Shown piece after piece: positions 1-64,000 of a stretch of 64,000 nt of DNA. The number at the start of each line of letters is the position of its first letter. Position 1 is the stretch's first letter. This stretch comes from a virus. The stretch lies in IMG/VR virus record IMGVR_UViG_3300020045_008546, positions 31,460-95,459 of that record. One strand, 5' to 3'. The position numbers and the translations under genes are program-made. The notes beneath the pieces were generated by a model. That model was given only the letters and a program-made list of their open reading frames with translations. It was not told the DNA's origin and searched no databases.

Positions 1-42
1 GTCCCAAAAGTTTTTTATTGCTCGAATATCTTTCATATCGCA

Positions 43-363
43 TTAGATAATTTTCTTAGGTTCCTTAGCTTCTTTTACTTTTGTAACCTTTGTTTCTTCT
101 TCATCTTCTTTAACTTCTTTTTTATCAGAAGTAAGAATCTTTTCAGGTTCAGCAGGTTTGATATTATCAACAGTCATTGTACCTACTTCGCGTTTCGGTT
201 TATCTTCAATATCAGGATTGCCCGGAACAATTTTAACATACCCAAGATCAGCGTTTTCTTTTGCTATATCTTCGTACATTTTATACTTTTCGCCTTTGCT
301 AACAGACTTATCTTTAAGTCCGTCAAACATATTTTCAATTGCCTCAACTGTTACAGTATTCAT
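43..363 (-). CDS. Hypothetical protein of the head-module operon (Lys/Glu-rich C-terminus)
   Basis: Overlaps the GT4 stop, and its own stop overlaps the ATG at 41-43 of the next (truncated) gene. Confidence 0.6.
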   Translation of the reverse strand: MNTVTVEAIENMFDGLKDKSVSKGEKYKMYEDIAKENADLGYVKIVPGNPDIEDKPKREVGTMTVDNIKPAEPEKILTSDKKEVKEDEEETKVTKVKEAKEPKKII

Positions 364-1316
364 CGTAAATAAGGTTTTTGGTTAACTGATTTAAGCCAGT
401 CTTCGAACTTTTCTAATTGAGGTAACGGGTCTAACTCTAATGCTCTTTCGTATACTTTGTCAGATTGACTTTTATATACTTTTGTATTTTCTAAGTTTTT
501 TATCTCTTTAACCCAAGAATCTATATCGTTTCTTTCAACAAATATTCCTGAATCAGATAAGCTACTGTTAAGTCCTTCGTTATTTGAAGCTATTACAGGA
601 ATACCCATACTTGCCGCTTCTATTGCTACTTGTCCCCAACTTTCGTATTTACTTGGAACAATTAGTATTTTAGTGTCTTTTAGATACTTCTTAATATCTT
701 TCGTCTGTGGAACGTATTTGATATTAGTTAATGTTGTATCTTTAATCTGATCGTAATAACCGCCTTCAATACCTAAAAACTGTGTATCTGGCATTTTTTT
801 AGCAATATCAATTAATATTTGACCGCCTTTATTTTCATTCAGATTAATGAGCGTAACGTACTTTGAATTCTTATTATTAACCCCTTCAAAGTCCCTATAA
901 TCAACAGGCGGATTTAAAATAATACTTTCCTGTTTGTATTGTAACTTATCTTTAACCCACTTACTATTATAAACTAAATATTGATTAGGCAATAAACAAC
1001 GTAGAAAGCTATCATTATGACTATTATGAATAATGTGCACTACTTTCTTTTTGTAAGCCTTAGAAGCGTTTTCCGTGTGCCCTGTTCTGTCTAAGTGAGT
1101 GAAAACTAAATCAGCATCTTGCCATAATTTATGAACTCTATCAGACTTAGCATTATTCCAGATATTAACGCCTTCAAATACTGTATCTTCTCCCGGTTGT
1201 AACACTGTAACTTCATGCCCTTTACTTATCAGAAACTTAGCCATTCTATGTGCCATTGTTTCAGCACCTGCCATTTGATAAGGAACTGACATATGAAGAT
1301 TAAATAATAACTTCAA
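360..1316 (-). CDS. Glycosyltransferase family 4 (GT-B)
   Basis: N-terminal GAETMA..MAKFL..KGHEVTV; C-terminal VPSKYESWGQVAIEAASMGIPVIASN (EX7E) motif. Confidence 0.9.
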   Translation of the reverse strand: MKLLFNLHMSVPYQMAGAETMAHRMAKFLISKGHEVTVLQPGEDTVFEGVNIWNNAKSDRVHKLWQDADLVFTHLDRTGHTENASKAYKKKVVHIIHNSHNDSFLRCLLPNQYLVYNSKWVKDKLQYKQESIILNPPVDYRDFEGVNNKNSKYVTLINLNENKGGQILIDIAKKMPDTQFLGIEGGYYDQIKDTTLTNIKYVPQTKDIKKYLKDTKILIVPSKYESWGQVAIEAASMGIPVIASNNEGLNSSLSDSGIFVERNDIDSWVKEIKNLENTKVYKSQSDKVYERALELDPLPQLEKFEDWLKSVNQKPYLR

Positions 1317-1888
1317 AATAATCTCTGTTTAGCGGTATCCCAAGCACTCGTATAATCTGCGTAACCATTAATAATATCGCTCTGTGAAGGTCTTTGAAAT
1401 GCAACCATTGGATTCAACACAAAACATTTTCGAATTGGTAAAGCATTAACTCTAACCCATTCATCAAATACTAATTCACCATTCCAATTCTCTAAGCACC
1501 AGCTTCTAAATTCACGACTAAATAATGTTGCATGAGTATTCCAACCATTTTCTAACCAACTTAAATTATCACTGTATCTTCGTCTATGATCAGATTGTAA
1601 ATTAGATCCAAGCCATAAACCGTCGTAATCGCTCGCCAACTCTGATAAATATTCCCGGTTAAAGTCGGATTCGAAATAGCAATCATCCTCGAATATGAAA
1701 AGGTTCTGTATATCTGCATATTTTTCGAAAATTGCTTTGATTGACTTATTATAACCTTTCCATCCTACCTCCTCTACACATGCACTGAATCTTTCAAATA
1801 CTATGCCTTGTTTATTTAATTCATTAGTAACTTGTTCTAACCTATCAGGTCTTCTATCAAGGTTAAGTACTACTGAGGTAAATTGCAT
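1313..1888 (-). CDS. Glycosyltransferase family 25-like
   Basis: VVLNLDRRPDRL...FERFSA and IFEDD motifs. Confidence 0.85.
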   Translation of the reverse strand: MQFTSVVLNLDRRPDRLEQVTNELNKQGIVFERFSACVEEVGWKGYNKSIKAIFEKYADIQNLFIFEDDCYFESDFNREYLSELASDYDGLWLGSNLQSDHRRRYSDNLSWLENGWNTHATLFSREFRSWCLENWNGELVFDEWVRVNALPIRKCFVLNPMVAFQRPSQSDIINGYADYTSAWDTAKQRLF

Positions 1889-1900
1889 AGATTTAAAGTA

Positions 1901-1930
1901 TACGAGTAGCCCAATTAAGAACTACTCGTA
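1901..1930 (-). terminator. Hairpin/terminator after major capsid gene
   Basis: TACGAGTAG-N12-CTACTCGTA inverted repeat. Confidence 0.7.
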
Positions 1931-1938
1931 TTTCAATG

Positions 1939-3255
1939 TTATGAAAGGATAGTAGCTAGATTGATCTTCATAAATGCCGCTGGTCTGTATACAGGTAGGG
2001 CAATTCTTTCTTCAATACGTAGCGTTACTAAGTTCTGACGGAAATTTGTAGAATCCTCATAAGAAATATCAAAAGTGATACCTTCACGAACAAGTAACTC
2101 AGCGTAATCCCATTCTCCAACCAATGCAGTAAGACGAGCAATACGGTTAGACTTATAAATTGGAATACCCATAAACAAAAGCGTCGCGCGATTGTCGCCT
2201 GCAAATACAAGTCCCGGGAAATCAAATTCACCAGTAGTTGTTTTGTAACGTAGTAATTGAGCGTAATCACGAGGATGCAGCACAATTCCATTCACATAAT
2301 AATTCAATGTTTCTTGTTGAGCAATTGCGTCTACCAAGAATTCAAAGATAGTAGTATATGTAGCGTCAGTCCGGGTATATGTTGAGGCTTGGGTAATAAT
2401 ACCATTCAATTGATTGGTAGAATTGTTCCCATAAAGCAACTGTTGATCCTCAAAGGTTAGCAAATCTTCTGTCATACGTCTACTAGCGTAGCCGGCTAAC
2501 CATGTGATGTCCTGCAACGCTTGCTTAGATACACTCATCCAAGCCGCAATAGTAACCGGCTTAACAAGCACCATTTGCAGATCATAGTCTACTTGGGGTT
2601 TAGTTAGGCCTTCTCCGCCTTGATATCCAATACCCCCATCTCCTCCTATTTCTTGTGGATATTCCAGAACAGCAGAATTCAACGTATTGATATTCAATAG
2701 TTCACGGATGTGAGTACGATTTTGCGGAGTACGCACAACAGTTTGAGAAATCTGGCGATTAGCATAACCATCAAGGTTAGCATTCGTAATAGTCCCTGCT
2801 GCTTTATTTGCAATTTGCTGAATTCCAAATTGTCCATCATCAAGAACGAAACGACTAGATTTGTTATTCAACTCACTTAGCTTTCCTTCTTCTTTTGCTT
2901 TAACAAACATCTCGTCAATTTGAGATTGCATGTTTTTAACACGAGGGGCATTAGAACCGCCCGGTAGCGTAGATTCATTCAAACGAGTTGCAAGAGTTGA
3001 AATGTCATTGCCTTGTGCAGCGTATTTCTTTTCTAGTTCGTCATATTTATCTTCTGCACCTTTAATTTGAGTTGTCAAATCTGCGATGGTCTGAGAATCA
3101 GCCTTTGCTTTAATTTGCTCTTCTAGGGCAGTATATTGTTTCGTCAAGTCCCCTTGAACTTTACCAATCTGAATTTCAGTACTGGATTTAATTTCAGTCT
3201 TAGCAGCATCAACCACTGACTTAATTTCTTTTAGTGCTTTTTCTTCGTCTTCCAT
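1939..3255 (-). CDS. HK97-family major capsid protein with N-terminal coiled-coil delta domain
   Basis: EGLTKP, TIAAWMSVSKQALQD, EDQQLLYG, IVLHPRDY, FRQNLVTLRIEERI..YRPAAF. Confidence 0.95.
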   Translation of the reverse strand: MEDEEKALKEIKSVVDAAKTEIKSSTEIQIGKVQGDLTKQYTALEEQIKAKADSQTIADLTTQIKGAEDKYDELEKKYAAQGNDISTLATRLNESTLPGGSNAPRVKNMQSQIDEMFVKAKEEGKLSELNNKSSRFVLDDGQFGIQQIANKAAGTITNANLDGYANRQISQTVVRTPQNRTHIRELLNINTLNSAVLEYPQEIGGDGGIGYQGGEGLTKPQVDYDLQMVLVKPVTIAAWMSVSKQALQDITWLAGYASRRMTEDLLTFEDQQLLYGNNSTNQLNGIITQASTYTRTDATYTTIFEFLVDAIAQQETLNYYVNGIVLHPRDYAQLLRYKTTTGEFDFPGLVFAGDNRATLLFMGIPIYKSNRIARLTALVGEWDYAELLVREGITFDISYEDSTNFRQNLVTLRIEERIALPVYRPAAFMKINLATILS

Positions 3256-4004
3256 TAGCTTAATGCCGTTTTAAGTAATTTTGCGTAATCAATCTTTTTC
3301 ACTTCCTCTTTCACCTGCGCAATCGTTACGTCATCCGGCAAAGTGTTTTCCAACGGCTTTGTGTCAGTTGATGGCTGGTTGTTTATATCTTCTGATGTAG
3401 AATTCTTTAATAAAATTTCTGATAATTTTTCACTTAATGATTTAAGTCTATCCTGCATAAGAATAAACATTTCGTCTGTGTAATTACCATTATGTAATGC
3501 TTTATCTAATTTCCTAGCCAATTCAAACATTTCTTCAAATGATTTGATGCCAGTAACAGGCGTATTAGGATTTGCGGCTAAGAATTGGATGCCAGATCCC
3601 TCGTACAATTTTAATTCTGTAATTAGGTTTGTATTGGCATCTAATTTTTGCTCTTTAACTACGGAATATCCAATCGAATGTTGATTAATTATAAAATCAG
3701 CACATAAAGACAAATAATTTCGTCCGGCGTCGTGGTTGCCAATTTTAGATTCAAAGTAAAGGCCAAAAGGAGTTTCTTCTAATAATTGAATTTTACCAAC
3801 AGCTTTAAGATGGTCATGGTCTTGTAAATGAGCTATAAGCCCTACACCTTTCGGGCCTCGCTCAGATATTGTTTTACTGAATGATCCTTCTTGTATAATA
3901 TCGCCATCTAAATCTTTGTTTCCAAAAGAAGCAAAAAAGCCGGTAACAACCCTACCGCCACTATCAACATCTTTTATGCTACCGGCTAATCCTTTGTATT
4001 CCAT
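3255..4004 (-). CDS. HK97-type prohead maturation protease (S78)
   Basis: GFFASFGNKDLDGDII..GSF.KTI, LQDHD, HSIGY, LYEGS..FLAANP; directly upstream of capsid. Confidence 0.92.
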   Translation of the reverse strand: MEYKGLAGSIKDVDSGGRVVTGFFASFGNKDLDGDIIQEGSFSKTISERGPKGVGLIAHLQDHDHLKAVGKIQLLEETPFGLYFESKIGNHDAGRNYLSLCADFIINQHSIGYSVVKEQKLDANTNLITELKLYEGSGIQFLAANPNTPVTGIKSFEEMFELARKLDKALHNGNYTDEMFILMQDRLKSLSEKLSEILLKNSTSEDINNQPSTDTKPLENTLPDDVTIAQVKEEVKKIDYAKLLKTALS

Positions 4005-4129
4005 GTCGCCTCTATCAATTCCACTTAATCAAAACAAATCTAAAATAAAAATATTTCAATAAAAATTACGTTAATTTGTTTTACACAAAAAATGTGCATA
4101 TATTGCTTATATATTTTAATATCATATAA

Positions 4130-4291
4130 ATGAAAGATAATATAAAAGAATCAAATAGGTTTCAAATGGTTTTTTATGGCGATCAATTAGGTAGGATAAG
4201 AGAACTCTGTAAACAAGAGGGGCATGCTACTATATCTAGTTTTATAAGATCCCTAGTAATTAATCATGTAAACTCAAAACTTAAAAAATAA
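4130..4291 (+). CDS. 53-aa ribbon-helix-helix-like protein (not in ORF track)
   Basis: MKDNIKESNRFQMVFYGDQLGRIRELCKQEGHATISSFIRSLVINHVNSKLKK; stop overlaps ATG of HNH gene. Confidence 0.6.
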   Translation: MKDNIKESNRFQMVFYGDQLGRIRELCKQEGHATISSFIRSLVINHVNSKLKK

Positions 4292-4956
4292 TGAACGAGA
4301 ATGAATTATTTTATCCATTAATTGGATATGAAGGTTTATATGAGATTAATAAAAATTCAGAGATAAGGAGTTTAGATAGAACTGTAATTTCTAAAAATGG
4401 CAAGAAAATGTTTTTCCCTGCTCAAATATTAATTCCAGTTTTAAATAATCATGGATATCACATACGAACACTTTATAAAGATAAAATTAAAAGGCAATTT
4501 CAGGTTCATAGATTGGTAGCCTTAAACTTTTTACCTAATTCAAATAATTATCCAACGGTAAACCATAAAAATGGAATAAAAACTGACAATCGGATTCAAA
4601 ATCTTGAATGGGCATCCATTAAGCAAAATACACAGCATGGATTTGATGAATTGGGGAGAATTATTTACAATAGAAAATTAAGTGAAATTGAAGTAATAGA
4701 TATATTTAAAAATACATCTTATAATAGCCATAATGCTTATAGGCCGGGAACAGTTACAGTTTCAGAGATGTCTAATAAATATTCTGTTTGTGAAAATGTA
4801 ATTCTGAATATAGTTAAAAGGAGACATTATTTAGAAATTACTAATACCCTCCCGGATATAGAAATAAAAATAAAAAAAGGAATGAATAGAGATGAAAGAA
4901 ATTCAAGAAGAAGAGAAAGAAGATTGGAATTGAAACAACAAAAATTAAATAAATAA
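4291..4956 (+). CDS. NUMOD4-HNH homing endonuclease
   Basis: IGYEGLYEIN..IRSLDR (NUMOD4); VHRLVALNF..VNHKNGIKTDNRIQNLEW (HNH_3). Confidence 0.93.
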   Translation: MNENELFYPLIGYEGLYEINKNSEIRSLDRTVISKNGKKMFFPAQILIPVLNNHGYHIRTLYKDKIKRQFQVHRLVALNFLPNSNNYPTVNHKNGIKTDNRIQNLEWASIKQNTQHGFDELGRIIYNRKLSEIEVIDIFKNTSYNSHNAYRPGTVTVSEMSNKYSVCENVILNIVKRRHYLEITNTLPDIEIKIKKGMNRDERNSRRRERRLELKQQKLNK

Positions 4957-4969
4957 AATTTATATAGCG

Positions 4970-7654
4970 ATGGCAGAACTTACAGACGACGAAAAATTAA
5001 GAATGTACACAAATCCCGAAATTTCACAAGAAGACCAAATTCAAAACGAAATCACCGGATACAACCGTTTAATTTCCGAAGCGCAACAATTCGTATTAGA
5101 AATTGAAACTATCCCACAGACTAAATTTTTAAGCGAACAATTTATTATGTTCCATGAAAAAAGAATCACAGATAGAAACATCATTAAAAAGTTCTATGAG
5201 ATTCTAATTGCTGACTGGCATTATAAAATTGATTCAGCTAAAAAAGAATTATCAACAATTAAAGGCGGCAATCCATTTATAACAAACGATGCAGTTGAGG
5301 AATCTACTGAAAAATTAAACGATCAGATTACAGATCCAAACCCGGATGATATTAACGCTGAATTCCCTGTCAAGAAAAAAGGCAAGTTTTTATCCTTTCT
5401 TGAAAAGTTCTTTTCCTATGCTGATAAGACTGTTACTATTTTAAAAGAAACTAACGTAATTAAAGATAAGAAATGAAAGTACAAGAGTCACTAACGAAAG
5501 ATAACTTTTGGAATGAACTTACTAAATCTTATCCATTAGGGACAAAAGTATTTTACGATTGGATAGACGAATATAAAAAGGCGGTTAACTGGCAAGATTT
5601 ATTCAGAGATCATTTAAATGCTGATGCTAAATTTAGTTCGCCTAAGTTTCATAATTTACCACATGCTATGCAACTTGGTATTTGGATATTCTTTTTAGAT
5701 GAAATAGGAATCATTTATTACTATGATGATTTAGCTGATAGTGGACTTAAAGAACATATAACTCAAACTATGAAGTTAATTGAAATTGATAATATGCCAT
5801 GAAAATAGAAATAGGTAAAACATATAAAGTTCGCAATCCTGAGTACTGTTTAGCTAATGGTTTTGTCTCACAAGATACTATCCTCAAAAAAGATGAAACA
5901 CTAACCAAAGACTTTATTGGCGTTTCAGGAGAAGCGTATTATATTAATGGAAGTGTGTATGGTATATATCAAAAATGGGAATCAGATTTAATAGAAGAGA
6001 TATTATGACAGCAATAACTATTAACGCCTTAATTGATCGTAAATTTAAATCTGGTAAGTATTTTAAAGATGAATTTACTAAATCAACTAGACAAGGAGAA
6101 CACACTATTATTTCAATTGAAATAGATATAAATAACTTTAATGAAGTAACTGATATAGACATTAAAACTGAAACTAAAAAAGATCATTTTCATGATTCAG
6201 AAGTTACTTATATCTCGTTACCAGTTAGCACTTCATTAGAAGACATTGACCACTTAATTAGAATTTTAAATTTATGATAACTAGACAAGAATTAATAGAT
6301 AGGGGGTTTACTAATGGTGACGTTCACGGTCAATTGAGAAAATATACCCTTGATGGAGATGGCAATATATGGGCAATTGATATTCAAATAAAAGATGACG
6401 GTATCATTAAATATATAGATTTAGAGTGCGAAGTTTATGATAATTATATAAACACTCTGTCTATGCCAACTAATACGCCTATTGAAGATATTGATAACCT
6501 TATTCGTATACTTAACTTATGACAAAGAACGCCTTACTTAAATTGGGATTTATAGATAGGTCAGAAAATATTTTATGTTATATCATTAAAGAATCAAATG
6601 ATTTTAGCATATATATCTATGCCGATTCTAGCTTTGAAAATAACGAAGGTGTATATTTAACTTTATCAAGCATACAGAAAGTTATTAGCACCAATCTTCC
6701 TAATATTAAAACAGTTTCTCAACTAAAAACATTCATTAAATTACTATCAAATGACAACAATTAACAAAAAAGAATACGAAGATATTCGAATCATAATTTA
6801 CAGTGTATCTATTCTAATCATTGGTTTTTTAATCGGCTATTTTATCCCAACCTCAAAAACTAAAATAGAAAACAGTGCTATGATTCAAAACTTCAACAAG
6901 GCGCACAATAACATGCTTGATTCTGACATTTACAGAGAACTTTCAGACGAAAACAAGGTGGAATTCATTGAAGGATATAAACGTGGCTCAGAAGATCAAA
7001 TTGACTACTACAATAAGCAGAAAGATGTTTATCTTAATGGTATTATAAAAAATGATTACGAATCAAGTAGAAGAGTTTATTTAAAGTTTAAACCTGAATC
7101 ATTCAAATGAAAATCTATAAAGACATATTAGAAAGTCAGTGCAAAGAATATACAAATTTGGATTTTGCAGGTTGCTGCGAAAGGTTAAGTCATACTGATC
7201 TATTAGAAATAATAGAATCTGCTGTTAAGATTTATACTTTACAAGTTGGGAAAGATATAAGACAAAGATGTTTAGATAACGTAGAGGTTATAGAAGAATT
7301 CGAAGACGGAGATCCGATATGGCATATTAATGAAGATTCTATTTTAAACATTGAAATTAAACTACCATGACCATATCAGAACGCAAACATAAATCTAACA
7401 CAAAACTTGTAGGAGCTAAACAGCTATGCGATTTATTTAATGCAGCTAGATACTTTTGTTGTGGCGTTATTTTTATTTCTGTTCTTCCTGTATGGGAAAG
7501 TAAAAGTATAGCAATGATATTTCTGTTTAGCTTTTTAGTGTTAGTATTGATCTGTAACTTACTTTATAATTTGTTTAGCAGAGTAATGGATGAGGCATTG
7601 AAAGAGCTAAGTGAGATTGACAAATTAAATAAGTGGATCAGCAGTTCTAACTAA
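4970..7654 (+). other. Operon of about 10 small hypothetical phage proteins, including tandem paralogs 5975-6277 and 6274-6522
   Basis: Overlapping start/stop codons; shared C-terminus P..T..EDID.LIRILNL. Confidence 0.7.
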
Positions 7655-8442
7655 ATAAATCCGCCTTCTTTTTTACGATAATGCAAACGGCAACGACATC
7701 CGGCAATTTCTTTTATAGGCAAAACTTTATCGTATGGCATTCGAGCTTGATAACCGCCCACATTAAACTTAGATTCAATACCTATGTATTCAGTTGTTAC
7801 ATTATGATGAGAATTACGTAGGCGTTCGTCAAAAATACGCATCCACTTCTTCTCTAACACAACATTTAATTCCCTAGATACATAAATTGCGGCATCTTCT
7901 TCACTTGTATTTGCTATATAAGATGTTTCAGTTAAAGCTATTAATTTACTTCTATTCAAAGCGTATGTGCCTAGAATATTTTTTCTAAGTAAAGTCTTTA
8001 ATTTATTAACAGTTAAATTTAACTCCTTACCCTTATCAAATATTTTCTTTATGTGATCTAATGTTGTTTTATGAATTGAATCAGTTCTAATAATACTTTC
8101 AGGTGAACGTATTATATCAGTAAGTTTTTGTTTCCATAATGACAATCCAAACGAATCAGTGGTATCACTACTAAGACTTGCTTTAAGAGAAGAATAAGCA
8201 CTTGTAAAAGCCGATATGCCAACAGTAGTATAAATAGTGCCAAGTATTAATAAAAGTTGATCACGGTCGTTTTTTGATTCAAGTATATTGATTGTCTCTT
8301 CAACAGAATAGTTATCTAGTAATTCAGATACATGAGCATAAGTAGTTTTGAAGTATACTAATATCTGTTTGATAGCATACTTCTCATATCTTAATTGCTC
8401 TTTCGTTTTTGACTTAAAATATGCTATCTCTTCTTTCGTCAT
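7651..8442 (-). CDS. Head morphogenesis protein (SPP1 gp7 / Mu F family)
   Basis: RSKLIALTET, KKWMRIFDERLRNSH, F.VGG...MPYD, EIAGCRC. Confidence 0.88.
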   Translation of the reverse strand: MTKEEIAYFKSKTKEQLRYEKYAIKQILVYFKTTYAHVSELLDNYSVEETINILESKNDRDQLLLILGTIYTTVGISAFTSAYSSLKASLSSDTTDSFGLSLWKQKLTDIIRSPESIIRTDSIHKTTLDHIKKIFDKGKELNLTVNKLKTLLRKNILGTYALNRSKLIALTETSYIANTSEEDAAIYVSRELNVVLEKKWMRIFDERLRNSHHNVTTEYIGIESKFNVGGYQARMPYDKVLPIKEIAGCRCRLHYRKKEGGFI

Positions 8443-8525
8443 GTTTACTTTTTCTTACGCTGTTTTTTTTGTTTCCTCTTCCCCCTTTTGTTTTTCCCTA
8501 AGAGGAAGGGTGAGGGATAGGTGGG

Positions 8526-9443
8526 TTACCTATCCCATCCAAATTGAACAAACTTTCTATATTCTCTTAAAGCAATAATCTTATAACCAATTCCATTTAA
8601 ATGTGTTATATCTCCGGTAGGTTTCATGCCTCTTGGAAATATCCCATTTGCTATATCAGTAAGATCGTCTGACGTTGGAGTATATTTAATAAATGCCATT
8701 TCCTCCGTTGTTGGCGGTGTCATTTGTATATAATTATCTGGATATAAATTTTTCAGCGAGGTGTTGTGTGCATCAACTTCCGCACGAGCAGGCGTTCCTG
8801 TTGTTTCAAGATTGTTTGGCAGAACACCAAAAACTAAAAAGCGTTTTGGATTAGCTAGATAATTCACACAGGCAACAATGCTTGCTAATATTTTCGTTTT
8901 ATCTGGATCATTTCTACCCATCCAAAACGTGTTAATATCATCTACCGCATTAAGCCCTGCATCGGGAATAAATATAGAATCTGGGGCAATTGTAGCATTT
9001 GCTCCAAAATAGTTAGCTGCCAATGCAATAGTATCGACTTCAACCTGACTAGGGGCTGTTCCTGTTGCAGATCGGAAAATAATACATCTTTGTTTTACGG
9101 CTACGTTACCCTGTGTAGTTAACAATGTACCCGAAGCATATCGGCTTGTGTTATCTGCTGCTGTTCGCAGAAAATAAGAAGACATGTTAGATAATGTAAC
9201 AGGAACACCAACAGTGCTAAATGCGCCGCCAGTTGCTGTTACATAACATGGAATTGCTCCGAACCTAGTAGCTATCTGCGTACTAGTTTGCCCACCTATC
9301 CCATATTGATTGATAACTCTTTCTGTTGGTAAAAATCCCAATAGATGCACAGTGACATTCATTCCATCACCTCCTGCACCTTGTACCATACTATCCCCCC
9401 ATTTATTTATGGTTTTGCTAATTCCGTTATTAATATTTCCCAT
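8526..9443 (-). CDS. SGNH/GDSL esterase, probably virion-associated
   Basis: WGDSM (block I), GIGGQTS (II), MGRND (III), DITHLN (V). Confidence 0.85.
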   Translation of the reverse strand: MGNINNGISKTINKWGDSMVQGAGGDGMNVTVHLLGFLPTERVINQYGIGGQTSTQIATRFGAIPCYVTATGGAFSTVGVPVTLSNMSSYFLRTAADNTSRYASGTLLTTQGNVAVKQRCIIFRSATGTAPSQVEVDTIALAANYFGANATIAPDSIFIPDAGLNAVDDINTFWMGRNDPDKTKILASIVACVNYLANPKRFLVFGVLPNNLETTGTPARAEVDAHNTSLKNLYPDNYIQMTPPTTEEMAFIKYTPTSDDLTDIANGIFPRGMKPTGDITHLNGIGYKIIALREYRKFVQFGWDR

Positions 9444-9446
9444 TTT

Positions 9447-10325
9447 TTAAAGTAAGGTTAAGTATGCAGAAGCGTATATATATACAGGATTTCCAGCAGT
9501 GGAAATTGAAATAGAAAAAGGGGTGTTCCCCGGAGCTTGTGGTGGTATATCGAATTTAAGGGCTAGACTTCCATTTGCCGGGACTGAAAAAGTGAGTGGA
9601 TTTGTTCCGGTAATCGTAACTAACACCGCCGTGCTTTGCGTATTTGTTAGGTAAATTTCCTTTAAGTTGTATATGAGACGTGTTGTACTTGCGGTGAATA
9701 ACGCCTGACTAGTAGTAGTAGTAAGGGAATTTACTAGGTTCCTAAACAATGAAGTTGGATTCGCAAGCAAATTTAAATTAGGCTCAACCCAAATTTCCTG
9801 ATGCAGAAAAATTTCTAAGGTGAAAAAACTAGTAGGATCGCTCGAATTTTGACTTTTTATAATCCTTAAAAATCTCCCTTTTTTATTTCCTTTATATACC
9901 GCTGTTCCGTTAACAGAAGAAATAACAGATGAATTATAAGGAGCGTAGCGGCTTCCTACATATGTAAATGCGTAAGGAGTGTTTAGGTTTATTGATGCGC
10001 CCATATATGTAGTAACTGCCGTAGTTATCCCCCCATCGGAAACGATCATTGTCATCGACTCATAACCCTCTAAATCGATATCCGCAATAATTTGACCGCT
10101 AGCTACCGATATAGGTACGATATAAATTAACTTTTTAGCCGTCTTTTTGATTAATTGAGGATTGATATCTGCATCTTTCAGTGAAGCATTTACTTTCCCT
10201 CCTTCCTTCAACCCATTAGAGGCATTAACTCCATCTGTAACAGCATTCTTAATGTTTGTGAAGAATAAAGCAAGTGATGCTAAGTAATCACCTATCGCCT
10301 TTGCAAGCGTTTGAAAATAATTCAT
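9447..10325 (-). CDS. Beta-rich putative virion/fibre protein
   Basis: Ser/Thr/Gly-rich beta composition; in operon with fibre-like and SGNH genes. Confidence 0.5.
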   Translation of the reverse strand: MNYFQTLAKAIGDYLASLALFFTNIKNAVTDGVNASNGLKEGGKVNASLKDADINPQLIKKTAKKLIYIVPISVASGQIIADIDLEGYESMTMIVSDGGITTAVTTYMGASINLNTPYAFTYVGSRYAPYNSSVISSVNGTAVYKGNKKGRFLRIIKSQNSSDPTSFFTLEIFLHQEIWVEPNLNLLANPTSLFRNLVNSLTTTTSQALFTASTTRLIYNLKEIYLTNTQSTAVLVTITGTNPLTFSVPANGSLALKFDIPPQAPGNTPFSISISTAGNPVYIYASAYLTLL

Positions 10326-11173
10326 TGTGTAACTGTTGGTTGTGGATCAACAAGTGTTCCGTATACGTATAATTCTACTCCGTCCCAGTAATACGGTACT
10401 TTTTGTATTCCCTGAAACTCGTCATTTTGAACCGTGAAAGTCTTTGGATGATTCAACCTTAAAAGTGCTACCATTGCTGCGTAGGTTGCCGGTCGTGGAT
10501 TGGCAACAATAGCCATTGCCTCATCTCTGATTGCAATCGTATCAGTCTTGATCGTATTTGTATCACTCTTAATCTGATTCGTTTCAGACTTCAAAGTGGT
10601 AACATCAGTTTTCAGATTAACAACCTGATTGAGATATCCCTCAGTAGCCGCTCTTCCTGCTTCAACCTCTTGTTTGTCAGTATCTACTTGACTAGCTAAG
10701 GAAATATTTTGATTCGTAAGAGTAGTTACTTGAATTAATGAACTTTCAGCACTACTAGCCGCCTCTTCTGCACGTTCAGTATATTCTAAGTTTTCCCGCG
10801 TGTCATTGAAACTTAATTGAACATCAATTCCATCTGAAATTGTCACATTGATAGTATCATTAACTGAACTATCGCCGCTAAACTTTAACTCTACTAATGC
10901 AGAAATTATCCCAACTCCGCCACTATAAATAATTAGTGTGAATTGCGGTAATTTAATTGCCTGTAAATTTTCTTTGGTGATTGTTATTGTAGCAAGACTG
11001 CCTGATGAAGAAACCGTAGCTATTCCTTCTCTGAAACGCCCATTGTAATATAATTTAGCTTCTAAGTCGCTTAAACTATATCCATCCGGGAAACGTAATT
11101 TTAATACAAGATCACTATCAAGAAACGCCTGAATAGTTTTAGACCTTGAAGGAATATTAGAAAGTATTGACAT
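10322..11173 (-). CDS. Putative fibre/appendage protein (N-terminal beta anchor domain plus coiled coil)
   Basis: Heptad repeats LKTDVTTLKSETNQIKSDTNTIKTDT; N-terminal domain paralogous to 24966-27614. Confidence 0.6.
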   Translation of the reverse strand: MSILSNIPSRSKTIQAFLDSDLVLKLRFPDGYSLSDLEAKLYYNGRFREGIATVSSSGSLATITITKENLQAIKLPQFTLIIYSGGVGIISALVELKFSGDSSVNDTINVTISDGIDVQLSFNDTRENLEYTERAEEAASSAESSLIQVTTLTNQNISLASQVDTDKQEVEAGRAATEGYLNQVVNLKTDVTTLKSETNQIKSDTNTIKTDTIAIRDEAMAIVANPRPATYAAMVALLRLNHPKTFTVQNDEFQGIQKVPYYWDGVELYVYGTLVDPQPTVTQ

Positions 11174-11241
11174 TTCTCACGTATCTATCTCACAAATTAT
11201 GAAACAAATATAGCGATTTAATAGGTTTAAAGCAAATTGTT

Positions 11242-11454
11242 CTATTCCTTGTCTTTAATTATATAACCAGACAATTCTGCATTTAAAATACAGTAACTTC
11301 TGTTCTTGTACCCTTCTGTGCTTGCTGCAATTATTTTCCCGTTATTAGCTTTTCTACGCCATCTCCATTCACCGGCTTTATCTAAGTAAAACTCGAATTT
11401 ACTTTCTTTCGTTTCCATCCCTAATAATTTTCTAATAAACTGTATAACACTCAT
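11242..11454 (-). CDS. DUF1508 / YegP-family protein
   Basis: FEFYLDKAGEWRWRRKANNGKIIAASTEGY. Confidence 0.88.
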   Translation of the reverse strand: MSVIQFIRKLLGMETKESKFEFYLDKAGEWRWRRKANNGKIIAASTEGYKNRSYCILNAELSGYIIKDKE

Positions 11455-11689
11455 TAAAGCAAATGTTTAATTGGTTCAATAATCTCATTATACTTATCTT
11501 CTGTAATTAAACCTTCTTTCATGTCTAGCCACGCGTTTGCCGATAATCGATGGGCGTTAGTATTATTTTTACCAATACATACCTGATTAATAGTTTTGAT
11601 TCTTACTATATCTCTCAACTCTTTATCTTTAATAAGGTCTAATCCTTTTTGATAATTAGTCTTGTTAGATACCTTTGATTTTAAATTGT

Positions 11690-12216
11690 TCATGCTCTTA
11701 TATCAGTTAAAGATAACTTAGGTTCACAATCTTTACTATCTACCCATGCCCTAGTTGCTACTATTCGCCATTGATTATTATTATACATCCACAAACCTTT
11801 TGCAATTCCAATTGTAACATATCTTAATTCGCCTTCATTAGCTAATAAATTAAGCTCAGTAGGAATACTAAACTTACTTACCTCAACTGGCAATGATTTT
11901 TTACTAGTTGTTAAATCAAGAATAGCCGAACCAATAAATGGAACCCCAATTAGGTTCTTAATAAATGATAATCTATTCATATAGTATTATCGGAACAAGT
12001 GAAACTAATAGACCCATCTCTTGCGCTTGATATTATTTTATTCACAGTGCCTATTTTTAAATCTTTATTGTGATTCATAGGTATAATTCCACAACGCTTA
12101 ACAGAATCAAGTATATCTTCTGGATTAACGTCACTTCTGAAATTATAATTTTTATTCTTTACGCCTACCATTAAAGGTAAAGCAACTATTGATCTTAAAA
12201 AATCTATACGATTCAT
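11690..12216 (-). other. Two tandem small ORFs with degenerate Tat-like N-termini
   Basis: MNRLSFIKNLIGVPFIG and MNRIDFLRSIVALPLMVG. Confidence 0.5.
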
Positions 12217-12488
12217 ATTGTCTTACGTTTTAAAATTTCCTCAATTACAAAAAGAATTATCGTTAACACAGCAAAGATGTAAATAACTTTCAATGCTAAA
12301 TAATCGTGCTTTTTATTAATCATTGTCTGTAAAGTAATATTTAGTCATATAGTGCATCGGAACGTACATTAAAATAAAATATATAAAAAATTTAGCATCT
12401 ATTATATGAGAATGTAAAGATCGCAAGAAAAAGAACATAGATACTAATATCCAGATCAAAAGAAATAAACGAAACCAAATGTTATTAA

Positions 12489-13025
12489 TCATGACACTTT
12501 TCGTTGCACTAATTTACTAAATTTTGCTGGTTTTATAAGCACTTCTGGTTTATTAAATTCTTTATTTAAAAAGGTATCACACTGAGCATAAAGAATATTT
12601 TCAGCAGTTAAATATTTTAATACATTGGCTATTCTTATCGCATTACTAGGCGTTATAATTCTAGTTCCTTGCATTATACAAGTTATATTTTCAATAGATA
12701 TTTTAGTTAGATTACTTAAATCTTTGTAAGTCATATTCTTTGACTTTAACGCCTCTTTAATTAATTCACTAGCTGACATACATTTGTTTTGTTGATTAGT
12801 TTTAAAGTGCTTTTGAAGCGTTAGAATTGTTTTAGAGCTAATCTTATTGTCAAATCCTTTTGATAGCTTTACGGCTGTCTTTTCGGTTATTATATTAGTA
12901 TCATTAACAATCTGACTTAATGCACTTGCATGTAATCCCGATCTTTTAGCTAATTCAAAGTGAATTATTTTATAATCTCGACAAAAGCTAAATATATAAT
13001 CGTTCACTTTATTTAGACTTTTCAT
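12489..13025 (-). CDS. Tandem HigA-like XRE-HTH protein
   Basis: Two repeats: ELAKRSG..SALSQIVN..IITEKTAVKLSK and DLSNLT..ITCIMQGTRIITPSNAIRIA. Confidence 0.8.
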   Translation of the reverse strand: MKSLNKVNDYIFSFCRDYKIIHFELAKRSGLHASALSQIVNDTNIITEKTAVKLSKGFDNKISSKTILTLQKHFKTNQQNKCMSASELIKEALKSKNMTYKDLSNLTKISIENITCIMQGTRIITPSNAIRIANVLKYLTAENILYAQCDTFLNKEFNKPEVLIKPAKFSKLVQRKVS

Positions 13026-13441
13026 GGCGTTAAATGTCCAAAATAAATTTCATACATATCGCTAAAAACTTTATTAGCATTCTCATTATACATTACGCCT
13101 TTACTTGGATTACTGAACTGTAAAACAGTAGCGTCTTTAAGTAATATCTTATCGTTAACCCAATAAGCCGGATCAGAATAACTATTAATACCTAAATCGT
13201 TTTTATTGTTCAATTTAATAACTAGATTCTGAATAGATTTAACCGTTGATCTAACTATTGAAATCTTATGTTTCATTCGAGGATAACAATAAGTAATCCT
13301 TTCAAAGCTGTTATGATACTTAAAGAATACTTGGTTAGTATCTGGAAATATCATTAATAGACCTAGATTAATTCTTTCGTTTAATACACTTGAATAGTTG
13401 TAGTATAAAAGTGATGATATATAGTTTCCGGTGTAAGTCAT
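13022..13441 (-). CDS. DUF3037-family protein
   Basis: SLLYY..SVLNERINLGLL and LQFSNP motifs. Confidence 0.75.
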   Translation of the reverse strand: MTYTGNYISSLLYYNYSSVLNERINLGLLMIFPDTNQVFFKYHNSFERITYCYPRMKHKISIVRSTVKSIQNLVIKLNNKNDLGINSYSDPAYWVNDKILLKDATVLQFSNPSKGVMYNENANKVFSDMYEIYFGHLTP

Positions 13442-13579
13442 TTTCTTTGCTTTAATTCAAACATTAATTCCTCCAAAGTATTCTGATAGTGATATTTCAA
13501 CAACCTACTACTTTTAAATCTAAGTAGTAGACGTTTATTTGATTCTATCTTTTTAGTTATCTCTTCGATTGACAAACTT

Positions 13580-14002
13580 TCAATTTCCTGATGATCCATA
13601 TCCTTTACTTCCCCTTTCGCTATCTTCAAGTTCATTTACTTCTTCTAGTTCAATTAAAGGTATTTCTACTATTACTATTTGGCCTATTCTATCGCCTATT
13701 TCATATTCACTATTAAATAAAGAAAGTCTCTTAAATTTAAATGTGATTGACCCCAAAAAAAGAGAATCAATAACGCCTACCGAATTAGATAAGATTAATT
13801 GTTTCTTTGCATTAGAACTTCTAGGGAATAATAAACCTACAAATCCTATTGGCACTTCAATAGCTATTCCGCAATCGTAAACAACGTTGTTATCTTGATC
13901 GTAACTTTTACTAACCGCCGATAAGTCAAATCCTGCATCATAAGTATGTGCCTTAAATGGAATCTTTGCGTCTGGATGGCATTTTTTAAATCTTACTTTC
14001 AT
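13580..14002 (-). CDS. dut: Trimeric dUTPase
   Basis: AGFDL, PRSS, GVIDS, DRIGQ, RGSKGYGSSG motifs. Confidence 0.95.
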   Translation of the reverse strand: MKVRFKKCHPDAKIPFKAHTYDAGFDLSAVSKSYDQDNNVVYDCGIAIEVPIGFVGLLFPRSSNAKKQLILSNSVGVIDSLFLGSITFKFKRLSLFNSEYEIGDRIGQIVIVEIPLIELEEVNELEDSERGSKGYGSSGN

Positions 14003-14032
14003 GTATCTGTTTAGTTGAATGTTTAATTATAA

Positions 14033-14156
14033 TTCCGCTCGACAATCATATATCAATGATCAATTGACTTTTCGCACACTAAGTCTTTTGTTTCCTCATA
14101 GTGCACTTATGGTACTTTAATTAACTTAGCTTTTTTGTGTGATTAATCGAGCGGAA
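14033..14156 (-). ncRNA. Candidate structured RNA / leader upstream of dut
   Basis: Non-coding 167-bp gap closed by TTCCGCTCGA (14033-14042) / TCGAGCGGAA (14147-14156), extended by AATCA/TGATT; AATATTTG box just upstream. Confidence 0.5.
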
Positions 14157-16832
14157 CTATCAAATATTTTTAATTAACGGACACCCCCTCGCTTAGTTCT
14201 CCTACTATAATATCAACACTATCACGCTTTCGATAATCTAACCAATTTTCAATATCTGCATGATGTACAAATTGTTTGTTACCTTTTGAAATTAATTTAG
14301 TACGCTTATCCGATAAAAGATATTCGCCAAATGTTACTAGATCATCTCTTGTGAATTGTTCCATTATTATTTTTATTTAAGTTTATCTTCTTCCATTAAA
14401 ATATCAATTACTTCGCCTGTTGTTAAATCGTCAAAATCATCTCTGCCTGTTTCGATTGTAGTATATTGAAAAGGGTCATAGCCACTAGGTGTACACCATT
14501 TAATAGCTTCTGGCTCATCTGATACTAATTCTATTTCTGATTCAGTAATAGATCCATATACTTCTGAGTGTTTGCCTAGAACTTCACCAAAATAAACTTT
14601 AATACCTTTATCAATCAGATACTTTACTTTTGCTTTTGATTCAATAAACACTCCTTCTAATTCACCGCTTCTTCCGCAATCGAAAGTCATTTTAAATACT
14701 GCTAAGTCGCTCATTTTTGTTTATTATTTAGTTGTTTAAATTGTTTCACTTTCTGGATTATAAATAGGCGGTTCATTTTTCTTAACCTCGCCATGAACTA
14801 CAAAATCACCACTGAATTCTAAGTCTTTAAATAATAATAATTTATCGTATTGACCTAGCTTCAATTTAGATAAATCTTTATACGCAATCACTGGTGCATC
14901 TCTTTCATTTAAACGAATAACAACGCCATACGTACATTCAGTTGAGTAGCACTCTTGATTTAAATAAACTTTTACTAATTGTCCCGGTTTACAAAGGACT
15001 ATATGAGCAGGTTGTTTCTTGTGTAATGTTTTATGCATTAAAATATCTTTTTATAACCTTGAATCTCAATTAGAATATACTTTAACGCGCCTATTAAATC
15101 TGTAAATGATCTGTAAGGAATGGGATTAAATAAAAACCCCGTATTCAAATCTTTAAAGTATATCCTGAATTTAATAACATCCTTATCTTTATATGAAAAG
15201 TAACTGATTAGTATATTATACTCTTCATAGTATTTAGCTTGTTGAATGAAGTATTGTTGTAATCCCATAATTAATATTTAACGCCTTTAAGTTTATCATC
15301 AACTCTTAGTGCCATTTCTTGAAAGTATCTTCTGTTCTTTGTTCTATATGTTATCTCGTTATTGGAACCAAAATTTATATTCATGCTATACTCAATACCA
15401 AAATTAATGAATATAGGGAAGTCTGAGTACATCGTTTTTAGATTATCAAACAATTGTTCTATATCAAACTTAACACAAACAATTTTACTTGACTTAACTA
15501 ATTCGCTTATTAAATCAAACTCTTTAATCTCTTGTTCAGTTGCGTAAAACTTATTTCGTTTCATAACCAAATTTAATTAATAACTACCTGAATACCTAAA
15601 TTTTAACCGTTTATTTTATTAATAATATCCTTTGCAAAGTAATTTAAACACGCGTCACTATTTTCAATCTCTTTGCAGAACTGATCACTAAAAGTTAATA
15701 CAAAATAGTTTTTACTTCCTTCTTCTTGAAAATATAATTCCCATCCGTAATTGCTTTCTTGCATCCCTGAAAATATTTCTTTACCCGTTTTTTTGGCAAC
15801 TATTGCATCTATTTTGAACAAGACGTTATACATTGACGAACCTTTGTATATAAAATTAGCCTTTGAATATGGATCAATCATTTTATTTTAGGTTTAATAT
15901 CCACTTCAATTAATTCATAACTTTCAAACAATTCAAGGCAATCAGAACTAGTCATATTCATCCCCAAAGTATAAATAGTCTCAACATCTAAAAATAAAGT
16001 AGGAATGTTGTCTTTAAAGTTTCTTACAGTATAAAAATATCCTTCTTTACTATATTCTCCCCAAATAGGATTATCATTAGTAGAATCAATTCGCTTTAAG
16101 GCTTTCATAATCCTAATGCTATTTTCTCTTCCTTAGTTAATTTACTTAAAGCTGATTTCTTTAATTCAGGCGTTTTGTTAGACATATATTCATCAAATGA
16201 ATCATAAATTTTATATTGAATAGATTCAGCATAAACCTTTCCACCATAACCTCCAACTGTTTTAGCGAACCTATATGCCTCATCTTCGTTATAAAATCTA
16301 GCTAATATAGGATCATTACCGTAATCCCTCAATTCGCATACTTTAAATACATTTTCATTTATAATTTTCATCGTCTATTCAATTTTAAAAGCTCTTCCAA
16401 TACAATAGTAATGTTTGAACCGGATAACATTACACCCTCTACTTGCTCAACACTTCCACTTAATCCAACTCTGAATCTATCACCTCGCCATGTGAAACGT
16501 AATTGATTTTCTAAGTCTAAATCTATCTCAGATATTTGACTAGGATAAGGGATTGATTTAATTATTGCTTGTAGTAATTCTGATTTATCTTTATACATGA
16601 CAGTTATTTATTAATAAATTTAACAAAACTGGATTCTAAATAAGATTTATATTCTTTTTCGTAAATCTTACTAAATTTATTAAAGTCTTTTTTGTTGGTA
16701 AAAATCAAATTTTGATTATTATTTGGCAACGAATCTAAACTCATTTTCCCAATCAGTAAACTAACTTTATTAAATGCACTCGATGCAATTGATTTAACTA
16801 CCTCTATTTTATACATAATTAATTTTGTTTTA

Positions 16833-16883
16833 TTGCCTCATCGTTAAGACAAACGAAGATAGGTATATTATTTTAATATACAA
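16833..16883 (-). promoter_or_regulatory. Repeated promoter with operator and 5' hairpin (copy 1)
   Basis: TTGTATATTAAAATAATATA..TATCTTCG, then TTGTCTTA-ACGA-TGAGGCAA. Confidence 0.75.
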
Positions 16884-17268
16884 TTATTTATTTTATTATT
16901 TGTAGGATGTTATTATTTGATAACTCTTAATTAATGATGGATGCAATAAATCAAATCTTTTGTCTTCTCTGAATTTATTAACAAAATAAGTATCATCCAT
17001 TCTAATCATTTTTTTAATGTATAAAAACAGTATTTTATTACGATCTTTTAAGCTACGAGAATCATCAAATAACTTTTCATAAAACTCTTCCATAATTATT
17101 CTTTTTTAAATGCTTGCGCGTAGAATATCCTATCAATACTAGCATCGTAAGCAATAGTAACTCCGCCCACTAATACCCAACCTTCTTTTATTTTAAGATT
17201 GCAGTGATACTCAAAGGTATCTTGTGGCTGTGTTATTACTATATAAGTGTAATTTTCTATTCTCATGA

Positions 17269-17607
17269 TCAATAATTTAAAATGTTTACTTTCTTACCTT
17301 GCTTTCTAGCGTAATCAATGCTAAAAAAAGTCCCCTTAGATAAACCATTCCATGCTGCTAATATTTCATCAGAAGCATCAACTATATACCTGTTTCGAAT
17401 TATTCCCGCAGGTTTACCGTGTAGTTCCCAATCTGGTAGGTATTCCGTGTATTTAATACCTTTCATTAAGGCGTAACTTTTACCATATAAATCGCAACCT
17501 CTCGCGCCACCTGAAATAATCTCAGTTATGTTATCGTATTTATCTAACTCTTCAAACAGTCTCTTCTCATCTGTGAAAGTACGACCGCCTATTACTGATA
17601 ACTTCAT
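17269..17607 (-). CDS. SLOG family protein (DUF2493/YspA-like)
   Basis: VIGGRTF, IISGGARGCD, AGIIRNRYIV, WNGLSKGT. Confidence 0.88.
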   Translation of the reverse strand: MKLSVIGGRTFTDEKRLFEELDKYDNITEIISGGARGCDLYGKSYALMKGIKYTEYLPDWELHGKPAGIIRNRYIVDASDEILAAWNGLSKGTFFSIDYARKQGKKVNILNY

Positions 17608-19193
17608 GGTAAATCATTTATGCTTGAAAATATACAATACCCTTTAAATGTTCCCGTGTTTTTAACATACCAAACATTAACTTCGCTAATAAATATCATA
17701 TCACCTTCATTTACTTTTTTATACGCCTTCTCCATTATTTCAGGTAAAGTATATTCTTCGTATATAATAGTTTCGGTCATATCTTTTCTTTTTTAACTAC
17801 CAAGCCTTTATTCATACTAGAATACATTCCCATTCCAGCCGACATTTCAACGCCCGTAACAACATAAATCACATCATCAAACCAAACTCTATCACCTCTA
17901 TTATAAGTCTCTTCGTCGTTAACTACCAGTACTGTTCCTCTTCCTGTTATTTCTAAACAAGATAGTACTATGGGTGATTTAATTGGCTTATCTTCTTTAA
18001 AAGATTCTAAATATTTAATTGCTGCATCTTCACCTTCTGTATCTTGAATATAAAGTGCATGAGATAATACTTTTAAAGCGTTTCTCTTTTCGTTTATTTC
18101 TTTGTCGTTCATATTAACCTCTGTTTGCTCTGATTTGTTGATCTATCTCAATTACCTTAACAACTTCATCTATGTTTAAATTAGCGCCTATCTGCTTATT
18201 AAAAGGCCAATACCATAGTTTAATATATACGTTATATAAACTAGATTCCAAGCCTACTATTTTGTATGTGTTTTTACATATGTTCATTGTGATTTTATTT
18301 ATAGTTCCCACATTTCACCTTCTATTCTTATTATTTCTCTTTTAGCCCACTGTTCTTTTGCCTCTTGTAATTTAATTTCAAATAAAACATCAGGATCAGG
18401 CGTTACAAAGTAAGTATATTCTTTATTAGTCATTGCAGTCCAGACAGGAAACCACCAACGATTAATTAACCATTTATTTTTACCGAATTTATATATATGA
18501 AAGTCCCTCATTGTTTAGTTGTTTTGGTTTATGTGTTCTAACTTTTTAATTTGTTTAGCATACTCTATTACTTCATCATCACTATTATCTTTAATTAATT
18601 CGTATTCATCGCCTACTATTTCAGCGTAGTTATACCATTTTATATGATCACCTCTAAAACCCGCGTAAGCATCGCATTGTTTAACTATTATACTTGGATC
18701 GCCTTTATAATTTAAACCCCTTACAACCGAAAATTTGCCGTCTAGTTCTTGTTGTTCTTTCTCTTTAAGGCTTATTATTTTAGCTACCCATCGGTAGGGT
18801 TCAGCCCACTTTTCATTATTTAGTAAAGCGTTACATACTTTACATGTTACTTCTTCTTTAATTTCTGTTTTTAGTACGCCATAATTTGAAGCAGAGAATT
18901 CACATCCATCATCAAGATTAGTCCAATGTACTTTTTTATGTTTAGCCATTTTGTTTAGTCTGAATATAACATTCTTTTCTTAATAGATTAATACTTGCTG
19001 AATTGATTTCTAATTTATGCCTTCCTTTAAATCCGTTTCTAACAATTATACATCTAAGATAAGTAACATCTTTCTCTTTATCAGTATTTTTATTTTCTAT
19101 TTTATTAAAAATGTCTATTACTTCTATTGTTTGATCCACGCCTATTGCTGTGAACAAATCACCTACTTCAATCATTGCTATATGTTGTTTTTA

Positions 19194-20117
19194 TTACTTT
19201 TTGGGTGTCAATTTTATGACTACAATTTTACTAGTGGTCAACACATCTAGCTTATCTAGATCATAAGAAGAATAAGAAAGTTTAAATTCGCTTAATTTAT
19301 GATTAATAAACTTTTTACCTCTAAGTTTGAACTGAGAAGTTGTTTCTTTAATCAAAATACCGTTTTTATCTATTCTTGAACCATTAATACAACCAAAAAA
19401 CCCATCATAATATAAATGGCGTTCTTCTGGCTTAATTAACTCGAATCTTCTACGCCAATTAATATAGCCTAGTGTTTTCAATAGTTTTTTGTATTTCTTA
19501 GCAGTCGTTTCAGATCTCCTATCCATTGACTTTGCTATATTTTTGTTACTAACAGTGAGATATCCATACTCGGTTTTTCGTTCGTACTTTTTCAACTTAT
19601 CAAGGCGTTCTGTATCCTTTTTATTAAGCGGTCTAAGTACTGATTTACTAGTAAGTATTTGCCTTTCAACAGATATATTTAATCTCTTCTCTTGGTAACG
19701 TAATTTAGCGACGAATAGAATTCCCCGTATTGATATTTTTGTTTCTGATAATTTCTTGCTTGCGTAAATTGTTATAGACTTCTCATCAGGATATTTACCA
19801 ATGAATGAAGGATATATTTTTTGTAACTTCTTTTTAGTTAAAACACAAATATTCCCATCCCGTAAATGAACAATGCCTTTATCAACTAAAATATTAAGAT
19901 GGAACTTTAATGTATTATAAGATACGCCTAACTTTTCAGCTAGTTTTCTTTTATTGCAATTGTAAATAATTGGATTTTTGTAGAGAGTACGTATCTGTAC
20001 GTAATAGGAAAGTGTATTAAGTAAATCCTCTTGGTAAAATGATGAAAACATCTTACAAGGAATTTGAACTTGATACTTACTTCGATTCTTACCTATTTTA
20101 ACTACCTCTTCTGACAC
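19194..20117 (-). CDS. Basic protein with two winged-HTH-like segments (possible Rep/initiator)
   Basis: KLAEKLGVSYNTLKFHLNILVDKGIV and SNKNIAKSMDRRSETTAKKYKKLLKTLGYI; GTG start. Confidence 0.55.
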   Translation of the reverse strand: MSEEVVKIGKNRSKYQVQIPCKMFSSFYQEDLLNTLSYYVQIRTLYKNPIIYNCNKRKLAEKLGVSYNTLKFHLNILVDKGIVHLRDGNICVLTKKKLQKIYPSFIGKYPDEKSITIYASKKLSETKISIRGILFVAKLRYQEKRLNISVERQILTSKSVLRPLNKKDTERLDKLKKYERKTEYGYLTVSNKNIAKSMDRRSETTAKKYKKLLKTLGYINWRRRFELIKPEERHLYYDGFFGCINGSRIDKNGILIKETTSQFKLRGKKFINHKLSEFKLSYSSYDLDKLDVLTTSKIVVIKLTPKK

Positions 20118-20122
20118 AACAA

Positions 20123-20269
20123 ATCCGTTCTGGGCTAATGAAGAATTTTAAGTGTCAAGTTAAAGTCTTCCCAGAACGGATCACATATATTTTGTAAACG
20201 CAGCTAAATTGGGTAATGCAAAGTCTTTAATTCAATTCATTTATACTATAACTTGACAACACAAAAATA
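20123..20269 (-). promoter_or_regulatory. Structured 5' leader (pseudoknot type), copy A
   Basis: TATTTTTG box 20262-20269; 20249-20258 complementary to 20153-20162 inside hairpin 20123-20134/20170-20181. Confidence 0.7.
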
Positions 20270-20381
20270 CTAAAAACTATTTTAAAAACCAAATGAAAAT
20301 AAATAAAAAATATGTTGGTTAAAATTAGGATAAGAAATATAAAAGTTTCATATTTGCAATACAATAAAACAACTAAAAATT

Positions 20382-20774
20382 ATGAAAATAAGATTTGAGC
20401 GTGGCAAAAGTAAATTTTTCAAGCCCGATGAAGTGATACCATTTATGGTAATTATTGAGAAAAGCGAGGATGATGATTACTGTTATTTTGCTAGAACTAT
20501 TGATGAGGCAAAAGATTTTTATTCTCAATATCTAATGAATAACCGCGATCAGTTTCTTGATGATGTATCTTATGATTTAAGTAGTTTCTTAAACGTGTTT
20601 GATTTTATCAACGTAAGTAAGTTAGCTAAAACATTAGGCGTAAATGAAAGTCTTATGAGACAATACGCAGCAGGAAATAAAAAACCATCTAATAAGCAAT
20701 CTAAAAGAATAATAGATGGAATACGGGAAGTATCAAAAGAATTACTTGCAATTAATTTAATTCAAAACAACTAA
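20382..20774 (+). CDS. Bacteroidota-type HicB-like antitoxin with C-terminal HTH (orphan)
   Basis: VIIEKSED, TIDEAK..F, YDLSSFL..F.FINVSKLAK..GVNESLMRQYAAG.KKPS.KQ. Confidence 0.8.
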   Translation: MKIRFERGKSKFFKPDEVIPFMVIIEKSEDDDYCYFARTIDEAKDFYSQYLMNNRDQFLDDVSYDLSSFLNVFDFINVSKLAKTLGVNESLMRQYAAGNKKPSNKQSKRIIDGIREVSKELLAINLIQNN

Positions 20775-20778
20775 CAAA

Positions 20779-23700
20779 ATGAAAATACATAGCGAAACAA
20801 ATACAATAACAGATGTATCAGAATCTAACGGATGGTATAGTGTTAGATGTGGCTCAATGGGAACAGGCGTTAATAGCAAATACGGAGTAGTGCCAAAGGT
20901 TGGAGATATTATGACAGTTCATAGTACTACTATGTTTGGAACGATCAGAGGCATTGAAATTAACGGTAAGATGTTATTCTTTAAAAGTGATCAAGAACTA
21001 GAAGATCACAGAAAAAAAGAACTAGCTAAATACGAACAAAAGAAAATTGATGACTTCGCTAAGAATAAATCAAAACTAGATTCTGAATATGAATCTTTAC
21101 CACAAGTATTTAAGGATAGAATTGATAGATTTAGAACTAACAATCCTAATTTCAGGGTAGAATTTGAATCTTACGAATTATTTTGCTGTACAGAGGCGGT
21201 TAAGATAGCGGAAACATTAAAAACAGTTGAGGAAGTTAAATTATTTTGGAATGCTGATTGGGATAAACAAATGAAATTAGTTCCAATGCTAAATGAAGGT
21301 CATAGTGGCAATACTTTTGGGTGCGCCTGTAAATTAGCTGTTCTATATTTAGAATCACCTGAATTAGTTGCTAGAATACATGGTAGTTTATCACCATTAG
21401 TAGGATCGGAAGCATTTGGAGATATTAAAACAAACTAACCAATGAAAGACCTAAAACAACTAGTAATAGAAGAGGCGACAAACATTAAACTTTACGCCAC
21501 TGAAAAGGAGATTGATAATTTGGATATAGGCACTTTCGATGCGGAAAATGGGAATCGATGTATTTATGGACAAATGGTTGGAAATTGTTTTTCTTATGAA
21601 GCAAATTTATTATTAAATAAATGCACTAAACCTTATTCAAGAGAGCTTCATGTAGTGACAAGTCCAATTAACGATGAGTTTATAAATAATAGATCAGAAT
21701 TCTCACCAATAGAATACTATATTTTACAACCAAAATCTAAAAACAAAACACTAATTGACTTCATTAAAGGAGATATTCAAGAGTTAACCGTAGATATGTT
21801 ATGAAACCAAAAATAGGAGATAAAATATATATTCCTTCTGCTTTTTATATTTCAAGAGGCGAAGATGATGTTAAAGGAGGATTGGCTACAATAAGTATAA
21901 TTAAAGAATCTGATTTCTTGGCGAAAGACCATTATAATTACTTAATGATAGGCGTTAGGGGATTTGAAGGAACATTGTATAATTATCGTCATTTAATGGA
22001 AAAGCAAGATAAATTAAGAGAACAATTTGGAGAAGAACTAGCGGCTCACGATCCAGATATTAATACGCCTTGGATTCAATCAGGAGATATAGTTAATGGA
22101 AGTATTTATAATGGTCAAGACGTTTGGTAGCTATGGAACAAGAAACACAATTCAACAAGGCGGTTATAGTAAAAATGGATAGCCTTTATGTAACAGATGA
22201 TTTATCTTATAGTAGAGATATTCTCAAAGCAAAAGTCTTTAACATTAAAGATGCTAAAAGATTTGTTAAGACTAATAATGTTGGTGTAGTTAAAATCCTA
22301 AACCAATACGAATACAACAATATAATCTTAGATAGAATCGAAGAGTTAAAAGGTAAACTGTTAATACTGAAATAATGGGATTAAAAATAGTAAGTTTTCA
22401 AACCGCATTAGAAGCGAGAAACAAGGGATTTGTAGAAGGTAGTAATTATTATTACGACATATACACCGAAGAGTTAATAGATAATGGTAAAGCTATTTTT
22501 ATTAATGGATTAGATGGACGTTTAGTTGAAGCACCTTATCAGGCGTTATTAACTCAATGGATAAGGGAAAAACAAAATTTACATATATCTGTAAAATACA
22601 TGTCAGATGAAGTTGAAAATAATTACGAGGTAGATGTTTATATATCCTATAATAATTATCATGGATCAATACATAAAGAAATTTACGCCACTTACGAAGA
22701 AGCATTAGAAGGGGGTTTAATTAAAGGATTGGAACTAATAAAATAAACCAAATAACATTTGTATATTAAAATAATATATTGTACATTTATGTCATCCTAA
22801 CAATGGGGTGATTAAACAAAAGAAATATGAATAACAGTAAAGTAGATTTCAATAAAATTTATCAATACATTCCTTTTTGTTTAAAGTCTGGTCAAAGTGC
22901 ACTAGCTTTTGGTTTAGAAGATCCGCTAATAAAGATTGTTGATAACTATAACGTAATGAATTTTGTTGAAGGAAATACTTCTGCTAAAATTATATTATAT
23001 CCAATATCTGATTTAAATAATAAAATATTTTCAAACAAAGAATCCTTTATTCCATTAAATAGGCTAAATGATATTATTACTTTGGGGGATACTGATATTT
23101 ACAAATTAAATAGTTTTATTAAATCGCCTTGGACTTATTATTTTCTACCTCACTTGATTATAGAAAAATTATTTGAATGGAAGTTTGATATTTACTCTTT
23201 GATTGAAAATGATTTAGCTATTGATGTTAATACACTTAAAGATAATCCTTACAAATGAAAACGCTAGCATATTTTTTAAATAAAGTTTCATTGGAAAAAC
23301 ACGGTAATAATTGGTGGTTTATTATTAGTCATTTATCTCCCGAAATTATGCAACCTATAATTGATGAGGCATGTAATAGATATACAATGCAATGTTGTGA
23401 ATTTTTAAGACAAAGATGTGCTGATAATGCTACTACTTGTAAGTTAGAAAGTAAAACTAAGGATATTACAATAGTTAATTTGGATTCTATTTTAAACACT
23501 GAAATTATACTGCCGTAATATGAGCTACAACATAACAACTTGGAAAACAAAAAAGATTGATGGATTAAGAATACCTATTGATTGCTTTAACGGTAAAAAA
23601 CATAAACATTACCAACAAGAAGTAACGATTAATAACAGTCATGTAATTATAGAAGCCGGTGAAGGTAAAATTGAAGGATACTTACAGATTGATGATGCGG

Positions 23701-24868
23701 TTTATATTACAGATATAAGTATATGTGGTGAAACTTCTGGCACATTCTTTCGTGAAATATTTTATAACGCCTTAGAATCAGCAGAAGGAACTATGGAAGC
23801 TGTTTTAATTTGGGAAGGCGGTGATAATATTACAAGATTAGTAGTTAGTGAAGATGAATATTCAAACGAAGAAATAGAATTATGAATTATAAGAAAAAGT
23901 ATCAAATAGCATTAGTATGTATTATATTATATCAGGCAGCTATATTAGTCAATGAAAATAGTTTGATGTTCACTAAGATAATTAATTTCATATCCTTAGT
24001 TATAAATGTAGGCGTATTAATTTCAACTTTTGATAATAAATGAAACTATCAGAAAAAACAAAAGAACTTATCACAACGACATTAATTATAATCGCCTGTA
24101 TAATTACCATTGTTCTTATCTTAGGATTGGTTGTTGGATATTATTATTTCTTGTCGGAGTTTATATTGAAATGTTTAAATATTATCTTTAATCACAAATA
24201 AAAATGAGTAATTCGAGTAAATTTTGGGGTGTAATTGGTTTAATTGCAATGCTGTATGGTAATTATTTAATATATAATTTCATATCTTCTACCGATAAAG
24301 ACAGAGTAGATAAGCAATATTGCGGGAAAGTAGTTAAAAAATCAGATGAGGAAGTAACAATTAAACATGGAAGTAGAACTGACCTATATCTTATAGTTGA
24401 ATTTGATCAGATAGGATTGAGATCAATAGAAGTAGAGCCAAATACTTATTTTACACATAATAAAGGCGATAGGGTTTGTTTTGGATTAAACAATTACGAC
24501 TTAAACGGCAGAAAGCAAATGACTTTCAAAGAAAGTGCGCTAGATTTATTAAAGTTTCTATTCATGTTTCTAATTGGAATAGCAAATATAGTATTGATAT
24601 TTATAAGTATTGGATTGTCTATTGAAGCACTTAATAAAAAATTAGACGGGAAATGAATTTAAGATGTAATTGTGGTAATGAATTGCCAGATTCTGACATT
24701 GAATTTGGCGGTGAAAGTTGTAATGATGAAGGCGAATCTTACTATGTAGCTACTGTATATTGTGAAAAGTGTAACATATCACACGAGATTAGCGATTGGG
24801 GAGAATATGAAGATATAGATCATGTTAAAGAAGAATTCGTTTATAAAACTTATTTAACGCTTGGTTGA
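20779..24868 (+). other. Array of small hypothetical phage proteins
   Basis: Co-oriented overlapping ORFs; 23255-23518 is a paralog of 7107-7370. Confidence 0.7.
22759..22811 (+). promoter_or_regulatory. Repeated promoter with operator and 5' hairpin (copy 2)
   Basis: TTGTATATTAAAATAATATA..TACATTTA, then TCATCCTA-ACAA-TGGGGTGA. Confidence 0.75.
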
Positions 24869-24965
24869 AAGAAAATGAATTTTAGGAGGAAGTATTCAAA
24901 TGACTATCTGTTTTTAACGGGTAGTTATTTTTTTGTAACTTTACCTTATCATAAAACTACCAACA

Positions 24966-27614
24966 ATGAAAAAGTATTTAATCGCTTTACTTCTTTTATC
25001 TTCGTATATAGGGTATAGTCAAACAGTCTCTTCTTTACCTTCTAATCTTGGTTCGTTAGTTCTGTTTAGAGATAATCCGGTTACTTTAAAAGCTGTGTTC
25101 CCTTCTGGTTATTTATCCAGTTCAACTGTTTCGTCGGACGTGTATCAAATAACCGGAATCTCTGGAACCAAGATAGCTTCAATAATACCTACTACATCTA
25201 AATCAGGCGATACAATTAAAGTTTCACTTACCACTTCACAAGTAGGTAGATTAGCTAGTATTTCAGGATCAATAGGATTGTTTATTAAGATTAATACCAC
25301 TTACGTATTAGGTTCAACAATTACCGTTAGGGTAGGTTCAGGAAATGCTAATACTACGCCTTTTACAGTTAACTTACCTGAAATAGGTATTGTTAAAATT
25401 AATTTAGTTGGTGATGTAGGTTCTGCTTTAAGATATGCCCATTTAGCTGATTCATTAGCAACAATAGCAAAAACAGCTAGTACTAATGCACAATCTAATG
25501 CTTCAATAAGTATAGCAGCAAAGGATAGTGCAAGAATTTACGCCTTATCAACAGCTAATAAAAAGGTTTATACATCCGAAACATTAACTAATTTACGATC
25601 ATTAGCACCAACAGATACTAATTTAGTATACATTCTTTCGGATAAGCTAAGATACGGACAATTTAAATACGATCCATTAGACGTTAGTTCATTAGATAAT
25701 GGCGGTACTATAATCGTAACATCAGGCGGTAAAAGATTTAAAAGAATTATTCAGGGAACAGAATTAAGACCTGAATGGTTTGGCGCGAAAGTAGATGATG
25801 AAGTAGATGATGCACCTGCAATACAAGCTATGTTTAATGCAGTTTCACCGTCAGGAGCGATACTATTATTTTCATCAGGTATTTATTATGTAGGATCAGA
25901 ATTAACCTTTAAATCACAAACAACAGCACCGGCATATAATTACAAGATTTCTTTACGTGGTGCAGGGGTAGGGCGAACACAGATATTTGGCAAAGTAGGC
26001 TTTACTGGCAATATGTTTGAACTTAACACCGGAACAGATTCAGGAACATCAAAAGATTTATACATTACTATTCAGGATATAGAATTCAGGGCTAACACAG
26101 CAAGCAAGATTATAAACGCTACTGAAATAACAAGCGTTAAGATTTATAATAGCATGTTTTTCGGTGGTCAGGATGTAGGTATTCAGGTAGGCAATCCCGG
26201 AGGTATAGGGGGTTATTCTGTTTATATGTACAATAACTACCATAACGGACAAAGATACGGTAACGGTCAAAATAACGGGCTTATGAGGTTTAATAACATG
26301 CGCTTCGCAGTTATAGATGGAATGGAATCAGACGGGGGTAAATATGGCGTTGAATTCCTTGGATCTTCTGATAAAAACATTGTTATTAATTCCAAGATAG
26401 AAGGGACTAAAAGAGCAGGTATATTATTCGATAATACAAATGGAAGCGGAGGAGGTGAAAACAAGATCATTAATACAATGATTAACCCATATGCAGGAAC
26501 AGAAGCACAAGGATTATTTGATGGTCAAATTAATTGCATTGAGATTAACTCGCAAGGCGGGGGAAATATCGAGAATATAATCACAGGAAATACTTTATAC
26601 GCCCCTAGATTAACAAGCTTACCTAATGTATTTATTGTTAACAGTGAATCAGGAACATTTACACCGGGAGCAGGAGTAGAAGTATTAGGCTTAACATCAG
26701 GCGCACAAGGTCACATGGAAGGATTTAACACATCAGCACATAGAATGCTTGTAACAACTTATTCAGGCACATTTACAGTAGGCGAAACAATAAGACAAGT
26801 TAGCAATTCAGTTACAGCAGTTATAGCATCAGAAACACCTCGTATTAGCTCAGGAATAAAACTTTCAGGAGGCGGTGGAACTAATATTATAAACGGTAAC
26901 AACATCAGCGGATTACCTGTTTACGGAATTTATAACGAACAGAATGACAATGTTATTTCTAACAATACTATTCTAGCTAATACAGGACTTTACGCCAGTC
27001 ATACAGGTAGAATTCAGGTAACTAATAACTTCTTTTACAGCGCATCAGGAACAGGAATAAACAGGGCTAATATAGGTGAAATAATAAACACTTCTAACAG
27101 CTTTGTTGACGCAACTAATATAAACACCTCAGACTATTATTTAAAGTCCACAGGAGGCACGGTAACAGGAGCAACAGTACTAAGTGGAACTACTAATACA
27201 ATAACAGGATTAAGAACCACAGGAGACTTTTTACCAACTACTGATCAGAATACTAATGCAGGATCTGACGCGGCTAGATATTTATCAATGTATGGTATTT
27301 ATTTTAACGGTGACGCTTTTATAGCAAGAACAACATCAGGAATGAGTGTTCAAACATCAGACTTAAATACACGCGCTCAATTCGCTAATGATGGAAGTTT
27401 AATTATTCAACCCGGAAGTGGTAGTTTTAGCTCTATTGCCTCAGCAGCTTTGCAGGTTAATAGTACTTCAAAAGGCGCGTTATTACCCCGAATGACAACA
27501 ACACAAAGAGACGCTATAAGTTCACCAGCAGAAGGAATTGAAATATACAATATCACTGTTCATAATAAGCAATTTTACAACGGTACAGTTTGGAAGACAG
27601 TAGTTACGGATTAA
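24966..27614 (+). CDS. Tailspike/depolymerase-like beta-helix protein with N-terminal signal peptide
   Basis: MKKYLIALLLLSSYIGYS|Q; DNGGTII...KR and PEWFGAKVD..DDAPAIQA (pectate-lyase-3-like entry); ISNNTI beta-helix repeats; C-terminal KGALLPRMTTTQRDAI..PAEG..IYN. Confidence 0.8.
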   Translation: MKKYLIALLLLSSYIGYSQTVSSLPSNLGSLVLFRDNPVTLKAVFPSGYLSSSTVSSDVYQITGISGTKIASIIPTTSKSGDTIKVSLTTSQVGRLASISGSIGLFIKINTTYVLGSTITVRVGSGNANTTPFTVNLPEIGIVKINLVGDVGSALRYAHLADSLATIAKTASTNAQSNASISIAAKDSARIYALSTANKKVYTSETLTNLRSLAPTDTNLVYILSDKLRYGQFKYDPLDVSSLDNGGTIIVTSGGKRFKRIIQGTELRPEWFGAKVDDEVDDAPAIQAMFNAVSPSGAILLFSSGIYYVGSELTFKSQTTAPAYNYKISLRGAGVGRTQIFGKVGFTGNMFELNTGTDSGTSKDLYITIQDIEFRANTASKIINATEITSVKIYNSMFFGGQDVGIQVGNPGGIGGYSVYMYNNYHNGQRYGNGQNNGLMRFNNMRFAVIDGMESDGGKYGVEFLGSSDKNIVINSKIEGTKRAGILFDNTNGSGGGENKIINTMINPYAGTEAQGLFDGQINCIEINSQGGGNIENIITGNTLYAPRLTSLPNVFIVNSESGTFTPGAGVEVLGLTSGAQGHMEGFNTSAHRMLVTTYSGTFTVGETIRQVSNSVTAVIASETPRISSGIKLSGGGGTNIINGNNISGLPVYGIYNEQNDNVISNNTILANTGLYASHTGRIQVTNNFFYSASGTGINRANIGEIINTSNSFVDATNINTSDYYLKSTGGTVTGATVLSGTTNTITGLRTTGDFLPTTDQNTNAGSDAARYLSMYGIYFNGDAFIARTTSGMSVQTSDLNTRAQFANDGSLIIQPGSGSFSSIASAALQVNSTSKGALLPRMTTTQRDAISSPAEGIEIYNITVHNKQFYNGTVWKTVVTD

Positions 27615-27634
27615 GTTTGGTTTGATGATAGTTT

Positions 27635-27667
27635 AAATTCCCGTAAGATATATTCCTACGGGAATTT
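27635..27667. terminator. Bidirectional terminator between convergent genes
   Basis: AAATTCCCGTAAG-N7-CCTACGGGAATTT. Confidence 0.8.
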
Positions 27668-27671
27668 TATT

Positions 27672-28403
27672 TTAAACTAATGTCTCAGACACAATAGCAT
27701 AAATCTTATCAATATGCCCTAGTCTTTCTGCTAATTCAAGATTAGATTCTCTTTTCTTCTTCATGCAGGCATTTAAGTTAACACCATATCTATAATATAG
27801 TTTCTCATAAATAGAACGCCATACACTTTGTTGATCCAATCCCTTTGCGCCGCAATATTGATTAACTATTTGTCTAATGTTAGCTCGTTTAGTTAAATCA
27901 GGAACTTTATCAGTAGACCTTTCGACACTTAACAATAATTTAGTTGCCTCAGCCTTTTCTTTTTTGTTGTCCTCAATATACTTTTCAATATTACTAACCG
28001 ATTCTTTTAATAAACCAATTTGCTTTTCCTGATCGGCCAACACCTGAGCACTTTGAAGAATTAATTCAATTTGACTTAATGGCTTAGGTTGTTCAAAAAC
28101 TACTTTATTAGCCTTTTCTAGCTCAATAAAATAAAGCCTAACGATCTTTCCACGTTCTGTTCTTTGTAGCATGGATATTTCTTTTGCCATGTCTATTATA
28201 ATAGCATAATCAACTCCATCTCTTCCTCCTGAGCTTTTCACCCGAATAGGGGTAAAGTCTAAACCCTCTTCAAATCCATATTTAAACATTGATTTAGCCC
28301 ATGAACTAAAATCTTTTCTAACGCCTAATGATTCATGTAAATTCTTTAAACTTACAATATCAACACCGTTTTCATTTTTTACTACTTTAACTATTTCTTC
28401 CAT
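27672..28403 (-). CDS. AntA/AntB-family antirepressor
   Basis: LHESLGVRKDFSSWAK, F.EGLDF, DYAIIIDMAKEISMLQRTERGKIVRLYFIELEK. Confidence 0.9.
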   Translation of the reverse strand: MEEIVKVVKNENGVDIVSLKNLHESLGVRKDFSSWAKSMFKYGFEEGLDFTPIRVKSSGGRDGVDYAIIIDMAKEISMLQRTERGKIVRLYFIELEKANKVVFEQPKPLSQIELILQSAQVLADQEKQIGLLKESVSNIEKYIEDNKKEKAEATKLLLSVERSTDKVPDLTKRANIRQIVNQYCGAKGLDQQSVWRSIYEKLYYRYGVNLNACMKKKRESNLELAERLGHIDKIYAIVSETLV

Positions 28404-28418
28404 AATTGTAAAATAAGA

Positions 28419-28515
28419 AATCCCAACTAACTAAAAGGCTGCAACCTCTTTCGTCAATCGGGATTAATATAATTTTGGTTATCTGTTGCAGCAGATTTAT
28501 CTATACACAAATATA
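28419..28515 (-). promoter_or_regulatory. Structured 5' leader (kissing loop), copy B
   Basis: TATATTTG 28508-28515; hairpin ATCTG-CTGCAA-CAGAT with loop complementary to the TTGCAG loop of hairpin 28419-28465. Confidence 0.72.
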
Positions 28516-28526
28516 GTAAAATTAAC

Positions 28527-29213
28527 TTAACTTTCCAAAGTATTTTTTGACCTAATAAAACCAATAGAAACGATAATCATTAACACTATTTCAAAATAAT
28601 AAGGTATATGACAAACAAAATAAAGTGCCTCATGATTATCCCAAGTAAAATACATATTATATAAAGCACTCGTGAACATTGAAGAGCAATTATAGGCTAG
28701 TAATCCACAGACTATACAAAAATGGCTTGAACGCGTTAATTCGGCCAAATAAACCTCTTCTATTAACTCATATAAAAACAAAAAGCAATACGAACATATT
28801 ATTATACATTTAATAGGTGAAGCATATAAAACAAATTTAATATCACTAGAAGTTAAAGAATCTAAATTGCAAATAGCTAAATCTATAAAAAATATAATAG
28901 TAAAAATAACACCACAATATTTAATATACTTTTTATATCCCAAATCAAAAAATACATTGTAAAAATAATATGACACTATCCAGAAGCTAACTATTAACCA
29001 TAAATTATTATAAGCTATATTGTTAATTCTATTAGCTGAATATATATCTGTTATAATATCTATAATTAATTTAACTATTAAATAATAAAAGAAAATGCGT
29101 AAGGACTTTGATTCATCCCTACGCATTAACAATATTATTATTGGGAATATTGTGGATATCAACACTCCAAAATGTAATGGATAATTTTGAAAGTATTGTA
29201 TCTGTTTATCCAT
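28527..29213 (-). CDS. Seven-transmembrane protein, putative peptide receptor
   Basis: Seven hydrophobic segments, NNIAYN and F...GLL.Y motifs, no cytoplasmic output domain. Confidence 0.75.
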   Translation of the reverse strand: MDKQIQYFQNYPLHFGVLISTIFPIIILLMRRDESKSLRIFFYYLIVKLIIDIITDIYSANRINNIAYNNLWLIVSFWIVSYYFYNVFFDLGYKKYIKYCGVIFTIIFFIDLAICNLDSLTSSDIKFVLYASPIKCIIICSYCFLFLYELIEEVYLAELTRSSHFCIVCGLLAYNCSSMFTSALYNMYFTWDNHEALYFVCHIPYYFEIVLMIIVSIGFIRSKNTLES

Positions 29214-29217
29214 ATAT

Positions 29218-29502
29218 TTACCTACAATCTGGTGGGCATGGGCTTCCTTCTGACATTGCTTTATAAGTCAATACGCCTGACTTGAATACCAATTCGATAA
29301 CTGTTTTAGTTTTACCGTCAATTAGTCCATGCTTAATATTAACACCATCTACGGTTGAAATATCAACTCCTGCGATAAGCTCCTTAATCGTATCTATACT
29401 AAAAAATTCACTCTCGATATACTTAGATCCCTTTTTAACTTTCCCTGCCCTATGTTTTTCAGTTATCTTATCAGCAGTCGCTTTGTCAATTAATTTACTC
29501 AT
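29218..29502 (-). CDS. Small protein ending in GSPCPPDCR (PCPPxC family)
   Basis: C-terminal PCPPxC motif; 4 bp from the 7-TM gene; TAGTTTTG promoter box at 29528-29535. Confidence 0.75.
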   Translation of the reverse strand: MSKLIDKATADKITEKHRAGKVKKGSKYIESEFFSIDTIKELIAGVDISTVDGVNIKHGLIDGKTKTVIELVFKSGVLTYKAMSEGSPCPPDCR

Positions 29503-29608
29503 TATATCTGATGGTTTTATGTGTCTTCAAAACTACCAAAAACTAGGTAATTTTAAAAACCGTTTAATCAATTTGAAAAAATAAATTGAAAATAATTGCA
29601 ATTAAATT

Positions 29609-29656
29609 AGGCACTTAAATTAAATATACTTACATTTGAATATCGAAACGAATCGA
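29609..29656 (+). promoter_or_regulatory. Repeated promoter with 5' hairpin (copy 3, degenerate operator)
   Basis: TACATTTG 29631-29638, then TCGA-AACGAA-TCGA. Confidence 0.6.
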
Positions 29657-29675
29657 GAAATAAACAAAATAGATT

Positions 29676-29861
29676 ATGTATATTTTAACTAATTAATTTG
29701 AGGATGAATTTATTAATTCAGGAGATGATGAAAATATGGAAGATTTCACGACAGATATTAATGATGCAATGAAATGGAGTGATGATCGAAATGCTATTCG
29801 CATGTCTGAGCTATTCACAAAAAGAACAGGTATTAAATTAATTATAAAACAGATATTATGA
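29676..29861 (+). pseudogene. Small ORF broken by one in-frame TAA (29694-29696)
   Basis: MYILTN*FEDEFINSG...FTTDINDAMKW...KQIL*; stop overlaps next ATG. Confidence 0.5.
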
Positions 29862-30007
29862 AAGTAGGAAGGCCAAAAGGAATAAATAGTGTTCACAAGA
29901 GTTTTAATTTAGACAAGCAACATTTGGATTTCTGGAACTCACAGCCAAACAAAAACCGAATGGTTAACAACGCGATTGAAAAACTTAAAAACGAAACTAA
30001 ATTATGA
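29858..30007 (+). CDS. 49-aa GRP-hook / RHH-like DNA-binding protein (not in ORF track)
   Basis: MKVGRPKGINSVHKSFNLDKQHLDFWNSQPNKNRMVNNAIEKLKNETKL. Confidence 0.55.
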   Translation: MKVGRPKGINSVHKSFNLDKQHLDFWNSQPNKNRMVNNAIEKLKNETKL

Positions 30008-33000
30008 TAGGCGAGATTGAATTAAAGAGAATAGGCGAAGGGTATAACGAGGTGTTTAATAAAATGCAAGAAGTTATTATCAAAAAGGATAAAGAGTTAA
30101 TACTATCCAATCAAATGTATTTTAAATCAGCTACTTTAAATATTCAACTACTGGAATACATAACGCAAAATAAGCACATAAGCGAATTAACTAAAAGTGA
30201 AATAGCTGATATAGTAGCACTAAACAAATGAAAACAATCCACAAAGCATTAGAATACGTAACACTAAATACTTCTCTTGAACAAAAAAGAGTAGGTGATT
30301 TATTGAAGTGGCATGTAGTTTTAGGTGAAATTAAAGGGCGAGTAATGGGTGTTAAAACTTTGTATAATTGCAATATTTATCCAGATATGTCTTTTAGTCA
30401 TGAAAGAGAACTTTACATTGATATCAAAGAATCTGAATTTATGGCGTATGTTATTGAGTTAAGTGATGGTAAAAGAGTTTATTCAACTATTTAAAAAAAT
30501 AAAATTATGGGATGCGATATTCATGTATTTGTAGAGTACAAAGAAAAAAAAGGTGATTGGTGGCAAGGGTTTGGCTCTGAGATCCATTTAGATAGAAATT
30601 ATTCAATGTTTAGTTTTATGTGTGATGGCGTAAGAAGTGATCACGATAATGGATATAAGGCAAGAGGGTTGCCGGAAGACTTATCGCACAGAGCTAAGGA
30701 TTCTAATTGGTTGTACATAACAGAAGAAAAAGATGAATGCAATACAGCTACATTAGAAGAAGCTGTACGGTGGCATAGGGATGGCAAAGGAAGTATAATT
30801 AAATATGATACAAAAGGTGATCCACAATACGTTGAACATCCCGATTGGCATTCCCATTCTTGGCTAAATACTAAGGAATATGAAGATTGTTTAAATAAAT
30901 CTGACCATATCACACCAGATTATAGAGCCATTTTAGCTTGCATGAAATCATTTGAATCAGATAATTGTGAAGCAAGGTTAATATTTTGGTTTGATAATTA
31001 ATCATGAGCGAAGAACTAAAAGAACTATTATCAACTCTAAAAGAAGAGCTAGTAAGAAAAACAGAAAACCTTGAAGAGACTAGATTAAGGTTAATAGAAG
31101 CTAATACTGTTATTTACGAGATAAGTAGATTAATGAATGATGTTCATATACCAGATACAAAGTATTGTATTGAAGAAATTATTAAACAATATTTAACTAA
31201 ACCGAAATGAGCATTATTAGCGAGATGATTGATGATAATATAGAAATGAATAATAGATGTATTTCTTCTATGAAATCCTTAATCGATGGAATTGAAATTA
31301 GGGATAAAATTATTGAACAACAAGAAAAAATAATTGTCAATCAAGATTTATTAATTAAGGAGCTGAAATTAAAAATAAATTCAAACCTATGAAAACAACT
31401 ACAAGACCTTTAAATATGAGTGAATTGGGATCTGCTTTGCATTTATCAGTATGCTCTTCAATGATGATAGATTTACTTGATAAGCTATCTTATACTAACA
31501 TCTACAAGCATAAATTAAAGCTAGTAACTAAGGCGTTCTTAAAAGAAATAGAATTGCATCAAGAAGAAAACTTATGGAAATCATCAGTAGCTAATAGTAA
31601 TATTGATACAGCTAACGAACAAATGCAAGGGTTAGTAGATTTCTTAGGCAACTTGTTTTTAATCGGTATAGCTTCTGAAAAGATTGATCCTGAAATACAG
31701 AAAAGTTTCTTTGAAAGAATAGATCAGGTTTGCGAAGAGTTTAATATACCTTTGGAGTTAAAGAGTGATGGAAGTATGCAATTTAGAGAACAGAAAGTTT
31801 TAATTGAAGAGGTATGAAATATTACTTTATTAGTTATACAGAAGTATACAGTGGCGGTAATGTTAGATTTAGAAACGCCTTTATTGAAGGTCATCCACTT
31901 AAATGGCTAGAAGACAAAAATGACCCTCGATACAATAGTACTTATTTTTACACATTAATTAATTGGAAAACTATTCCAGAATCAGATTATAAATTTTACA
32001 GACAATGACAAATAGATACATTATATTAAATGAAAGTCAATCTGCACATTGCTGTTTCACTCATTCAGTTATTGACACAAAAGAAGGAGTAGAAGATTAT
32101 AGTAATAAAGAAACCATCTATTGGAAGAAATGCATAGCAGAAACATTCAGTCTTGAAGATGCAAAACTAATAGTTAACGCCTTAAATAATTTAGAACAAT
32201 GAGCGATAATGTAAACAACCCATCTCATTACGGTGGGAAAGATAGCATCTATGAAGTAATTAAGATTGCAGAATATTACAATGCCGATCTTTATATCTTT
32301 AATTTGTTGAAATATTGCCTTCGTGCCGGTGTTAAAAATGAGGCAACTGAGCTAGAAGATCTCAAAAAAGGTGCGTGGTATCTACAAAGAAAAATAGATC
32401 GCTTAGAAGCACAAAAACAAGGCGTAGAGATTAATCTTAGTTGTGAAGATAAACTATCGCCAGATTTCGTAGTTACATGTCAACAATTAGAAGATATTAT
32501 ATCTAATTCTGATCAACCAAAAGTAATTGAAGAATTAAAAGTAGGAGATAAGATAAAAGCGATTGATTATTTATATATGCACGATAATACCGCAAACTTA
32601 TCCTTAATAAAAGATAAATATTATATTATAAAAGATATAGTACGAGGATTGAATATTATAGTAGCAAGCGAGTATGATAAAAACCATTATTTTACTTTAT
32701 CGGATCTAAATGAATTCTTCCACGTAACCCATTCACAAGGCGTACTAACAAAAGAAAATATTCAGGATATTAAAGATAGTAATTATCAAGACAATTTAAA
32801 CGAAGGATATCATTAATAATTATGGACAATATAAAAAGCAAAGAATTAGAAGAATTATCTAGGCCACTTATTAAATGGCTATGCGATAACTATCACCCAC
32901 ATGTAACAGTTATTATAACGCCTACAAGTGCAGAGTTAAGTGAAGGTATTTTATGTACAGGAATTATTAATGATTATTTAAAAGATTAATACATTATGAT

Positions 33001-33615
33001 AACAGATCTAATTTCAATACTAAATATTCTTCATCAAAAAGATATACATTTTAGATTAGAAAATGACGAAGAAGGATTTTATTTATCTATTATCGACAGA
33101 GAGATTTACCCAAGAATATGGGCAGATAATTACCATGATAATCGAAATAAAATATTCGCAGAAACTACTGAAAATTTATTAAACAGAACTGTATTAGCAG
33201 GTAAAGACTGGTCAGTAAGATTCTATGGAGATAGTGTAGATAAAGTGTTTTTTAAATGTTATGAATTTCTAAAAGAAAATAAATATTAATGAATAACGAG
33301 ATAGATAAAGCTATAACACATTTGATTATTGAAAACTTCAACCGAGAAATAATAAGGGAAATAAAACTAACAGTAAAAAGTTTTATCAACTCTGATAAAT
33401 TATATGCAGTTGAGAGTTTTGACGATCCTTTTAATCAAAAAGATCTACTACTTCATAAACACATAGATTACTGCGAAATAATGAAGTTTATTGAAAATAA
33501 TATTCCTTTGATAAAAGATTTGGATTATACTTTCAAATACACATATCATGTGGTAGGAAATATAAAAGCAGAAATCTCACACTTAGTGTTAAAAAATAAT
33601 AAAAGTACTCAATAG
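30004..33615 (+). other. Array of small hypothetical phage proteins
   Basis: Co-oriented overlapping ORFs, including an MGCDIH...RNYSMF...FWFDN protein at 30507-31001. Confidence 0.7.
32199..32816 (+). CDS. DUF3310 (T7 gp1.7-like) domain protein
   Basis: DNVNNPSHY, NLLKYCLRAG.K, EDLKKGAWYL. Confidence 0.85.
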   Translation: MSDNVNNPSHYGGKDSIYEVIKIAEYYNADLYIFNLLKYCLRAGVKNEATELEDLKKGAWYLQRKIDRLEAQKQGVEINLSCEDKLSPDFVVTCQQLEDIISNSDQPKVIEELKVGDKIKAIDYLYMHDNTANLSLIKDKYYIIKDIVRGLNIIVASEYDKNHYFTLSDLNEFFHVTHSQGVLTKENIQDIKDSNYQDNLNEGYH

Positions 33616-33638
33616 CTAAGATTTAATCGCCTCAACTA

Positions 33639-34130
33639 TTACTTCCTTAAATCATCAAACAAAGCTAAACATTCTTTATGAACTGTTTTACTCTTTCTGG
33701 CAAGCGTTGGGTTAAGCATGACATGAGTGTATTCTTTTCTATTTTTAACGCCTTTAATGTAGTATATAACAGACTTATCATATAGTTTCTTCATGAACAA
33801 GGCGAACTTATTTCTTGCGTAGTCTAATTCAATCATTAATGTTTCTTTCGTGTGTGGATTGTCATTTTCATCAGCTAAGACATTATAAGAACCAGAAACC
33901 ATATCGGACATTTTCATTATACGACCTACATCAACATGACTAAAATTAGTCCATATATAAGCAAGTGCTTTCGAATCAATAATAACATATTCATCCGAGT
34001 GAACTATAACTAAATCTGTTTTTGAACTAACAAAAGATATGTCAGGTATTTCATCATCTAACTTTATACCAGTTTCAATATTAACATATTTACTACTATC
34101 AATTTTACTTTTATTGTATACAGACTTCAT
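33639..34130 (-). CDS. RepL-like plasmid replication / wHTH protein (likely start 34130)
   Basis: YVNIETG N-terminus, HTH region, VMLNP..ARK C-terminus; TATATTTG box at 34151-34158. Confidence 0.55.
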   Translation of the reverse strand: MKSVYNKSKIDSSKYVNIETGIKLDDEIPDISFVSSKTDLVIVHSDEYVIIDSKALAYIWTNFSHVDVGRIMKMSDMVSGSYNVLADENDNPHTKETLMIELDYARNKFALFMKKLYDKSVIYYIKGVKNRKEYTHVMLNPTLARKSKTVHKECLALFDDLRK

Positions 34131-34178
34131 GTTAGTACGTTTATCTATTACAAATATAATCAATTTTACCTTAAAAAG

Positions 34179-34239
34179 TGCACTAAAAAGGGTGCAAAAA
34201 GTGTCAATATTAAGCAAATATGCACCTAAAAGGGTGCAA
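34179..34239. repeat. Two palindromic TGCAC-N8-GTGCA sites 42 bp apart
   Basis: tgcactaaaaagggtgcaa (34179) and tgcacctaaaagggtgcaa (34221). Confidence 0.75.
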
Positions 34240-34269
34240 GAATATTGCGTAATTAATTGATTTGTAACA

Positions 34270-34297
34270 ACTTAACATAATCCTCTTTATTAATATT
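34270..34297 (-). other. dif-like XerC/D site
   Basis: Minus strand AATATTAATAA-AGAGGA-TTATGTTAAGT: 11-6-11 layout, XerD arm 10/11 identical to E. coli TTATGTTAAAT. Confidence 0.6.
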
Positions 34298-34315
34298 CCC
34301 TAATTTATTATACCT

Positions 34316-34612
34316 ATGAAAGGAGATTTTACTTTAAAACAAAAGACGGCACTTAAAGCACTTGAAAAAGCTTTGGAATTGTGTAGCAACTAAAATTTAA
34401 AACTTTGCGGAATGGATGGCAATATTTACTAGGCTAACACTCAGGCATTAAATCATTATGCAGATCAGATGAATAAAGGCGGTTCAAGTGGCGATTACTG
34501 CGAAGTTGCACAATGTCAAAATTTAGATCAGGCAAGTTTAGACGGTGGATTAAATGAATAATGGTGTGGTACAGTAAAATCATATAAAGCCTATACCGAT
34601 TCAGGAGGTTGG
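34316..34612 (+). pseudogene. Decayed ORF with three in-frame stops
   Basis: MKGDFTLKQKTALKALEKALELCSN*NLKLCGMDGNIY*ANT...NE*WCG...YTDSGGW; stops at 34391, 34430 and 34559. Confidence 0.55.
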
Positions 34613-34618
34613 CAATTC

Positions 34619-34699
34619 TGTCTCGATTTAAAGACAACTTGTATCGAATTCAAGACAATATATGTTCATAATATGAACGTTTTATTCAATTTATGAACA
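34619..34699. repeat. 21-bp-period tandem repeat plus inverted repeat (iteron/res-like)
   Basis: tgtctcgatttaaagacaa / tgtatcgaattcaagacaa; TGTTCATAA (34663) ... TTATGAACA (ends 34699). Confidence 0.55.
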
Positions 34700-34822
34700 A
34701 AAACTTTTATAAATAACTATAAATCATAAACTTACAAGCGTTTTTACATTCTTAAAGATTATTTATCAGACTAATTTTTATTTTATGTTGAAAAATAAAT
34801 TAAAAATAATTTTAAAAATGTA

Positions 34823-34879
34823 TTGTATATCAAAATAATATATCGACCTTTGAAATGCCGGAAGCAACGAAGCTAACGG
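34823..34879 (+). promoter_or_regulatory. Repeated promoter with operator and 5' hairpin (copy 4)
   Basis: TTGTATATCAAAATAATATA..GACCTTTG, then AGC-AACGAA-GCT within CCG/CGG. Confidence 0.75.
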
Positions 34880-34895
34880 AAAAAAAACAAAGAAA

Positions 34896-35390
34896 ATGAC
34901 TTCTCTAACTCAAATCATCAAATCAGAAACTTCTGAAATGTTTGCAAAATACTTGATCATGAAAGCTGAATGGGCTGGTCAATATTACGACAAACAAATT
35001 CAATGGGATACTAAATCAATTAGAGAAGCATTTGGAAAGAAAACAGAGATTAAAAGATTTAACGGTGAAATTGAAGTTCATTACAGCCAAACAAAAGAAT
35101 CAATGAACTTTGAAAATAAAATATACGCAATGAAATCAAAAGGAAGAGAAAGTTTTATTGAGAAAGAAATTAAACTTGCCAAACTTAACTACGAAGATGC
35201 AACTGAAAAACTAGCACTAAGAATTCATAAAAAAGGAATTAACATCGAAAACATGAAAGTTAATTCAGTAAGATTTAAAGAAGGAGATTTACAAACAATA
35301 TTCACAGATGGAGTTAATTATGTTAAAGCATTCACGATATTAGCATGGGGAAATGTAAACGCACCTCACTACCGATACCTAGTAAAATAA
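34896..35390 (+). CDS. Conserved-looking hypothetical phage protein
   Basis: C-terminal AFTILAWGNVNAPHYRYLVK; own promoter and a downstream hairpin near 35399-35417. Confidence 0.6.
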   Translation: MTSLTQIIKSETSEMFAKYLIMKAEWAGQYYDKQIQWDTKSIREAFGKKTEIKRFNGEIEVHYSQTKESMNFENKIYAMKSKGRESFIEKEIKLAKLNYEDATEKLALRIHKKGINIENMKVNSVRFKEGDLQTIFTDGVNYVKAFTILAWGNVNAPHYRYLVK

Positions 35391-35819
35391 ACAAAGAAGG
35401 GAGCCTAAAAACTCCCAATATTTTTGCATTTAAATAATAACTTTATTAAATCAGGCGTTCAATTATATTTTAGTGAAGGTATGGGAATATTTACGCGTAC
35501 GGGATGCGATGGAACTTTATCTAAGATAATTCATAGGTTCAGTATACTGCCAGAGAACAGAGATTTATTTATAACTACTAAGCGAATGAAAGAATATAAA
35601 TCTTATTGCGAAGAGTTAAGATTTGAATTATATAATCAAACTTTAATATAAATAGTAATGGATAAATTTAAATTTAGTGTTTATATATTTTGTTTGATAT
35701 TGAGTGCAATGTTATTATTTATATCTCTTTATCCAAATTCAGAAATGAAAGAAAAACAAATGATTTACTGCATACTATTATTTTCTAGCATTTATGCAAC
35801 AATCAATGAATATAAAAAA

Positions 35820-35847
35820 TAGCCGTTGATTACTGGTTCAACGGCTA
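35820..35847. terminator. Hairpin
   Basis: TAGCCGTTGA-N8-TCAACGGCTA. Confidence 0.6.
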
Positions 35848-36151
35848 ACACCTTTTTAAATCCCAGACCATAGGTAAAGGAATATATTATGAAAAAAATA
35901 ATTGGAGAATCCGATAGTATATACACAAATCTAAATAATTTTAAGAAAAAGAATGATAAAGAATTGCTATATCTATTAGAGATGATCGAAAACGAAATAG
36001 ATAGTTTAGATGTTCGAAAAAGGAGAATAGAAATTGAATTATATTATAGGTCAAATCCAGAAACAAGACCAAAATAGTGAAATTATAAAATTCAAATAAT
36101 TTTAAAGTTTCCATGTGGTTATATTCGAGACTTTATTATAATATTCAAACC

Positions 36152-37537
36152 TTACAAAGCTAAATCACTCGTATTATTACCATTATCAATCAATCCATTT
36201 AATCCTAGATCTTCAAGAGTAGATAGATTAGTAGGAACTAATACTTTATCAGCATTTTCGTCTGGTGCGTTATCGTATCTTAAAGCGTTTCTAATTTCGT
36301 TCGTAGTAAATACATTAGATGCCCTCATCCAAGTGACTGTATCCTTCATATCATCTTGAAGTTCCGGGAAGTACTCTAAATCGAAGTCTAAGACGTAATC
36401 TTTATCTTTGGTATATGTTGGCAGTATATCTCTATTGAACGTGTCTTTAAACGCTTCTAATTGCGGTATAACTGCATCTGTTAAGCTAATCTTACGCCCT
36501 GTTTCAATGTTATTGTAAGTAGAATTATCTCCCCACGGTGTAATTGCCTGATCTACATGGAATGCACCTAAAATATCTTTCTTAGTTACGTTCTGAGATT
36601 CAAGTATACCTAATTCAGAAGGACTAAAACCAACTCTAATAGTACCAAGTTCAATTGTATTAGCAATAATACCTCTGTTCTGATTTAGTTTATTATTTAA
36701 CCCATCAGAAGCAGCACTAATCTGTTCAATACTCATGTCATTCCAATCAGTTGCGCCTTTTGGAAATATAAAATCACGAATACCGTTAGACTGGTATAAA
36801 CTTGCTTCTAATTCATTTCCTTTATTATACTTATAAAGTATCTCCCTAATTGCGTAAAGCTGCGATAAGCCATAAAAAGCATCTGTTTCAGTGCGATAAG
36901 CAACGTTTAATGAATTTCGTGTTTGAGCAACGTTCAAAGCATCAATAAATACACCCGGAGCTGATTCTAAATAATATTTGCTAATTGGTTTATTCCATCC
37001 ACCAGAAACAATACGTACTTTTTGAGCAGGAGGTAAATACATTTGTTTAACAGCTCCCGTAGTGGCGTCATTTATCCCATCTCTGACATTAAACCAATAA
37101 GAGCTACCAACACCAGCCTTATATATATAAGACCCGTACATAAACTCATGGCGGGTCATTAAAGGATTGGGATTATCAATAAGTCTTTGCATTGGAGCAT
37201 CAGTAACTTCTTCCAATGCTTTATAACGCAAATCCATTGCAATACGAATAGATTTCTCAGTAGGAGAAGCAAGCATAGCCTTATATTTTCTATAAGACTT
37301 TTCATCTTTAATTTTAGATATAACAGGTGGACAACTTGCTACTTTTTGACCTACCCAATCCATGACACTAAAAACGATATGATTATTCAGAAACCCCTCA
37401 ACAAGTAGATTTGAAGTATCAGAGGCGAACCAAGTCACTTCCGTATTTGGCATGAACCTAAATAACATTTCGCTTGGGCGATTTACTGCCTTTGGTTGTC
37501 CGTTAATATCTTTCTTTAAAAAATCAAATAATCCCAT
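36152..37537 (-). CDS. HK97-family portal protein
   Basis: LIDNPNPLMT..EF, FYGLSQL, STYNNIE, T.NEIRNAL; next to terminase. Confidence 0.92.
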   Translation of the reverse strand: MGLFDFLKKDINGQPKAVNRPSEMLFRFMPNTEVTWFASDTSNLLVEGFLNNHIVFSVMDWVGQKVASCPPVISKIKDEKSYRKYKAMLASPTEKSIRIAMDLRYKALEEVTDAPMQRLIDNPNPLMTRHEFMYGSYIYKAGVGSSYWFNVRDGINDATTGAVKQMYLPPAQKVRIVSGGWNKPISKYYLESAPGVFIDALNVAQTRNSLNVAYRTETDAFYGLSQLYAIREILYKYNKGNELEASLYQSNGIRDFIFPKGATDWNDMSIEQISAASDGLNNKLNQNRGIIANTIELGTIRVGFSPSELGILESQNVTKKDILGAFHVDQAITPWGDNSTYNNIETGRKISLTDAVIPQLEAFKDTFNRDILPTYTKDKDYVLDFDLEYFPELQDDMKDTVTWMRASNVFTTNEIRNALRYDNAPDENADKVLVPTNLSTLEDLGLNGLIDNGNNTSDLAL

Positions 37538-37554
37538 TCCCCTCTATCGTTTTC

Positions 37555-38862
37555 TTATCCGAAATTCCAAACCAATTTTTTCATAACATGCTGACTATAA
37601 GCGGAATAGCGCAAACTATCGAGGCCGTGATTCCACAGGTCGACAGGCGTATTAGACTTTTTATCATGCCAAACATAATTATTCAATTCTTTTAGCAAAT
37701 TTACACTATTTGGATCAATAACCAACTTAAAGTCTTGTAACAGTGCTATGCCTGCGCTAATCGAACCCGGACCTTTAACAGCCTCTTTAATATTACAACC
37801 TAATTTCTTTAATTCTTCTATCAATCTAGGCTCTGCGCTATCAGCATAAATTATACTTTTACCGGCATATTCTAGGTTAAATGCAGCGATTTGGCTAGTA
37901 GTTAACTTAGGTCTGTATAGCAATTCCTTAGCGTATATAATTTTACGTGACTTATCTATACTCGTTTGAATCAAAGTAGTAGGATCAATACTAAAACCAT
38001 AATCCTGACCATAAACACTTGGTGCAACTTCCCTAAATTCACCTATTTCCCAATTAGTATAAATAACACCCTCGGCACTATTTAACCAACCGCCTAAAAC
38101 AACGTATTTAAAGTAGTTCCAAGCCTTTACCATCATAGGACTTGCGTATTGCTTCTCTTCTTTACTTAAAGCCTCGTATTCCTCATATAAGCCGCGCTTC
38201 TCTTCGAAGTCTTCAAAGATATTATCAGCTATGAATTCTCGCTCTATATCTAAGTATGAAGAGTGAATATAAAGAACATTACCTTTAACACCGTTAAATC
38301 CTTCGTTTACGCCCCTTGCTTCGAATAATTCAGTATAGACCCAATGTTCTTTTGTTGTAGGGTTTAGAATTAAAATACTAAGGTTTCTAACATCTAATGA
38401 ACGTATTGACTTTCGTATTTTATCCCAGTTATCAAAAGAGGTCATTTCCTCAGCTTCTTCTAAGATAAATACTGAAAAGTTCTTTAATGACTTTAAATTA
38501 GCAGTTTGATTTCCACTACTTGTTTTAACGCCTTTAAATACAATCTTGCTTTGATTCTTTATTCCTTCAATCCTATCTTTCTGAACATTAAAATCAGCTT
38601 GGCAATTAAGTATATCTAACTTCTCTTTAAACTCAGGTATAATACTATCCTCAGCACTGGTTAAGGTATATCTGGTATAAAGTATACGATGGGCATAGTC
38701 CTTACTGGCAACACAACTAAAAAGACCGACACCAAATGACTTTTGGGAATATCGGCCTCCTGTTATAACTACTGTATCTACTTTATGTAATGGATTACCC
38801 TCTTTACATCCTAGCCACTCAAATAAAGGCTCAAACTTTTTACTGAGTTTAATTTCACTCAT
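37555..38862 (-). CDS. terL: Terminase large subunit (PBSX/Terminase_3 type)
   Basis: TGGRYSQKS Walker A, ILEEAEE Walker B, LNP, GQDYGFSIDPT, ADSAEP, NHGLDSLRY. Confidence 0.95.
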   Translation of the reverse strand: MSEIKLSKKFEPLFEWLGCKEGNPLHKVDTVVITGGRYSQKSFGVGLFSCVASKDYAHRILYTRYTLTSAEDSIIPEFKEKLDILNCQADFNVQKDRIEGIKNQSKIVFKGVKTSSGNQTANLKSLKNFSVFILEEAEEMTSFDNWDKIRKSIRSLDVRNLSILILNPTTKEHWVYTELFEARGVNEGFNGVKGNVLYIHSSYLDIEREFIADNIFEDFEEKRGLYEEYEALSKEEKQYASPMMVKAWNYFKYVVLGGWLNSAEGVIYTNWEIGEFREVAPSVYGQDYGFSIDPTTLIQTSIDKSRKIIYAKELLYRPKLTTSQIAAFNLEYAGKSIIYADSAEPRLIEELKKLGCNIKEAVKGPGSISAGIALLQDFKLVIDPNSVNLLKELNNYVWHDKKSNTPVDLWNHGLDSLRYSAYSQHVMKKLVWNFG

Positions 38863-39439
38863 TACGAACTCCGTTACTAAATATGATAGTTGTTTGTTCT
38901 ATCTTTTCGCCATTAGTAGTATGATCAATTTCTTGTTTATCGCGCCATTTTTTAGGTTGACGGTTTTTAAGCCAATTTAAAGCAGCACCCGGATCTGGTG
39001 GCACTTCTTTTACTACTACTTTTTTCTTATAAGCATCTACTGAAATACCTTCGTTATCAACATCATCTTCTGATATAAAACTATTACCTTCTTTAACTAC
39101 TATTTTCTCGTATGTAACCTCTTCATAGCGGTATCCCATAGCCCTTTTATGGAAAGATGCAGTTACTTCACCATCAGCAATATCACGACCGCGCAAAACC
39201 CCCTCGGAAAATTCTTTATATTGTACCATCCATTCTTTTATGGTATCATAATGAACTTCGAAGTAAGTAGCTAATTCTGGAACTGTTAACCCTAATAATG
39301 TTAATTTATATGCTTGATCTGCAAACTCTGGTTTATACTTAGTAGGTCTTCCGCTATTAGTTAAACCAAGTGCGTATGAATTACCTTCTGGCGCGGGCAT
39401 ATCGTTTTCCTCCTTTCCTTCGTCCGATATTTCAGACAT
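38855..39439 (-). CDS. terS: Terminase small subunit
   Basis: GRPTKYKPEF, HTH, PPDPGAALNWLKNRQPKKWRDKQE; overlaps terL. Confidence 0.88.
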   Translation of the reverse strand: MSEISDEGKEENDMPAPEGNSYALGLTNSGRPTKYKPEFADQAYKLTLLGLTVPELATYFEVHYDTIKEWMVQYKEFSEGVLRGRDIADGEVTASFHKRAMGYRYEEVTYEKIVVKEGNSFISEDDVDNEGISVDAYKKKVVVKEVPPDPGAALNWLKNRQPKKWRDKQEIDHTTNGEKIEQTTIIFSNGVRNE

Positions 39440-39493
39440 AAAATTTAGTTTAAATTAACTTGTAATAATATTCAAATATACAAACACTTTTTA

Positions 39494-40429
39494 TAAAAAG
39501 AAAGTTGAGTTTTTTAGTCCCAACTTTCAGATTAACCTTCGAGGCGTATGGGACATCTTTTCTAGTTAATTACTTTCTACAACATTACTAAATTCATAAG
39601 TAGTTTTTGTTGTGCTAATTCCGTTATCAGGTAAGGCGTTAAATCTTAGTTCATGTCCTATCCAATCTTGAATAGGTAAAGTAGATTCAGATTTAATATA
39701 TTTATCAACAACCGCCTTTGCAATATTTAGCTCTGTTTTAAAACATTGCGTACCATTCCAATAGTTTGTTAAGTTTTGCATGTTATTTTGTTGGATATTT
39801 GATATATAAATTTACGAAATAAAATCATAAAAAGAAAGTTGAGCTACATTACCTTAAAAAACTTCTCTAATGAATATTCAAGCTCTTTATATCCTTTTAA
39901 GTGGGAAAAGTTTAATTGGTTTTTAGTCCATTCACCATAAGCTATTTCTTCAAGAACTTCATCATCTATTAATTCTGGATTATCGCCAAAGAATTTTAAG
40001 CACGCAGTCGTTATTCTATTTAAATGATTTTCTGGCAACTCGATTTCTGGTTTATCAATGTTTATACATCCGTTATCATATTGCATATTACGCATTAATT
40101 GAATAGCGATATCAGTAGCTTGAATATAGTCTAATTTCTGTCTCATGCTATACCTTGAATTTCTGCTAAATTTGATATTTCAAAACCCTTATAGCTTAAT
40201 ATTCCTTGAATTGCATAAATAACCTGAGCCTTAGTATCTCTATAAACTACACATCCCGGATCGCCAACATTAGAGGTAACAGGAACAGCCATCCACCCGG
40301 AACCATCTTCTAACTCTTTAACTTCTACGTTTACCCATTTTTTAGTTCTCGCCCAACCTTCATACATTGCGCTTCTTTGGTCGTCATTCATATTTGATTA
40401 TTATTTTTAAGGTTAAAAAGAAAGTTGAG
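39494..40429 (-). repeat. Three exact copies of TAAAAAGAAAGTTGAG (terminator 3' arm) at 39494, 39828 and 40414
   Basis: Copies 1 and 3 form full hairpins with CCAACTT; copy 2 is a half site abutting a stop codon. Confidence 0.8.
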
Positions 40430-43400
40430 TAATTAACCCAACTTCTAAAATTATTCATCTATCATGTGCTTCCTTAAACTTAGCAATCGCTTTATTTAAA
40501 TCTATCAACTCTTGTAAAGTCATTACAGATTTAGCCTCCCTAAACTTTCTTTCGAATTCTTTCATTTGTTCATTCATCTTTTTTTATGTTTAAAGAGTTT
40601 AACCATTTATTGAATTTTGTAATAGATGCTATGAATATAAATACAAATCCTATAAAAGATAAAATTGATGATGTTAATACAAATAAAAAGTATAAGGCAG
40701 ACCCTGTAAAGTTCCCATGTTTACTGACATCAATCCATAAAGATACATCCCCCGCTATACAATATAAAATTGTTATGACACTCCAAAATATTTCAGAATT
40801 AGACCATTTATCATCATCTTGGTCATTAGAGTAACCAACTCCACTTTTAGCTATTTTATTTATTAAATACGGGCTAAAAAACATCATAATTATTTCTTTT
40901 TGTTTAGTTTATATAGTAAAGTATAAATTTGTCTTATTCTCTTCCATTCGTTATTTTTCATAGTATTATATCTCCGTTAATTTCATATCCCGAACGCCTT
41001 AATATTTGCTTTACGTCAAAAGGTTTAGCATGTTTAATCATTACCTTATTAGCGTTTTCTATCCTTGATCTATCTAGTTCACTGAATAATTCAGGATGAT
41101 TATTTATTTTCCTTACAAGTAGTCTATATAAATCAGATAGGGCGAATTCAAGTGTATCTGTTTCCATTATGCGTATTCATATAATTTATTAAACTCGGTT
41201 GCGTTAACTACTCTTACTTGTTTATCTGTATCTATATATAAAACATCGCTAGGCGTTAATTTATATACTCCGTTAATAGTTGGCACTAAATAAAGACTAT
41301 CATTCTCATGGGTAATATTTACGCCTTCAAAATGGATACTCCAATGTGGATGTTCTGTTGTTTCTTTCGCATATTGAACAAACTCTTCGAATGTCAATGC
41401 AAATATTGTTACCGGCTTCTTTTTATAAAATGGCATAGCCCTTTTTGTTTAAGTTTTTAAATAACTGGCTTTTCATTAGTATACCAACTAATAGTTAATT
41501 CTTCATCCCAATAAAGACTAAAATTATCACCTCCAAAACTTTTATTGTCTTTTAATTGCAATCTCATAAAAGCATCGCCTTTACTTGTTTGAGTTGGGAT
41601 AGCGTATATACCGTCAGGTGCATTGCCATCAGGAAATCTTTTCTTTAAATAATTTCCAGCTTCATTAAATTCTGCTAACATAATCTTGTCTATTTAAATT
41701 GTTTATAATCCGTAAATTGTATCCGTTCCAAAAGTTTTGCTATTCACATACTTCTCGCCAGTACTAATAATAACTTCACTTTTACCTATATTCTCATTAG
41801 TAGCGTAAACTATTCCTCCTAATCCTTTTTTATATTCCTTTGAATTGCCTAATCCATCGGTAGTCATTACATTAGAATAATCTACCGAGCAAGGTAAGGG
41901 TGTTTTATTTAACTCATTTTGCCTAGTCCAGTAATCATCTTTCAAATCAGGCGTTGGATAATAGTCTTCTGAATTAATCGGTTTATTCTCATACCAAGCT
42001 TTTAAATCATCAGGCGTTCCACTTTCTACTGAGTTAATATCTATCTGATTAAGGTTAGTATTCTCCTTAATTGCTTCGGTGTTTCTATTAACCGACTTTG
42101 TTAGGTCTGTTATTGCTTTTATTAGTTGTTTCGTGTAGTCCAATGTAGTATTTGTTTAAAGTAATTAATAAACTTGTCTCTTCTTTTTCTTCGTTCAATT
42201 CTTTTATTTACACTCATCAGGTACTTATGGAATTCTGGTCTATGCTGTAAATAAATGTATACTTCTACGTTAAAATCATTTCTCATATCACCTTAATATT
42301 TTCTCGTAAAACTCATTTTGATTATACTTTTCGCCTACTACAATTTCATATTGATGATCTAAATAAGCAATAGCACTTTCTATTCTTTCTTTTTCAAACT
42401 TATTCCTAATGTTATCAAATTTATCATCGCCAATATGTTTTAGCATTTCATCCATTGTTCCTAATAGGTTACATTGAAGATAATGTCTTATATTAAGCAA
42501 CTCATAAACGTGTTGTTCTTTTGCTAGTTTAGTTAAATCTTTCATAATTAATTCAATTTTTTACCAATTCTTTTCTCTAAAACAGAAACTAATTCATCGA
42601 TTGTAGGCTTTAATATATAATTCATTTTAAATGACTTCGTAGCGACTAACATTGTTCTCAAAATGTGATTATCATCAGATTTTATTCTTGACTTAATATA
42701 TTTCCTTGCACCTTCATAATCTTCATTAGCAAACATTATCTTAAAGTCTCTATATATTTGAAGTAAATATTCAGTTTCGTTCATAGTTTCTTGAATTCAT
42801 TATTAGCATCTATTAAAGCCTCCATACATAAGTCATAAGCATATTGTAATACCTTTTCGCCTATTTTAGGTATCAATTTATTTCCAAACAAATCAATTGA
42901 TACCGGCATTGATCTTTGCAAATCAATGGATGTAGATAAATTCTCAATATTTGATTTTAAGATTTTAACTTTATTATAGGCCTCGTTTCTTATATCCAAT
43001 TCTTCTTTTGTCATGATACAATAATATTTTGATATTCAAATAATTCGTTAAACTTATATAGTTTACCCTCAAAATCTTCAACAATACAATATCCTTCATC
43101 AATCATCTTTTGTAGTTGATTATCGTTAATAAATAGTACTTCATTTGATTTTTTGTATTCTTTGTCTTCCATGGGTTATATTTGTTTAATACAAATGTTC
43201 AGAATATAAAGTTGTTTTACCTAAATCATCGCATATAAGTTGATTCGCTTTTAAGGCAACTATCATAGCTTCTTCTCTATTTAAAAATCTATTTAAGTTA
43301 GTTAAAAATCCTTGTGTGCTACCTCTAAGAACTTTAATCCTTATCTGATCTTGTTCTTTATTAGTTTGCCAATCAGGATAAAACCATTCGGCTAATTGTT

Positions 43401-44012
43401 GAATACATTGTCCGTGCCTATGCCCACATACTACTATTCCAGTATCTATATTAGTACACATTAATCTTCTATAAGGATTACCATCATCATAATGAATAGC
43501 AGCGCAAAGGATAGTTTCTTTCATTTGTCTTCAACAAATTCATATAAAGGTTTAATTATCCATTTCTTATCATCAAAGTATTTCCCTGAATCTCTTTTAA
43601 TACTATCTAATGCTTGATCCGCAATAAATTTATTGTCATATATTTTGCTACTCCAACGAGTATAAAAGGATTTCTCTATTCCACCTAATGCTTCGTTAGT
43701 ATAAGTAGTTTCAAATTCAATTACATATCCGTATAGTTTCTTTTTATATGGAGAATTATTTACATATTTAGTATAACTTTCTATTATCTCTAATATCTGA
43801 TCTGATTCTAAATTATAAAATATAGTATCAATATCATATGAAGCACCAACTTCTTTTTGAATAAATTCCTTTAACGTTAATTTCATCTTGGTGTTATTTT
43901 ATCAAAGTCTTTGCCGATAGTTTCCCAATCACTTCTTAACGCCTCTTCATCTGTTTTATTAATTATCTTTTTTATTTCAGGCGTATATATAGTTGGGTTT
44001 AAATTAAATATA

Positions 44013-44318
44013 CTAGATATTGCCTTTAATATTGACTTCATGTAACTTTTCATTTTCTAAAAAATCTTTAAATGAATCAAAATTTAATACCGGCACTTTG
44101 CCAACAAATAAAGATAACTCTATAAATTTACTAAGCTTAGAATTAAAATTACCATTAAGTATTTTTGAAATATACCTCAAAGGAACATCCATCTGTTCGG
44201 CTACTTCGTGTTTAGCTATATCATTCTCTTTCATGTAATCGTCTAGCAATCTAAATGCTTCACATTGTAAAATAGTTAACCAATAACCTTTACTTTTAAT
44301 TAGTTTTTCCCTTTCCAT
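44013..44318 (-). CDS. XRE-HTH protein of Bacteroidota HigA-like antitoxin type (orphan)
   Basis: RE.LIKS.GYW...Q, YM.EN....EVAEQM.V...YISKILNG.FNSKLSK.IELSL..GKVP. Confidence 0.75.
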   Translation of the reverse strand: MEREKLIKSKGYWLTILQCEAFRLLDDYMKENDIAKHEVAEQMDVPLRYISKILNGNFNSKLSKFIELSLFVGKVPVLNFDSFKDFLENEKLHEVNIKGNI

Positions 44319-44740
44319 TAAACTACATATTTAAATTCATCTTCATTCCATTGTCTAACCTTCGCAATAGGTTCACTAAAATTACAAAAGCAAGGTTCTT
44401 TCTGCCATTCGCCTTCCAACATAAAAGTTAAAGCTGTTTCTTCTAAAAGCTTATAAATAATATGAATGTGATCAGCTTCTATTGTGTATGATGTTCCCGG
44501 TAATCTTTCAATGTCTTCGTAGAACCAAGTGCCATAATCCATTATATGAAACACTCTTTCAATAAAACCGCCTTTAATTACGTGTGAAGTAATTTTAAAC
44601 GGATGCGAATGCGCTTGTTGATCTAATGATTCAGGCGAAAGAAATTGATTAAAAGATCCTTTAACACCAAAATCTGATTCTAAATGAAATTTATGGAAGA
44701 TATTTGAAAGTGGCTCGTGTCTTAATGTTGGTTGATTCAT
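44318..44740 (-). CDS. Cupin-fold protein
   Basis: AHSHPF...VIKGGFIE and DHIHII metal-binding motifs. Confidence 0.7.
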   Translation of the reverse strand: MNQPTLRHEPLSNIFHKFHLESDFGVKGSFNQFLSPESLDQQAHSHPFKITSHVIKGGFIERVFHIMDYGTWFYEDIERLPGTSYTIEADHIHIIYKLLEETALTFMLEGEWQKEPCFCNFSEPIAKVRQWNEDEFKYVV

Positions 44741-46692
44741 TGTTTAGTTGTTGTGTTTATAATATAGCATTTACGATAACTTCATCTAAATACAGTTCAA
44801 ATAAATTCCATGCAAGCTCTTTGTTTTTTAACATTGATCTATGGTATCCAATAGTTATCTCAAAACTAACCTGTTCGCAAATTAATGTAACATCAGACAA
44901 AGGCATTCCGCAAGTTTGACCTCCTGACATATGTTGCCTAGGTGACTTCCATTCTATTAATGTTTTTATATAATTTATTGTTTCTTGTTTAGCCGTTTCC
45001 ATACACTAATATACAAATTAATTAATTGATAATCAAACTTTTATTGATTTATTATTCAACAATTTAGCCCTTAATACTAATCTTCCCGTACGACAATCAA
45101 ATTCTGAAAACCAAACTTTAAATTTATGCCAACCAATTACTTTCTTTATTTCCCTTGCAATGATATTAGTATTCAAAGTTGTAGCGTATTTGCCTATCCA
45201 ATTATCAATATTTGGTTTAACTTTATCACATAGATCATCTGTAAAATCTCTTGTGCCAAAAATTACTATTGACTTTATTATTAAATGTTCCATATTTTAT
45301 GCTGAATATCCTAGTTCTCTTAGAAAGTCCGTTAGCTCAAAACAAGTAGGTTTCTTTTTAGGGTCGCCCCAATAGCTATAACTACCATCATCTCTAAGAT
45401 ATAGATTTGAGCCATCGCCATCCATAATAGTCACATCAACACCTCTATCGCATTTTTTCATAGATTCTCCCATAAAGAAAGAAAATATTTTAGAACAATC
45501 ACGAGTACTATTTATAATAGAACTCAAAGGCTTATATTTAGGCGTAAACATACCCATTATATGCTCAGCTAATCCTTTAACTTGCGCATGTCTAACACAT
45601 GATACGCTTGAATATATAGCTTCTTGTAAGTCTTCTATTGTTGGTTTCATTGTTTATATTTTTTAATAGTTATATTAATGCAAATGAAACAAATAGTCCA
45701 TATTAAAATATTATAATAATAGAACCAATTATGAGGCGAATTTACTGCAAGTGCTATAAATAATATTACGTTAAAAGCCAATAGAAACCTATTGAATTTC
45801 ATTAGTTTTAAATTTTTCATTTAGTTAACTCTCTATAAAGGTTTAATACATATTGAAAATCAGCTATCTTTCTTTCTACTAAAAAAGCTAATAAATCATG
45901 TTGGTTTCTAGTTAGGTTCTTTATCTTACCTTGATGCTCTTTTAAAAATCTTTCGAAGTCTGGCGAGTAATTCATTTCGTTAAAACTTTAAGTCCATACT
46001 CATATTTCAAATTAACCTGTTGTTGTACTAAATGAAACTTTTCATCGTACTCTTTGTCTGTTACTCCTTCAATACGCTTTATTAGTAATGATGTTGCACT
46101 ACTTTCGTGCTCATGGAATTCTAGCTTCAAAAGGCGTTCTCGCAGTAGGGTTAGGTATTGCTCTCTGTTTGACATATTACATTTCTTTTAATTGATATAA
46201 CCTCTGTTCGTATTTAATTTCCAAAACATCTATTACTTCATAATTAAGATAATTACTATCATCGCATTTATCTACATATAATATTTTATCGCCAATATTA
46301 TAACCGTCTTTCATGTATATTAAAAAGCCGTCATGAGGGATACTCATTTCTTCACTATCTAATTCTATTACGTGTATCATAATTATTTATAAGTCATTAA
46401 CATTTTATCATCATTATTTTCTAATTCAATACTTATGCAAGTACTAGCAATGTCATTTTCAACTTCAAACCATTTACCTACTATCCTGTATCTTTTTTCG
46501 CCTACAATAATTAATTGTCCTATATCAAGGCAATGATTAAATTCAATATCCCCTAAGTAGATATCTTCTTTGTTTTCGTATGTATGAACCTTTATAGTCA
46601 TAGTTATTTTGTTAAACTGGTTTGTTTACTAATTAAATTGGTGATATGTTTTATATACTTAAAAAGGCAAATTTAATGAGTTAATATCGATG

Positions 46693-47547
46693 TCAATTTC
46701 TCTTAAATGTATATCCGTTAATTTCTCCCCCATATTTACATTTTTTAATTATCCATGATCTACTAACATTAAAATATTCAGAAGCTATTCTATCATTGTC
46801 AAATATTTTAAACAAATCACCTTTATTATTAAAGCACGAAATGGTTATATATTTACTTTTAATATTTACTATATGATTTCTATCGATTGAAAAAACACAG
46901 TCTTTTACTTTATTTGTTCTACAATATATATTATTACTTATAGTAGACCTAGCAACTGACATGAATTTTGCGGCTTCGCCAATAGAAGAGAATTCCCTAA
47001 TATAATCTCCTTGCAAGTTAAATTGATAAACTATTAATTGTATTCCCTTTTCTGTAATAAATTTAGGAATAAATCCTTTTTTATAGTCTTTATAATATGC
47101 CCATAAATATCCTCCACTATAATTAGTATTATGTATCCCCCTCCATATCGCATCTTTACTACAATTTGAGTCTAATGCAGCATCTACAATTTTATCATAT
47201 ATTTTTATTAATAATCCATCTAGTGAAAATTTGCAAACTTTAACAAAAACACTCGCGCCAAAAGAACTACCGCCCGGTCTTATATTTAATGATATTTTTT
47301 TATTTTTAAAATGGGATATATATTTTACTTCTCTTATATCGACCTCTTCTTTTGTTAGATTATTTTCTATTATTTTACATGTATGACATTCCCATCCATA
47401 CTTTTTAATTGATCTATATATTTTATGTTGACTTTTACATTTTAAAGTTTTATAACAATAAATTCTTTGCTTAAAATTTTTAGTTTGTCCTATATAAACA
47501 AGCCCCTTGGGGTTAACTATTTTATAAATACAATATGGATTTAACAT
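46693..47547 (-). CDS. GIY-YIG homing endonuclease with NUMOD1 repeats
   Basis: CIYKI...VYIGQT..FKQR; VYQFNLQGDYIREFSSIGEAAK. Confidence 0.92.
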   Translation of the reverse strand: MLNPYCIYKIVNPKGLVYIGQTKNFKQRIYCYKTLKCKSQHKIYRSIKKYGWECHTCKIIENNLTKEEVDIREVKYISHFKNKKISLNIRPGGSSFGASVFVKVCKFSLDGLLIKIYDKIVDAALDSNCSKDAIWRGIHNTNYSGGYLWAYYKDYKKGFIPKFITEKGIQLIVYQFNLQGDYIREFSSIGEAAKFMSVARSTISNNIYCRTNKVKDCVFSIDRNHIVNIKSKYITISCFNNKGDLFKIFDNDRIASEYFNVSRSWIIKKCKYGGEINGYTFKRN

Positions 47548-47550
47548 AAA

Positions 47551-47687
47551 AAAAGTCGCTCTAATTAAAAGAATATTTCAACTGCCAAGTAGAAAATCCT
47601 ATTAGAACGACTTTTATCTATTTTGTAAATGAAGAGTCTTTTAACAATATTCTTTTAAAAGATATTCTACTTGGCATTACAAAGTTA
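47551..47687 (-). promoter_or_regulatory. Structured 5' leader (pseudoknot type), copy C
   Basis: TAACTTTG 47680-47687; 47665-47676 perfectly complementary to 47583-47594 inside hairpin 47551-47565/47601-47615. Confidence 0.72.
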
Positions 47688-48012
47688 CTATTTAAAGTGA
47701 TATTTCCTATGGGTTATAGGTTATTTATTTTATAAATTTTATTTTAAATATTTATTATCTAAAACTAAATCTACACTAAAACTAATCCAACTAGCTGCAT
47801 ATCTATGAACAATACCATCAAAAAACTGTACATTAAATAATCTTGAATTTTCGTTAGGAGTTGTTTCTACAATTGAAATTATTTGTTTTCCTTCATTTTT
47901 ATCACCGTAAGTTGTTTTTGTTTGCCTTAAATCTATATTAGATATTTTACCATTCATTTTTAGAAAAACATCCATGTTAATTATTCTTTTCATTTTTATT
48001 TGTTATTAAGTT

Positions 48013-48062
48013 ATAGCTTCGTTACTATGTCATAAAAGTAAATATATTATTTTAATATACAA
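48013..48062 (-). promoter_or_regulatory. Repeated promoter with operator and 5' hairpin (copy 5)
   Basis: TTGTATATTAAAATAATATA..TACTTTTA, then ATAGT-AACGAA-GCTAT. Confidence 0.78.
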
Positions 48063-48270
48063 CACTTTGGTGTAAATATATTTTAAAGTACCTTTCTTTT
48101 TATCATTGTTTTATATTCTTTCCTTGCCATACTACTTAAATGAAATTGTCCGCAAACATCACATTCGTAAACATGTTGCGTTTTGTACTTATCTCGTGGA
48201 TCAAGTTTATTTGCAGCTAATCTAGCTTCTGAAAAAGATTTGTAGATTTTCTTTTCTTGACATTGCATAG

Positions 48271-49011
48271 TTAATCATTACTTGAACTATCGCTACTATA
48301 ATCACTTCCTGAATCACTTGAATAGTCACTACTTGAACTACTATCATCATAGCTAGAACCCGCGCCAGAACCGCCAAAATCACCACCACCAAAAGAAATA
48401 TCGTTACCGCTATCAGTTCTATAATCTGAACTATCAATTATTGAAGTTGAATCTGTTGTAGTTTGATAATCAAAATTAGAGCTATCGATAATAAATCCAG
48501 TTGTAGTAGATGTTGAAGTAACGCCACTATCTGATTTAGGGCTATACATAGGTTCATTAGACTGAATATCTCTATTACACCCAGAACAATGAATAGAAGT
48601 TCCGGCAGGTATTACGCAGTGAGATAAAGGGCAAGAACCTGATTTAGGCGGACATGTATTTTTTGAATTATACCATCTATCATATCCTTTGTTTTCATTA
48701 TTGGGCTTACTTCTCCATAACTCAGCTAACATTCTACTACGTTCATATTCTGCATTTCTATTTTCGATAACCCTTCTATGCTCTTCTTCAAACTTTCTTT
48801 TTCTTACCTCATCTAAGGTGTCTTTATGTGTAATAATTTCACCGGGCTTCAATATGTCTTTTGTTTTTTCATATTGTTGTCTGATAGCTTTTGATTCTGC
48901 TAGTTCTTCTTCAATTACCTTACCTTTTTTCTTTGACTTATTCAACTCAACGCCTAAGTAAATTATGGCGATTAAAAGAACTGATGCTACGATAAAAAAT
49001 AATACTTCCAT
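48271..49011 (-). CDS. Membrane-anchored protein with Cys cluster and Gly/Ser/Asp low-complexity tail
   Basis: N-terminal TM helix; SFGGGDFGGSGAGSSY...DSSS tail. Confidence 0.65.
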   Translation of the reverse strand: MEVLFFIVASVLLIAIIYLGVELNKSKKKGKVIEEELAESKAIRQQYEKTKDILKPGEIITHKDTLDEVRKRKFEEEHRRVIENRNAEYERSRMLAELWRSKPNNENKGYDRWYNSKNTCPPKSGSCPLSHCVIPAGTSIHCSGCNRDIQSNEPMYSPKSDSGVTSTSTTTGFIIDSSNFDYQTTTDSTSIIDSSDYRTDSGNDISFGGGDFGGSGAGSSYDDSSSSSDYSSDSGSDYSSDSSSND

Positions 49012-49651
49012 GTTTGTTTTTTATTTAACTTATTGATTAATAGATAAATATACTGTTTTTTATTGAACTAATCTAATAAAATTTACGTTATTTAATTGAG
49101 GTTTAAGTTAAAATGATGAGCTAAATCTGATTCAAAAATGATAGCATAAAAGATAATATTGCCAACTACTTTATCAACGCAATAAAGAGATACGTTTCCT
49201 TTGATGGTATAAAAGTTTCTATTCTGGTTTATTGTCGTTTTTCATGTTCAATATTATCTTGTTCGTCTAGTTTTGCTTGTATTCTCTGCCAAATGCGTTC
49301 GCTTTCATCTTTCGATAAAGTAAATTCATTATCGTTTCTATGTTTGATAAAATGATTCAGAAGGAAGATAAATATTCCACTCATTAAGATAGTTACGCAA
49401 GTTAACATAATAACAGGCGCGTTAAATTGAAAGTTAAATGGTAGTGTCATAATTTTTAGTCAATATAAGTTCCACAATCAATTGATGTATATTCTCTTAC
49501 TTGTTCTGTTTCTGTCCATATAGAAGGTATTTCAACCTGAATAAAAGGCGTATAGTCAAGACTGTAATTATATCTCTCCTCGATCTTTATATCGGCTCCA
49601 TACTCTTTTAATAACGCCTTTAATTTAGACATGAATTCTTCTTCAACTTGT

Positions 49652-50087
49652 TTAGATGTTTGCATGATCTTTTTGTTTTTGATAGTAATCTCTAAAATAT
49701 TGTTTTCTTTTTTCTAGCAAATAAGGACTGTTTTTAATACGCTCATCGTTCATTCTGGAACAATCTCTACGGCATCGGGAGCAAAAGCTATCTAACCCTA
49801 AACTAAATCCTTTATTAGGATAGAACTCATCTTTGTTCTTTATTTCACTACATTGAGTGCATCGTTTCTTGTTTACGCCTATTGCTACATCTTCTTTTTG
49901 ATTCGCCATTTTGTAGTTTCAATTTGAAATATAATTTTGGATCTGATTTTGTTTTTTCGTAGTTTAATTTAGTGGACAAATTTTGACATTTTCGGCACTG
50001 GGGAGTCAATTTATCAGAAGATATTTTACTAGCATAGAATTCTGTTATTGATTTAGACACTCCGCACTTGGTACATGTTTTATTCAT
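49652..50087 (-). other. Two tandem small CxxC...CxxC zinc-finger ORFs
   Basis: KRCTQCSEIK...EFY...CSRC and KTCTKCGVSK...EFY...CRKC. Confidence 0.7.
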
Positions 50088-50468
50088 TTATTTTATTTCG
50101 TTATATTCTAGTGAAACTGATACCATGGCTTTGAATATATCAGATAAACCATATCTAGTTAAAAAGTCATCTAATAATTCATCTTTAATTTTTGCCTTAT
50201 GTTTATGTTTCAAGTTAGCTATATTTTGTATGTAAATTTCGCCCTTTAAATTTCTTATTTGTTCATATAATTCTTCTCGTGTTTTATTTGGGTTACTTAC
50301 ATGAGGCTTTTGTTTAGTTAAGTGATACCCATCGCAATGAGTACATTTGTAAACATATAAATCGCTGTGAGCTTCTCTTTTTTCTGGATTATTATTTATT
50401 AAATCAGCTCTTATCTGGGCGTAACGCTTACTTTGAAAGTGGACTTTTTCACAAGGACTATCCATATT

Positions 50469-51278
50469 TTATTTAAAAATATCATTATAAAAAACGGCAA
50501 TAATAATAGAAACCAACATAATTGCGGAAATAATTTGTACTACCTTACTAAAAGTAGCAGAAGGTCTTTTTCCACTTATAATTTCAAATAAATTAACTAA
50601 CGAATGCCACCCATCTAATCCCGGTATAGGAAGTAAGTTAAATATTGCTATCGACATTGATAATTCTATGTTTTTCAATAAAAGATATCCAAAAGCAGTT
50701 TCTTTAAATTCATTAAATATACCAACTGGGCCAGCGATATGTTCATAAATCTTTAACGTTCCGAATAATAATCCAAATACAACACCAAATCCTTTATATA
50801 CAACATATAGTACACCTAAAAATCCCCCCATTATAGATTTAAGTATAGACAAGTCTTTTGTTGTATAAAATACAATAGCTAATCCAATCATCGCAAACAA
50901 CAAATTCATAACAACGCCTGATAGCATAATTATTAACCTTTGCCAAGCCGGTTTACTATAAAAGTCTTCATCATCATACGTATAATTATCATAATCTCTA
51001 TTGCCTTTTTCTTCTTCTGGCGTTATATCTTGCTTGAAATCAAATGTTTCATCTGCTATCATTCCTTGAAGTTTAACAAAACCCCCGATAGGCAAAATGC
51101 CAATGCCATATTCAGTACCCTTATGGATTATTTTCATCATGGCAGGGGGTATTCCTATATAAAATTTCTCCACTCTTACGCCGAAAAATCTATCCGCCAA
51201 ATAGTGTCCAAGTTCGTGAATACCAATAATGAAAGCGACAGAAACAACAAATTGAATAGTTTGAATTAGAGTTTGCAT
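50469..51278 (-). CDS. RseP-like M50 intramembrane metalloprotease lacking PDZ domains
   Basis: HELGH, F.IG, PIGGFVK, GVVMN, GPVGI, FNLLPIPGLDG. Confidence 0.92.
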   Translation of the reverse strand: MQTLIQTIQFVVSVAFIIGIHELGHYLADRFFGVRVEKFYIGIPPAMMKIIHKGTEYGIGILPIGGFVKLQGMIADETFDFKQDITPEEEKGNRDYDNYTYDDEDFYSKPAWQRLIIMLSGVVMNLLFAMIGLAIVFYTTKDLSILKSIMGGFLGVLYVVYKGFGVVFGLLFGTLKIYEHIAGPVGIFNEFKETAFGYLLLKNIELSMSIAIFNLLPIPGLDGWHSLVNLFEIISGKRPSATFSKVVQIISAIMLVSIIIAVFYNDIFK

Positions 51279-51696
51279 TTTTTGTTTTGATTTATGTAAT
51301 TAATTAAGTAATATATATTTAACACCAAGCATATACTAGGCACTTGCCAATAATTTCCACCTTTAAAAAGTCCAATTATCACGAAAATTAATGTCATGAA
51401 AATAAAATAAATGTGTAACCTTTTTATTATTAAATTCTTTTTCTTATTTAATTTCGTATTGAATTCGGGAAATATGTCTATAAATATATTGTTGAAAATT
51501 ATTTTTTCACTCGAATTCCTTTTTTTATTTGTCATACCATTGTTCATAAAATTTGTCCCAAAATAAGTTTCCTTCCATTAGCATTGTTTCAATTTCTACT
51601 GGCTCTACTTCATACCACCAAGCAGCTAAATCAATTTGCCTTTCAGTTAGCTTTATCATTTTATGAATAGGTCTTGGATATTCTGATAAATCTATT

Positions 51697-51942
51697 TTAT
51701 TCTCCAATATCATGTTTTTCAAATAGTGACCTTAAAAATACAATTCCGTCTTCTGCTAGTTTTTTAGGATCGTATCCATTTTCTATTAAATACTGATCAA
51801 CATAAGCATCATCTTCTTTAAGTCGCTTAGAAATGGCTAAAAACTCGTTACGTTCAATTTGTTTACTTGCGTAGTCGCGTATTTTAGACTTAATACTATC
51901 AGGCGTTTCGTTTAGTATTTTTTGAGCTATTTTACTTCTCAT
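51697..51942 (-). CDS. Small protein whose N-terminus resembles Bacteroidota HigA-type antitoxins
   Basis: MRSKIAQKILNETP...IRDYA. Confidence 0.45.
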   Translation of the reverse strand: MRSKIAQKILNETPDSIKSKIRDYASKQIERNEFLAISKRLKEDDAYVDQYLIENGYDPKKLAEDGIVFLRSLFEKHDIGE

Positions 51943-52315
51943 AATTATTTTTAAATTAACCAGTCACCTCCAAATTCTAACACATGATAAAATGGGCTAT
52001 TATCAATATTCCCAACCAGATAACCGCAACGATCACAATTAAATCTCTCCCAATGTTCAGGATAATGCGCCATATTTCCAGTTCCATGCATACTTTTACA
52101 CCCACACTTAGGGCAAAATGTATCGTGATTAAATTCAGGCATTTCGAACATTGTTTTTGGCCTATAACTACAAATAATAGACTTAACCATTTTATTCAAT
52201 GTTGCACTGCCTATCTTTCTTCCCAACAATACTTTTTTAACTTTTCTTGGCAACTTGTCTTTTGCTCGTAAAGCCCAATACGCCTTTGACCATTTAATTT
52301 TCATTTATTTTTTTG

Positions 52316-52783
52316 TTAATTAATCGTTTTAATTTGATTCATTCTATTGATTAATAATAATTTCTTCTTACCTACATTAACAATACAATATTTTTCAAAT
52401 ACAGACAAAACCATACCCTCATACCTTTTGTGTTCATAAGTAAAATTAATAGTTTCGCCCTTTTTAAGTTTATTGTTAACCGTTCTGTTTCTAGTAACCC
52501 AATTTCCTTTTCTTAATAGAATCATTATCCTGTCTTTAACGCCTTGAAAAGTGATTCCGTCAGTATCAGGAGCGTGACCGCTATCAATTGCTAGAAATAA
52601 TATATAAGAATCAGTTACGCCCATCATATTAGCGAAAGATTCTATATAATTACTAGATGGATGAGTTTTACAAGTTTCTAAATTTCTTATAGTTACGGTA
52701 GTACAATCCATTAAAACAGACAAATGTTCTTTACTTAAAAAATTATCTTCTCTTATTTTTTTTAACGCTCTTCCAATATTCAT
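52316..52783 (-). CDS. XRE-HTH transcriptional regulator
   Basis: IGRALKKIRED..LSKEHLS......TIRNLET.KTHPS; first gene of the divergent block. Confidence 0.8.
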   Translation of the reverse strand: MNIGRALKKIREDNFLSKEHLSVLMDCTTVTIRNLETCKTHPSSNYIESFANMMGVTDSYILFLAIDSGHAPDTDGITFQGVKDRIMILLRKGNWVTRNRTVNNKLKKGETINFTYEHKRYEGMVLSVFEKYCIVNVGKKKLLLINRMNQIKTIN

Positions 52784-52881
52784 TTTCGTTTAGTTAAATT
52801 ACGCCACAAACGTAAAATTAAATTTTATTATTACCTAATTAAAATACCTATAAAAATATTTTATTTTATTTTGTTAATCAC

Positions 52882-52934
52882 TTGTTTATGAAATTTAAAT
52901 GTGTAATATTTGTGATGTGCTAGCAACGAAGCTA
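52882..52934 (+). promoter_or_regulatory. Repeated promoter with 5' hairpin (copy 6, degenerate operator)
   Basis: TTGTTTATG...TAATATTTG, then TAGC-AACGAA-GCTA. Confidence 0.65.
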
Positions 52935-53366
52935 AAACATAAACAACAAACAAAATGACAACTCTTGATTCACTTAACGAACTTAAATCAATCGTAACTT
53001 CTAATAGCACAATCGCTAAAACAGATAGAATATTTATCATGGCGCATATTAATAACTTAGGTATACTAGAAAACGCCTTAGTTGATTTAGTATTTTTAGG
53101 GGATGAAACAATTAGTGTTTCTGATTACGATAGATTAGCTAAAAGATATTTCACTATGGGCGTTAAAGTTTTAGAGTTTGACGTTTTGAAAGCAAAAGAG
53201 ATTGTTGCTAATGATTTTAAAATGGCTCCTTACGATCCAGATAAATACAGAACTGAACGTATTATCTATCGCGGTGAATTTGATCAAGTTGAGTCAATTC
53301 CAAACGCTTTTTATTTGAAATAACATATCCTTAATTCATTAATCATAATAACAACTAAGCAATAAC

Positions 53367-54017
53367 ATGGAAAAGTTAACACAGATTCAGAATAAACTTA
53401 AAGTGCCGAAAAATTTATATAATTCCTTTGGAAAATACTATTTTCGTAACGCTGAGGCAGTAGAGGAGGCATTGAAGCCATTATTACAAGAATTTAATTG
53501 CGTATTAACTCTTTCTGATGAAATTAAAGAAATAGGCGGCATTGTTTTTGTGGAATCAACTGCTACTATTACGGATGGAACGGAAACTATATCTGTTAAA
53601 TCACAAGCGGGTATTGATCCTAATACAAAAGGGATGCACATTGCTCAATGTTTCGGAGCTTCATCATCTTATGCGCGAAAATATTCCTTAAATGCTTTAT
53701 TTCTTATTGACGATACTCGTGATCCAGATGATACAAATGAACACGATAAAACGCCAAAAACAGATGTTAAACCAACTACTGTAACTAAAACAGAAACACA
53801 AGTACCACCAAGCGAACCGTCTCAACAAGAAAAACCAAAGGAAGTTAAAAAACCTTTAATTATTGTCAACAACGAGGTATATAAAAAAGCCTTAAATTAT
53901 CTTGCAGATAACGGTCTAACTAAATGGACTGATATTAAAGATAAATACACTATTGCATTATCTGACGAAGCGCAACTTTTAAAAGAAGCGGGTGATTTAA
54001 TTAAATCAAAAAAGTAA
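53367..54017 (+). CDS. erf: ERF-family ssDNA annealing recombinase
   Basis: IQNKLKVPK..YNSFGKY.FRNAE, GASSSYARKYSLNALFLIDD. Confidence 0.92.
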   Translation: MEKLTQIQNKLKVPKNLYNSFGKYYFRNAEAVEEALKPLLQEFNCVLTLSDEIKEIGGIVFVESTATITDGTETISVKSQAGIDPNTKGMHIAQCFGASSSYARKYSLNALFLIDDTRDPDDTNEHDKTPKTDVKPTTVTKTETQVPPSEPSQQEKPKEVKKPLIIVNNEVYKKALNYLADNGLTKWTDIKDKYTIALSDEAQLLKEAGDLIKSKK

Positions 54018-54042
54018 ACAACCAATAATCAAATATACAAAC

Positions 54043-54396
54043 ATGGCAACAATTTCAGGAGTAATTACCAATACACTACAAACAGAAGTAGGACAATCAA
54101 AGGCGGGAAAAGAATTTAAGAAACAAACAGTAGTTCTTGAAACTCCGGGTCAATATGCAAAAACAGTAGCTTTGGAAGTGTGGAACGCTAATACAGATAT
54201 TTTAGCAATTGGCGAAAATGTAGTATTAAGTTATGAGCCGGAGTCTCGTGAATATAACTCTAAATTCTACACTACTCTAAAATGTTTTAAAGTAGAGAAA
54301 ACAGGCGCAACACCAATAACACAGACAAGTTTGCAGCCTACATTGCCTCCGGTCAGCACATTTTCAGAAGATAAAAGTGATGATCTGCCCTTCTGA
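54043..54396 (+). CDS. DUF3127 single-stranded DNA-binding protein
   Basis: G.SKAGKEFKKQ.VVLET.GQY.K, ESREYN.KFYT, C-terminal DDLPF. Confidence 0.88.
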   Translation: MATISGVITNTLQTEVGQSKAGKEFKKQTVVLETPGQYAKTVALEVWNANTDILAIGENVVLSYEPESREYNSKFYTTLKCFKVEKTGATPITQTSLQPTLPPVSTFSEDKSDDLPF

Positions 54397-54451
54397 TAAC
54401 TACTTGATAATCAATAACTTAACTTATAATATAACATTGTAAGTTAAGTTA
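54397..54451. repeat. 16-bp-arm inverted repeat whose flank resembles that of the dif-like site
   Basis: TAACTTAACTTATAAT-N5-ATTGTAAGTTAAGTTA; 54397-54423 matches 34250-34276 at 20/27 positions. Confidence 0.55.
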
Positions 54452-54849
54452 AAAGTTTCATAAATATTAAATAACTATGCAAAATCTCACATTAGAACAA
54501 GCAAAGTCTCAATATTCATTACTAGCAAGAGAAATAAATTGTCCTGCTGATGTTGCTGCTAAATTCACTATGATGAAAAATACGCCTCATAGAGAGGAAT
54601 ATTTCAAAGTATTGGCTATATTAGCAAGCGATCTGGGGATGGTCTATGATTCTTTCGAAAAGAAGTTTATGATTCATTATGAAATAAACGAACAGACAAG
54701 AGAAGTTACTATTCCTAAAATAAATGTATCAGGCTTTATAGGCGAACGATCAATAGAAAAGAAAAAAGGATACAGATATTTAAAGATGTTTTATTCTAAA
54801 ACTCCTAGTGATGCATTATCTGAATACGATAGATTGAACAATCAAAAAT

Positions 54850-55302
54850 ATGCCTAAGATTTGTCTACGTGAAGGGTGTAATAAAAACGTATTCTCTAAT
54901 GGTTATTGTAAAAATGATCAATACCTACGTAAGGATGAAAAATACTTAACGCCAAAGAACAAACTTAAAAAACTGACACCAATTAAAAGTAACAATAAGC
55001 CAATTAAAAAGTTTTCAGATAAGTATCAAAAAGAGGTCAATAAGTATAATTCCGATAACCCACAATGGAAATTAGATAACCCATTTTGTAAATATCCGGG
55101 ATGCAATAGACCTACTGTTGATTGTCATCATTCTTACGCAAGAGGAAAGTATATTAATGACAAAAGATTTATGATACCTTTATGTAGAGAACATCATGAC
55201 GAGTGCAAACTACTACCGAAGAAAGCACTAGAATTAGGTTTGATATATTTAAGATCGGCAGGAGTTCCAAAGATAAATAAATTAACAGGCGAAAAATTTT
55301 AA
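54850..55302 (+). CDS. HNH-like zinc-binding nuclease
   Basis: CKYPGC...DCHH...IPLCREHH. Confidence 0.7.
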   Translation: MPKICLREGCNKNVFSNGYCKNDQYLRKDEKYLTPKNKLKKLTPIKSNNKPIKKFSDKYQKEVNKYNSDNPQWKLDNPFCKYPGCNRPTVDCHHSYARGKYINDKRFMIPLCREHHDECKLLPKKALELGLIYLRSAGVPKINKLTGEKF

Positions 55303-55319
55303 ATATTTAACACCAATGC

Positions 55320-55370
55320 TTGTATATTAAATTAATATATAGTACTTTTATATCAAGCTAAACGGTTAGC
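55320..55370 (+). promoter_or_regulatory. Repeated promoter with operator and 5' hairpin (copy 7)
   Basis: TTGTATATTAAATTAATATA..TACTTTTA, then GCTAA-ACGG-TTAGC. Confidence 0.75.
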
Positions 55371-57199
55371 CAAATAAACAAAAAAATATCATGCTTATCA
55401 CTACAAACAACACCGAAACTATCAACGGATATACTTACAAAACTTTCACAGCAATTTACAACAACAAAGAAGTAAGCATAATGAAAGTAACGGGAAATAG
55501 CAATTACTTTGTTGTTATGTATAAAAACGCCTCGCACAAAGCATTTAGAGGAATGGGTAAGCAATTCGATACAATTCAACAAGCATTAGAAAACTACAAA
55601 GATGCATCCATTAAAGCAATAATTTCAGCATCAAATGAATATTGATCAAGCAAAAGAAAAGCTAAAAAAACTTTTAGAATCAGGTAGTAAAATATCTGAT
55701 TCATTTCATTTAGGACGTGTAGGATTTAGGAAACACACTAAAAAATATTTCGCCTCAATTGATAAAAGTATAGACGATTCTCTTGAAATGGGAAAACTTC
55801 AAGAATTCATTAAGCAAGAAGAAAATAAGTTAAAATATAATCCCAGAATATTTAACGATAAATTCTATTCTAACGCGTCTGATTTAATAATCAATGAAAT
55901 ATATAACGATATTGATTACGGCTTTATACAAGTAATAAAAGTAAACAAGAACACAGTGACTATTAAAACTTCATCAGGATATACAGAAACACGTAAACCT
56001 AGTTTTATTTATAGAAAATGAAAAGGTATATTTATAAAGATGTTTTATTAGAAAAAGAATTTAGTTTCTTTAAAATTAAAGAGCCGTTAAGAGGGTTTAT
56101 TGATTTTAATTATGCGAGATTACCAATTCAAATAGAATGGCGTTTAAATGATGGATTCTTATATGGGAACTTAATTTCTTATTATGACTTAGATAAACTT
56201 TATCCTTGTATTGGATATACTGGATTGAAAAAAGAAAATGACATAATAACAGAAGGTAAAATACTTACGATTGGATTCACTAAAACACAAAATGATGATG
56301 ATAGTATTCCAATGATAACAATAGATAATTTAGTAAAATTTTAAATGAATAACCCACTTAAAAAAATGGATGAAAATAGTTATCTAACCGATCAAGAGCC
56401 TTTGTATAATGAAGAGGATTTATCAACGTTTACAGCTCCAATAGAATATAAACTACATTGGCTATTACGGTACACATATAAGCTTCAACGCTCCTACGAT
56501 TTATGCACCGATGAATTGGCTGGCATGTATGAGATATATGAAGACTTTAAAAATAAGAGTTTCCGAAACCAAGAACTGCAAAATCAAAACGCTGAATTAA
56601 GGCGCACAATCAAACAAATGTCAACACAGATAAGCGAATTAACGTTAAAAGTTTTAAGCAACAGCAAGCGAAAATAATGGCATCACAAACAGAAAGAGGA
56701 CGACAAAGAAAAGAAATCTTTTCTACGAAGTTAGATTTAATTGGGCATACTAAATTTCAAGGCGAGATTAATAGATCATATCAAAGCTTACCTAAATTTA
56801 GGGTTACAGACAAGAAAGGAATGTCATGGGGTATTAGTTCATCTAAATCTATTGAAGAGCTTCTAACGCAAGATAAATATAAAGGATGTATGATTGTAAA
56901 AACAATTTAAATAAATGAAAAATATATTAATTGAAATATGGGATGCCATTTGCACTACGTTAGAAACGTATCTATTTAACGAAAGCATGGATTTAATATC
57001 ATTAGAAGCTCATAAAATTTTAAATCACCCAGAAGATAGAATTAAACTATTAAACGCCTTTGATGAATTAAGAAGTGGCATTAAACAGGTATCCATAACT
57101 TTACATACAGGCGAAGTATTAATATTATCTTAACCATTCACTTCTCAACACAGAACTATCTTTAACCAGATAGTTTTTTTATTTATTTTCAGTTAAGTG

Positions 57200-57250
57200 T
57201 TGTATATTAAAATAATATATTTATCTTTGTCTATGCCAAAACGAATTGGC
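57200..57250 (+). promoter_or_regulatory. Repeated promoter with operator and 5' hairpin (copy 8)
   Basis: TTGTATATTAAAATAATATA..TATCTTTG, then GCCAA-AACGAA-TTGGC; preceded by terminator 57154-57180. Confidence 0.8.
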
Positions 57251-57270
57251 AATTAAAACAGTTATATCAA

Positions 57271-57843
57271 ATGAAAGTTCTTGTAAAATCTATCGAAGAT
57301 GTTAATTCAATAGTTCCTTTATTGGAAGAAAAACCTAAATTCAGAAAAACATTGAAATCATTTATTGATATGGGCAATGAATTTTCAATTGAAGTAGCGC
57401 CTGATTTTAGCCATTTTACATCGGCAAGTAATAAAAAGTACAAATATAGAATTACGACCAATAGCAAGGCTATGTATTTGAGTAATGTAAAATACTACTC
57501 ATCCAATCAAAGTGAATCAACTTTAAATTTATCTTTTCCATTTATGAATGTTAAACTATCCGACAATCAGGACTATGTAGGTTCAATTACAATAAATGGC
57601 GTTAAAGAAAAGTGTGTTAATACATTTACAGAGAAATTTCAAGAAATAGGATGGGGTGAAATTTGTAGATGTGTTGGCATTTTATTTAAGGAATTGATTG
57701 TAGATACTGAGTGTTGCTCAAAATGTGGAGGTGAAGGTAAAATAAGGGCTTTTATGCATATTGCAGAGGGTACTTGCTTTCAATGTATGGGAATTGGAAA
57801 ATGGTTTGTTGTACCAAATAAAATTGCAATAAAAAATATATGA
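57271..57843 (+). CDS. Hypothetical protein with DnaJ-like CxxCxGxG zinc finger
   Basis: CSKCGGEG and CFQCMGIG. Confidence 0.7.
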   Translation: MKVLVKSIEDVNSIVPLLEEKPKFRKTLKSFIDMGNEFSIEVAPDFSHFTSASNKKYKYRITTNSKAMYLSNVKYYSSNQSESTLNLSFPFMNVKLSDNQDYVGSITINGVKEKCVNTFTEKFQEIGWGEICRCVGILFKELIVDTECCSKCGGEGKIRAFMHIAEGTCFQCMGIGKWFVVPNKIAIKNI

Positions 57844-59212
57844 CTTACAACATAGGCGACATTATCCGAGATTCAAAAGGATCAATTCAGATAACTCATA
57901 TTCGGCAAGTAACAGTTAAAACCTTTACAGAGAATCTATATACTGGAAACGTTTTGTTAGGCAATGGGAAGTTAAGTAAGGGGTATAAGAAATCAAGAAT
58001 TATTTATCAAGAAAACATAATCACAACTAAACATGAAAATTGATCACATAAAACTAATATTAATAGAAACTGATAAGCCTACAATTATTTTTAGTAGAAA
58101 TAAATCAGATAATGAACTTTATTTTTTTACTAGCATTTGTTTTGGAACACCGCCTCAAACAGCAAAATCTATTAATAGCGAAGTTAAAGGATATTACCTT
58201 TATGAAATAGATTACAGTAGAATTGAAATAGGGGATTGGTATATTGATGATAATCATGAAAAATCAGTTTTAATTAAAGCTAACGAGTGTTCTGATCATA
58301 ATAAATATAATAATCAATTTAGAGTTACAGCGACAATAAATCCTATTTTAATATCGGATGGGATAGACGAATTGTCAAAAGAATTTATTGAAAATTTTAA
58401 TTTCAGGAAAATATGACACTAGAAGAAAAGAAACAAATATATTTAGATCGTTTTCCTGCTATTATTGGTAAACGTATGTCAGATCAGTTTGATGAATCTT
58501 ATTTCGATTCAAATTATTTTTTATCTGATGGTTTTGAACCTTGTTATTTAATTACAGATTTTCAAGATTGGGAGCTAACCAATGAAAATTTTAAATTTTG
58601 GAGTGATATATTTGATTTATATGATGTAAAAGAAATTATTGAGCACCAACAAATTTTAGAAATATTTAATAAACACAATATTAAACCTTAACTTTAAACA
58701 TGGAAACTATAACTAATTTTTTTAACGAACACGGAGGTAATATACTAATTGGTTTTGTTGCGTTTTATGCGATATGCGGCACGATAATGTTTATTTGGAT
58801 GCCTAGTGAATTAAAGAACGCCATTGAATTAGATGATGATTTTGATAGGTTGATTTAGAGACATTGAAAATAGTATTTGTTTAATTAAAACATATTAATT
58901 ACATTTGAATTATGGTACAGGAAGCAATTGATTTATATCGTTCATTAGGCAAAAGAGCTAGAATACCTGAAAAGGCATTAGATATTCTTTTGAAAGATGG
59001 TACGGTAACAGTTAAAAATAGAGTTCCTTACACATTAAGGGCTGTTTACGCTGTTATGAATAATCAATATCATGATATTAACGTTGACAAAGCTATTATT
59101 AAAGCTTGCAAACAATATATTAAAGAAAATAAATTACAAGAGCAACAAGTTAGATACAATGCCTTAGCTATGTTATAATAGCTATTTTTAAACATTACAC
59201 AATGTAAATTAT

Positions 59213-59833
59213 ATGTGCGATATGGAAATCGGAATAAAAGAATTGCAATTAGAGCACCTTATATTCTCTTATAGGGGCGACCAAAAAGTAATTAGAGAAA
59301 AAGGGTTAATTCATTATGAGCATGAAATTGTCATAAAGGAATTAAATTTAGGATGCTACGGTAGACTTGATTTAATAGGAATTGAAATGTATCAAACAGA
59401 TAGAAAAAAAAGATGTATAAATATAACTATATATGAATTAAAACAAAAAGTAATTGGCATTAAGGCATTATCACAAGCATCTAGGTATTTATCTGGGATA
59501 AAAAGATACGTTGATAGTAAAGAAATTTACAAGAATATTAATATTGAATACCAGGTAGTTTTAATAGGAGACTCAATTGATTTTAGTTCAGATTTTTGTT
59601 ATTTAGGTTCAGAGTTCCCTAATCTAAGTTGTTATTTATATAGTTTTGGTATTAATGGATTAACATTTAAAAATGTTTGCTTAGATAATTTTGGCCCTTC
59701 TGATTTTGATACTAATGGTTTCGGAAAGCTATCAAAAATTTCACATGTAGATATTCATAAAGACATGGTTAGGAATAAAATAAAAGAGGGCTGTTGGATT
59801 ATGCCACGTTATTATTTCGCTCATTTTGATTGA
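59213..59833 (+). CDS. PD-(D/E)XK nuclease-like protein
   Basis: GRLDLIG...IYELK...ALSQASRY. Confidence 0.7.
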   Translation: MCDMEIGIKELQLEHLIFSYRGDQKVIREKGLIHYEHEIVIKELNLGCYGRLDLIGIEMYQTDRKKRCINITIYELKQKVIGIKALSQASRYLSGIKRYVDSKEIYKNINIEYQVVLIGDSIDFSSDFCYLGSEFPNLSCYLYSFGINGLTFKNVCLDNFGPSDFDTNGFGKLSKISHVDIHKDMVRNKIKEGCWIMPRYYFAHFD

Positions 59834-59882
59834 AAATTAAAATGCTTAAAATAAATAACTATATAATTTTACATGCGAATTT

Positions 59883-60611
59883 ATGAAAGAGTCATTTTAT
59901 TTCTCACACGATTACAATTCAAGGACTGATCCGAAAATAAAAAAATTAATAAAAAATCATGGCATGCAAGGTTTTGGTATTTTCTGGGCAATAATTGAAG
60001 ATCTATATAATAATGACAACTCTATTCCATTAGATATTGAAGGTATGTCTTATGATTTAAGGTCTAATGAAGATGTAGTTAAAAGTGTGATATTTGATTA
60101 CAATTTATTTGTCGTTTCAGATGAAATAGTTAGCTCCAATTCCGTTAGATGTAGATTAAATAAAAGAAATGAAAAATCCATAAAAGCCTCTGAGTCAGCA
60201 AAAATAAGATGGAATAAAAGCGAAAGCAATGCGATCGCATTACCAATGCAAAGCGAAAGCAATGCTATAAAAGGTAATAAAGAAAAGGAAATAGAAATAA
60301 AAAAAAGTAAAGAAGATAAACCAAAAAGAAAAATATTTACACCTCCAAGTATAAATGAAATTGAAGTTTATTTTATTGAAAAATTCAAATCTACTCCAAT
60401 AGCAGCTAATCTATTTTCTGAAAAGTTTTTTAATTATTATCAAAGCAACGGATGGAAAGTTGGAGGTTCTGCAAAAATGGCAGATTGGCAAGCAGCTATA
60501 AATGGAAAATGGAAAGACACTGCAATAGAGTTTTGTGTTAAATATCCAATAAAAATAGACCACCCAGAATTTAAAAGGAGAACATTAAATGACAAATTTA
60601 GTACAATGTAA
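59883..60611 (+). CDS. DUF4373-domain replication initiator
   Basis: YFSHDYNSRTDPKIKKL...GFGIFWAIIEDL; C-terminal FFNYYQSNGWKVG..M.DWQAA; upstream of DnaB. Confidence 0.85.
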   Translation: MKESFYFSHDYNSRTDPKIKKLIKNHGMQGFGIFWAIIEDLYNNDNSIPLDIEGMSYDLRSNEDVVKSVIFDYNLFVVSDEIVSSNSVRCRLNKRNEKSIKASESAKIRWNKSESNAIALPMQSESNAIKGNKEKEIEIKKSKEDKPKRKIFTPPSINEIEVYFIEKFKSTPIAANLFSEKFFNYYQSNGWKVGGSAKMADWQAAINGKWKDTAIEFCVKYPIKIDHPEFKRRTLNDKFSTM

Positions 60612-60953
60612 TCACGAACCAGAAAGTTTAGAGGATATAAATCTATCCAGAGGAGAATGTTTTTTTGTTAGGTGTAAACATTGCGGTTTTGACCTAATGA
60701 TTCGATTAAAAGGCGATTTTACTAAAATACGAGAAACCTACAACACAGAAGATTTAAAATTAAAATTCAATCGAAGTGAAGAGGATTTAGCAATATTAAA
60801 AAAGTATTCAAAGTATTTGTCAATTCCTCAACCGTTACCAGATTTTAAAATCACTTGCGGTTATGATTCAGATAAAAGGCTAGAAATACTTTACGAGATG
60901 GTAGCAGACGGAGAAATAGACTTTGACCAATTTAATAAATTTAGCTCACGTTC

Positions 60954-62354
60954 ATGAAACAGTTAATTACACCAGAAGCACCCGCCATTGAAAAAGATGT
61001 TTTATCAGTTTTATGTAATAGACCTGAATTGTTTCATTACGTAGAAGACATTTTAAACCCTGAATGTTTTTATAATCCTGACTACCAATTTTTGTTTTCA
61101 ATACTTTTAAACATTCATACATCAGGCGAATTAGTTTCTCAAAGCTCTATATTGCACCAAATAATACCACTAGGCAAGAAAGAATTATTAGGAGTGTATC
61201 AGGACATGAAAAAGTTCTTTACGTCTGAGAAGCACCTAATACCTAATGCAAACGTACTTGCAGAATATTCAACTAAAAGAGCTTTGTTAAATAAGTCATA
61301 TGAAATTATAAATATGATTGATAACAACGATTCGATAGATGAAATAGAAAGAGAAGTTAACAACGCGCAAGGAATTGTAGTAAGTAGAAATCATCACGTA
61401 GATTCTATTTCAATGACAAGCGCAGTTGATGGATTATACGCCTTAATGGAAAGAGATAAAACAAGTGGTATATCTGGAATAACAACAGGCGTTCCCTTAC
61501 TTGATAAAATAACAGGCGGTTGGCAATTTGATGATATAGTAATATTTGCAGCTCGGCCATCTATGGGAAAGACGGTAGTGGCAAGTTATCACGCTTATAG
61601 TGCAGCAAATGCAGGTTTCCCAACGGCTTTTATTTCATTAGAAGTTAAGCCAGAAAAATTAGCCGGACGTATGATTTCAAACTTAACTGGGATTTCATCT
61701 AGTAATATAATCAAAGGCGATCTAGCTACTAATCAAAAAACAATGATTTACGATAAAGGAAATAAATCTAAATCAGCTCCGATACATTTTTACGACAATA
61801 CTAGATCAAGAGATATAAATGATATTATCAGAACAATGAGATCATGGCATAGAAAATACGGCATAAAAATAATCTTTCTTGATTACATTGGTTTAGTACG
61901 AGACAGAACAATTAGAGATTCATCAAACAGGGTAGCGGTTATTAATAGCATTCAAGATAAGTTAACTGAGCTTAGGGCACACTTAGGTATACCTATAATA
62001 GAATTCTCCCAGTTAAACAGAGATAATGAATCTAAGGCCGACAAAAGACCTATTCTTTCAAACCTTAAAGATTCAGGCAAACTAGAAGAGGACGCTACGA
62101 AAGTGATATTTCTTTATAGACAAGATTATTACGATGCGAATAGTGCAGAAAAAGATGGGATAGAATTTATTCCAAGTAATGATATGGAATATATCTTTGC
62201 AAAGAATCGAGAAGGCGAACTTGGGCCAGTAGAATTAAAATGTGATGTTGCTTTAAATAGAGTTTACGAAAGATTAACATCACAACAAATAACAGAGCAA
62301 GCAAACAATTACTCTAAAAATAACGTATTCAATAACATACCAACTTCATTTTAA
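60954..62354 (+). CDS. dnaB: Replicative DNA helicase
   Basis: AARPSMGKT, FISLE, LDYIGL, SQLNR, LKDSGKLEEDA, AKNREG. Confidence 0.95.
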   Translation: MKQLITPEAPAIEKDVLSVLCNRPELFHYVEDILNPECFYNPDYQFLFSILLNIHTSGELVSQSSILHQIIPLGKKELLGVYQDMKKFFTSEKHLIPNANVLAEYSTKRALLNKSYEIINMIDNNDSIDEIEREVNNAQGIVVSRNHHVDSISMTSAVDGLYALMERDKTSGISGITTGVPLLDKITGGWQFDDIVIFAARPSMGKTVVASYHAYSAANAGFPTAFISLEVKPEKLAGRMISNLTGISSSNIIKGDLATNQKTMIYDKGNKSKSAPIHFYDNTRSRDINDIIRTMRSWHRKYGIKIIFLDYIGLVRDRTIRDSSNRVAVINSIQDKLTELRAHLGIPIIEFSQLNRDNESKADKRPILSNLKDSGKLEEDATKVIFLYRQDYYDANSAEKDGIEFIPSNDMEYIFAKNREGELGPVELKCDVALNRVYERLTSQQITEQANNYSKNNVFNNIPTSF

Positions 62355-62360
62355 TTTATC

Positions 62361-62762
62361 ATGAAATATTTTATTATACTCACATTTTTACTTAGTAGCT
62401 GCGTAGTAAGGGAAAGCCGAAGATGTTGTGAACCTTGTCCTGTTCCAAAAGAAGTTCACCTTCCAAAACAAGCTATAATTAAGATACCTATGACAGAAGT
62501 TCAACTCAAACAACACTATCTTAATTATCTTAAAGAGTATAATAAGAATCTTCAAGAGCAAATGGATTACAGGCAAGAATTAATAGATCAATCAAAAACT
62601 AATAAAGAATTTTTGAAACAAATAAATAGAATCAAAATAGAACCAAAACAAAATTATCATGAACAAAAAACTATTACTCATTCTGTGCATATTCAATCTA
62701 ATTTTAATGATAGTAGTAATACCATTAAAAGGAGCATCAGCACTGATAGTAATTTCAATTAG
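62361..62762 (+). CDS. Putative lipoprotein
   Basis: MKYFIILTFLLSS-C lipobox. Confidence 0.55.
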   Translation: MKYFIILTFLLSSCVVRESRRCCEPCPVPKEVHLPKQAIIKIPMTEVQLKQHYLNYLKEYNKNLQEQMDYRQELIDQSKTNKEFLKQINRIKIEPKQNYHEQKTITHSVHIQSNFNDSSNTIKRSISTDSNFN

Positions 62763-63337
62763 CTTTATTATTGATATTAAACTTTTTATCATGCTGTATA
62801 AATATCATAACCGATGAAAAAGATATTAAACAAAATAGATTTCGCATTAATTATAAATTGCCTATTATGTATTGCGTTAATTAAATTCATTTACTTTATT
62901 TTTAATTTACAACCTAGGCAAGTAGATATTCTAATATTATGCTCTTTACTTATGGTAGGAATATTTGTTCATTTTATAATTAAAAATACTTACGAGGACT
63001 AAAATAAACCGATTATAAGTATATTTAACCTATTGTATAATAGTCAATTTAGATATTAAAATAATGTTTATCTTTAATAAATTAATCAAAAAAACATGAG
63101 AAAATTACTTGCAATGCAAAGAACAAAAAGAATTATAAGCTCTGACTGGATTTTAATGGTACTATCATTTCACTTGTTACTACATGGTAATCCAGATCGT
63201 GCCACTACTATTATTTTATTAGTAGGATTGGTAAGTATGCTTTTATATACCGTTTATGATTTTTATAAGGACATTAAAAATAGAGAACATCAAAAGTTGA
63301 ATACCACAGAAGAAGTTTAAATAAAACATTAAATAAT

Positions 63338-63369
63338 AAAACGCCTTGTACGTAATATGAGGCGTTTTT
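63338..63369. terminator. Intrinsic terminator
   Basis: AAAACGCCTTGTA-N5-TATGAGGCGTTTT. Confidence 0.7.
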
Positions 63370-63384
63370 AAATTCTAAACAAAA

Positions 63385-64000
63385 ATGGAAAATTTATTAA
63401 AGTACGAACATATCATTGATCATACAAAAGAAGAATGGATTGCCCTAAAATTAAAATATAGTTATCGCTGCGTGTGTTGTGGCACTAGAAGTAATAAACT
63501 AACAAAAGATCATATAATACCAAAAAGTAAAGGAGGTAATAACACCATTGATAATATTCAACCGATGTGTCAAAGATGTAATTTAATGAAAGGCGCGAAC
63601 GCAATTGATTATAGATCAGGTACGCCAACTGAAATTAAATTAGAGAATGACAATTCATTACCAGAAGAAACTAAAATTAGATTCCTATTTCGTTACTGTA
63701 ATACTCTCCAAAAAAGATTAGACGATTTTGAAGCGAATAATTATCCAGAAGTGAATTCAACTGAAAGATTAAAAGATTTAAGTCAAATAGAAGAACTTAA
63801 AAAAGCATACAATAAGTTAAATACGAAATATAGTTTATTATGTAATGAGAAAGGATTTAACTCACATAGTACCAAAGAAGAGATAATAGAAAAATTAAAA
63901 AATGATAGAAACCAAACACATATTTTAAGCTACAAAAGATTAAAGGGTCAAAAATTCCATGCGATGATATTGGACAAATGGCTAATAGGTAAAGGCTTGT
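63385..64000 (+). CDS. HNH endonuclease, runs off the window
   Basis: EEWIALK..Y..RCVCCG...LTKDHIIPKSKGGNNTIDNIQPMCQRCN..KG. Confidence 0.88.
   Translation, partial: MENLLKYEHIIDHTKEEWIALKLKYSYRCVCCGTRSNKLTKDHIIPKSKGGNNTIDNIQPMCQRCNLMKGANAIDYRSGTPTEIKLENDNSLPEETKIRFLFRYCNTLQKRLDDFEANNYPEVNSTERLKDLSQIEELKKAYNKLNTKYSLLCNEKGFNSHSTKEEIIEKLKNDRNQTHILSYKRLKGQKFHAMILDKWLIGKGL

Follow-up and report, generated by a model that had tools for sequence, protein, structure and literature searches.

In bacteriophage lambda, the constitutive promoter PR' is followed approximately 100 to 200 nt downstream by the intrinsic terminator tR'; the short terminated RNA (i.e., 6S RNA) is the default product, and transcription is released by the Q protein. 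RNA-RNA pairing is also the regulatory principle of the leader-encoded immunity RNAs c4 of phages P1 and P7 and CI of phage P4, and the L5-L13 contact of the cobalamin riboswitch is a kissing loop. In the C4 RNA, paired a'/b' loops are complementary to a2/b2 sites upstream of icd-ant. Pseudoknot control of the IncI/IncB rep genes also works by RNA-RNA pairing; it involves a leader peptide coupled translationally to rep, a pseudoknot partner next to the ribosome-binding region of rep, and an antisense Inc RNA over the 5' stem-loop. In the guanidine-IV (mepA) riboswitch, a kissing loop joins an upstream hairpin to the expression-platform hairpin (PMC11611296). An intrinsic terminator is known to limit the T4 homing endonuclease gene mobE (PMC2790892).

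We analyzed a 64,000-nt stretch of a Bacteroidota phage with a 95-kb genome (IMG/VR record IMGVR_UViG_3300020045_008546, positions 31,460 to 95,459; hereafter, the window), in which three leaders on the minus strand precede a wHTH gene (leader A), an AntA gene (leader B), and a GIY-YIG nuclease gene (leader C). Sequence comparisons identify these leaders as members of a real, uncatalogued family of leader RNAs of related Bacteroidota phages. The family probably gates or doses transcription, and the most likely role is that of a promoter-proximal terminator gate. As in the PR'-tR' system, a terminator-like element stands before the genes. However, neither a Q-like binding element nor such a factor was found for the phage leaders, and one genome carries many of these leaders, each of which precedes one gene only and contains a covarying loop-loop contact. 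The mobE case is similar in that a nuclease gene has at its 5' end a weak-to-moderate intrinsic terminator, which reduces the transcript level, and leader C and several leaders of the relatives precede GIY-YIG or HNH genes. It differs in that the mobE terminator is a plain hairpin (9 bp, 4-nt loop) inside the coding region and in that mobE has neither its own promoter nor long-range pairing (PMC2790892).

The two leader hairpins with pairing loops, the second of which is linked to a terminator decision, recall riboswitches, but riboswitch loops are conserved ligand pockets, whereas the phage loops are hypervariable and keep complementarity alone. In guanidine-IV, moreover, the terminator is a separate structure with which the kissing hairpin competes; in the phage leaders, the kissing hairpin and the terminator-like hairpin are one and the same, no competing helix is present, and no match to this riboswitch was found in Rfam. 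A sequence-only reading of this DNA had likened the leaders to P1 c4/ant antisense control and to the IncI/IncB rep pseudoknots. Complementary segments do lie in one leader, before an antirepressor gene (B) or a Rep-like gene (A), but neither likeness was supported. The leaders carry a terminator-like hairpin with a U-tract and have no c4 match in Rfam, antisense promoters are not enriched family-wide, no leader peptide is conserved, and the 3' partner lies away from the ribosome-binding region and not next to the start codon.

Anatomy of the three leaders

The three leaders follow a common plan, i.e., a promoter box, a 5' partner, a spacer, a long hairpin with an apex complementary to that partner, and a start codon. 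A single architecture had been proposed from the letters of the sequence, and every box, segment, and hairpin named at that time is present on the minus strand, as follows.

20262-20269, minus strand: leader A, -7 box TATTTTTG of the sigma-A type, with TTG 20 nt upstream as the -33 element
20249-20258, minus strand: leader A, loop-pairing segment TGTCAAGTTA at the 5' terminus
20185-20198, minus strand: leader A, conserved 14-mer TTTACAAAATATAT of the spacer (AAAGACT at 20222-20228)
20123-20181, minus strand: leader A, terminator-like hairpin with a perfect 12-bp basal stem (20181-20170 / 20134-20123)
28508-28515, minus strand: leader B, -7 box TATATTTG, with TTG 20 nt upstream
28481-28496, minus strand: leader B, small 5' hairpin SL1 (ATCTG-CTGCAA-CAGAT), carrying the kissing segment GCTGCAAC at 28485-28492
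28419-28465, minus strand: leader B, terminator-like hairpin SL2 with a 13-bp basal stem including three G·U pairs
47680-47687, minus strand: leader C, -7 box TAACTTTG, without a -33 TTG
47665-47676, minus strand: leader C, loop-pairing segment TGCCAAGTAGAA at the 5' terminus
47646-47658, minus strand: leader C, second segment TTAAAAGAATATT (13 nt), exact complement of 47565-47577
47616-47629, minus strand: leader C, conserved 14-mer TTTACAAAATAGAT (AAAGACT at 47635-47641)
47551-47615, minus strand: leader C, terminator-like hairpin with a 15-bp basal stem including one U·G pair
47618-47677, minus strand: leader C, 19-codon ORF MPSRISFKRILLKDSSFTK

The -7 box lies 4 to 11 nt upstream of the 5' partner in the three leaders. 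On the basis of the position of this box (i.e., -12 to -5; PMC9723704), the transcript of leader A is predicted to start near G20257. The 5' segment of leader A begins 4 nt past the box, in the same register as that of leader C, and its exact 10-nt complement (TAACTTGACA; 20162-20153) is found in the apical loop. The hairpin ends 5 nt upstream of GTG 20117, with a weak U-rich tail (UUGUU) in between; this GTG is the start in the protein-database call of the 307-aa gene, and the next ATG is at 20051. The wHTH protein matched only itself among 5.8 billion protein clusters, and neither IMG/VR nor the phage collection contained a match.

Leader B is unrelated in sequence to A and C and represents the canonical two-hairpin subtype. 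Its apical segment GTTGCAGC (28438-28445), at the apex of SL2, forms an 8-nt match to GCTGCAAC. This match had been described as being presented in two hairpin loops; the 8 nt are real, but just 4 to 6 nt lie strictly in the loops, and the match takes in the closing pair of SL1 and the top pairs of SL2. A U-rich tract (28410-28420; UUUCUUAUUUU) follows, and the ATG (28403) is 15 nt beyond the hairpin. Leader B folds with a z score of -4.6 on the minus strand versus -1.0 on the plus strand.

In leader C, the 12-nt complement of the 5' segment (TTCTACTTGGCA; 47583-47594) lies in the hairpin loop, and a run of seven U residues (47548-47554) is followed directly by ATG 47547. The second, 13-nt pairing of this leader was overlooked in the sequence-only reading; it crosses the first pairing, and its partner lies in the 3' part of the hairpin loop. 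The 19-codon ORF, previously reported as a leaderless uORF, does exist but is not conserved in paralogue A, and its AUG falls at or before the predicted transcript start given a -7 box at -12 to -5 (PMC9723704). Judged from the sequence, the ORF is probably not a functional part of the leader. Searches with the GIY-YIG gene found only distant relatives, whose upstream regions lack the element; one homologue (P0003) is 62% identical.

Alignment identifies A and C as paralogues, two copies of a single element that forms a long variant with a linear 5'-end partner. Their local alignment score is 25.2, compared with 12.0 +/- 1.6 for shuffled sequences (0 of 1,000 reached the observed score; z, about 8). 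The aligned basal stem is 100% paired (slid controls, 22 to 48%), with four pairs changed on both sides and one U-A pair changed to U·G, and the aligned positions of the long-range helix include changes from T-A to C-G and from T-A to A-T. The compensatory changes between A and C bear out part of the earlier claim of covariation within one genome, but the two leaders are paralogous copies rather than independent inventions, and B belongs to the other subtype. The spacer motifs said to be common to A and C, AAAGACT and TTTACAAAATAnAT, were found in both, and the 11-mer TTTACAAAATA, which is the core of the 14-mer, occurs twice in the 95-kb genome, in A and C only. Exact-pattern scans with the A/C core gave six chance matches in coding DNA in IMG/VR and no match in metagenomes, and a covariance model built from A and C (R1) detected no further copy in the genome. 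Since no search found an orthologue, the covariation of the A/C subtype rests on two sequences. Weak matches of R1 in kin contigs led to the canonical family.

Relatives of the leaders and specificity of the loop pairing

Perfect inverted repeats of at least 10 nt with a spacing of 15 to 160 nt number 39 in the window versus approximately 36 expected; at this chance frequency, no single inverted repeat is significant alone. When each hairpin loop was compared with its own transcribed leader, the observed match length was reached in 41 (A), 26 (B), and 9 (C) of 5,000 dinucleotide shuffles. The hairpins fold better than shuffled sequences (z, -4.4 to -5.7).

The canonical two-hairpin leader was found about 20 times in related phage contigs. 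It consists of a -7 box, a small 5' hairpin, an A/U spacer, a terminator-like hairpin with a complementary apical loop, a U-tract, and an ATG. Approximately 22 of the 40 pre-start hairpins in TerL-related contigs fit this architecture. The family definition calls for a sigma-A -7 box (TAnnTTTG or TAnnTTAG; logo from 23 elements) no more than approximately 15 nt upstream of the 5' partner, as is seen in A, B, and C. The small 5' hairpin with the pairing segment in its loop is present in B, while the partner in A and C is the linear 5'-terminal segment. All three leaders have a long hairpin with a basal stem of at least 10 bp and an apical complementarity of at least 6 nt (A, 10 nt; B, 8 nt; C, 12 nt), followed by a U-tract, weak in A, and a start codon within approximately 30 nt. 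An ATG lies within 40 nt in 15 of the 17 promoter-bearing elements; L150 and L153 have one approximately 20 nt downstream.

The pairing is specific to each copy. Among the 40 hairpins, 16 loops match their own upstream region over at least 7 nt, compared with 7.1% of the non-cognate pairs (0 of 20,000 permutations). Complementarity in homologous leaders had been set beforehand as a point on which the architecture could fail; it is kept, both in this cognate test and in members found by the covariance model alone (L154 and L142/L145), in which a 7-nt loop complementarity is present. The relatives thereby agree with the earlier observation that the pairing sequences differ while the pairing is maintained. 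The full descriptor of the element matched 19 times in 932 kb of kin DNA and 0 times in 267 kb of other phages. Allowing Watson-Crick pairs only gave 6 matches, whereas allowing G·U gave 21 and allowing A·C gave 7; the stems therefore tolerate G·U but not A·C, which identifies the sense RNA as the molecule under selection. A MAFFT-based RNAalifold analysis of 12 members was rejected because the alignment was too imprecise, and a covariance-model alignment was used instead. In this alignment, 94% of the cells pair (shuffles, 56%), and 17 of the 18 pairs change on both sides. Sequence conservation in the family is low; with the filters off, leader B was the best match to the family covariance model (R3) in the window, at a nonsignificant 19.1 bits (E value, 0.46), and leader C scored 17.3 bits.

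No match to the leaders was found in Rfam at the gathering score or at E values up to 5, and no description of such an element was found in literature searches. The Rfam search had been named as the check on novelty, and the proposal of a distinct cis-acting RNA class of Bacteroidota phages stands. The DNA examined from prophage relatives in Dyadobacter, Chryseobacterium, and Sphingobacterium genomes and from Nonlabens phage P12024L contained no element.

In the relatives, the downstream genes are mostly replication genes and homing endonucleases; primases, helicases, RecT, AAA ATPases, and HNH and GIY-YIG nucleases are among them. The earlier description of the controlled genes as potentially toxic or fate-determining DNA-binding genes was too narrow, as replication genes and AAA ATPases are also preceded by the leader. 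The end of the upstream ORF falls on the contig for 20 elements; in 11 of these, a co-oriented ORF has its stop codon 5 to 11 nt ahead of the -7 box, and in 2 more the box overlaps the ORF end. The analysis establishes the anatomy of the leaders, the paralogy of A and C, the specificity and covariation of the loop pairing, the association of the U-tract with this pairing, and selection on the sense RNA.

Candidate functions of the leader

We consider it about an even chance (probability, approximately 0.5) that the leaders act as a transcriptional gate or dosing valve before the gene, with the loop contact tuning a terminator. Host sigma-A RNA polymerase would start at the TAnnTTTG box, and the 5' end of the transcript would be a small hairpin (canonical; B) or a linear 5'-terminal segment (A and C). 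After a further 15 to 85 nt, a long, intrinsic-terminator-like hairpin with a GC-rich base and a U-tract would form, ending 3 to 15 nt before the start codon, and its apical loop would pair over 6 to 12 nt with the 5' element as a kissing loop or pseudoknot. A fraction of the polymerases would terminate at the U-tract, which may provide the gate or dosing valve upstream of the gene. The module would also end transcripts coming from the preceding gene, and the long-range contact would set the terminator efficiency, most likely by stabilizing the terminator, or would make termination conditional on a factor.

The long hairpin resembles an intrinsic terminator rather than a device sequestering the start codon or ribosome-binding site because the U-tract is statistically tied to loop pairing (16 to 20 of 24 elements with the pairing versus 8 of 64 without it). 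A GC-rich stem leads directly into the U-tract, as in intrinsic terminators, but the loop is far larger than conventional ones. Conventional terminators in these phages have 3- to 9-nt loops and rarely stand before an ATG, and a simple terminator scan misses the leader hairpins since their loops exceed 8 nt. That scan and a sigma-70 promoter scan were uninformative for this phylum and for large loops. Where the -7 box adjoins or overlaps the upstream ORF end, no other terminator intervenes between the neighboring genes. Several points speak against a terminator gate: the tail of leader A (UUGUUGUG) is a poor U-tract, no alternative antiterminator helix is present, and kissing is sterically compatible with the folded terminator. 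In addition, an efficient terminator would demand an antitermination factor for the downstream genes. A classical attenuator was considered separately and rejected, as no cognate-specific complementarity was found among the promoter region, small hairpin, spacer, hairpin arms, and tail.

Possible, although in our estimation unlikely, is a function without regulated termination, namely, that of an RNA-stability and punctuation module. Its compact kissing fold would cap the 5' end of the downstream mRNA and, being the final structure on the upstream transcript, would shield the 3' end of that transcript from exonucleases; the module would simply delimit monocistronic units. The 5' partner lies at or within a few nucleotides of the predicted transcript start, the modules sit directly past the stop codon of the upstream gene, and no alternative pairings suggest a switch, all of which would suit this function. 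Nevertheless, an ordinary 5' hairpin together with an ordinary terminator would suffice for it, and it explains neither the covarying loop-loop complementarity nor the location of a promoter upstream of the terminator.

It appears doubtful that the terminated product of approximately 90 to 150 nt is a regulatory RNA, i.e., that this RNA once released, or else an antisense RNA arising in the spacer, pairs in trans with nascent transcripts of its own locus, much like the immunity RNAs CI of P4 and c4 of P1 or the countertranscripts of plasmids. Small RNA genes likewise consist of a promoter plus a terminator, the pairing sequence differs in each copy, and an opposite-strand -7-like box is present in all three spacers (TATTTTGT in A and C, within the 14-mer, and TAATTTTG in B), TAnnTTGY being a promoter variant in Flavobacterium (PMC9723704). 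These antisense boxes, however, all lack a -33 TTG and are not enriched family-wide (4 of 23 elements versus 2.3 expected; reached in 66 of 300 shuffles). The lack of an Rfam c4 match, the 14- to 25-nt spacer, which would fit an intramolecular kissing geometry, and the placement of the ATG after the elements, as expected of a cis leader, also argue against action in trans. We similarly hold it to be improbable that the pairing sequences serve as address codes, by which a stable short RNA, with two loops matching its own locus only, would feed back on termination gene by gene. Competition with the intramolecular contact on nascent transcripts would then come from this RNA or from an antisense transcript begun at the -7-like box of the spacer. 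In a variant of this idea, the contact would let the terminator tell local from read-in transcripts and function as a one-way valve between genes. If address codes were used, the phage would possess a genome-wide set of orthogonal riboregulators.

Control of translation, by a pseudoknot and leader peptide governing access to the start codon (as in the IncI/IncB rep genes) or by a hairpin masking the initiation region (as in T4 late-expressed genes), seems very unlikely. The extended basal stem of leader C does pair UUUAU directly before the G of the AUG, the 19-codon ORF of this leader spans both 5' segments, and translation initiation in Bacteroidota responds to mRNA structure (PMC6847099). 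Yet the ORF is not conserved in paralogue A, and its AUG is at or before the predicted transcript start; the ATG of canonical members lies 7 to 30 nt past the hairpin in unstructured A/U-rich sequence; and the 3' partner occupies the hairpin loop instead of flanking the start codon. A DNA-level feature (protein sites or cruciforms) or chance complementarity in AT-rich DNA has already been largely refuted and is highly improbable: although inverted repeats of 8 to 10 nt occur at chance frequency in the whole window, G·U but not A·C pairs are tolerated, leader B folds far better as minus-strand RNA, one protein cannot read all the copies because every copy uses different sequences, the cognate versus non-cognate test gave 0 of 20,000 permutations, and the orientation before the ATG is fixed.

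Implications for Bacteroidota phages

Gene control in Bacteroidota phages is, to our knowledge, poorly understood; their hosts have unusual promoters and no Shine-Dalgarno-led initiation. What the window adds to the family is the long variant seen in A and C, which pairs through its linear 5' end and carries a conserved 14-mer. The many natural copies with differing matched loops constitute orthogonal variants for studying tertiary contacts in intrinsic termination. If the leaders do act as terminator gates, this group of Bacteroidota phages would time or dose replication genes, an antirepressor, and selfish nucleases by means of a compact RNA device, i.e., a terminator with a loop anchored by the 5' end of the same transcript.

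Leader RNAs of the phage genome

The virus record is a single sequence of 95,459 bp, with the window covering its bases 31460 to 95459. The window has a G+C content of 30% and promoters of the Bacteroidota type, and the large terminase is 41 to 46% identical to the terminases of Nonlabens and Riemerella phages and 48 to 72% identical to those of many uncultured IMG/VR contigs. Three leaders and the genes behind them were analyzed (window positions):

20123-20269, minus: leader A; gene 19194-20117, minus, two HTH regions (weak RP-C, HTH_36, and DUF6945 matches)
28419-28515, minus: leader B; gene 27672-28403, minus, AntA
47551-47687, minus: leader C; gene 46693-47547, minus, GIY-YIG nuclease with NUMOD1

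Every feature that the sequence-only reading had described for these leaders was found in its place on the minus strand. Single inverted repeats are unremarkable in the window (39 perfect repeats of at least 10 nt spaced 15 to 160 nt apart, versus about 36 predicted from composition). It is uncommon for a hairpin loop to be as complementary to its own transcribed leader as seen here, a level that 41 (A), 26 (B), and 9 (C) of 5,000 shuffles reached. All three leaders also have far better folds than their shuffles (z = -5.7, -5.7, and -4.4 for A, B, and C, respectively). Because of three G·U pairs in its stem, a good fold of leader B is limited to the minus-strand RNA (z = -4.6 versus -1.0 on the opposite strand).

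Leader C contains a second perfect complementarity of 13 nt, between its 5' region (47646-47658) and the 3' side of the hairpin loop (47565-47577; minus strand). The two pairings are ordered a-b...a'-b', so that the 13-nt one crosses the first; the counterpart in leader A amounts to 6 nt (AATGAA/TTCATT).

A structural family in related phages

Model R1, a weak covariance model built from leaders A and C, matched look-alike sites in contigs with related terminases. When 1.03 Mb (i.e., the phage's own genome and 80 kin loci) was scanned with a structural descriptor, about 22 of the 40 hairpins sited just before a start codon followed one common plan.

Common plan of the leader family, 5' to 3'
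-7 box: TAnnTTTG or TAnnTTAG; -33 TTG at 19 to 20 nt in about half
Small hairpin: 3 to 14 nt past the box; stem of 4 to 8 bp; loop of 6 to 10 nt
Spacer: 14 to 25 nt, A/U-rich
Large hairpin: basal stem of 10 to 13 bp, internal loop, apical stem of 3 to 7 bp, apical loop of 6 to 10 nt
3' end: U-tract, then ATG 7 to 30 nt further

The apical loops of the small and the large hairpin are complementary over 6 to 9 nt, and almost every copy uses a different sequence. Of the three leaders, B is a canonical member; A and C form a long variant, in which the 5' partner is linear and a 14-mer is conserved.

A loop/upstream match of at least 7 nt was found in 16 of the 40 cognate pairs versus 7.1% of the noncognate pairs, and none of 20,000 permutations reached the observed cognate pairing sum. 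The U-tract is linked to loop pairing: among promoter-proximal large hairpins, it follows 16 of 24 with a 7-nt match (20 of 24 once stem-absorbed U's are included) versus 8 of 64 without. The full descriptor matched 19 times in 932 kb of kin DNA and not at all in 267 kb of unrelated AntA-bearing phages or in Nonlabens phage P12024L. Descriptor matches rose from 6 to 21 when G·U was permitted in stems and to 7 when A·C was permitted instead; selection is therefore on the RNA of the sense strand rather than on palindromic DNA.

Model R3, a covariance model built iteratively from eight members, paired 94% of alignment cells (56% in shuffles), in an alignment that leans toward the model, and 17 of 18 pairs were altered on both sides. 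This model is blind to the loop contact, and the new sites that it found (kin loci L154 and L142/L145) again had 7-nt loop-loop complementarity. It ranked B first and C fourth in the window, neither significantly; the family is defined by structure, not by sequence. The second-best R3 match (29088-29170, minus; 18 bits; E = 0.76), with two hairpins and a U-tract within the 5' portion of the 7-TM gene that lies upstream of antA, is probably due to chance.

The alignment of leaders A and C spans about 87 nt and scores 8 standard deviations over dinucleotide shuffles (0 of 1,000 reach it), and the same comparison found no alignment for A-B or B-C. A and C are paralogues and B is not. In an A-C alignment made by sequence alone, all 12 basal-stem pairs are retained (slid controls, 22 to 48% paired), with four pairs altered on both sides and one U-A changed to U·G. 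Their 5' segments share a register, the first nucleotide lying 4 nt past the -7 box, and at aligned positions of the long-range helix a T-A in A is a C-G in C and another T-A is an A-T. The best-conserved block is the 14-mer, TTTACAAAATAnAT, directly ahead of the hairpin; genome-wide, its 11-nt core is confined to A and C. Searches of IMG/VR, metagenomes, and kin contigs yielded no orthologues of this subtype.

In six kin members (L127:3837-3879, L155:232-274, L120:351-393 [minus], L143:1275-1317, L106:6583-6629, and L109:13948-13990), the internal loop of the large hairpin has AGUA in its 5' strand opposite GAA in its 3' strand, a match to the consensus of the bulged-G (sarcin-ricin/loop E) motif. 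This internal loop may position the apical loop or serve as a protein-binding site.

Other readings and neighboring elements

Within each of the three spacers, the opposite strand has a -7-like box (20188-20195, 28470-28477, and 47619-47626, all plus): leaders A and C share TATTTTGT, a fit to the TAnnTTGY variant, and leader B has TAATTTTG. These putative promoters would drive antisense RNAs over the 5' partner; none of those in A, B, and C has a -33 element, and antisense -7-like boxes are not enriched across the family. Attenuator-type alternative helices were not found, the promoter region, small hairpin, spacer, arms, and tail being mutually complementary at background level only. The Flavobacterium -7 box covers -12 to -5 (PMC9723704), and transcripts are therefore predicted to start at about G20257 (A) and G47675 (C), which places both 5' segments at the extreme 5' end. 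The leaderless uORF proposed for C is probably not a working part: it is not conserved in A, and the predicted start would cut off its AUG.

Rfam 15, at the gathering level, matched neither the window nor eight kin loci, and at E values up to 5 it returned nothing relevant over the leaders, c4 included. The leaders are a real, uncatalogued family of cis-acting RNA. The sequence-only reading stands in part: the distinct RNA class it suggested, absent from Rfam and present in kin contigs, is retained, while its uORF and its likeness to c4/ant control are not.

Several other elements were observed. A leader on the dUTPase side (14000-14169, minus) forms a closed structure (z = -3.3) with a GC-rich terminal stem of 10 bp (14033-14042/14147-14156); it has no U-tract and does not belong to the family. 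A strong hairpin with U7 (L168:2177-2232, a locus of the whole record, plus) sits immediately ahead of the tRNA cluster's first tRNA. In the 5' arm of this hairpin is ACTTGG, complementary to CCAAGT about 50 nt upstream, and the site is a weak R1 match (E = 0.64). A near-perfect 16-bp hairpin at 54415-54451 (TAACTTAACTTATAAT/ATTGTAAGTTAAGTTA; z = -4.0) sits in the 80-nt gap ahead of the gene at 54477. Finally, a second promoter class, TTGTATATTAAAATAATATA, with a palindromic spacer between the -33 TTG and the -7 box, has seven copies (window 16881[-], 22761[+], 34825[+], 48060[-], 55322[+], and 57202[+]; whole record, about 11287[+]). A few nucleotides downstream lies a small hairpin, for which (U)AACGA(A) is the usual loop; an A-rich stretch and ATG follow. 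The class may form a regulon of its own, marked by a conserved RNA or operator site.

Genomic context and a putative terminator gate

Kin genes behind the leader encode replication-type proteins (DUF3987/Prim-Pol, DnaG-type, and BT4734-type primases, ResIII helicase, and RecT), an AAA_24 ATPase, DUF6291, two HNH/NUMOD4 nucleases, and one GIY-YIG nuclease. One and the same leader, with an identical large-hairpin loop, precedes the GIY-YIG gene in L127 (3780-4572) and the primase gene in L155 and L120, which suggests that the L127 nuclease gene was inserted between leader and primase gene.

The -7 box usually lies 5 to 11 nt past the stop codon of a co-oriented upstream gene, and the module therefore occupies the entire intergenic space. 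Between one gene and the next, its hairpin is the sole terminator-like structure. Loops of 3 to 9 nt are found in the conventional terminators of these phages.

We infer, with a probability of about 0.5, that the leader serves as a promoter-proximal terminator gate. Such a gate would resemble the intrinsic terminator that holds down the T4 mobE nuclease (PMC2790892), in restricting a nuclease gene, and riboswitches such as guanidine-IV, whose kissing loop steers a terminator (PMC11611296), in having a kissing loop act on termination. The hairpin would end transcripts coming from the upstream gene, only part of the locally started transcripts would pass into the gene, and contact between the 5' end and the loop would tune or condition the termination decision.

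Follow-up and report, generated by a model that had tools for sequence, protein, structure and literature searches.

A phage-borne copy of the first two proteins of an unnamed Bacteroidota signalling cassette

The window analysed here, a stretch of 64,000 nt from the 95-kb IMG/VR virus record IMGVR_UViG_3300020045_008546 (G000), carries on its minus strand a gene for a small protein, a gene for a seven-transmembrane (7TM) protein and an antirepressor gene, all co-oriented and in that order. The features of the locus, in the direction of transcription, are:

29534-29549, minus strand: 16-bp palindrome TACCTAGTTTTTGGTA, overlapping the -7 box (sequence, pattern search)
29528-29535, minus strand: promoter-like -7 box TAGTTTTG (sequence)
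29218-29502, minus strand: small protein gene, 94 aa, C-terminus GSPCPPDCR
28527-29213, minus strand: 7TM protein gene, 228 aa, seven predicted membrane helices
29094-29127, minus strand: terminator-like hairpin inside the 7TM gene (codons ~29-43), 13-bp stem followed by a U-run
28404-28526, minus strand: structured spacer of 123 nt between the 7TM gene and the AntA gene, with a TATATTTG box and a long hairpin
27672-28403, minus strand: AntA/AntB-type antirepressor gene (Pfam PF08346, E = 6.7e-21; PHROG anti-repressor families)

Four nucleotides (ATAT) separate the TAA stop of the small-protein gene from the ATG of the 7TM gene. The open reading frames agree with the layout given in the initial annotation (a 94-aa protein ending in GSPCPPDCR, a 4-nt gap, a 228-aa 7TM protein, AntA next), and the promoter box and the TACC-N8-GGTA repeat at 29534-29549 were both located in the sequence as described there. 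Neither protein of the pair matched any Pfam, NCBIfam, or PHROG model. The pair is flanked by a beta-helix tailspike-like gene and by a run of small unannotated plus-strand ORFs.

The description of the larger protein as a 7TM protein without an output domain also held: the AF2 model (37-sequence alignment; pLDDT = 92.7, pTM = 0.90) has seven long helices and a short N-terminal one with nothing further attached, and the protein had no match at E <= 1 in Pfam or NCBIfam. From the positive-inside rule we infer that the N-terminus is outside and the C-terminus inside. A phmmer search with the 7TM protein returned 66 cluster representatives at E < 1e-3 (best E = 1.5e-40), nearly all of 190-260 aa and none of the 66 with a kinase-sized extension. 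The most conserved residues of the family are F-W at the start of helix 6, on the cytoplasmic face, where the protein of the window has Cys and 83% of the family have Trp; no conserved catalytic-looking set of His, Cys, or Asp was found in the family. Structural comparison by VIA scored the model at Z = 13.5 against a designed GPCR-like fold and at Z = 12.7 against Ste2 (rmsd 4.2-4.9 over 205-217 residues, identity 3-12%), where Z under about 13 is common among helical bundles and can reflect arrangement alone, and Foldseek returned E of at least 0.1 with TM-scores of at most 0.62. The predicted model is a seven-helix bundle of an overall shape like that of GPCRs and microbial rhodopsins, but it has no sequence relationship to them, no retinal lysine, and no G-protein context. 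Profile searches against PDB sequences found no match, and no solved structure exists for either protein of the pair.

In the small-protein family (10 phage sequences of 94-108 aa), the C-terminal motif is [PSAV]-C-P-x-x-C, with 0-4 residues after it. C89, P90, C93, Y28, E30, S31, and F33 are invariant; the N-terminal domain is conserved, and variation is seen in the linker and at the two x positions of CPxxC. The AF2 model, of low confidence (pLDDT = 54.6), predicts a helix-helix-strand-strand domain, a poorly modelled linker, and the CPPDC-R tail. Homology between the phage proteins and the bacterial proteins encoded at the same position extends from end to end (hhalign 97.1%, E = 5.3e-11). 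Partner proteins overall span 94-250 aa, and PCPPxC is the most frequent form of the motif among the bacterial ones, some of which have a Pro-rich tail with no Cys at all. An N-terminal membrane anchor or lipoprotein signal is present in 14 of 37 bacterial partners, whereas 23 of 37 resemble the phage proteins in having none. None of the 10 phage small proteins has a signal peptide, an N-terminal hydrophobic signal, or a double-glycine site. The earlier proposal of a disulfide-cyclised secreted peptide is therefore hard to maintain: the phage protein lacks a signal peptide, the homology is full-length, and synthetic CPXXC motifs pair between chains on oxidation rather than cyclise (PMC11379947).

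A small group of large Bacteroidota phages has the pair: besides the phage of the window, it was found in two complete genomes of about 96-100 kb (G402 and G403), distantly related, where both genes are kept and the small-protein stop overlaps the 7TM start (loci L002 and L003). The small-protein alignment searched against IMG/VR and JGI metagenomes returned only the same two phage contigs, and against genome contigs it returned zero matches; tblastn against 50,697 phage records found no match to the pair proteins, and word-based homologue searches recovered only the window's own proteins. A further candidate locus, L001, was discarded as a spurious low-complexity match. In the 7TM tree, the three phages and six metagenomic sequences lacking genomic context form one clade of nine rows (SH-aLRT = 95), nested in a clade of 36 rows (SH-aLRT = 99) that includes a Spirosomataceae cassette. 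Searches of the 95-kb record for HisKA_3, HATPase_c, Response_reg, and GerE domains found none, and neither did those of G402 and G403 for HATPase_c and Response_reg. The phage cassette is only partial because HisKA_3 and HATPase_c are missing from the record and HATPase_c from the relatives; the earlier view that the phage has the first two genes without a kinase or regulator is borne out, as kinase and receiver domains are absent from all three records.

The bacterial cluster that the initial annotation had described is real and common. Of 401 sampled Bacteroidota genomes, 75 have a match to the 7TM profile, some with as many as five copies, and the usual arrangement is CPxxC protein, 7TM protein, HisKA_3 kinase, and NarL-LuxR regulator. 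Among 68 bacterial loci, the ORF upstream of the 7TM gene is co-oriented and carries C[PG]xxC among its last 45 residues in 37, and seven more have a related Cys/Pro tail there; a kinase starts between -100 and +400 bp from the 7TM stop in 48, and a regulator lies within 2.6 kb in 54. As a control, the motif was sought in all ORFs: it occurs in 38 of 698 ORFs of the bacterial loci, 34 of these directly upstream of a 7TM gene, and the remainder are two extra family copies and two chance matches. The cassette kinase has HisKA_3 and HATPase_c domains and a hydrophobic N-terminal stretch (one membrane helix) without a sensor domain, its gene mostly overlapping or abutting the 7TM gene, and the regulator has Response_reg and GerE domains. 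At one locus tested by Pfam (L069), the next gene after the pair encodes a 663-aa PAS-HisKA-HATPase-REC hybrid kinase, and a receiver-matching ORF of 666-684 aa takes this position at two further loci; the pair thus recurs with different kinases. In 15 of 37 bacterial CPxxC pairs there is no kinase directly downstream, so the pair may function without a dedicated kinase, and in a well-supported clade (L051, L064, L066, L076, and L085) there is neither a kinase match within 5 kb nor a co-oriented downstream regulator. No recurrent regulon or target gene, metal-handling gene, or ComQ-like enzyme was found beside the bacterial cassettes, and the pair has neither a processing enzyme nor an exporter beside it, whether in phages or in bacteria. 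A literature search on the motif or cassette returned peptide-chemistry papers only, none covering the two input proteins. These proteins have no family model, structure, or paper, the bacterial cassette is still unnamed, and what is new here is a phage-borne copy of its input pair.

The palindrome over the promoter (TACCTA-N4-TnGGTA) is common to the window's phage, G402, and G403; in the latter two it lies 28-32 nt 5' of the homologous start codon. Within the window alone it is not beyond chance (at least one TACCT-N7-GGTA in 27 of 100 shuffles). The 95-kb record has a single intergenic copy; a second copy lies within a virion gene and is probably due to chance. The palindrome TACCTAGTTTTTGGTA can be read as a 7-2-7 pair of TACC-type heptamers, and the half-sites TACCTAG, TACCCAA, and TACCTAC agree with the NarL/NarP heptamer consensus TACYYMT at five or six of seven positions (PMC4886647). 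Upstream of bacterial cassettes TACY-N8-RGTA was not enriched, and for this reason the link between the putative operator and a host NarL-type regulator is one of resemblance only; the same regions contain enriched 6-mers (ATAGGG/CCCTAT type) and assorted palindromes from which no single motif could be defined. A site between the -33 and -7 regions, where the putative operator lies, would serve any repressor, one of the phage included. A small ORF divergent from the pair (29858-30007), guessed to be a ribbon-helix-helix repressor, is an unlikely binder of a conserved operator because it has no Pfam match and no homologue in the relatives.

Two RNA structures accompany the pair. The intragenic hairpin at 29094-29127 (dG = -19.5, z = -6.3) has counterparts at the equivalent site of L002 and L003, with different stem sequences, each followed by a U-run, and the equivalent region is unusually structured in the 68 bacterial homologues (Wilcoxon test: P = 2.7e-6). 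It is a candidate attenuator that would set how much 7TM protein is made relative to the small protein. The long hairpin of the spacer ends about 15 nt 5' of the AntA start codon (dG = -33.8, z = -5.1). Nothing scored above the gathering score in Rfam.

The AntA gene is a neighbour only, outside the conserved module. The suggested link to the antirepressor fails in the relatives, since the adjacency is absent at L002 and L003: a TnpB-like gene lies downstream of the pair in one, and the other has there a 120-aa ORF with no AntA-like match to the window. Nor was arbitrium-like control of lysis and lysogeny upheld, as a search of the three phage records found no tyrosine integrase (PF00589) and a lysis/lysogeny switch to feed is therefore not evident. 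An M50 protease of the phage, considered as pair-associated, is not tied to the pair because it is missing from the relatives.

We tentatively favour the reading that the phage pair is the input half of the uncharacterised Bacteroidota cassette, by which the phage would rewire a kinase-regulator pathway of its host, a proposal that is plausible but falls a little short of probable. The presence of the pair in a phage without kinase and regulator suggests that it taps into or jams a host sensing pathway; with only the first two genes in the phage, plugging into or jamming a host two-component system, already raised in the initial annotation, survives as the best reading. In bacteria, the 7TM protein would supply the sensor that the kinase lacks, with the small protein as its partner or co-sensor. 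During infection, the phage 7TM protein and its own partner would engage the sensor-less host kinase in the membrane and lock or block it, and the host LuxR-type regulon would be set to the advantage of the phage. A dimeric regulator, perhaps that of the host cassette, may control the pair through the NarL-type 7-2-7-like palindrome over the core promoter, and the hairpin would keep the 7TM protein scarcer than the small protein.

Several observations count against this reading. The bacterial pairs with no kinase directly downstream (15 of 37) may do without one; the small domain occurs both anchored (14 of 37 partners) and unanchored (23 of 37), so it may meet the 7TM protein on either side of the membrane; and the 7TM protein of the window has Cys at the start of helix 6, in place of the prevailing Trp. 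The palindrome is not enriched before bacterial cassettes, and its position would suit any repressor.

The kinase-free pairs, together with the clade of five loci lacking both kinase and regulator, are what one would expect if the pair were a self-contained membrane function (envelope protection, superinfection exclusion, or something transporter-like) that the bacterial kinase and regulator merely regulate or use as a co-sensor, as BceS does with BceAB, so that the phage took an effector and not a sensor. This is unlikely, although it deserves serious consideration: the position between a tailspike-like gene and small plus-strand ORFs is one where accessory genes often occur, and with no recurrent target gene beside the cassettes the pair itself could be the regulated output. 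However, the adjacent kinases have no sensor domain of their own, the overlap or abutment of kinase and 7TM genes suggests a single complex, the 7TM fold is akin to receptor-type bundles and not to known transporters, and the family has no conserved catalytic-looking set of His, Cys, or Asp.

It is improbable that the small protein gives rise to an exported CPxxC peptide for which the 7TM protein is the receptor, with the pair serving arbitrium-like communication or the faking or jamming of a host pheromone. In its gene order the cassette is reminiscent of agrBDCA and comQXPA, and its kinase and regulator are of the ComP/ComA class (HisKA_3 and NarL); the linker and the inner residues of CPxxC vary beside a conserved N-terminal domain, about 40% of the bacterial partners are exported or membrane-anchored, and the peptide-pheromone receptor Ste2 is among the best structural matches (Z = 12.7). 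Yet a Z under about 13 is frequent for helical bundles, the phage proteins have neither a signal peptide nor a double-glycine site, neither phages nor bacteria encode an exporter or a processing enzyme along with the pair, and a partner of 94-250 aa with full-length homology is unlike a short propeptide. Some bacterial partners have Cys-free, Pro-rich tails, CPXXC peptides pair between chains (PMC11379947), and without a tyrosine integrase there is no evident lysis/lysogeny switch. We consider it similarly doubtful that the pair is a true ligand and receptor of a new Bacteroidota cell-cell signalling system, with the phage allele sensing or faking the density of infected or host cells; if true, it would be the first case outside Firmicutes of phages communicating through a peptide or protein, with a GPCR-shaped receptor.

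The copper site of Sco proteins is CPD[IV]CP. A variant of the favoured reading, differing in the nature of the signal, makes the small protein a cytoplasmic redox or metal sensor whose dimer binds a thiophilic metal or forms inter-chain disulfides through its CPxxC tails and passes its state to the 7TM protein from inside, the phage reading or buffering the redox or metal state of the host; it agrees with cysteines that should stay reduced in phage proteins without export signals, with the invariant CPxxC pair at the end of a flexible tail, with the ready inter-chain pairing of CPXXC on oxidation (PMC11379947), and with the conserved F-W at the cytoplasmic face, but it is very improbable, given that in bacteria the same domain is found in many exported or lipoprotein partners, which makes no sense for a cytoplasmic sensor, that Cys-free partners occur, and that metal-handling genes do not recur by the cassettes.

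Returning to the reading of the pair as a captured input half, the phage proteins are homologous to the first two components of the Bacteroidota cassette, with the same order, tight coupling, CPxxC tail, and seven-helix fold, but the phage copies lack the kinase and regulator, form a single 7TM clade, and have their own conserved promoter palindrome. In LiaFSR and VraTSR of Firmicutes, the gene of an accessory membrane protein lies directly upstream of those of a nearly sensorless HisKA_3 kinase and a NarL-type regulator, and the accessory protein (LiaF or VraT) controls the kinase. This architecture is analogous only, as LiaF and VraT are unrelated to the 7TM family (no Pfam match for phage or bacterial members), and we know of no small CPxxC partner and no phage-borne copies of these systems. 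ComQXPA of Bacillus likewise has four genes, with a small signal-side protein and a HisKA_3/NarL-class pair; ComP has its own multi-helix sensor, and ComQ makes ComX, a short prenylated peptide, whereas no ComQ-like enzyme accompanies the cassette. Arbitrium combines AimP, which has a signal peptide, with the cytoplasmic TPR protein AimR; the small protein of the window has no such signal, and the 7TM protein is integral to the membrane and has no Pfam match. In contrast to agr, with AgrB and the ~45-aa propeptide AgrD, the window has no AgrB-like peptidase match, no kinase, and a 94-aa partner. The closest phage precedent is phiCDHM1 of Clostridioides difficile, for which the published account lists agrD, agrB, and agrC and no response-regulator gene (PMC3901668): there too an incomplete host signalling cassette sits in a phage and an influence on host signalling is proposed, but the kinase AgrC is retained in phiCDHM1, where AgrB processes a short AgrD propeptide. 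Pseudomonas phage LSL4 encodes PIT4, which reportedly binds the histidine-kinase domains of several host kinases (PMC10714779) and is likewise a phage protein acting on host two-component kinases; it is not described in that account as a captured host sensor, whereas the module of the window would be a captured pair of membrane sensor proteins.

If the favoured reading is true, a common signalling cassette, present in about a fifth of the sampled Bacteroidota genomes, often in multiple copies, has had its sensing half alone captured by phages and kept under purifying constraint, along with an operator and an RNA hairpin. The phage pair should then act dominantly on the host kinase and amount to a natural experiment; its expression in a cassette-bearing host would therefore reveal the targets of the cassette and how a split sensor signals to a kinase. 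A membrane-sensor route would be added to the ways in which phages tamper with host signalling.

The window has a series of three minus-strand genes, the second of which encodes the seven-transmembrane (7TM) protein:

29218-29502, minus strand: small protein gene; 94 aa, product ending GSPCPPDCR
28527-29213, minus strand: 7TM gene; 228 aa, hydrophobic product
27672-28403, minus strand: AntA-type antirepressor gene (PF08346, E = 6.7e-21)

The small protein stop codon is 4 nt from the 7TM gene, which a 123-nt spacer separates from AntA. This arrangement, as described in the initial annotation, was confirmed by the ORFs, the PF08346 match and an AF2 model of the 7TM protein. Neither the small protein nor the 7TM protein had a family match in Pfam, NCBIfam or PHROG, or a match in a PDB sequence profile search. 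The AF2 model (37-sequence alignment; pLDDT 92.7, pTM 0.90) has a short N-terminal helix followed by seven long helices, with the N-terminus predicted outside and the C-terminus inside by the positive-inside rule. All matches in structure searches were GPCR- or rhodopsin-shaped bundles (VIA: Z = 13.5 against a designed GPCR-like fold, Z = 12.7 against the yeast pheromone receptor Ste2; Foldseek: E ≥ 0.1), with scores in the range that helical bundles reach through arrangement alone. The most conserved positions of the family sit on both membrane faces: on the outside an Asn of the first loop, and on the cytoplasmic side F-W where helix 6 begins, its Trp being replaced by Cys in the window's copy.

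We searched exhaustively with the 7TM protein (phmmer) and obtained 66 cluster representatives, nearly all of 190-260 aa and none with a kinase-sized extension. One bacterial member belongs to Telluribacter humicola (Spirosomataceae); of 401 genomes sampled over the whole phylum of this species, a profile of 37 representatives matched 75, and a single genome had as many as five copies. In T. humicola the 7TM gene follows that of a 131-aa protein with the C-terminal sequence ..GPRCPKTCIPPVPNPDEE and is itself followed, in order, by genes for a 268-aa kinase, which has HisKA_3 and HATPase_c domains and a hydrophobic stretch at its N-terminus, and for a Response_reg + GerE regulator. Neighborhoods of 68 7TM genes were counted by script, with 60 loci fetched beyond that of T. 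humicola. At 37/68 genes a co-oriented ORF upstream carried C[PG]xxC, most commonly as CPPFC, within its final 45 residues, and 7 more had a related Cys/Pro tail there; a kinase started within −100 to +400 bp of the 7TM stop at 48/68, and a regulator lay within 2.6 kb at 54/68. The Bacteroidota cluster that the initial annotation had named (PCPPxC protein, 7TM protein, histidine kinase, NarL/LuxR regulator) is therefore real. As a control for the motif, 38 of 698 ORFs in cassette loci carry a CPxxC-type motif; 34 of these immediately precede a 7TM gene, and another two belong to the same family as additional copies. An hhalign comparison of the phage small-protein family with the bacterial partners gave an alignment of 92 columns (probability 97.1%, E = 5.3e-11). 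No recurrent target gene adjoins the bacterial cassettes, and literature searches turned up no account of the CPxxC motif or of the cassette. Some genomes have tandem 7TM paralogues, ahead of one kinase-regulator pair or of none (three in tandem at locus L039 of genome G336, three at L094 of G190, two at L049).

The same small domain is preceded by a membrane anchor or a lipoprotein signal at the N-terminus in 14/37 bacterial partners and lacks either in 23/37 and in all phage copies. The upstream partners at six loci (L045, L055, L059, L061, L077 and L089) have lipoprotein- or signal-peptide-like N-termini and Cys-free, Pro-rich tails (PPVPGN, PPKPPAE, FPPPKQ), so that the Cys pair is not universal. 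Those at L036 and L040 (247-249 aa) terminate straight after TPCPPGT or TPCPPNF, the second cysteine missing; one stop codon is TGA, the other TAA.

The pair also occurs in G402 (99,882 bp) and G403 (96,243 bp), two IMG/VR phage genomes that are complete and have direct terminal repeats; the record containing the window, G000, has 95,459 bp and is 77% complete by CheckV. In G402 and G403 the small protein stop codon overlaps the 7TM start codon. Protein identity of the pair among the three phages is 28-39%, and at one of the two fetched phage loci a further two genes have window counterparts of ~50% identity; judged by sequence, relatedness among the three phages is only distant. Ten small proteins of the phage clade share an invariant Y-x-E-S-x-F, C-P-x-x-C and a few other positions. 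The 7TM tree places the proteins from the three phages together with six metagenomic sequences of unknown context in a single clade (SH-aLRT 95), nested in a 36-row clade (SH-aLRT 99) that holds the Spirosomataceae cassette, a topology that fits a single capture followed by long divergence. HisKA_3, HATPase_c, receiver and GerE domains were absent from G000, as were HATPase_c and receiver domains from G402 and G403; therefore the phages carry the cassette's input half only, and the claim of a pair lacking kinase and regulator, made for the window, holds for its whole record. A tyrosine integrase was found in none of them. The gene after the pair is AntA in the window, a 120-aa ORF in G403 with no AntA-like match to the window, and in G402 the following:

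8797-9831 of the G402 locus (L002), plus strand: TnpB/Cas12f1-like gene (OrfB_IS605 + TNB domain), directly after the pair

Because this gene differs between phages, the proposed link of the pair to AntA appears incidental. A 269-aa Peptidase_M50 (site-2 protease; window 50469-51278, minus strand, Pfam E = 6.2e-44) is not linked to the pair, since it is absent from G402 and G403. A tailspike-like phage protein (window 24966-27614, plus strand) ends with a ..LLPRMTTTQRDAISSPAEG.. module, and a Telluribacter protein near the cassette (L004 11907-12632, minus strand) has a very similar ..ILIPRMTATQRSGISNAAEG.. stretch.

The TACC-N8-GGTA repeat noted over the promoter is not significant within one window, but TACCTA-N4-TnGGTA is common to all three phages, ending 28-32 nt before the small protein start codon, with its last two bases being the first of a −7-like box. 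NarL-type sites have a 7-2-7 arrangement. Read in this way, the half-sites agree at 5-6 of 7 positions with TACYYMT, the NarL/NarP heptamer (PMC4886647), which makes the palindrome a candidate site. It is the only intergenic copy in G000, and sequences ahead of bacterial cassettes show no enrichment of it; its location across the core promoter would fit repression. A second copy with identical half-sites (TACCTAGAATTTGGTA; G000:C1:30117-30132 = L097 4118-4133, outside the window) lies inside a 155-aa ORF, in an unannotated minus-strand ORF run taken for virion genes, and is probably due to chance.

Terminator-like hairpins, each with a U-run, are present inside all three phage 7TM genes:

29094-29127, minus strand: window
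8087-8120 of L002: G402
8087-8122 of the G403 locus (L003): G403

These strong hairpins, with the U-run 3′ of each, occupy the same codons (end of helix 1 and first cytoplasmic loop) and differ in stem sequence. The equivalent region in 68 bacterial homologues is unusually structured (mean best MFE −12.5 vs. −8.5 kcal/mol in a control region; Wilcoxon P = 2.7e-6), and U-runs are rare there. The phage hairpin may be an attenuator that sets how much small protein is made relative to 7TM protein. The spacer before AntA (28404-28526, minus strand) also folds strongly (dG −33.8, z −5.1) and had no match in Rfam; its long hairpin stops ~15 nt upstream of the AntA start codon. This element may terminate transcripts of the pair, act as a leader for AntA, or do both.

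In the simplest reading, the bacterial 7TM protein would serve the kinase as a detached sensor, with the small protein as partner of the 7TM protein, because the kinases beside the pairs lack a sensor domain, they are encoded by genes that adjoin or overlap that of the 7TM protein, and at L069 a 663-aa PAS-HisKA-HATPase-REC hybrid kinase (5601-7592, plus strand; Pfam) replaces the short HisKA_3 kinase after the pair. At L056 and L079, an ORF of 666-684 aa, receiver-matching in the scripted neighborhood count, takes the same position. A phage-made sensor and partner, unaccompanied by kinase or regulator, would then act on a host kinase, and we tentatively favor, at somewhat below even odds, that the pair locks or blocks it. 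Phage-borne signaling genes have a precedent in phiCDHM1, which carries agrD, agrB and agrC (PMC3901668), and phage action on kinases in the kinase-binding phage protein PIT4 (PMC10714779). The main alternative, that the pair works independently of any kinase, agrees with the orphan pairs in bacteria (15/37) and seems rather unlikely. Signaling between cells by the pair is improbable: none of the ten phage-clade small proteins has a signal peptide, the partner is homologous over its full length, processing or export genes are absent, Cys-free partners exist, and CPXXC motifs pair between chains rather than cyclize (PMC11379947), which likewise weakens the idea of a C-terminal disulfide-cyclized signal peptide. 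The initial interpretation is thus partly supported, its observation and cluster standing and its AntA and communication parts weakened.

The partial cassette of the phages can be placed with two known kinds, accessory-sensor two-component systems and phage-captured host signaling genes. It builds on a bacterial cassette for which we found no description in the literature.
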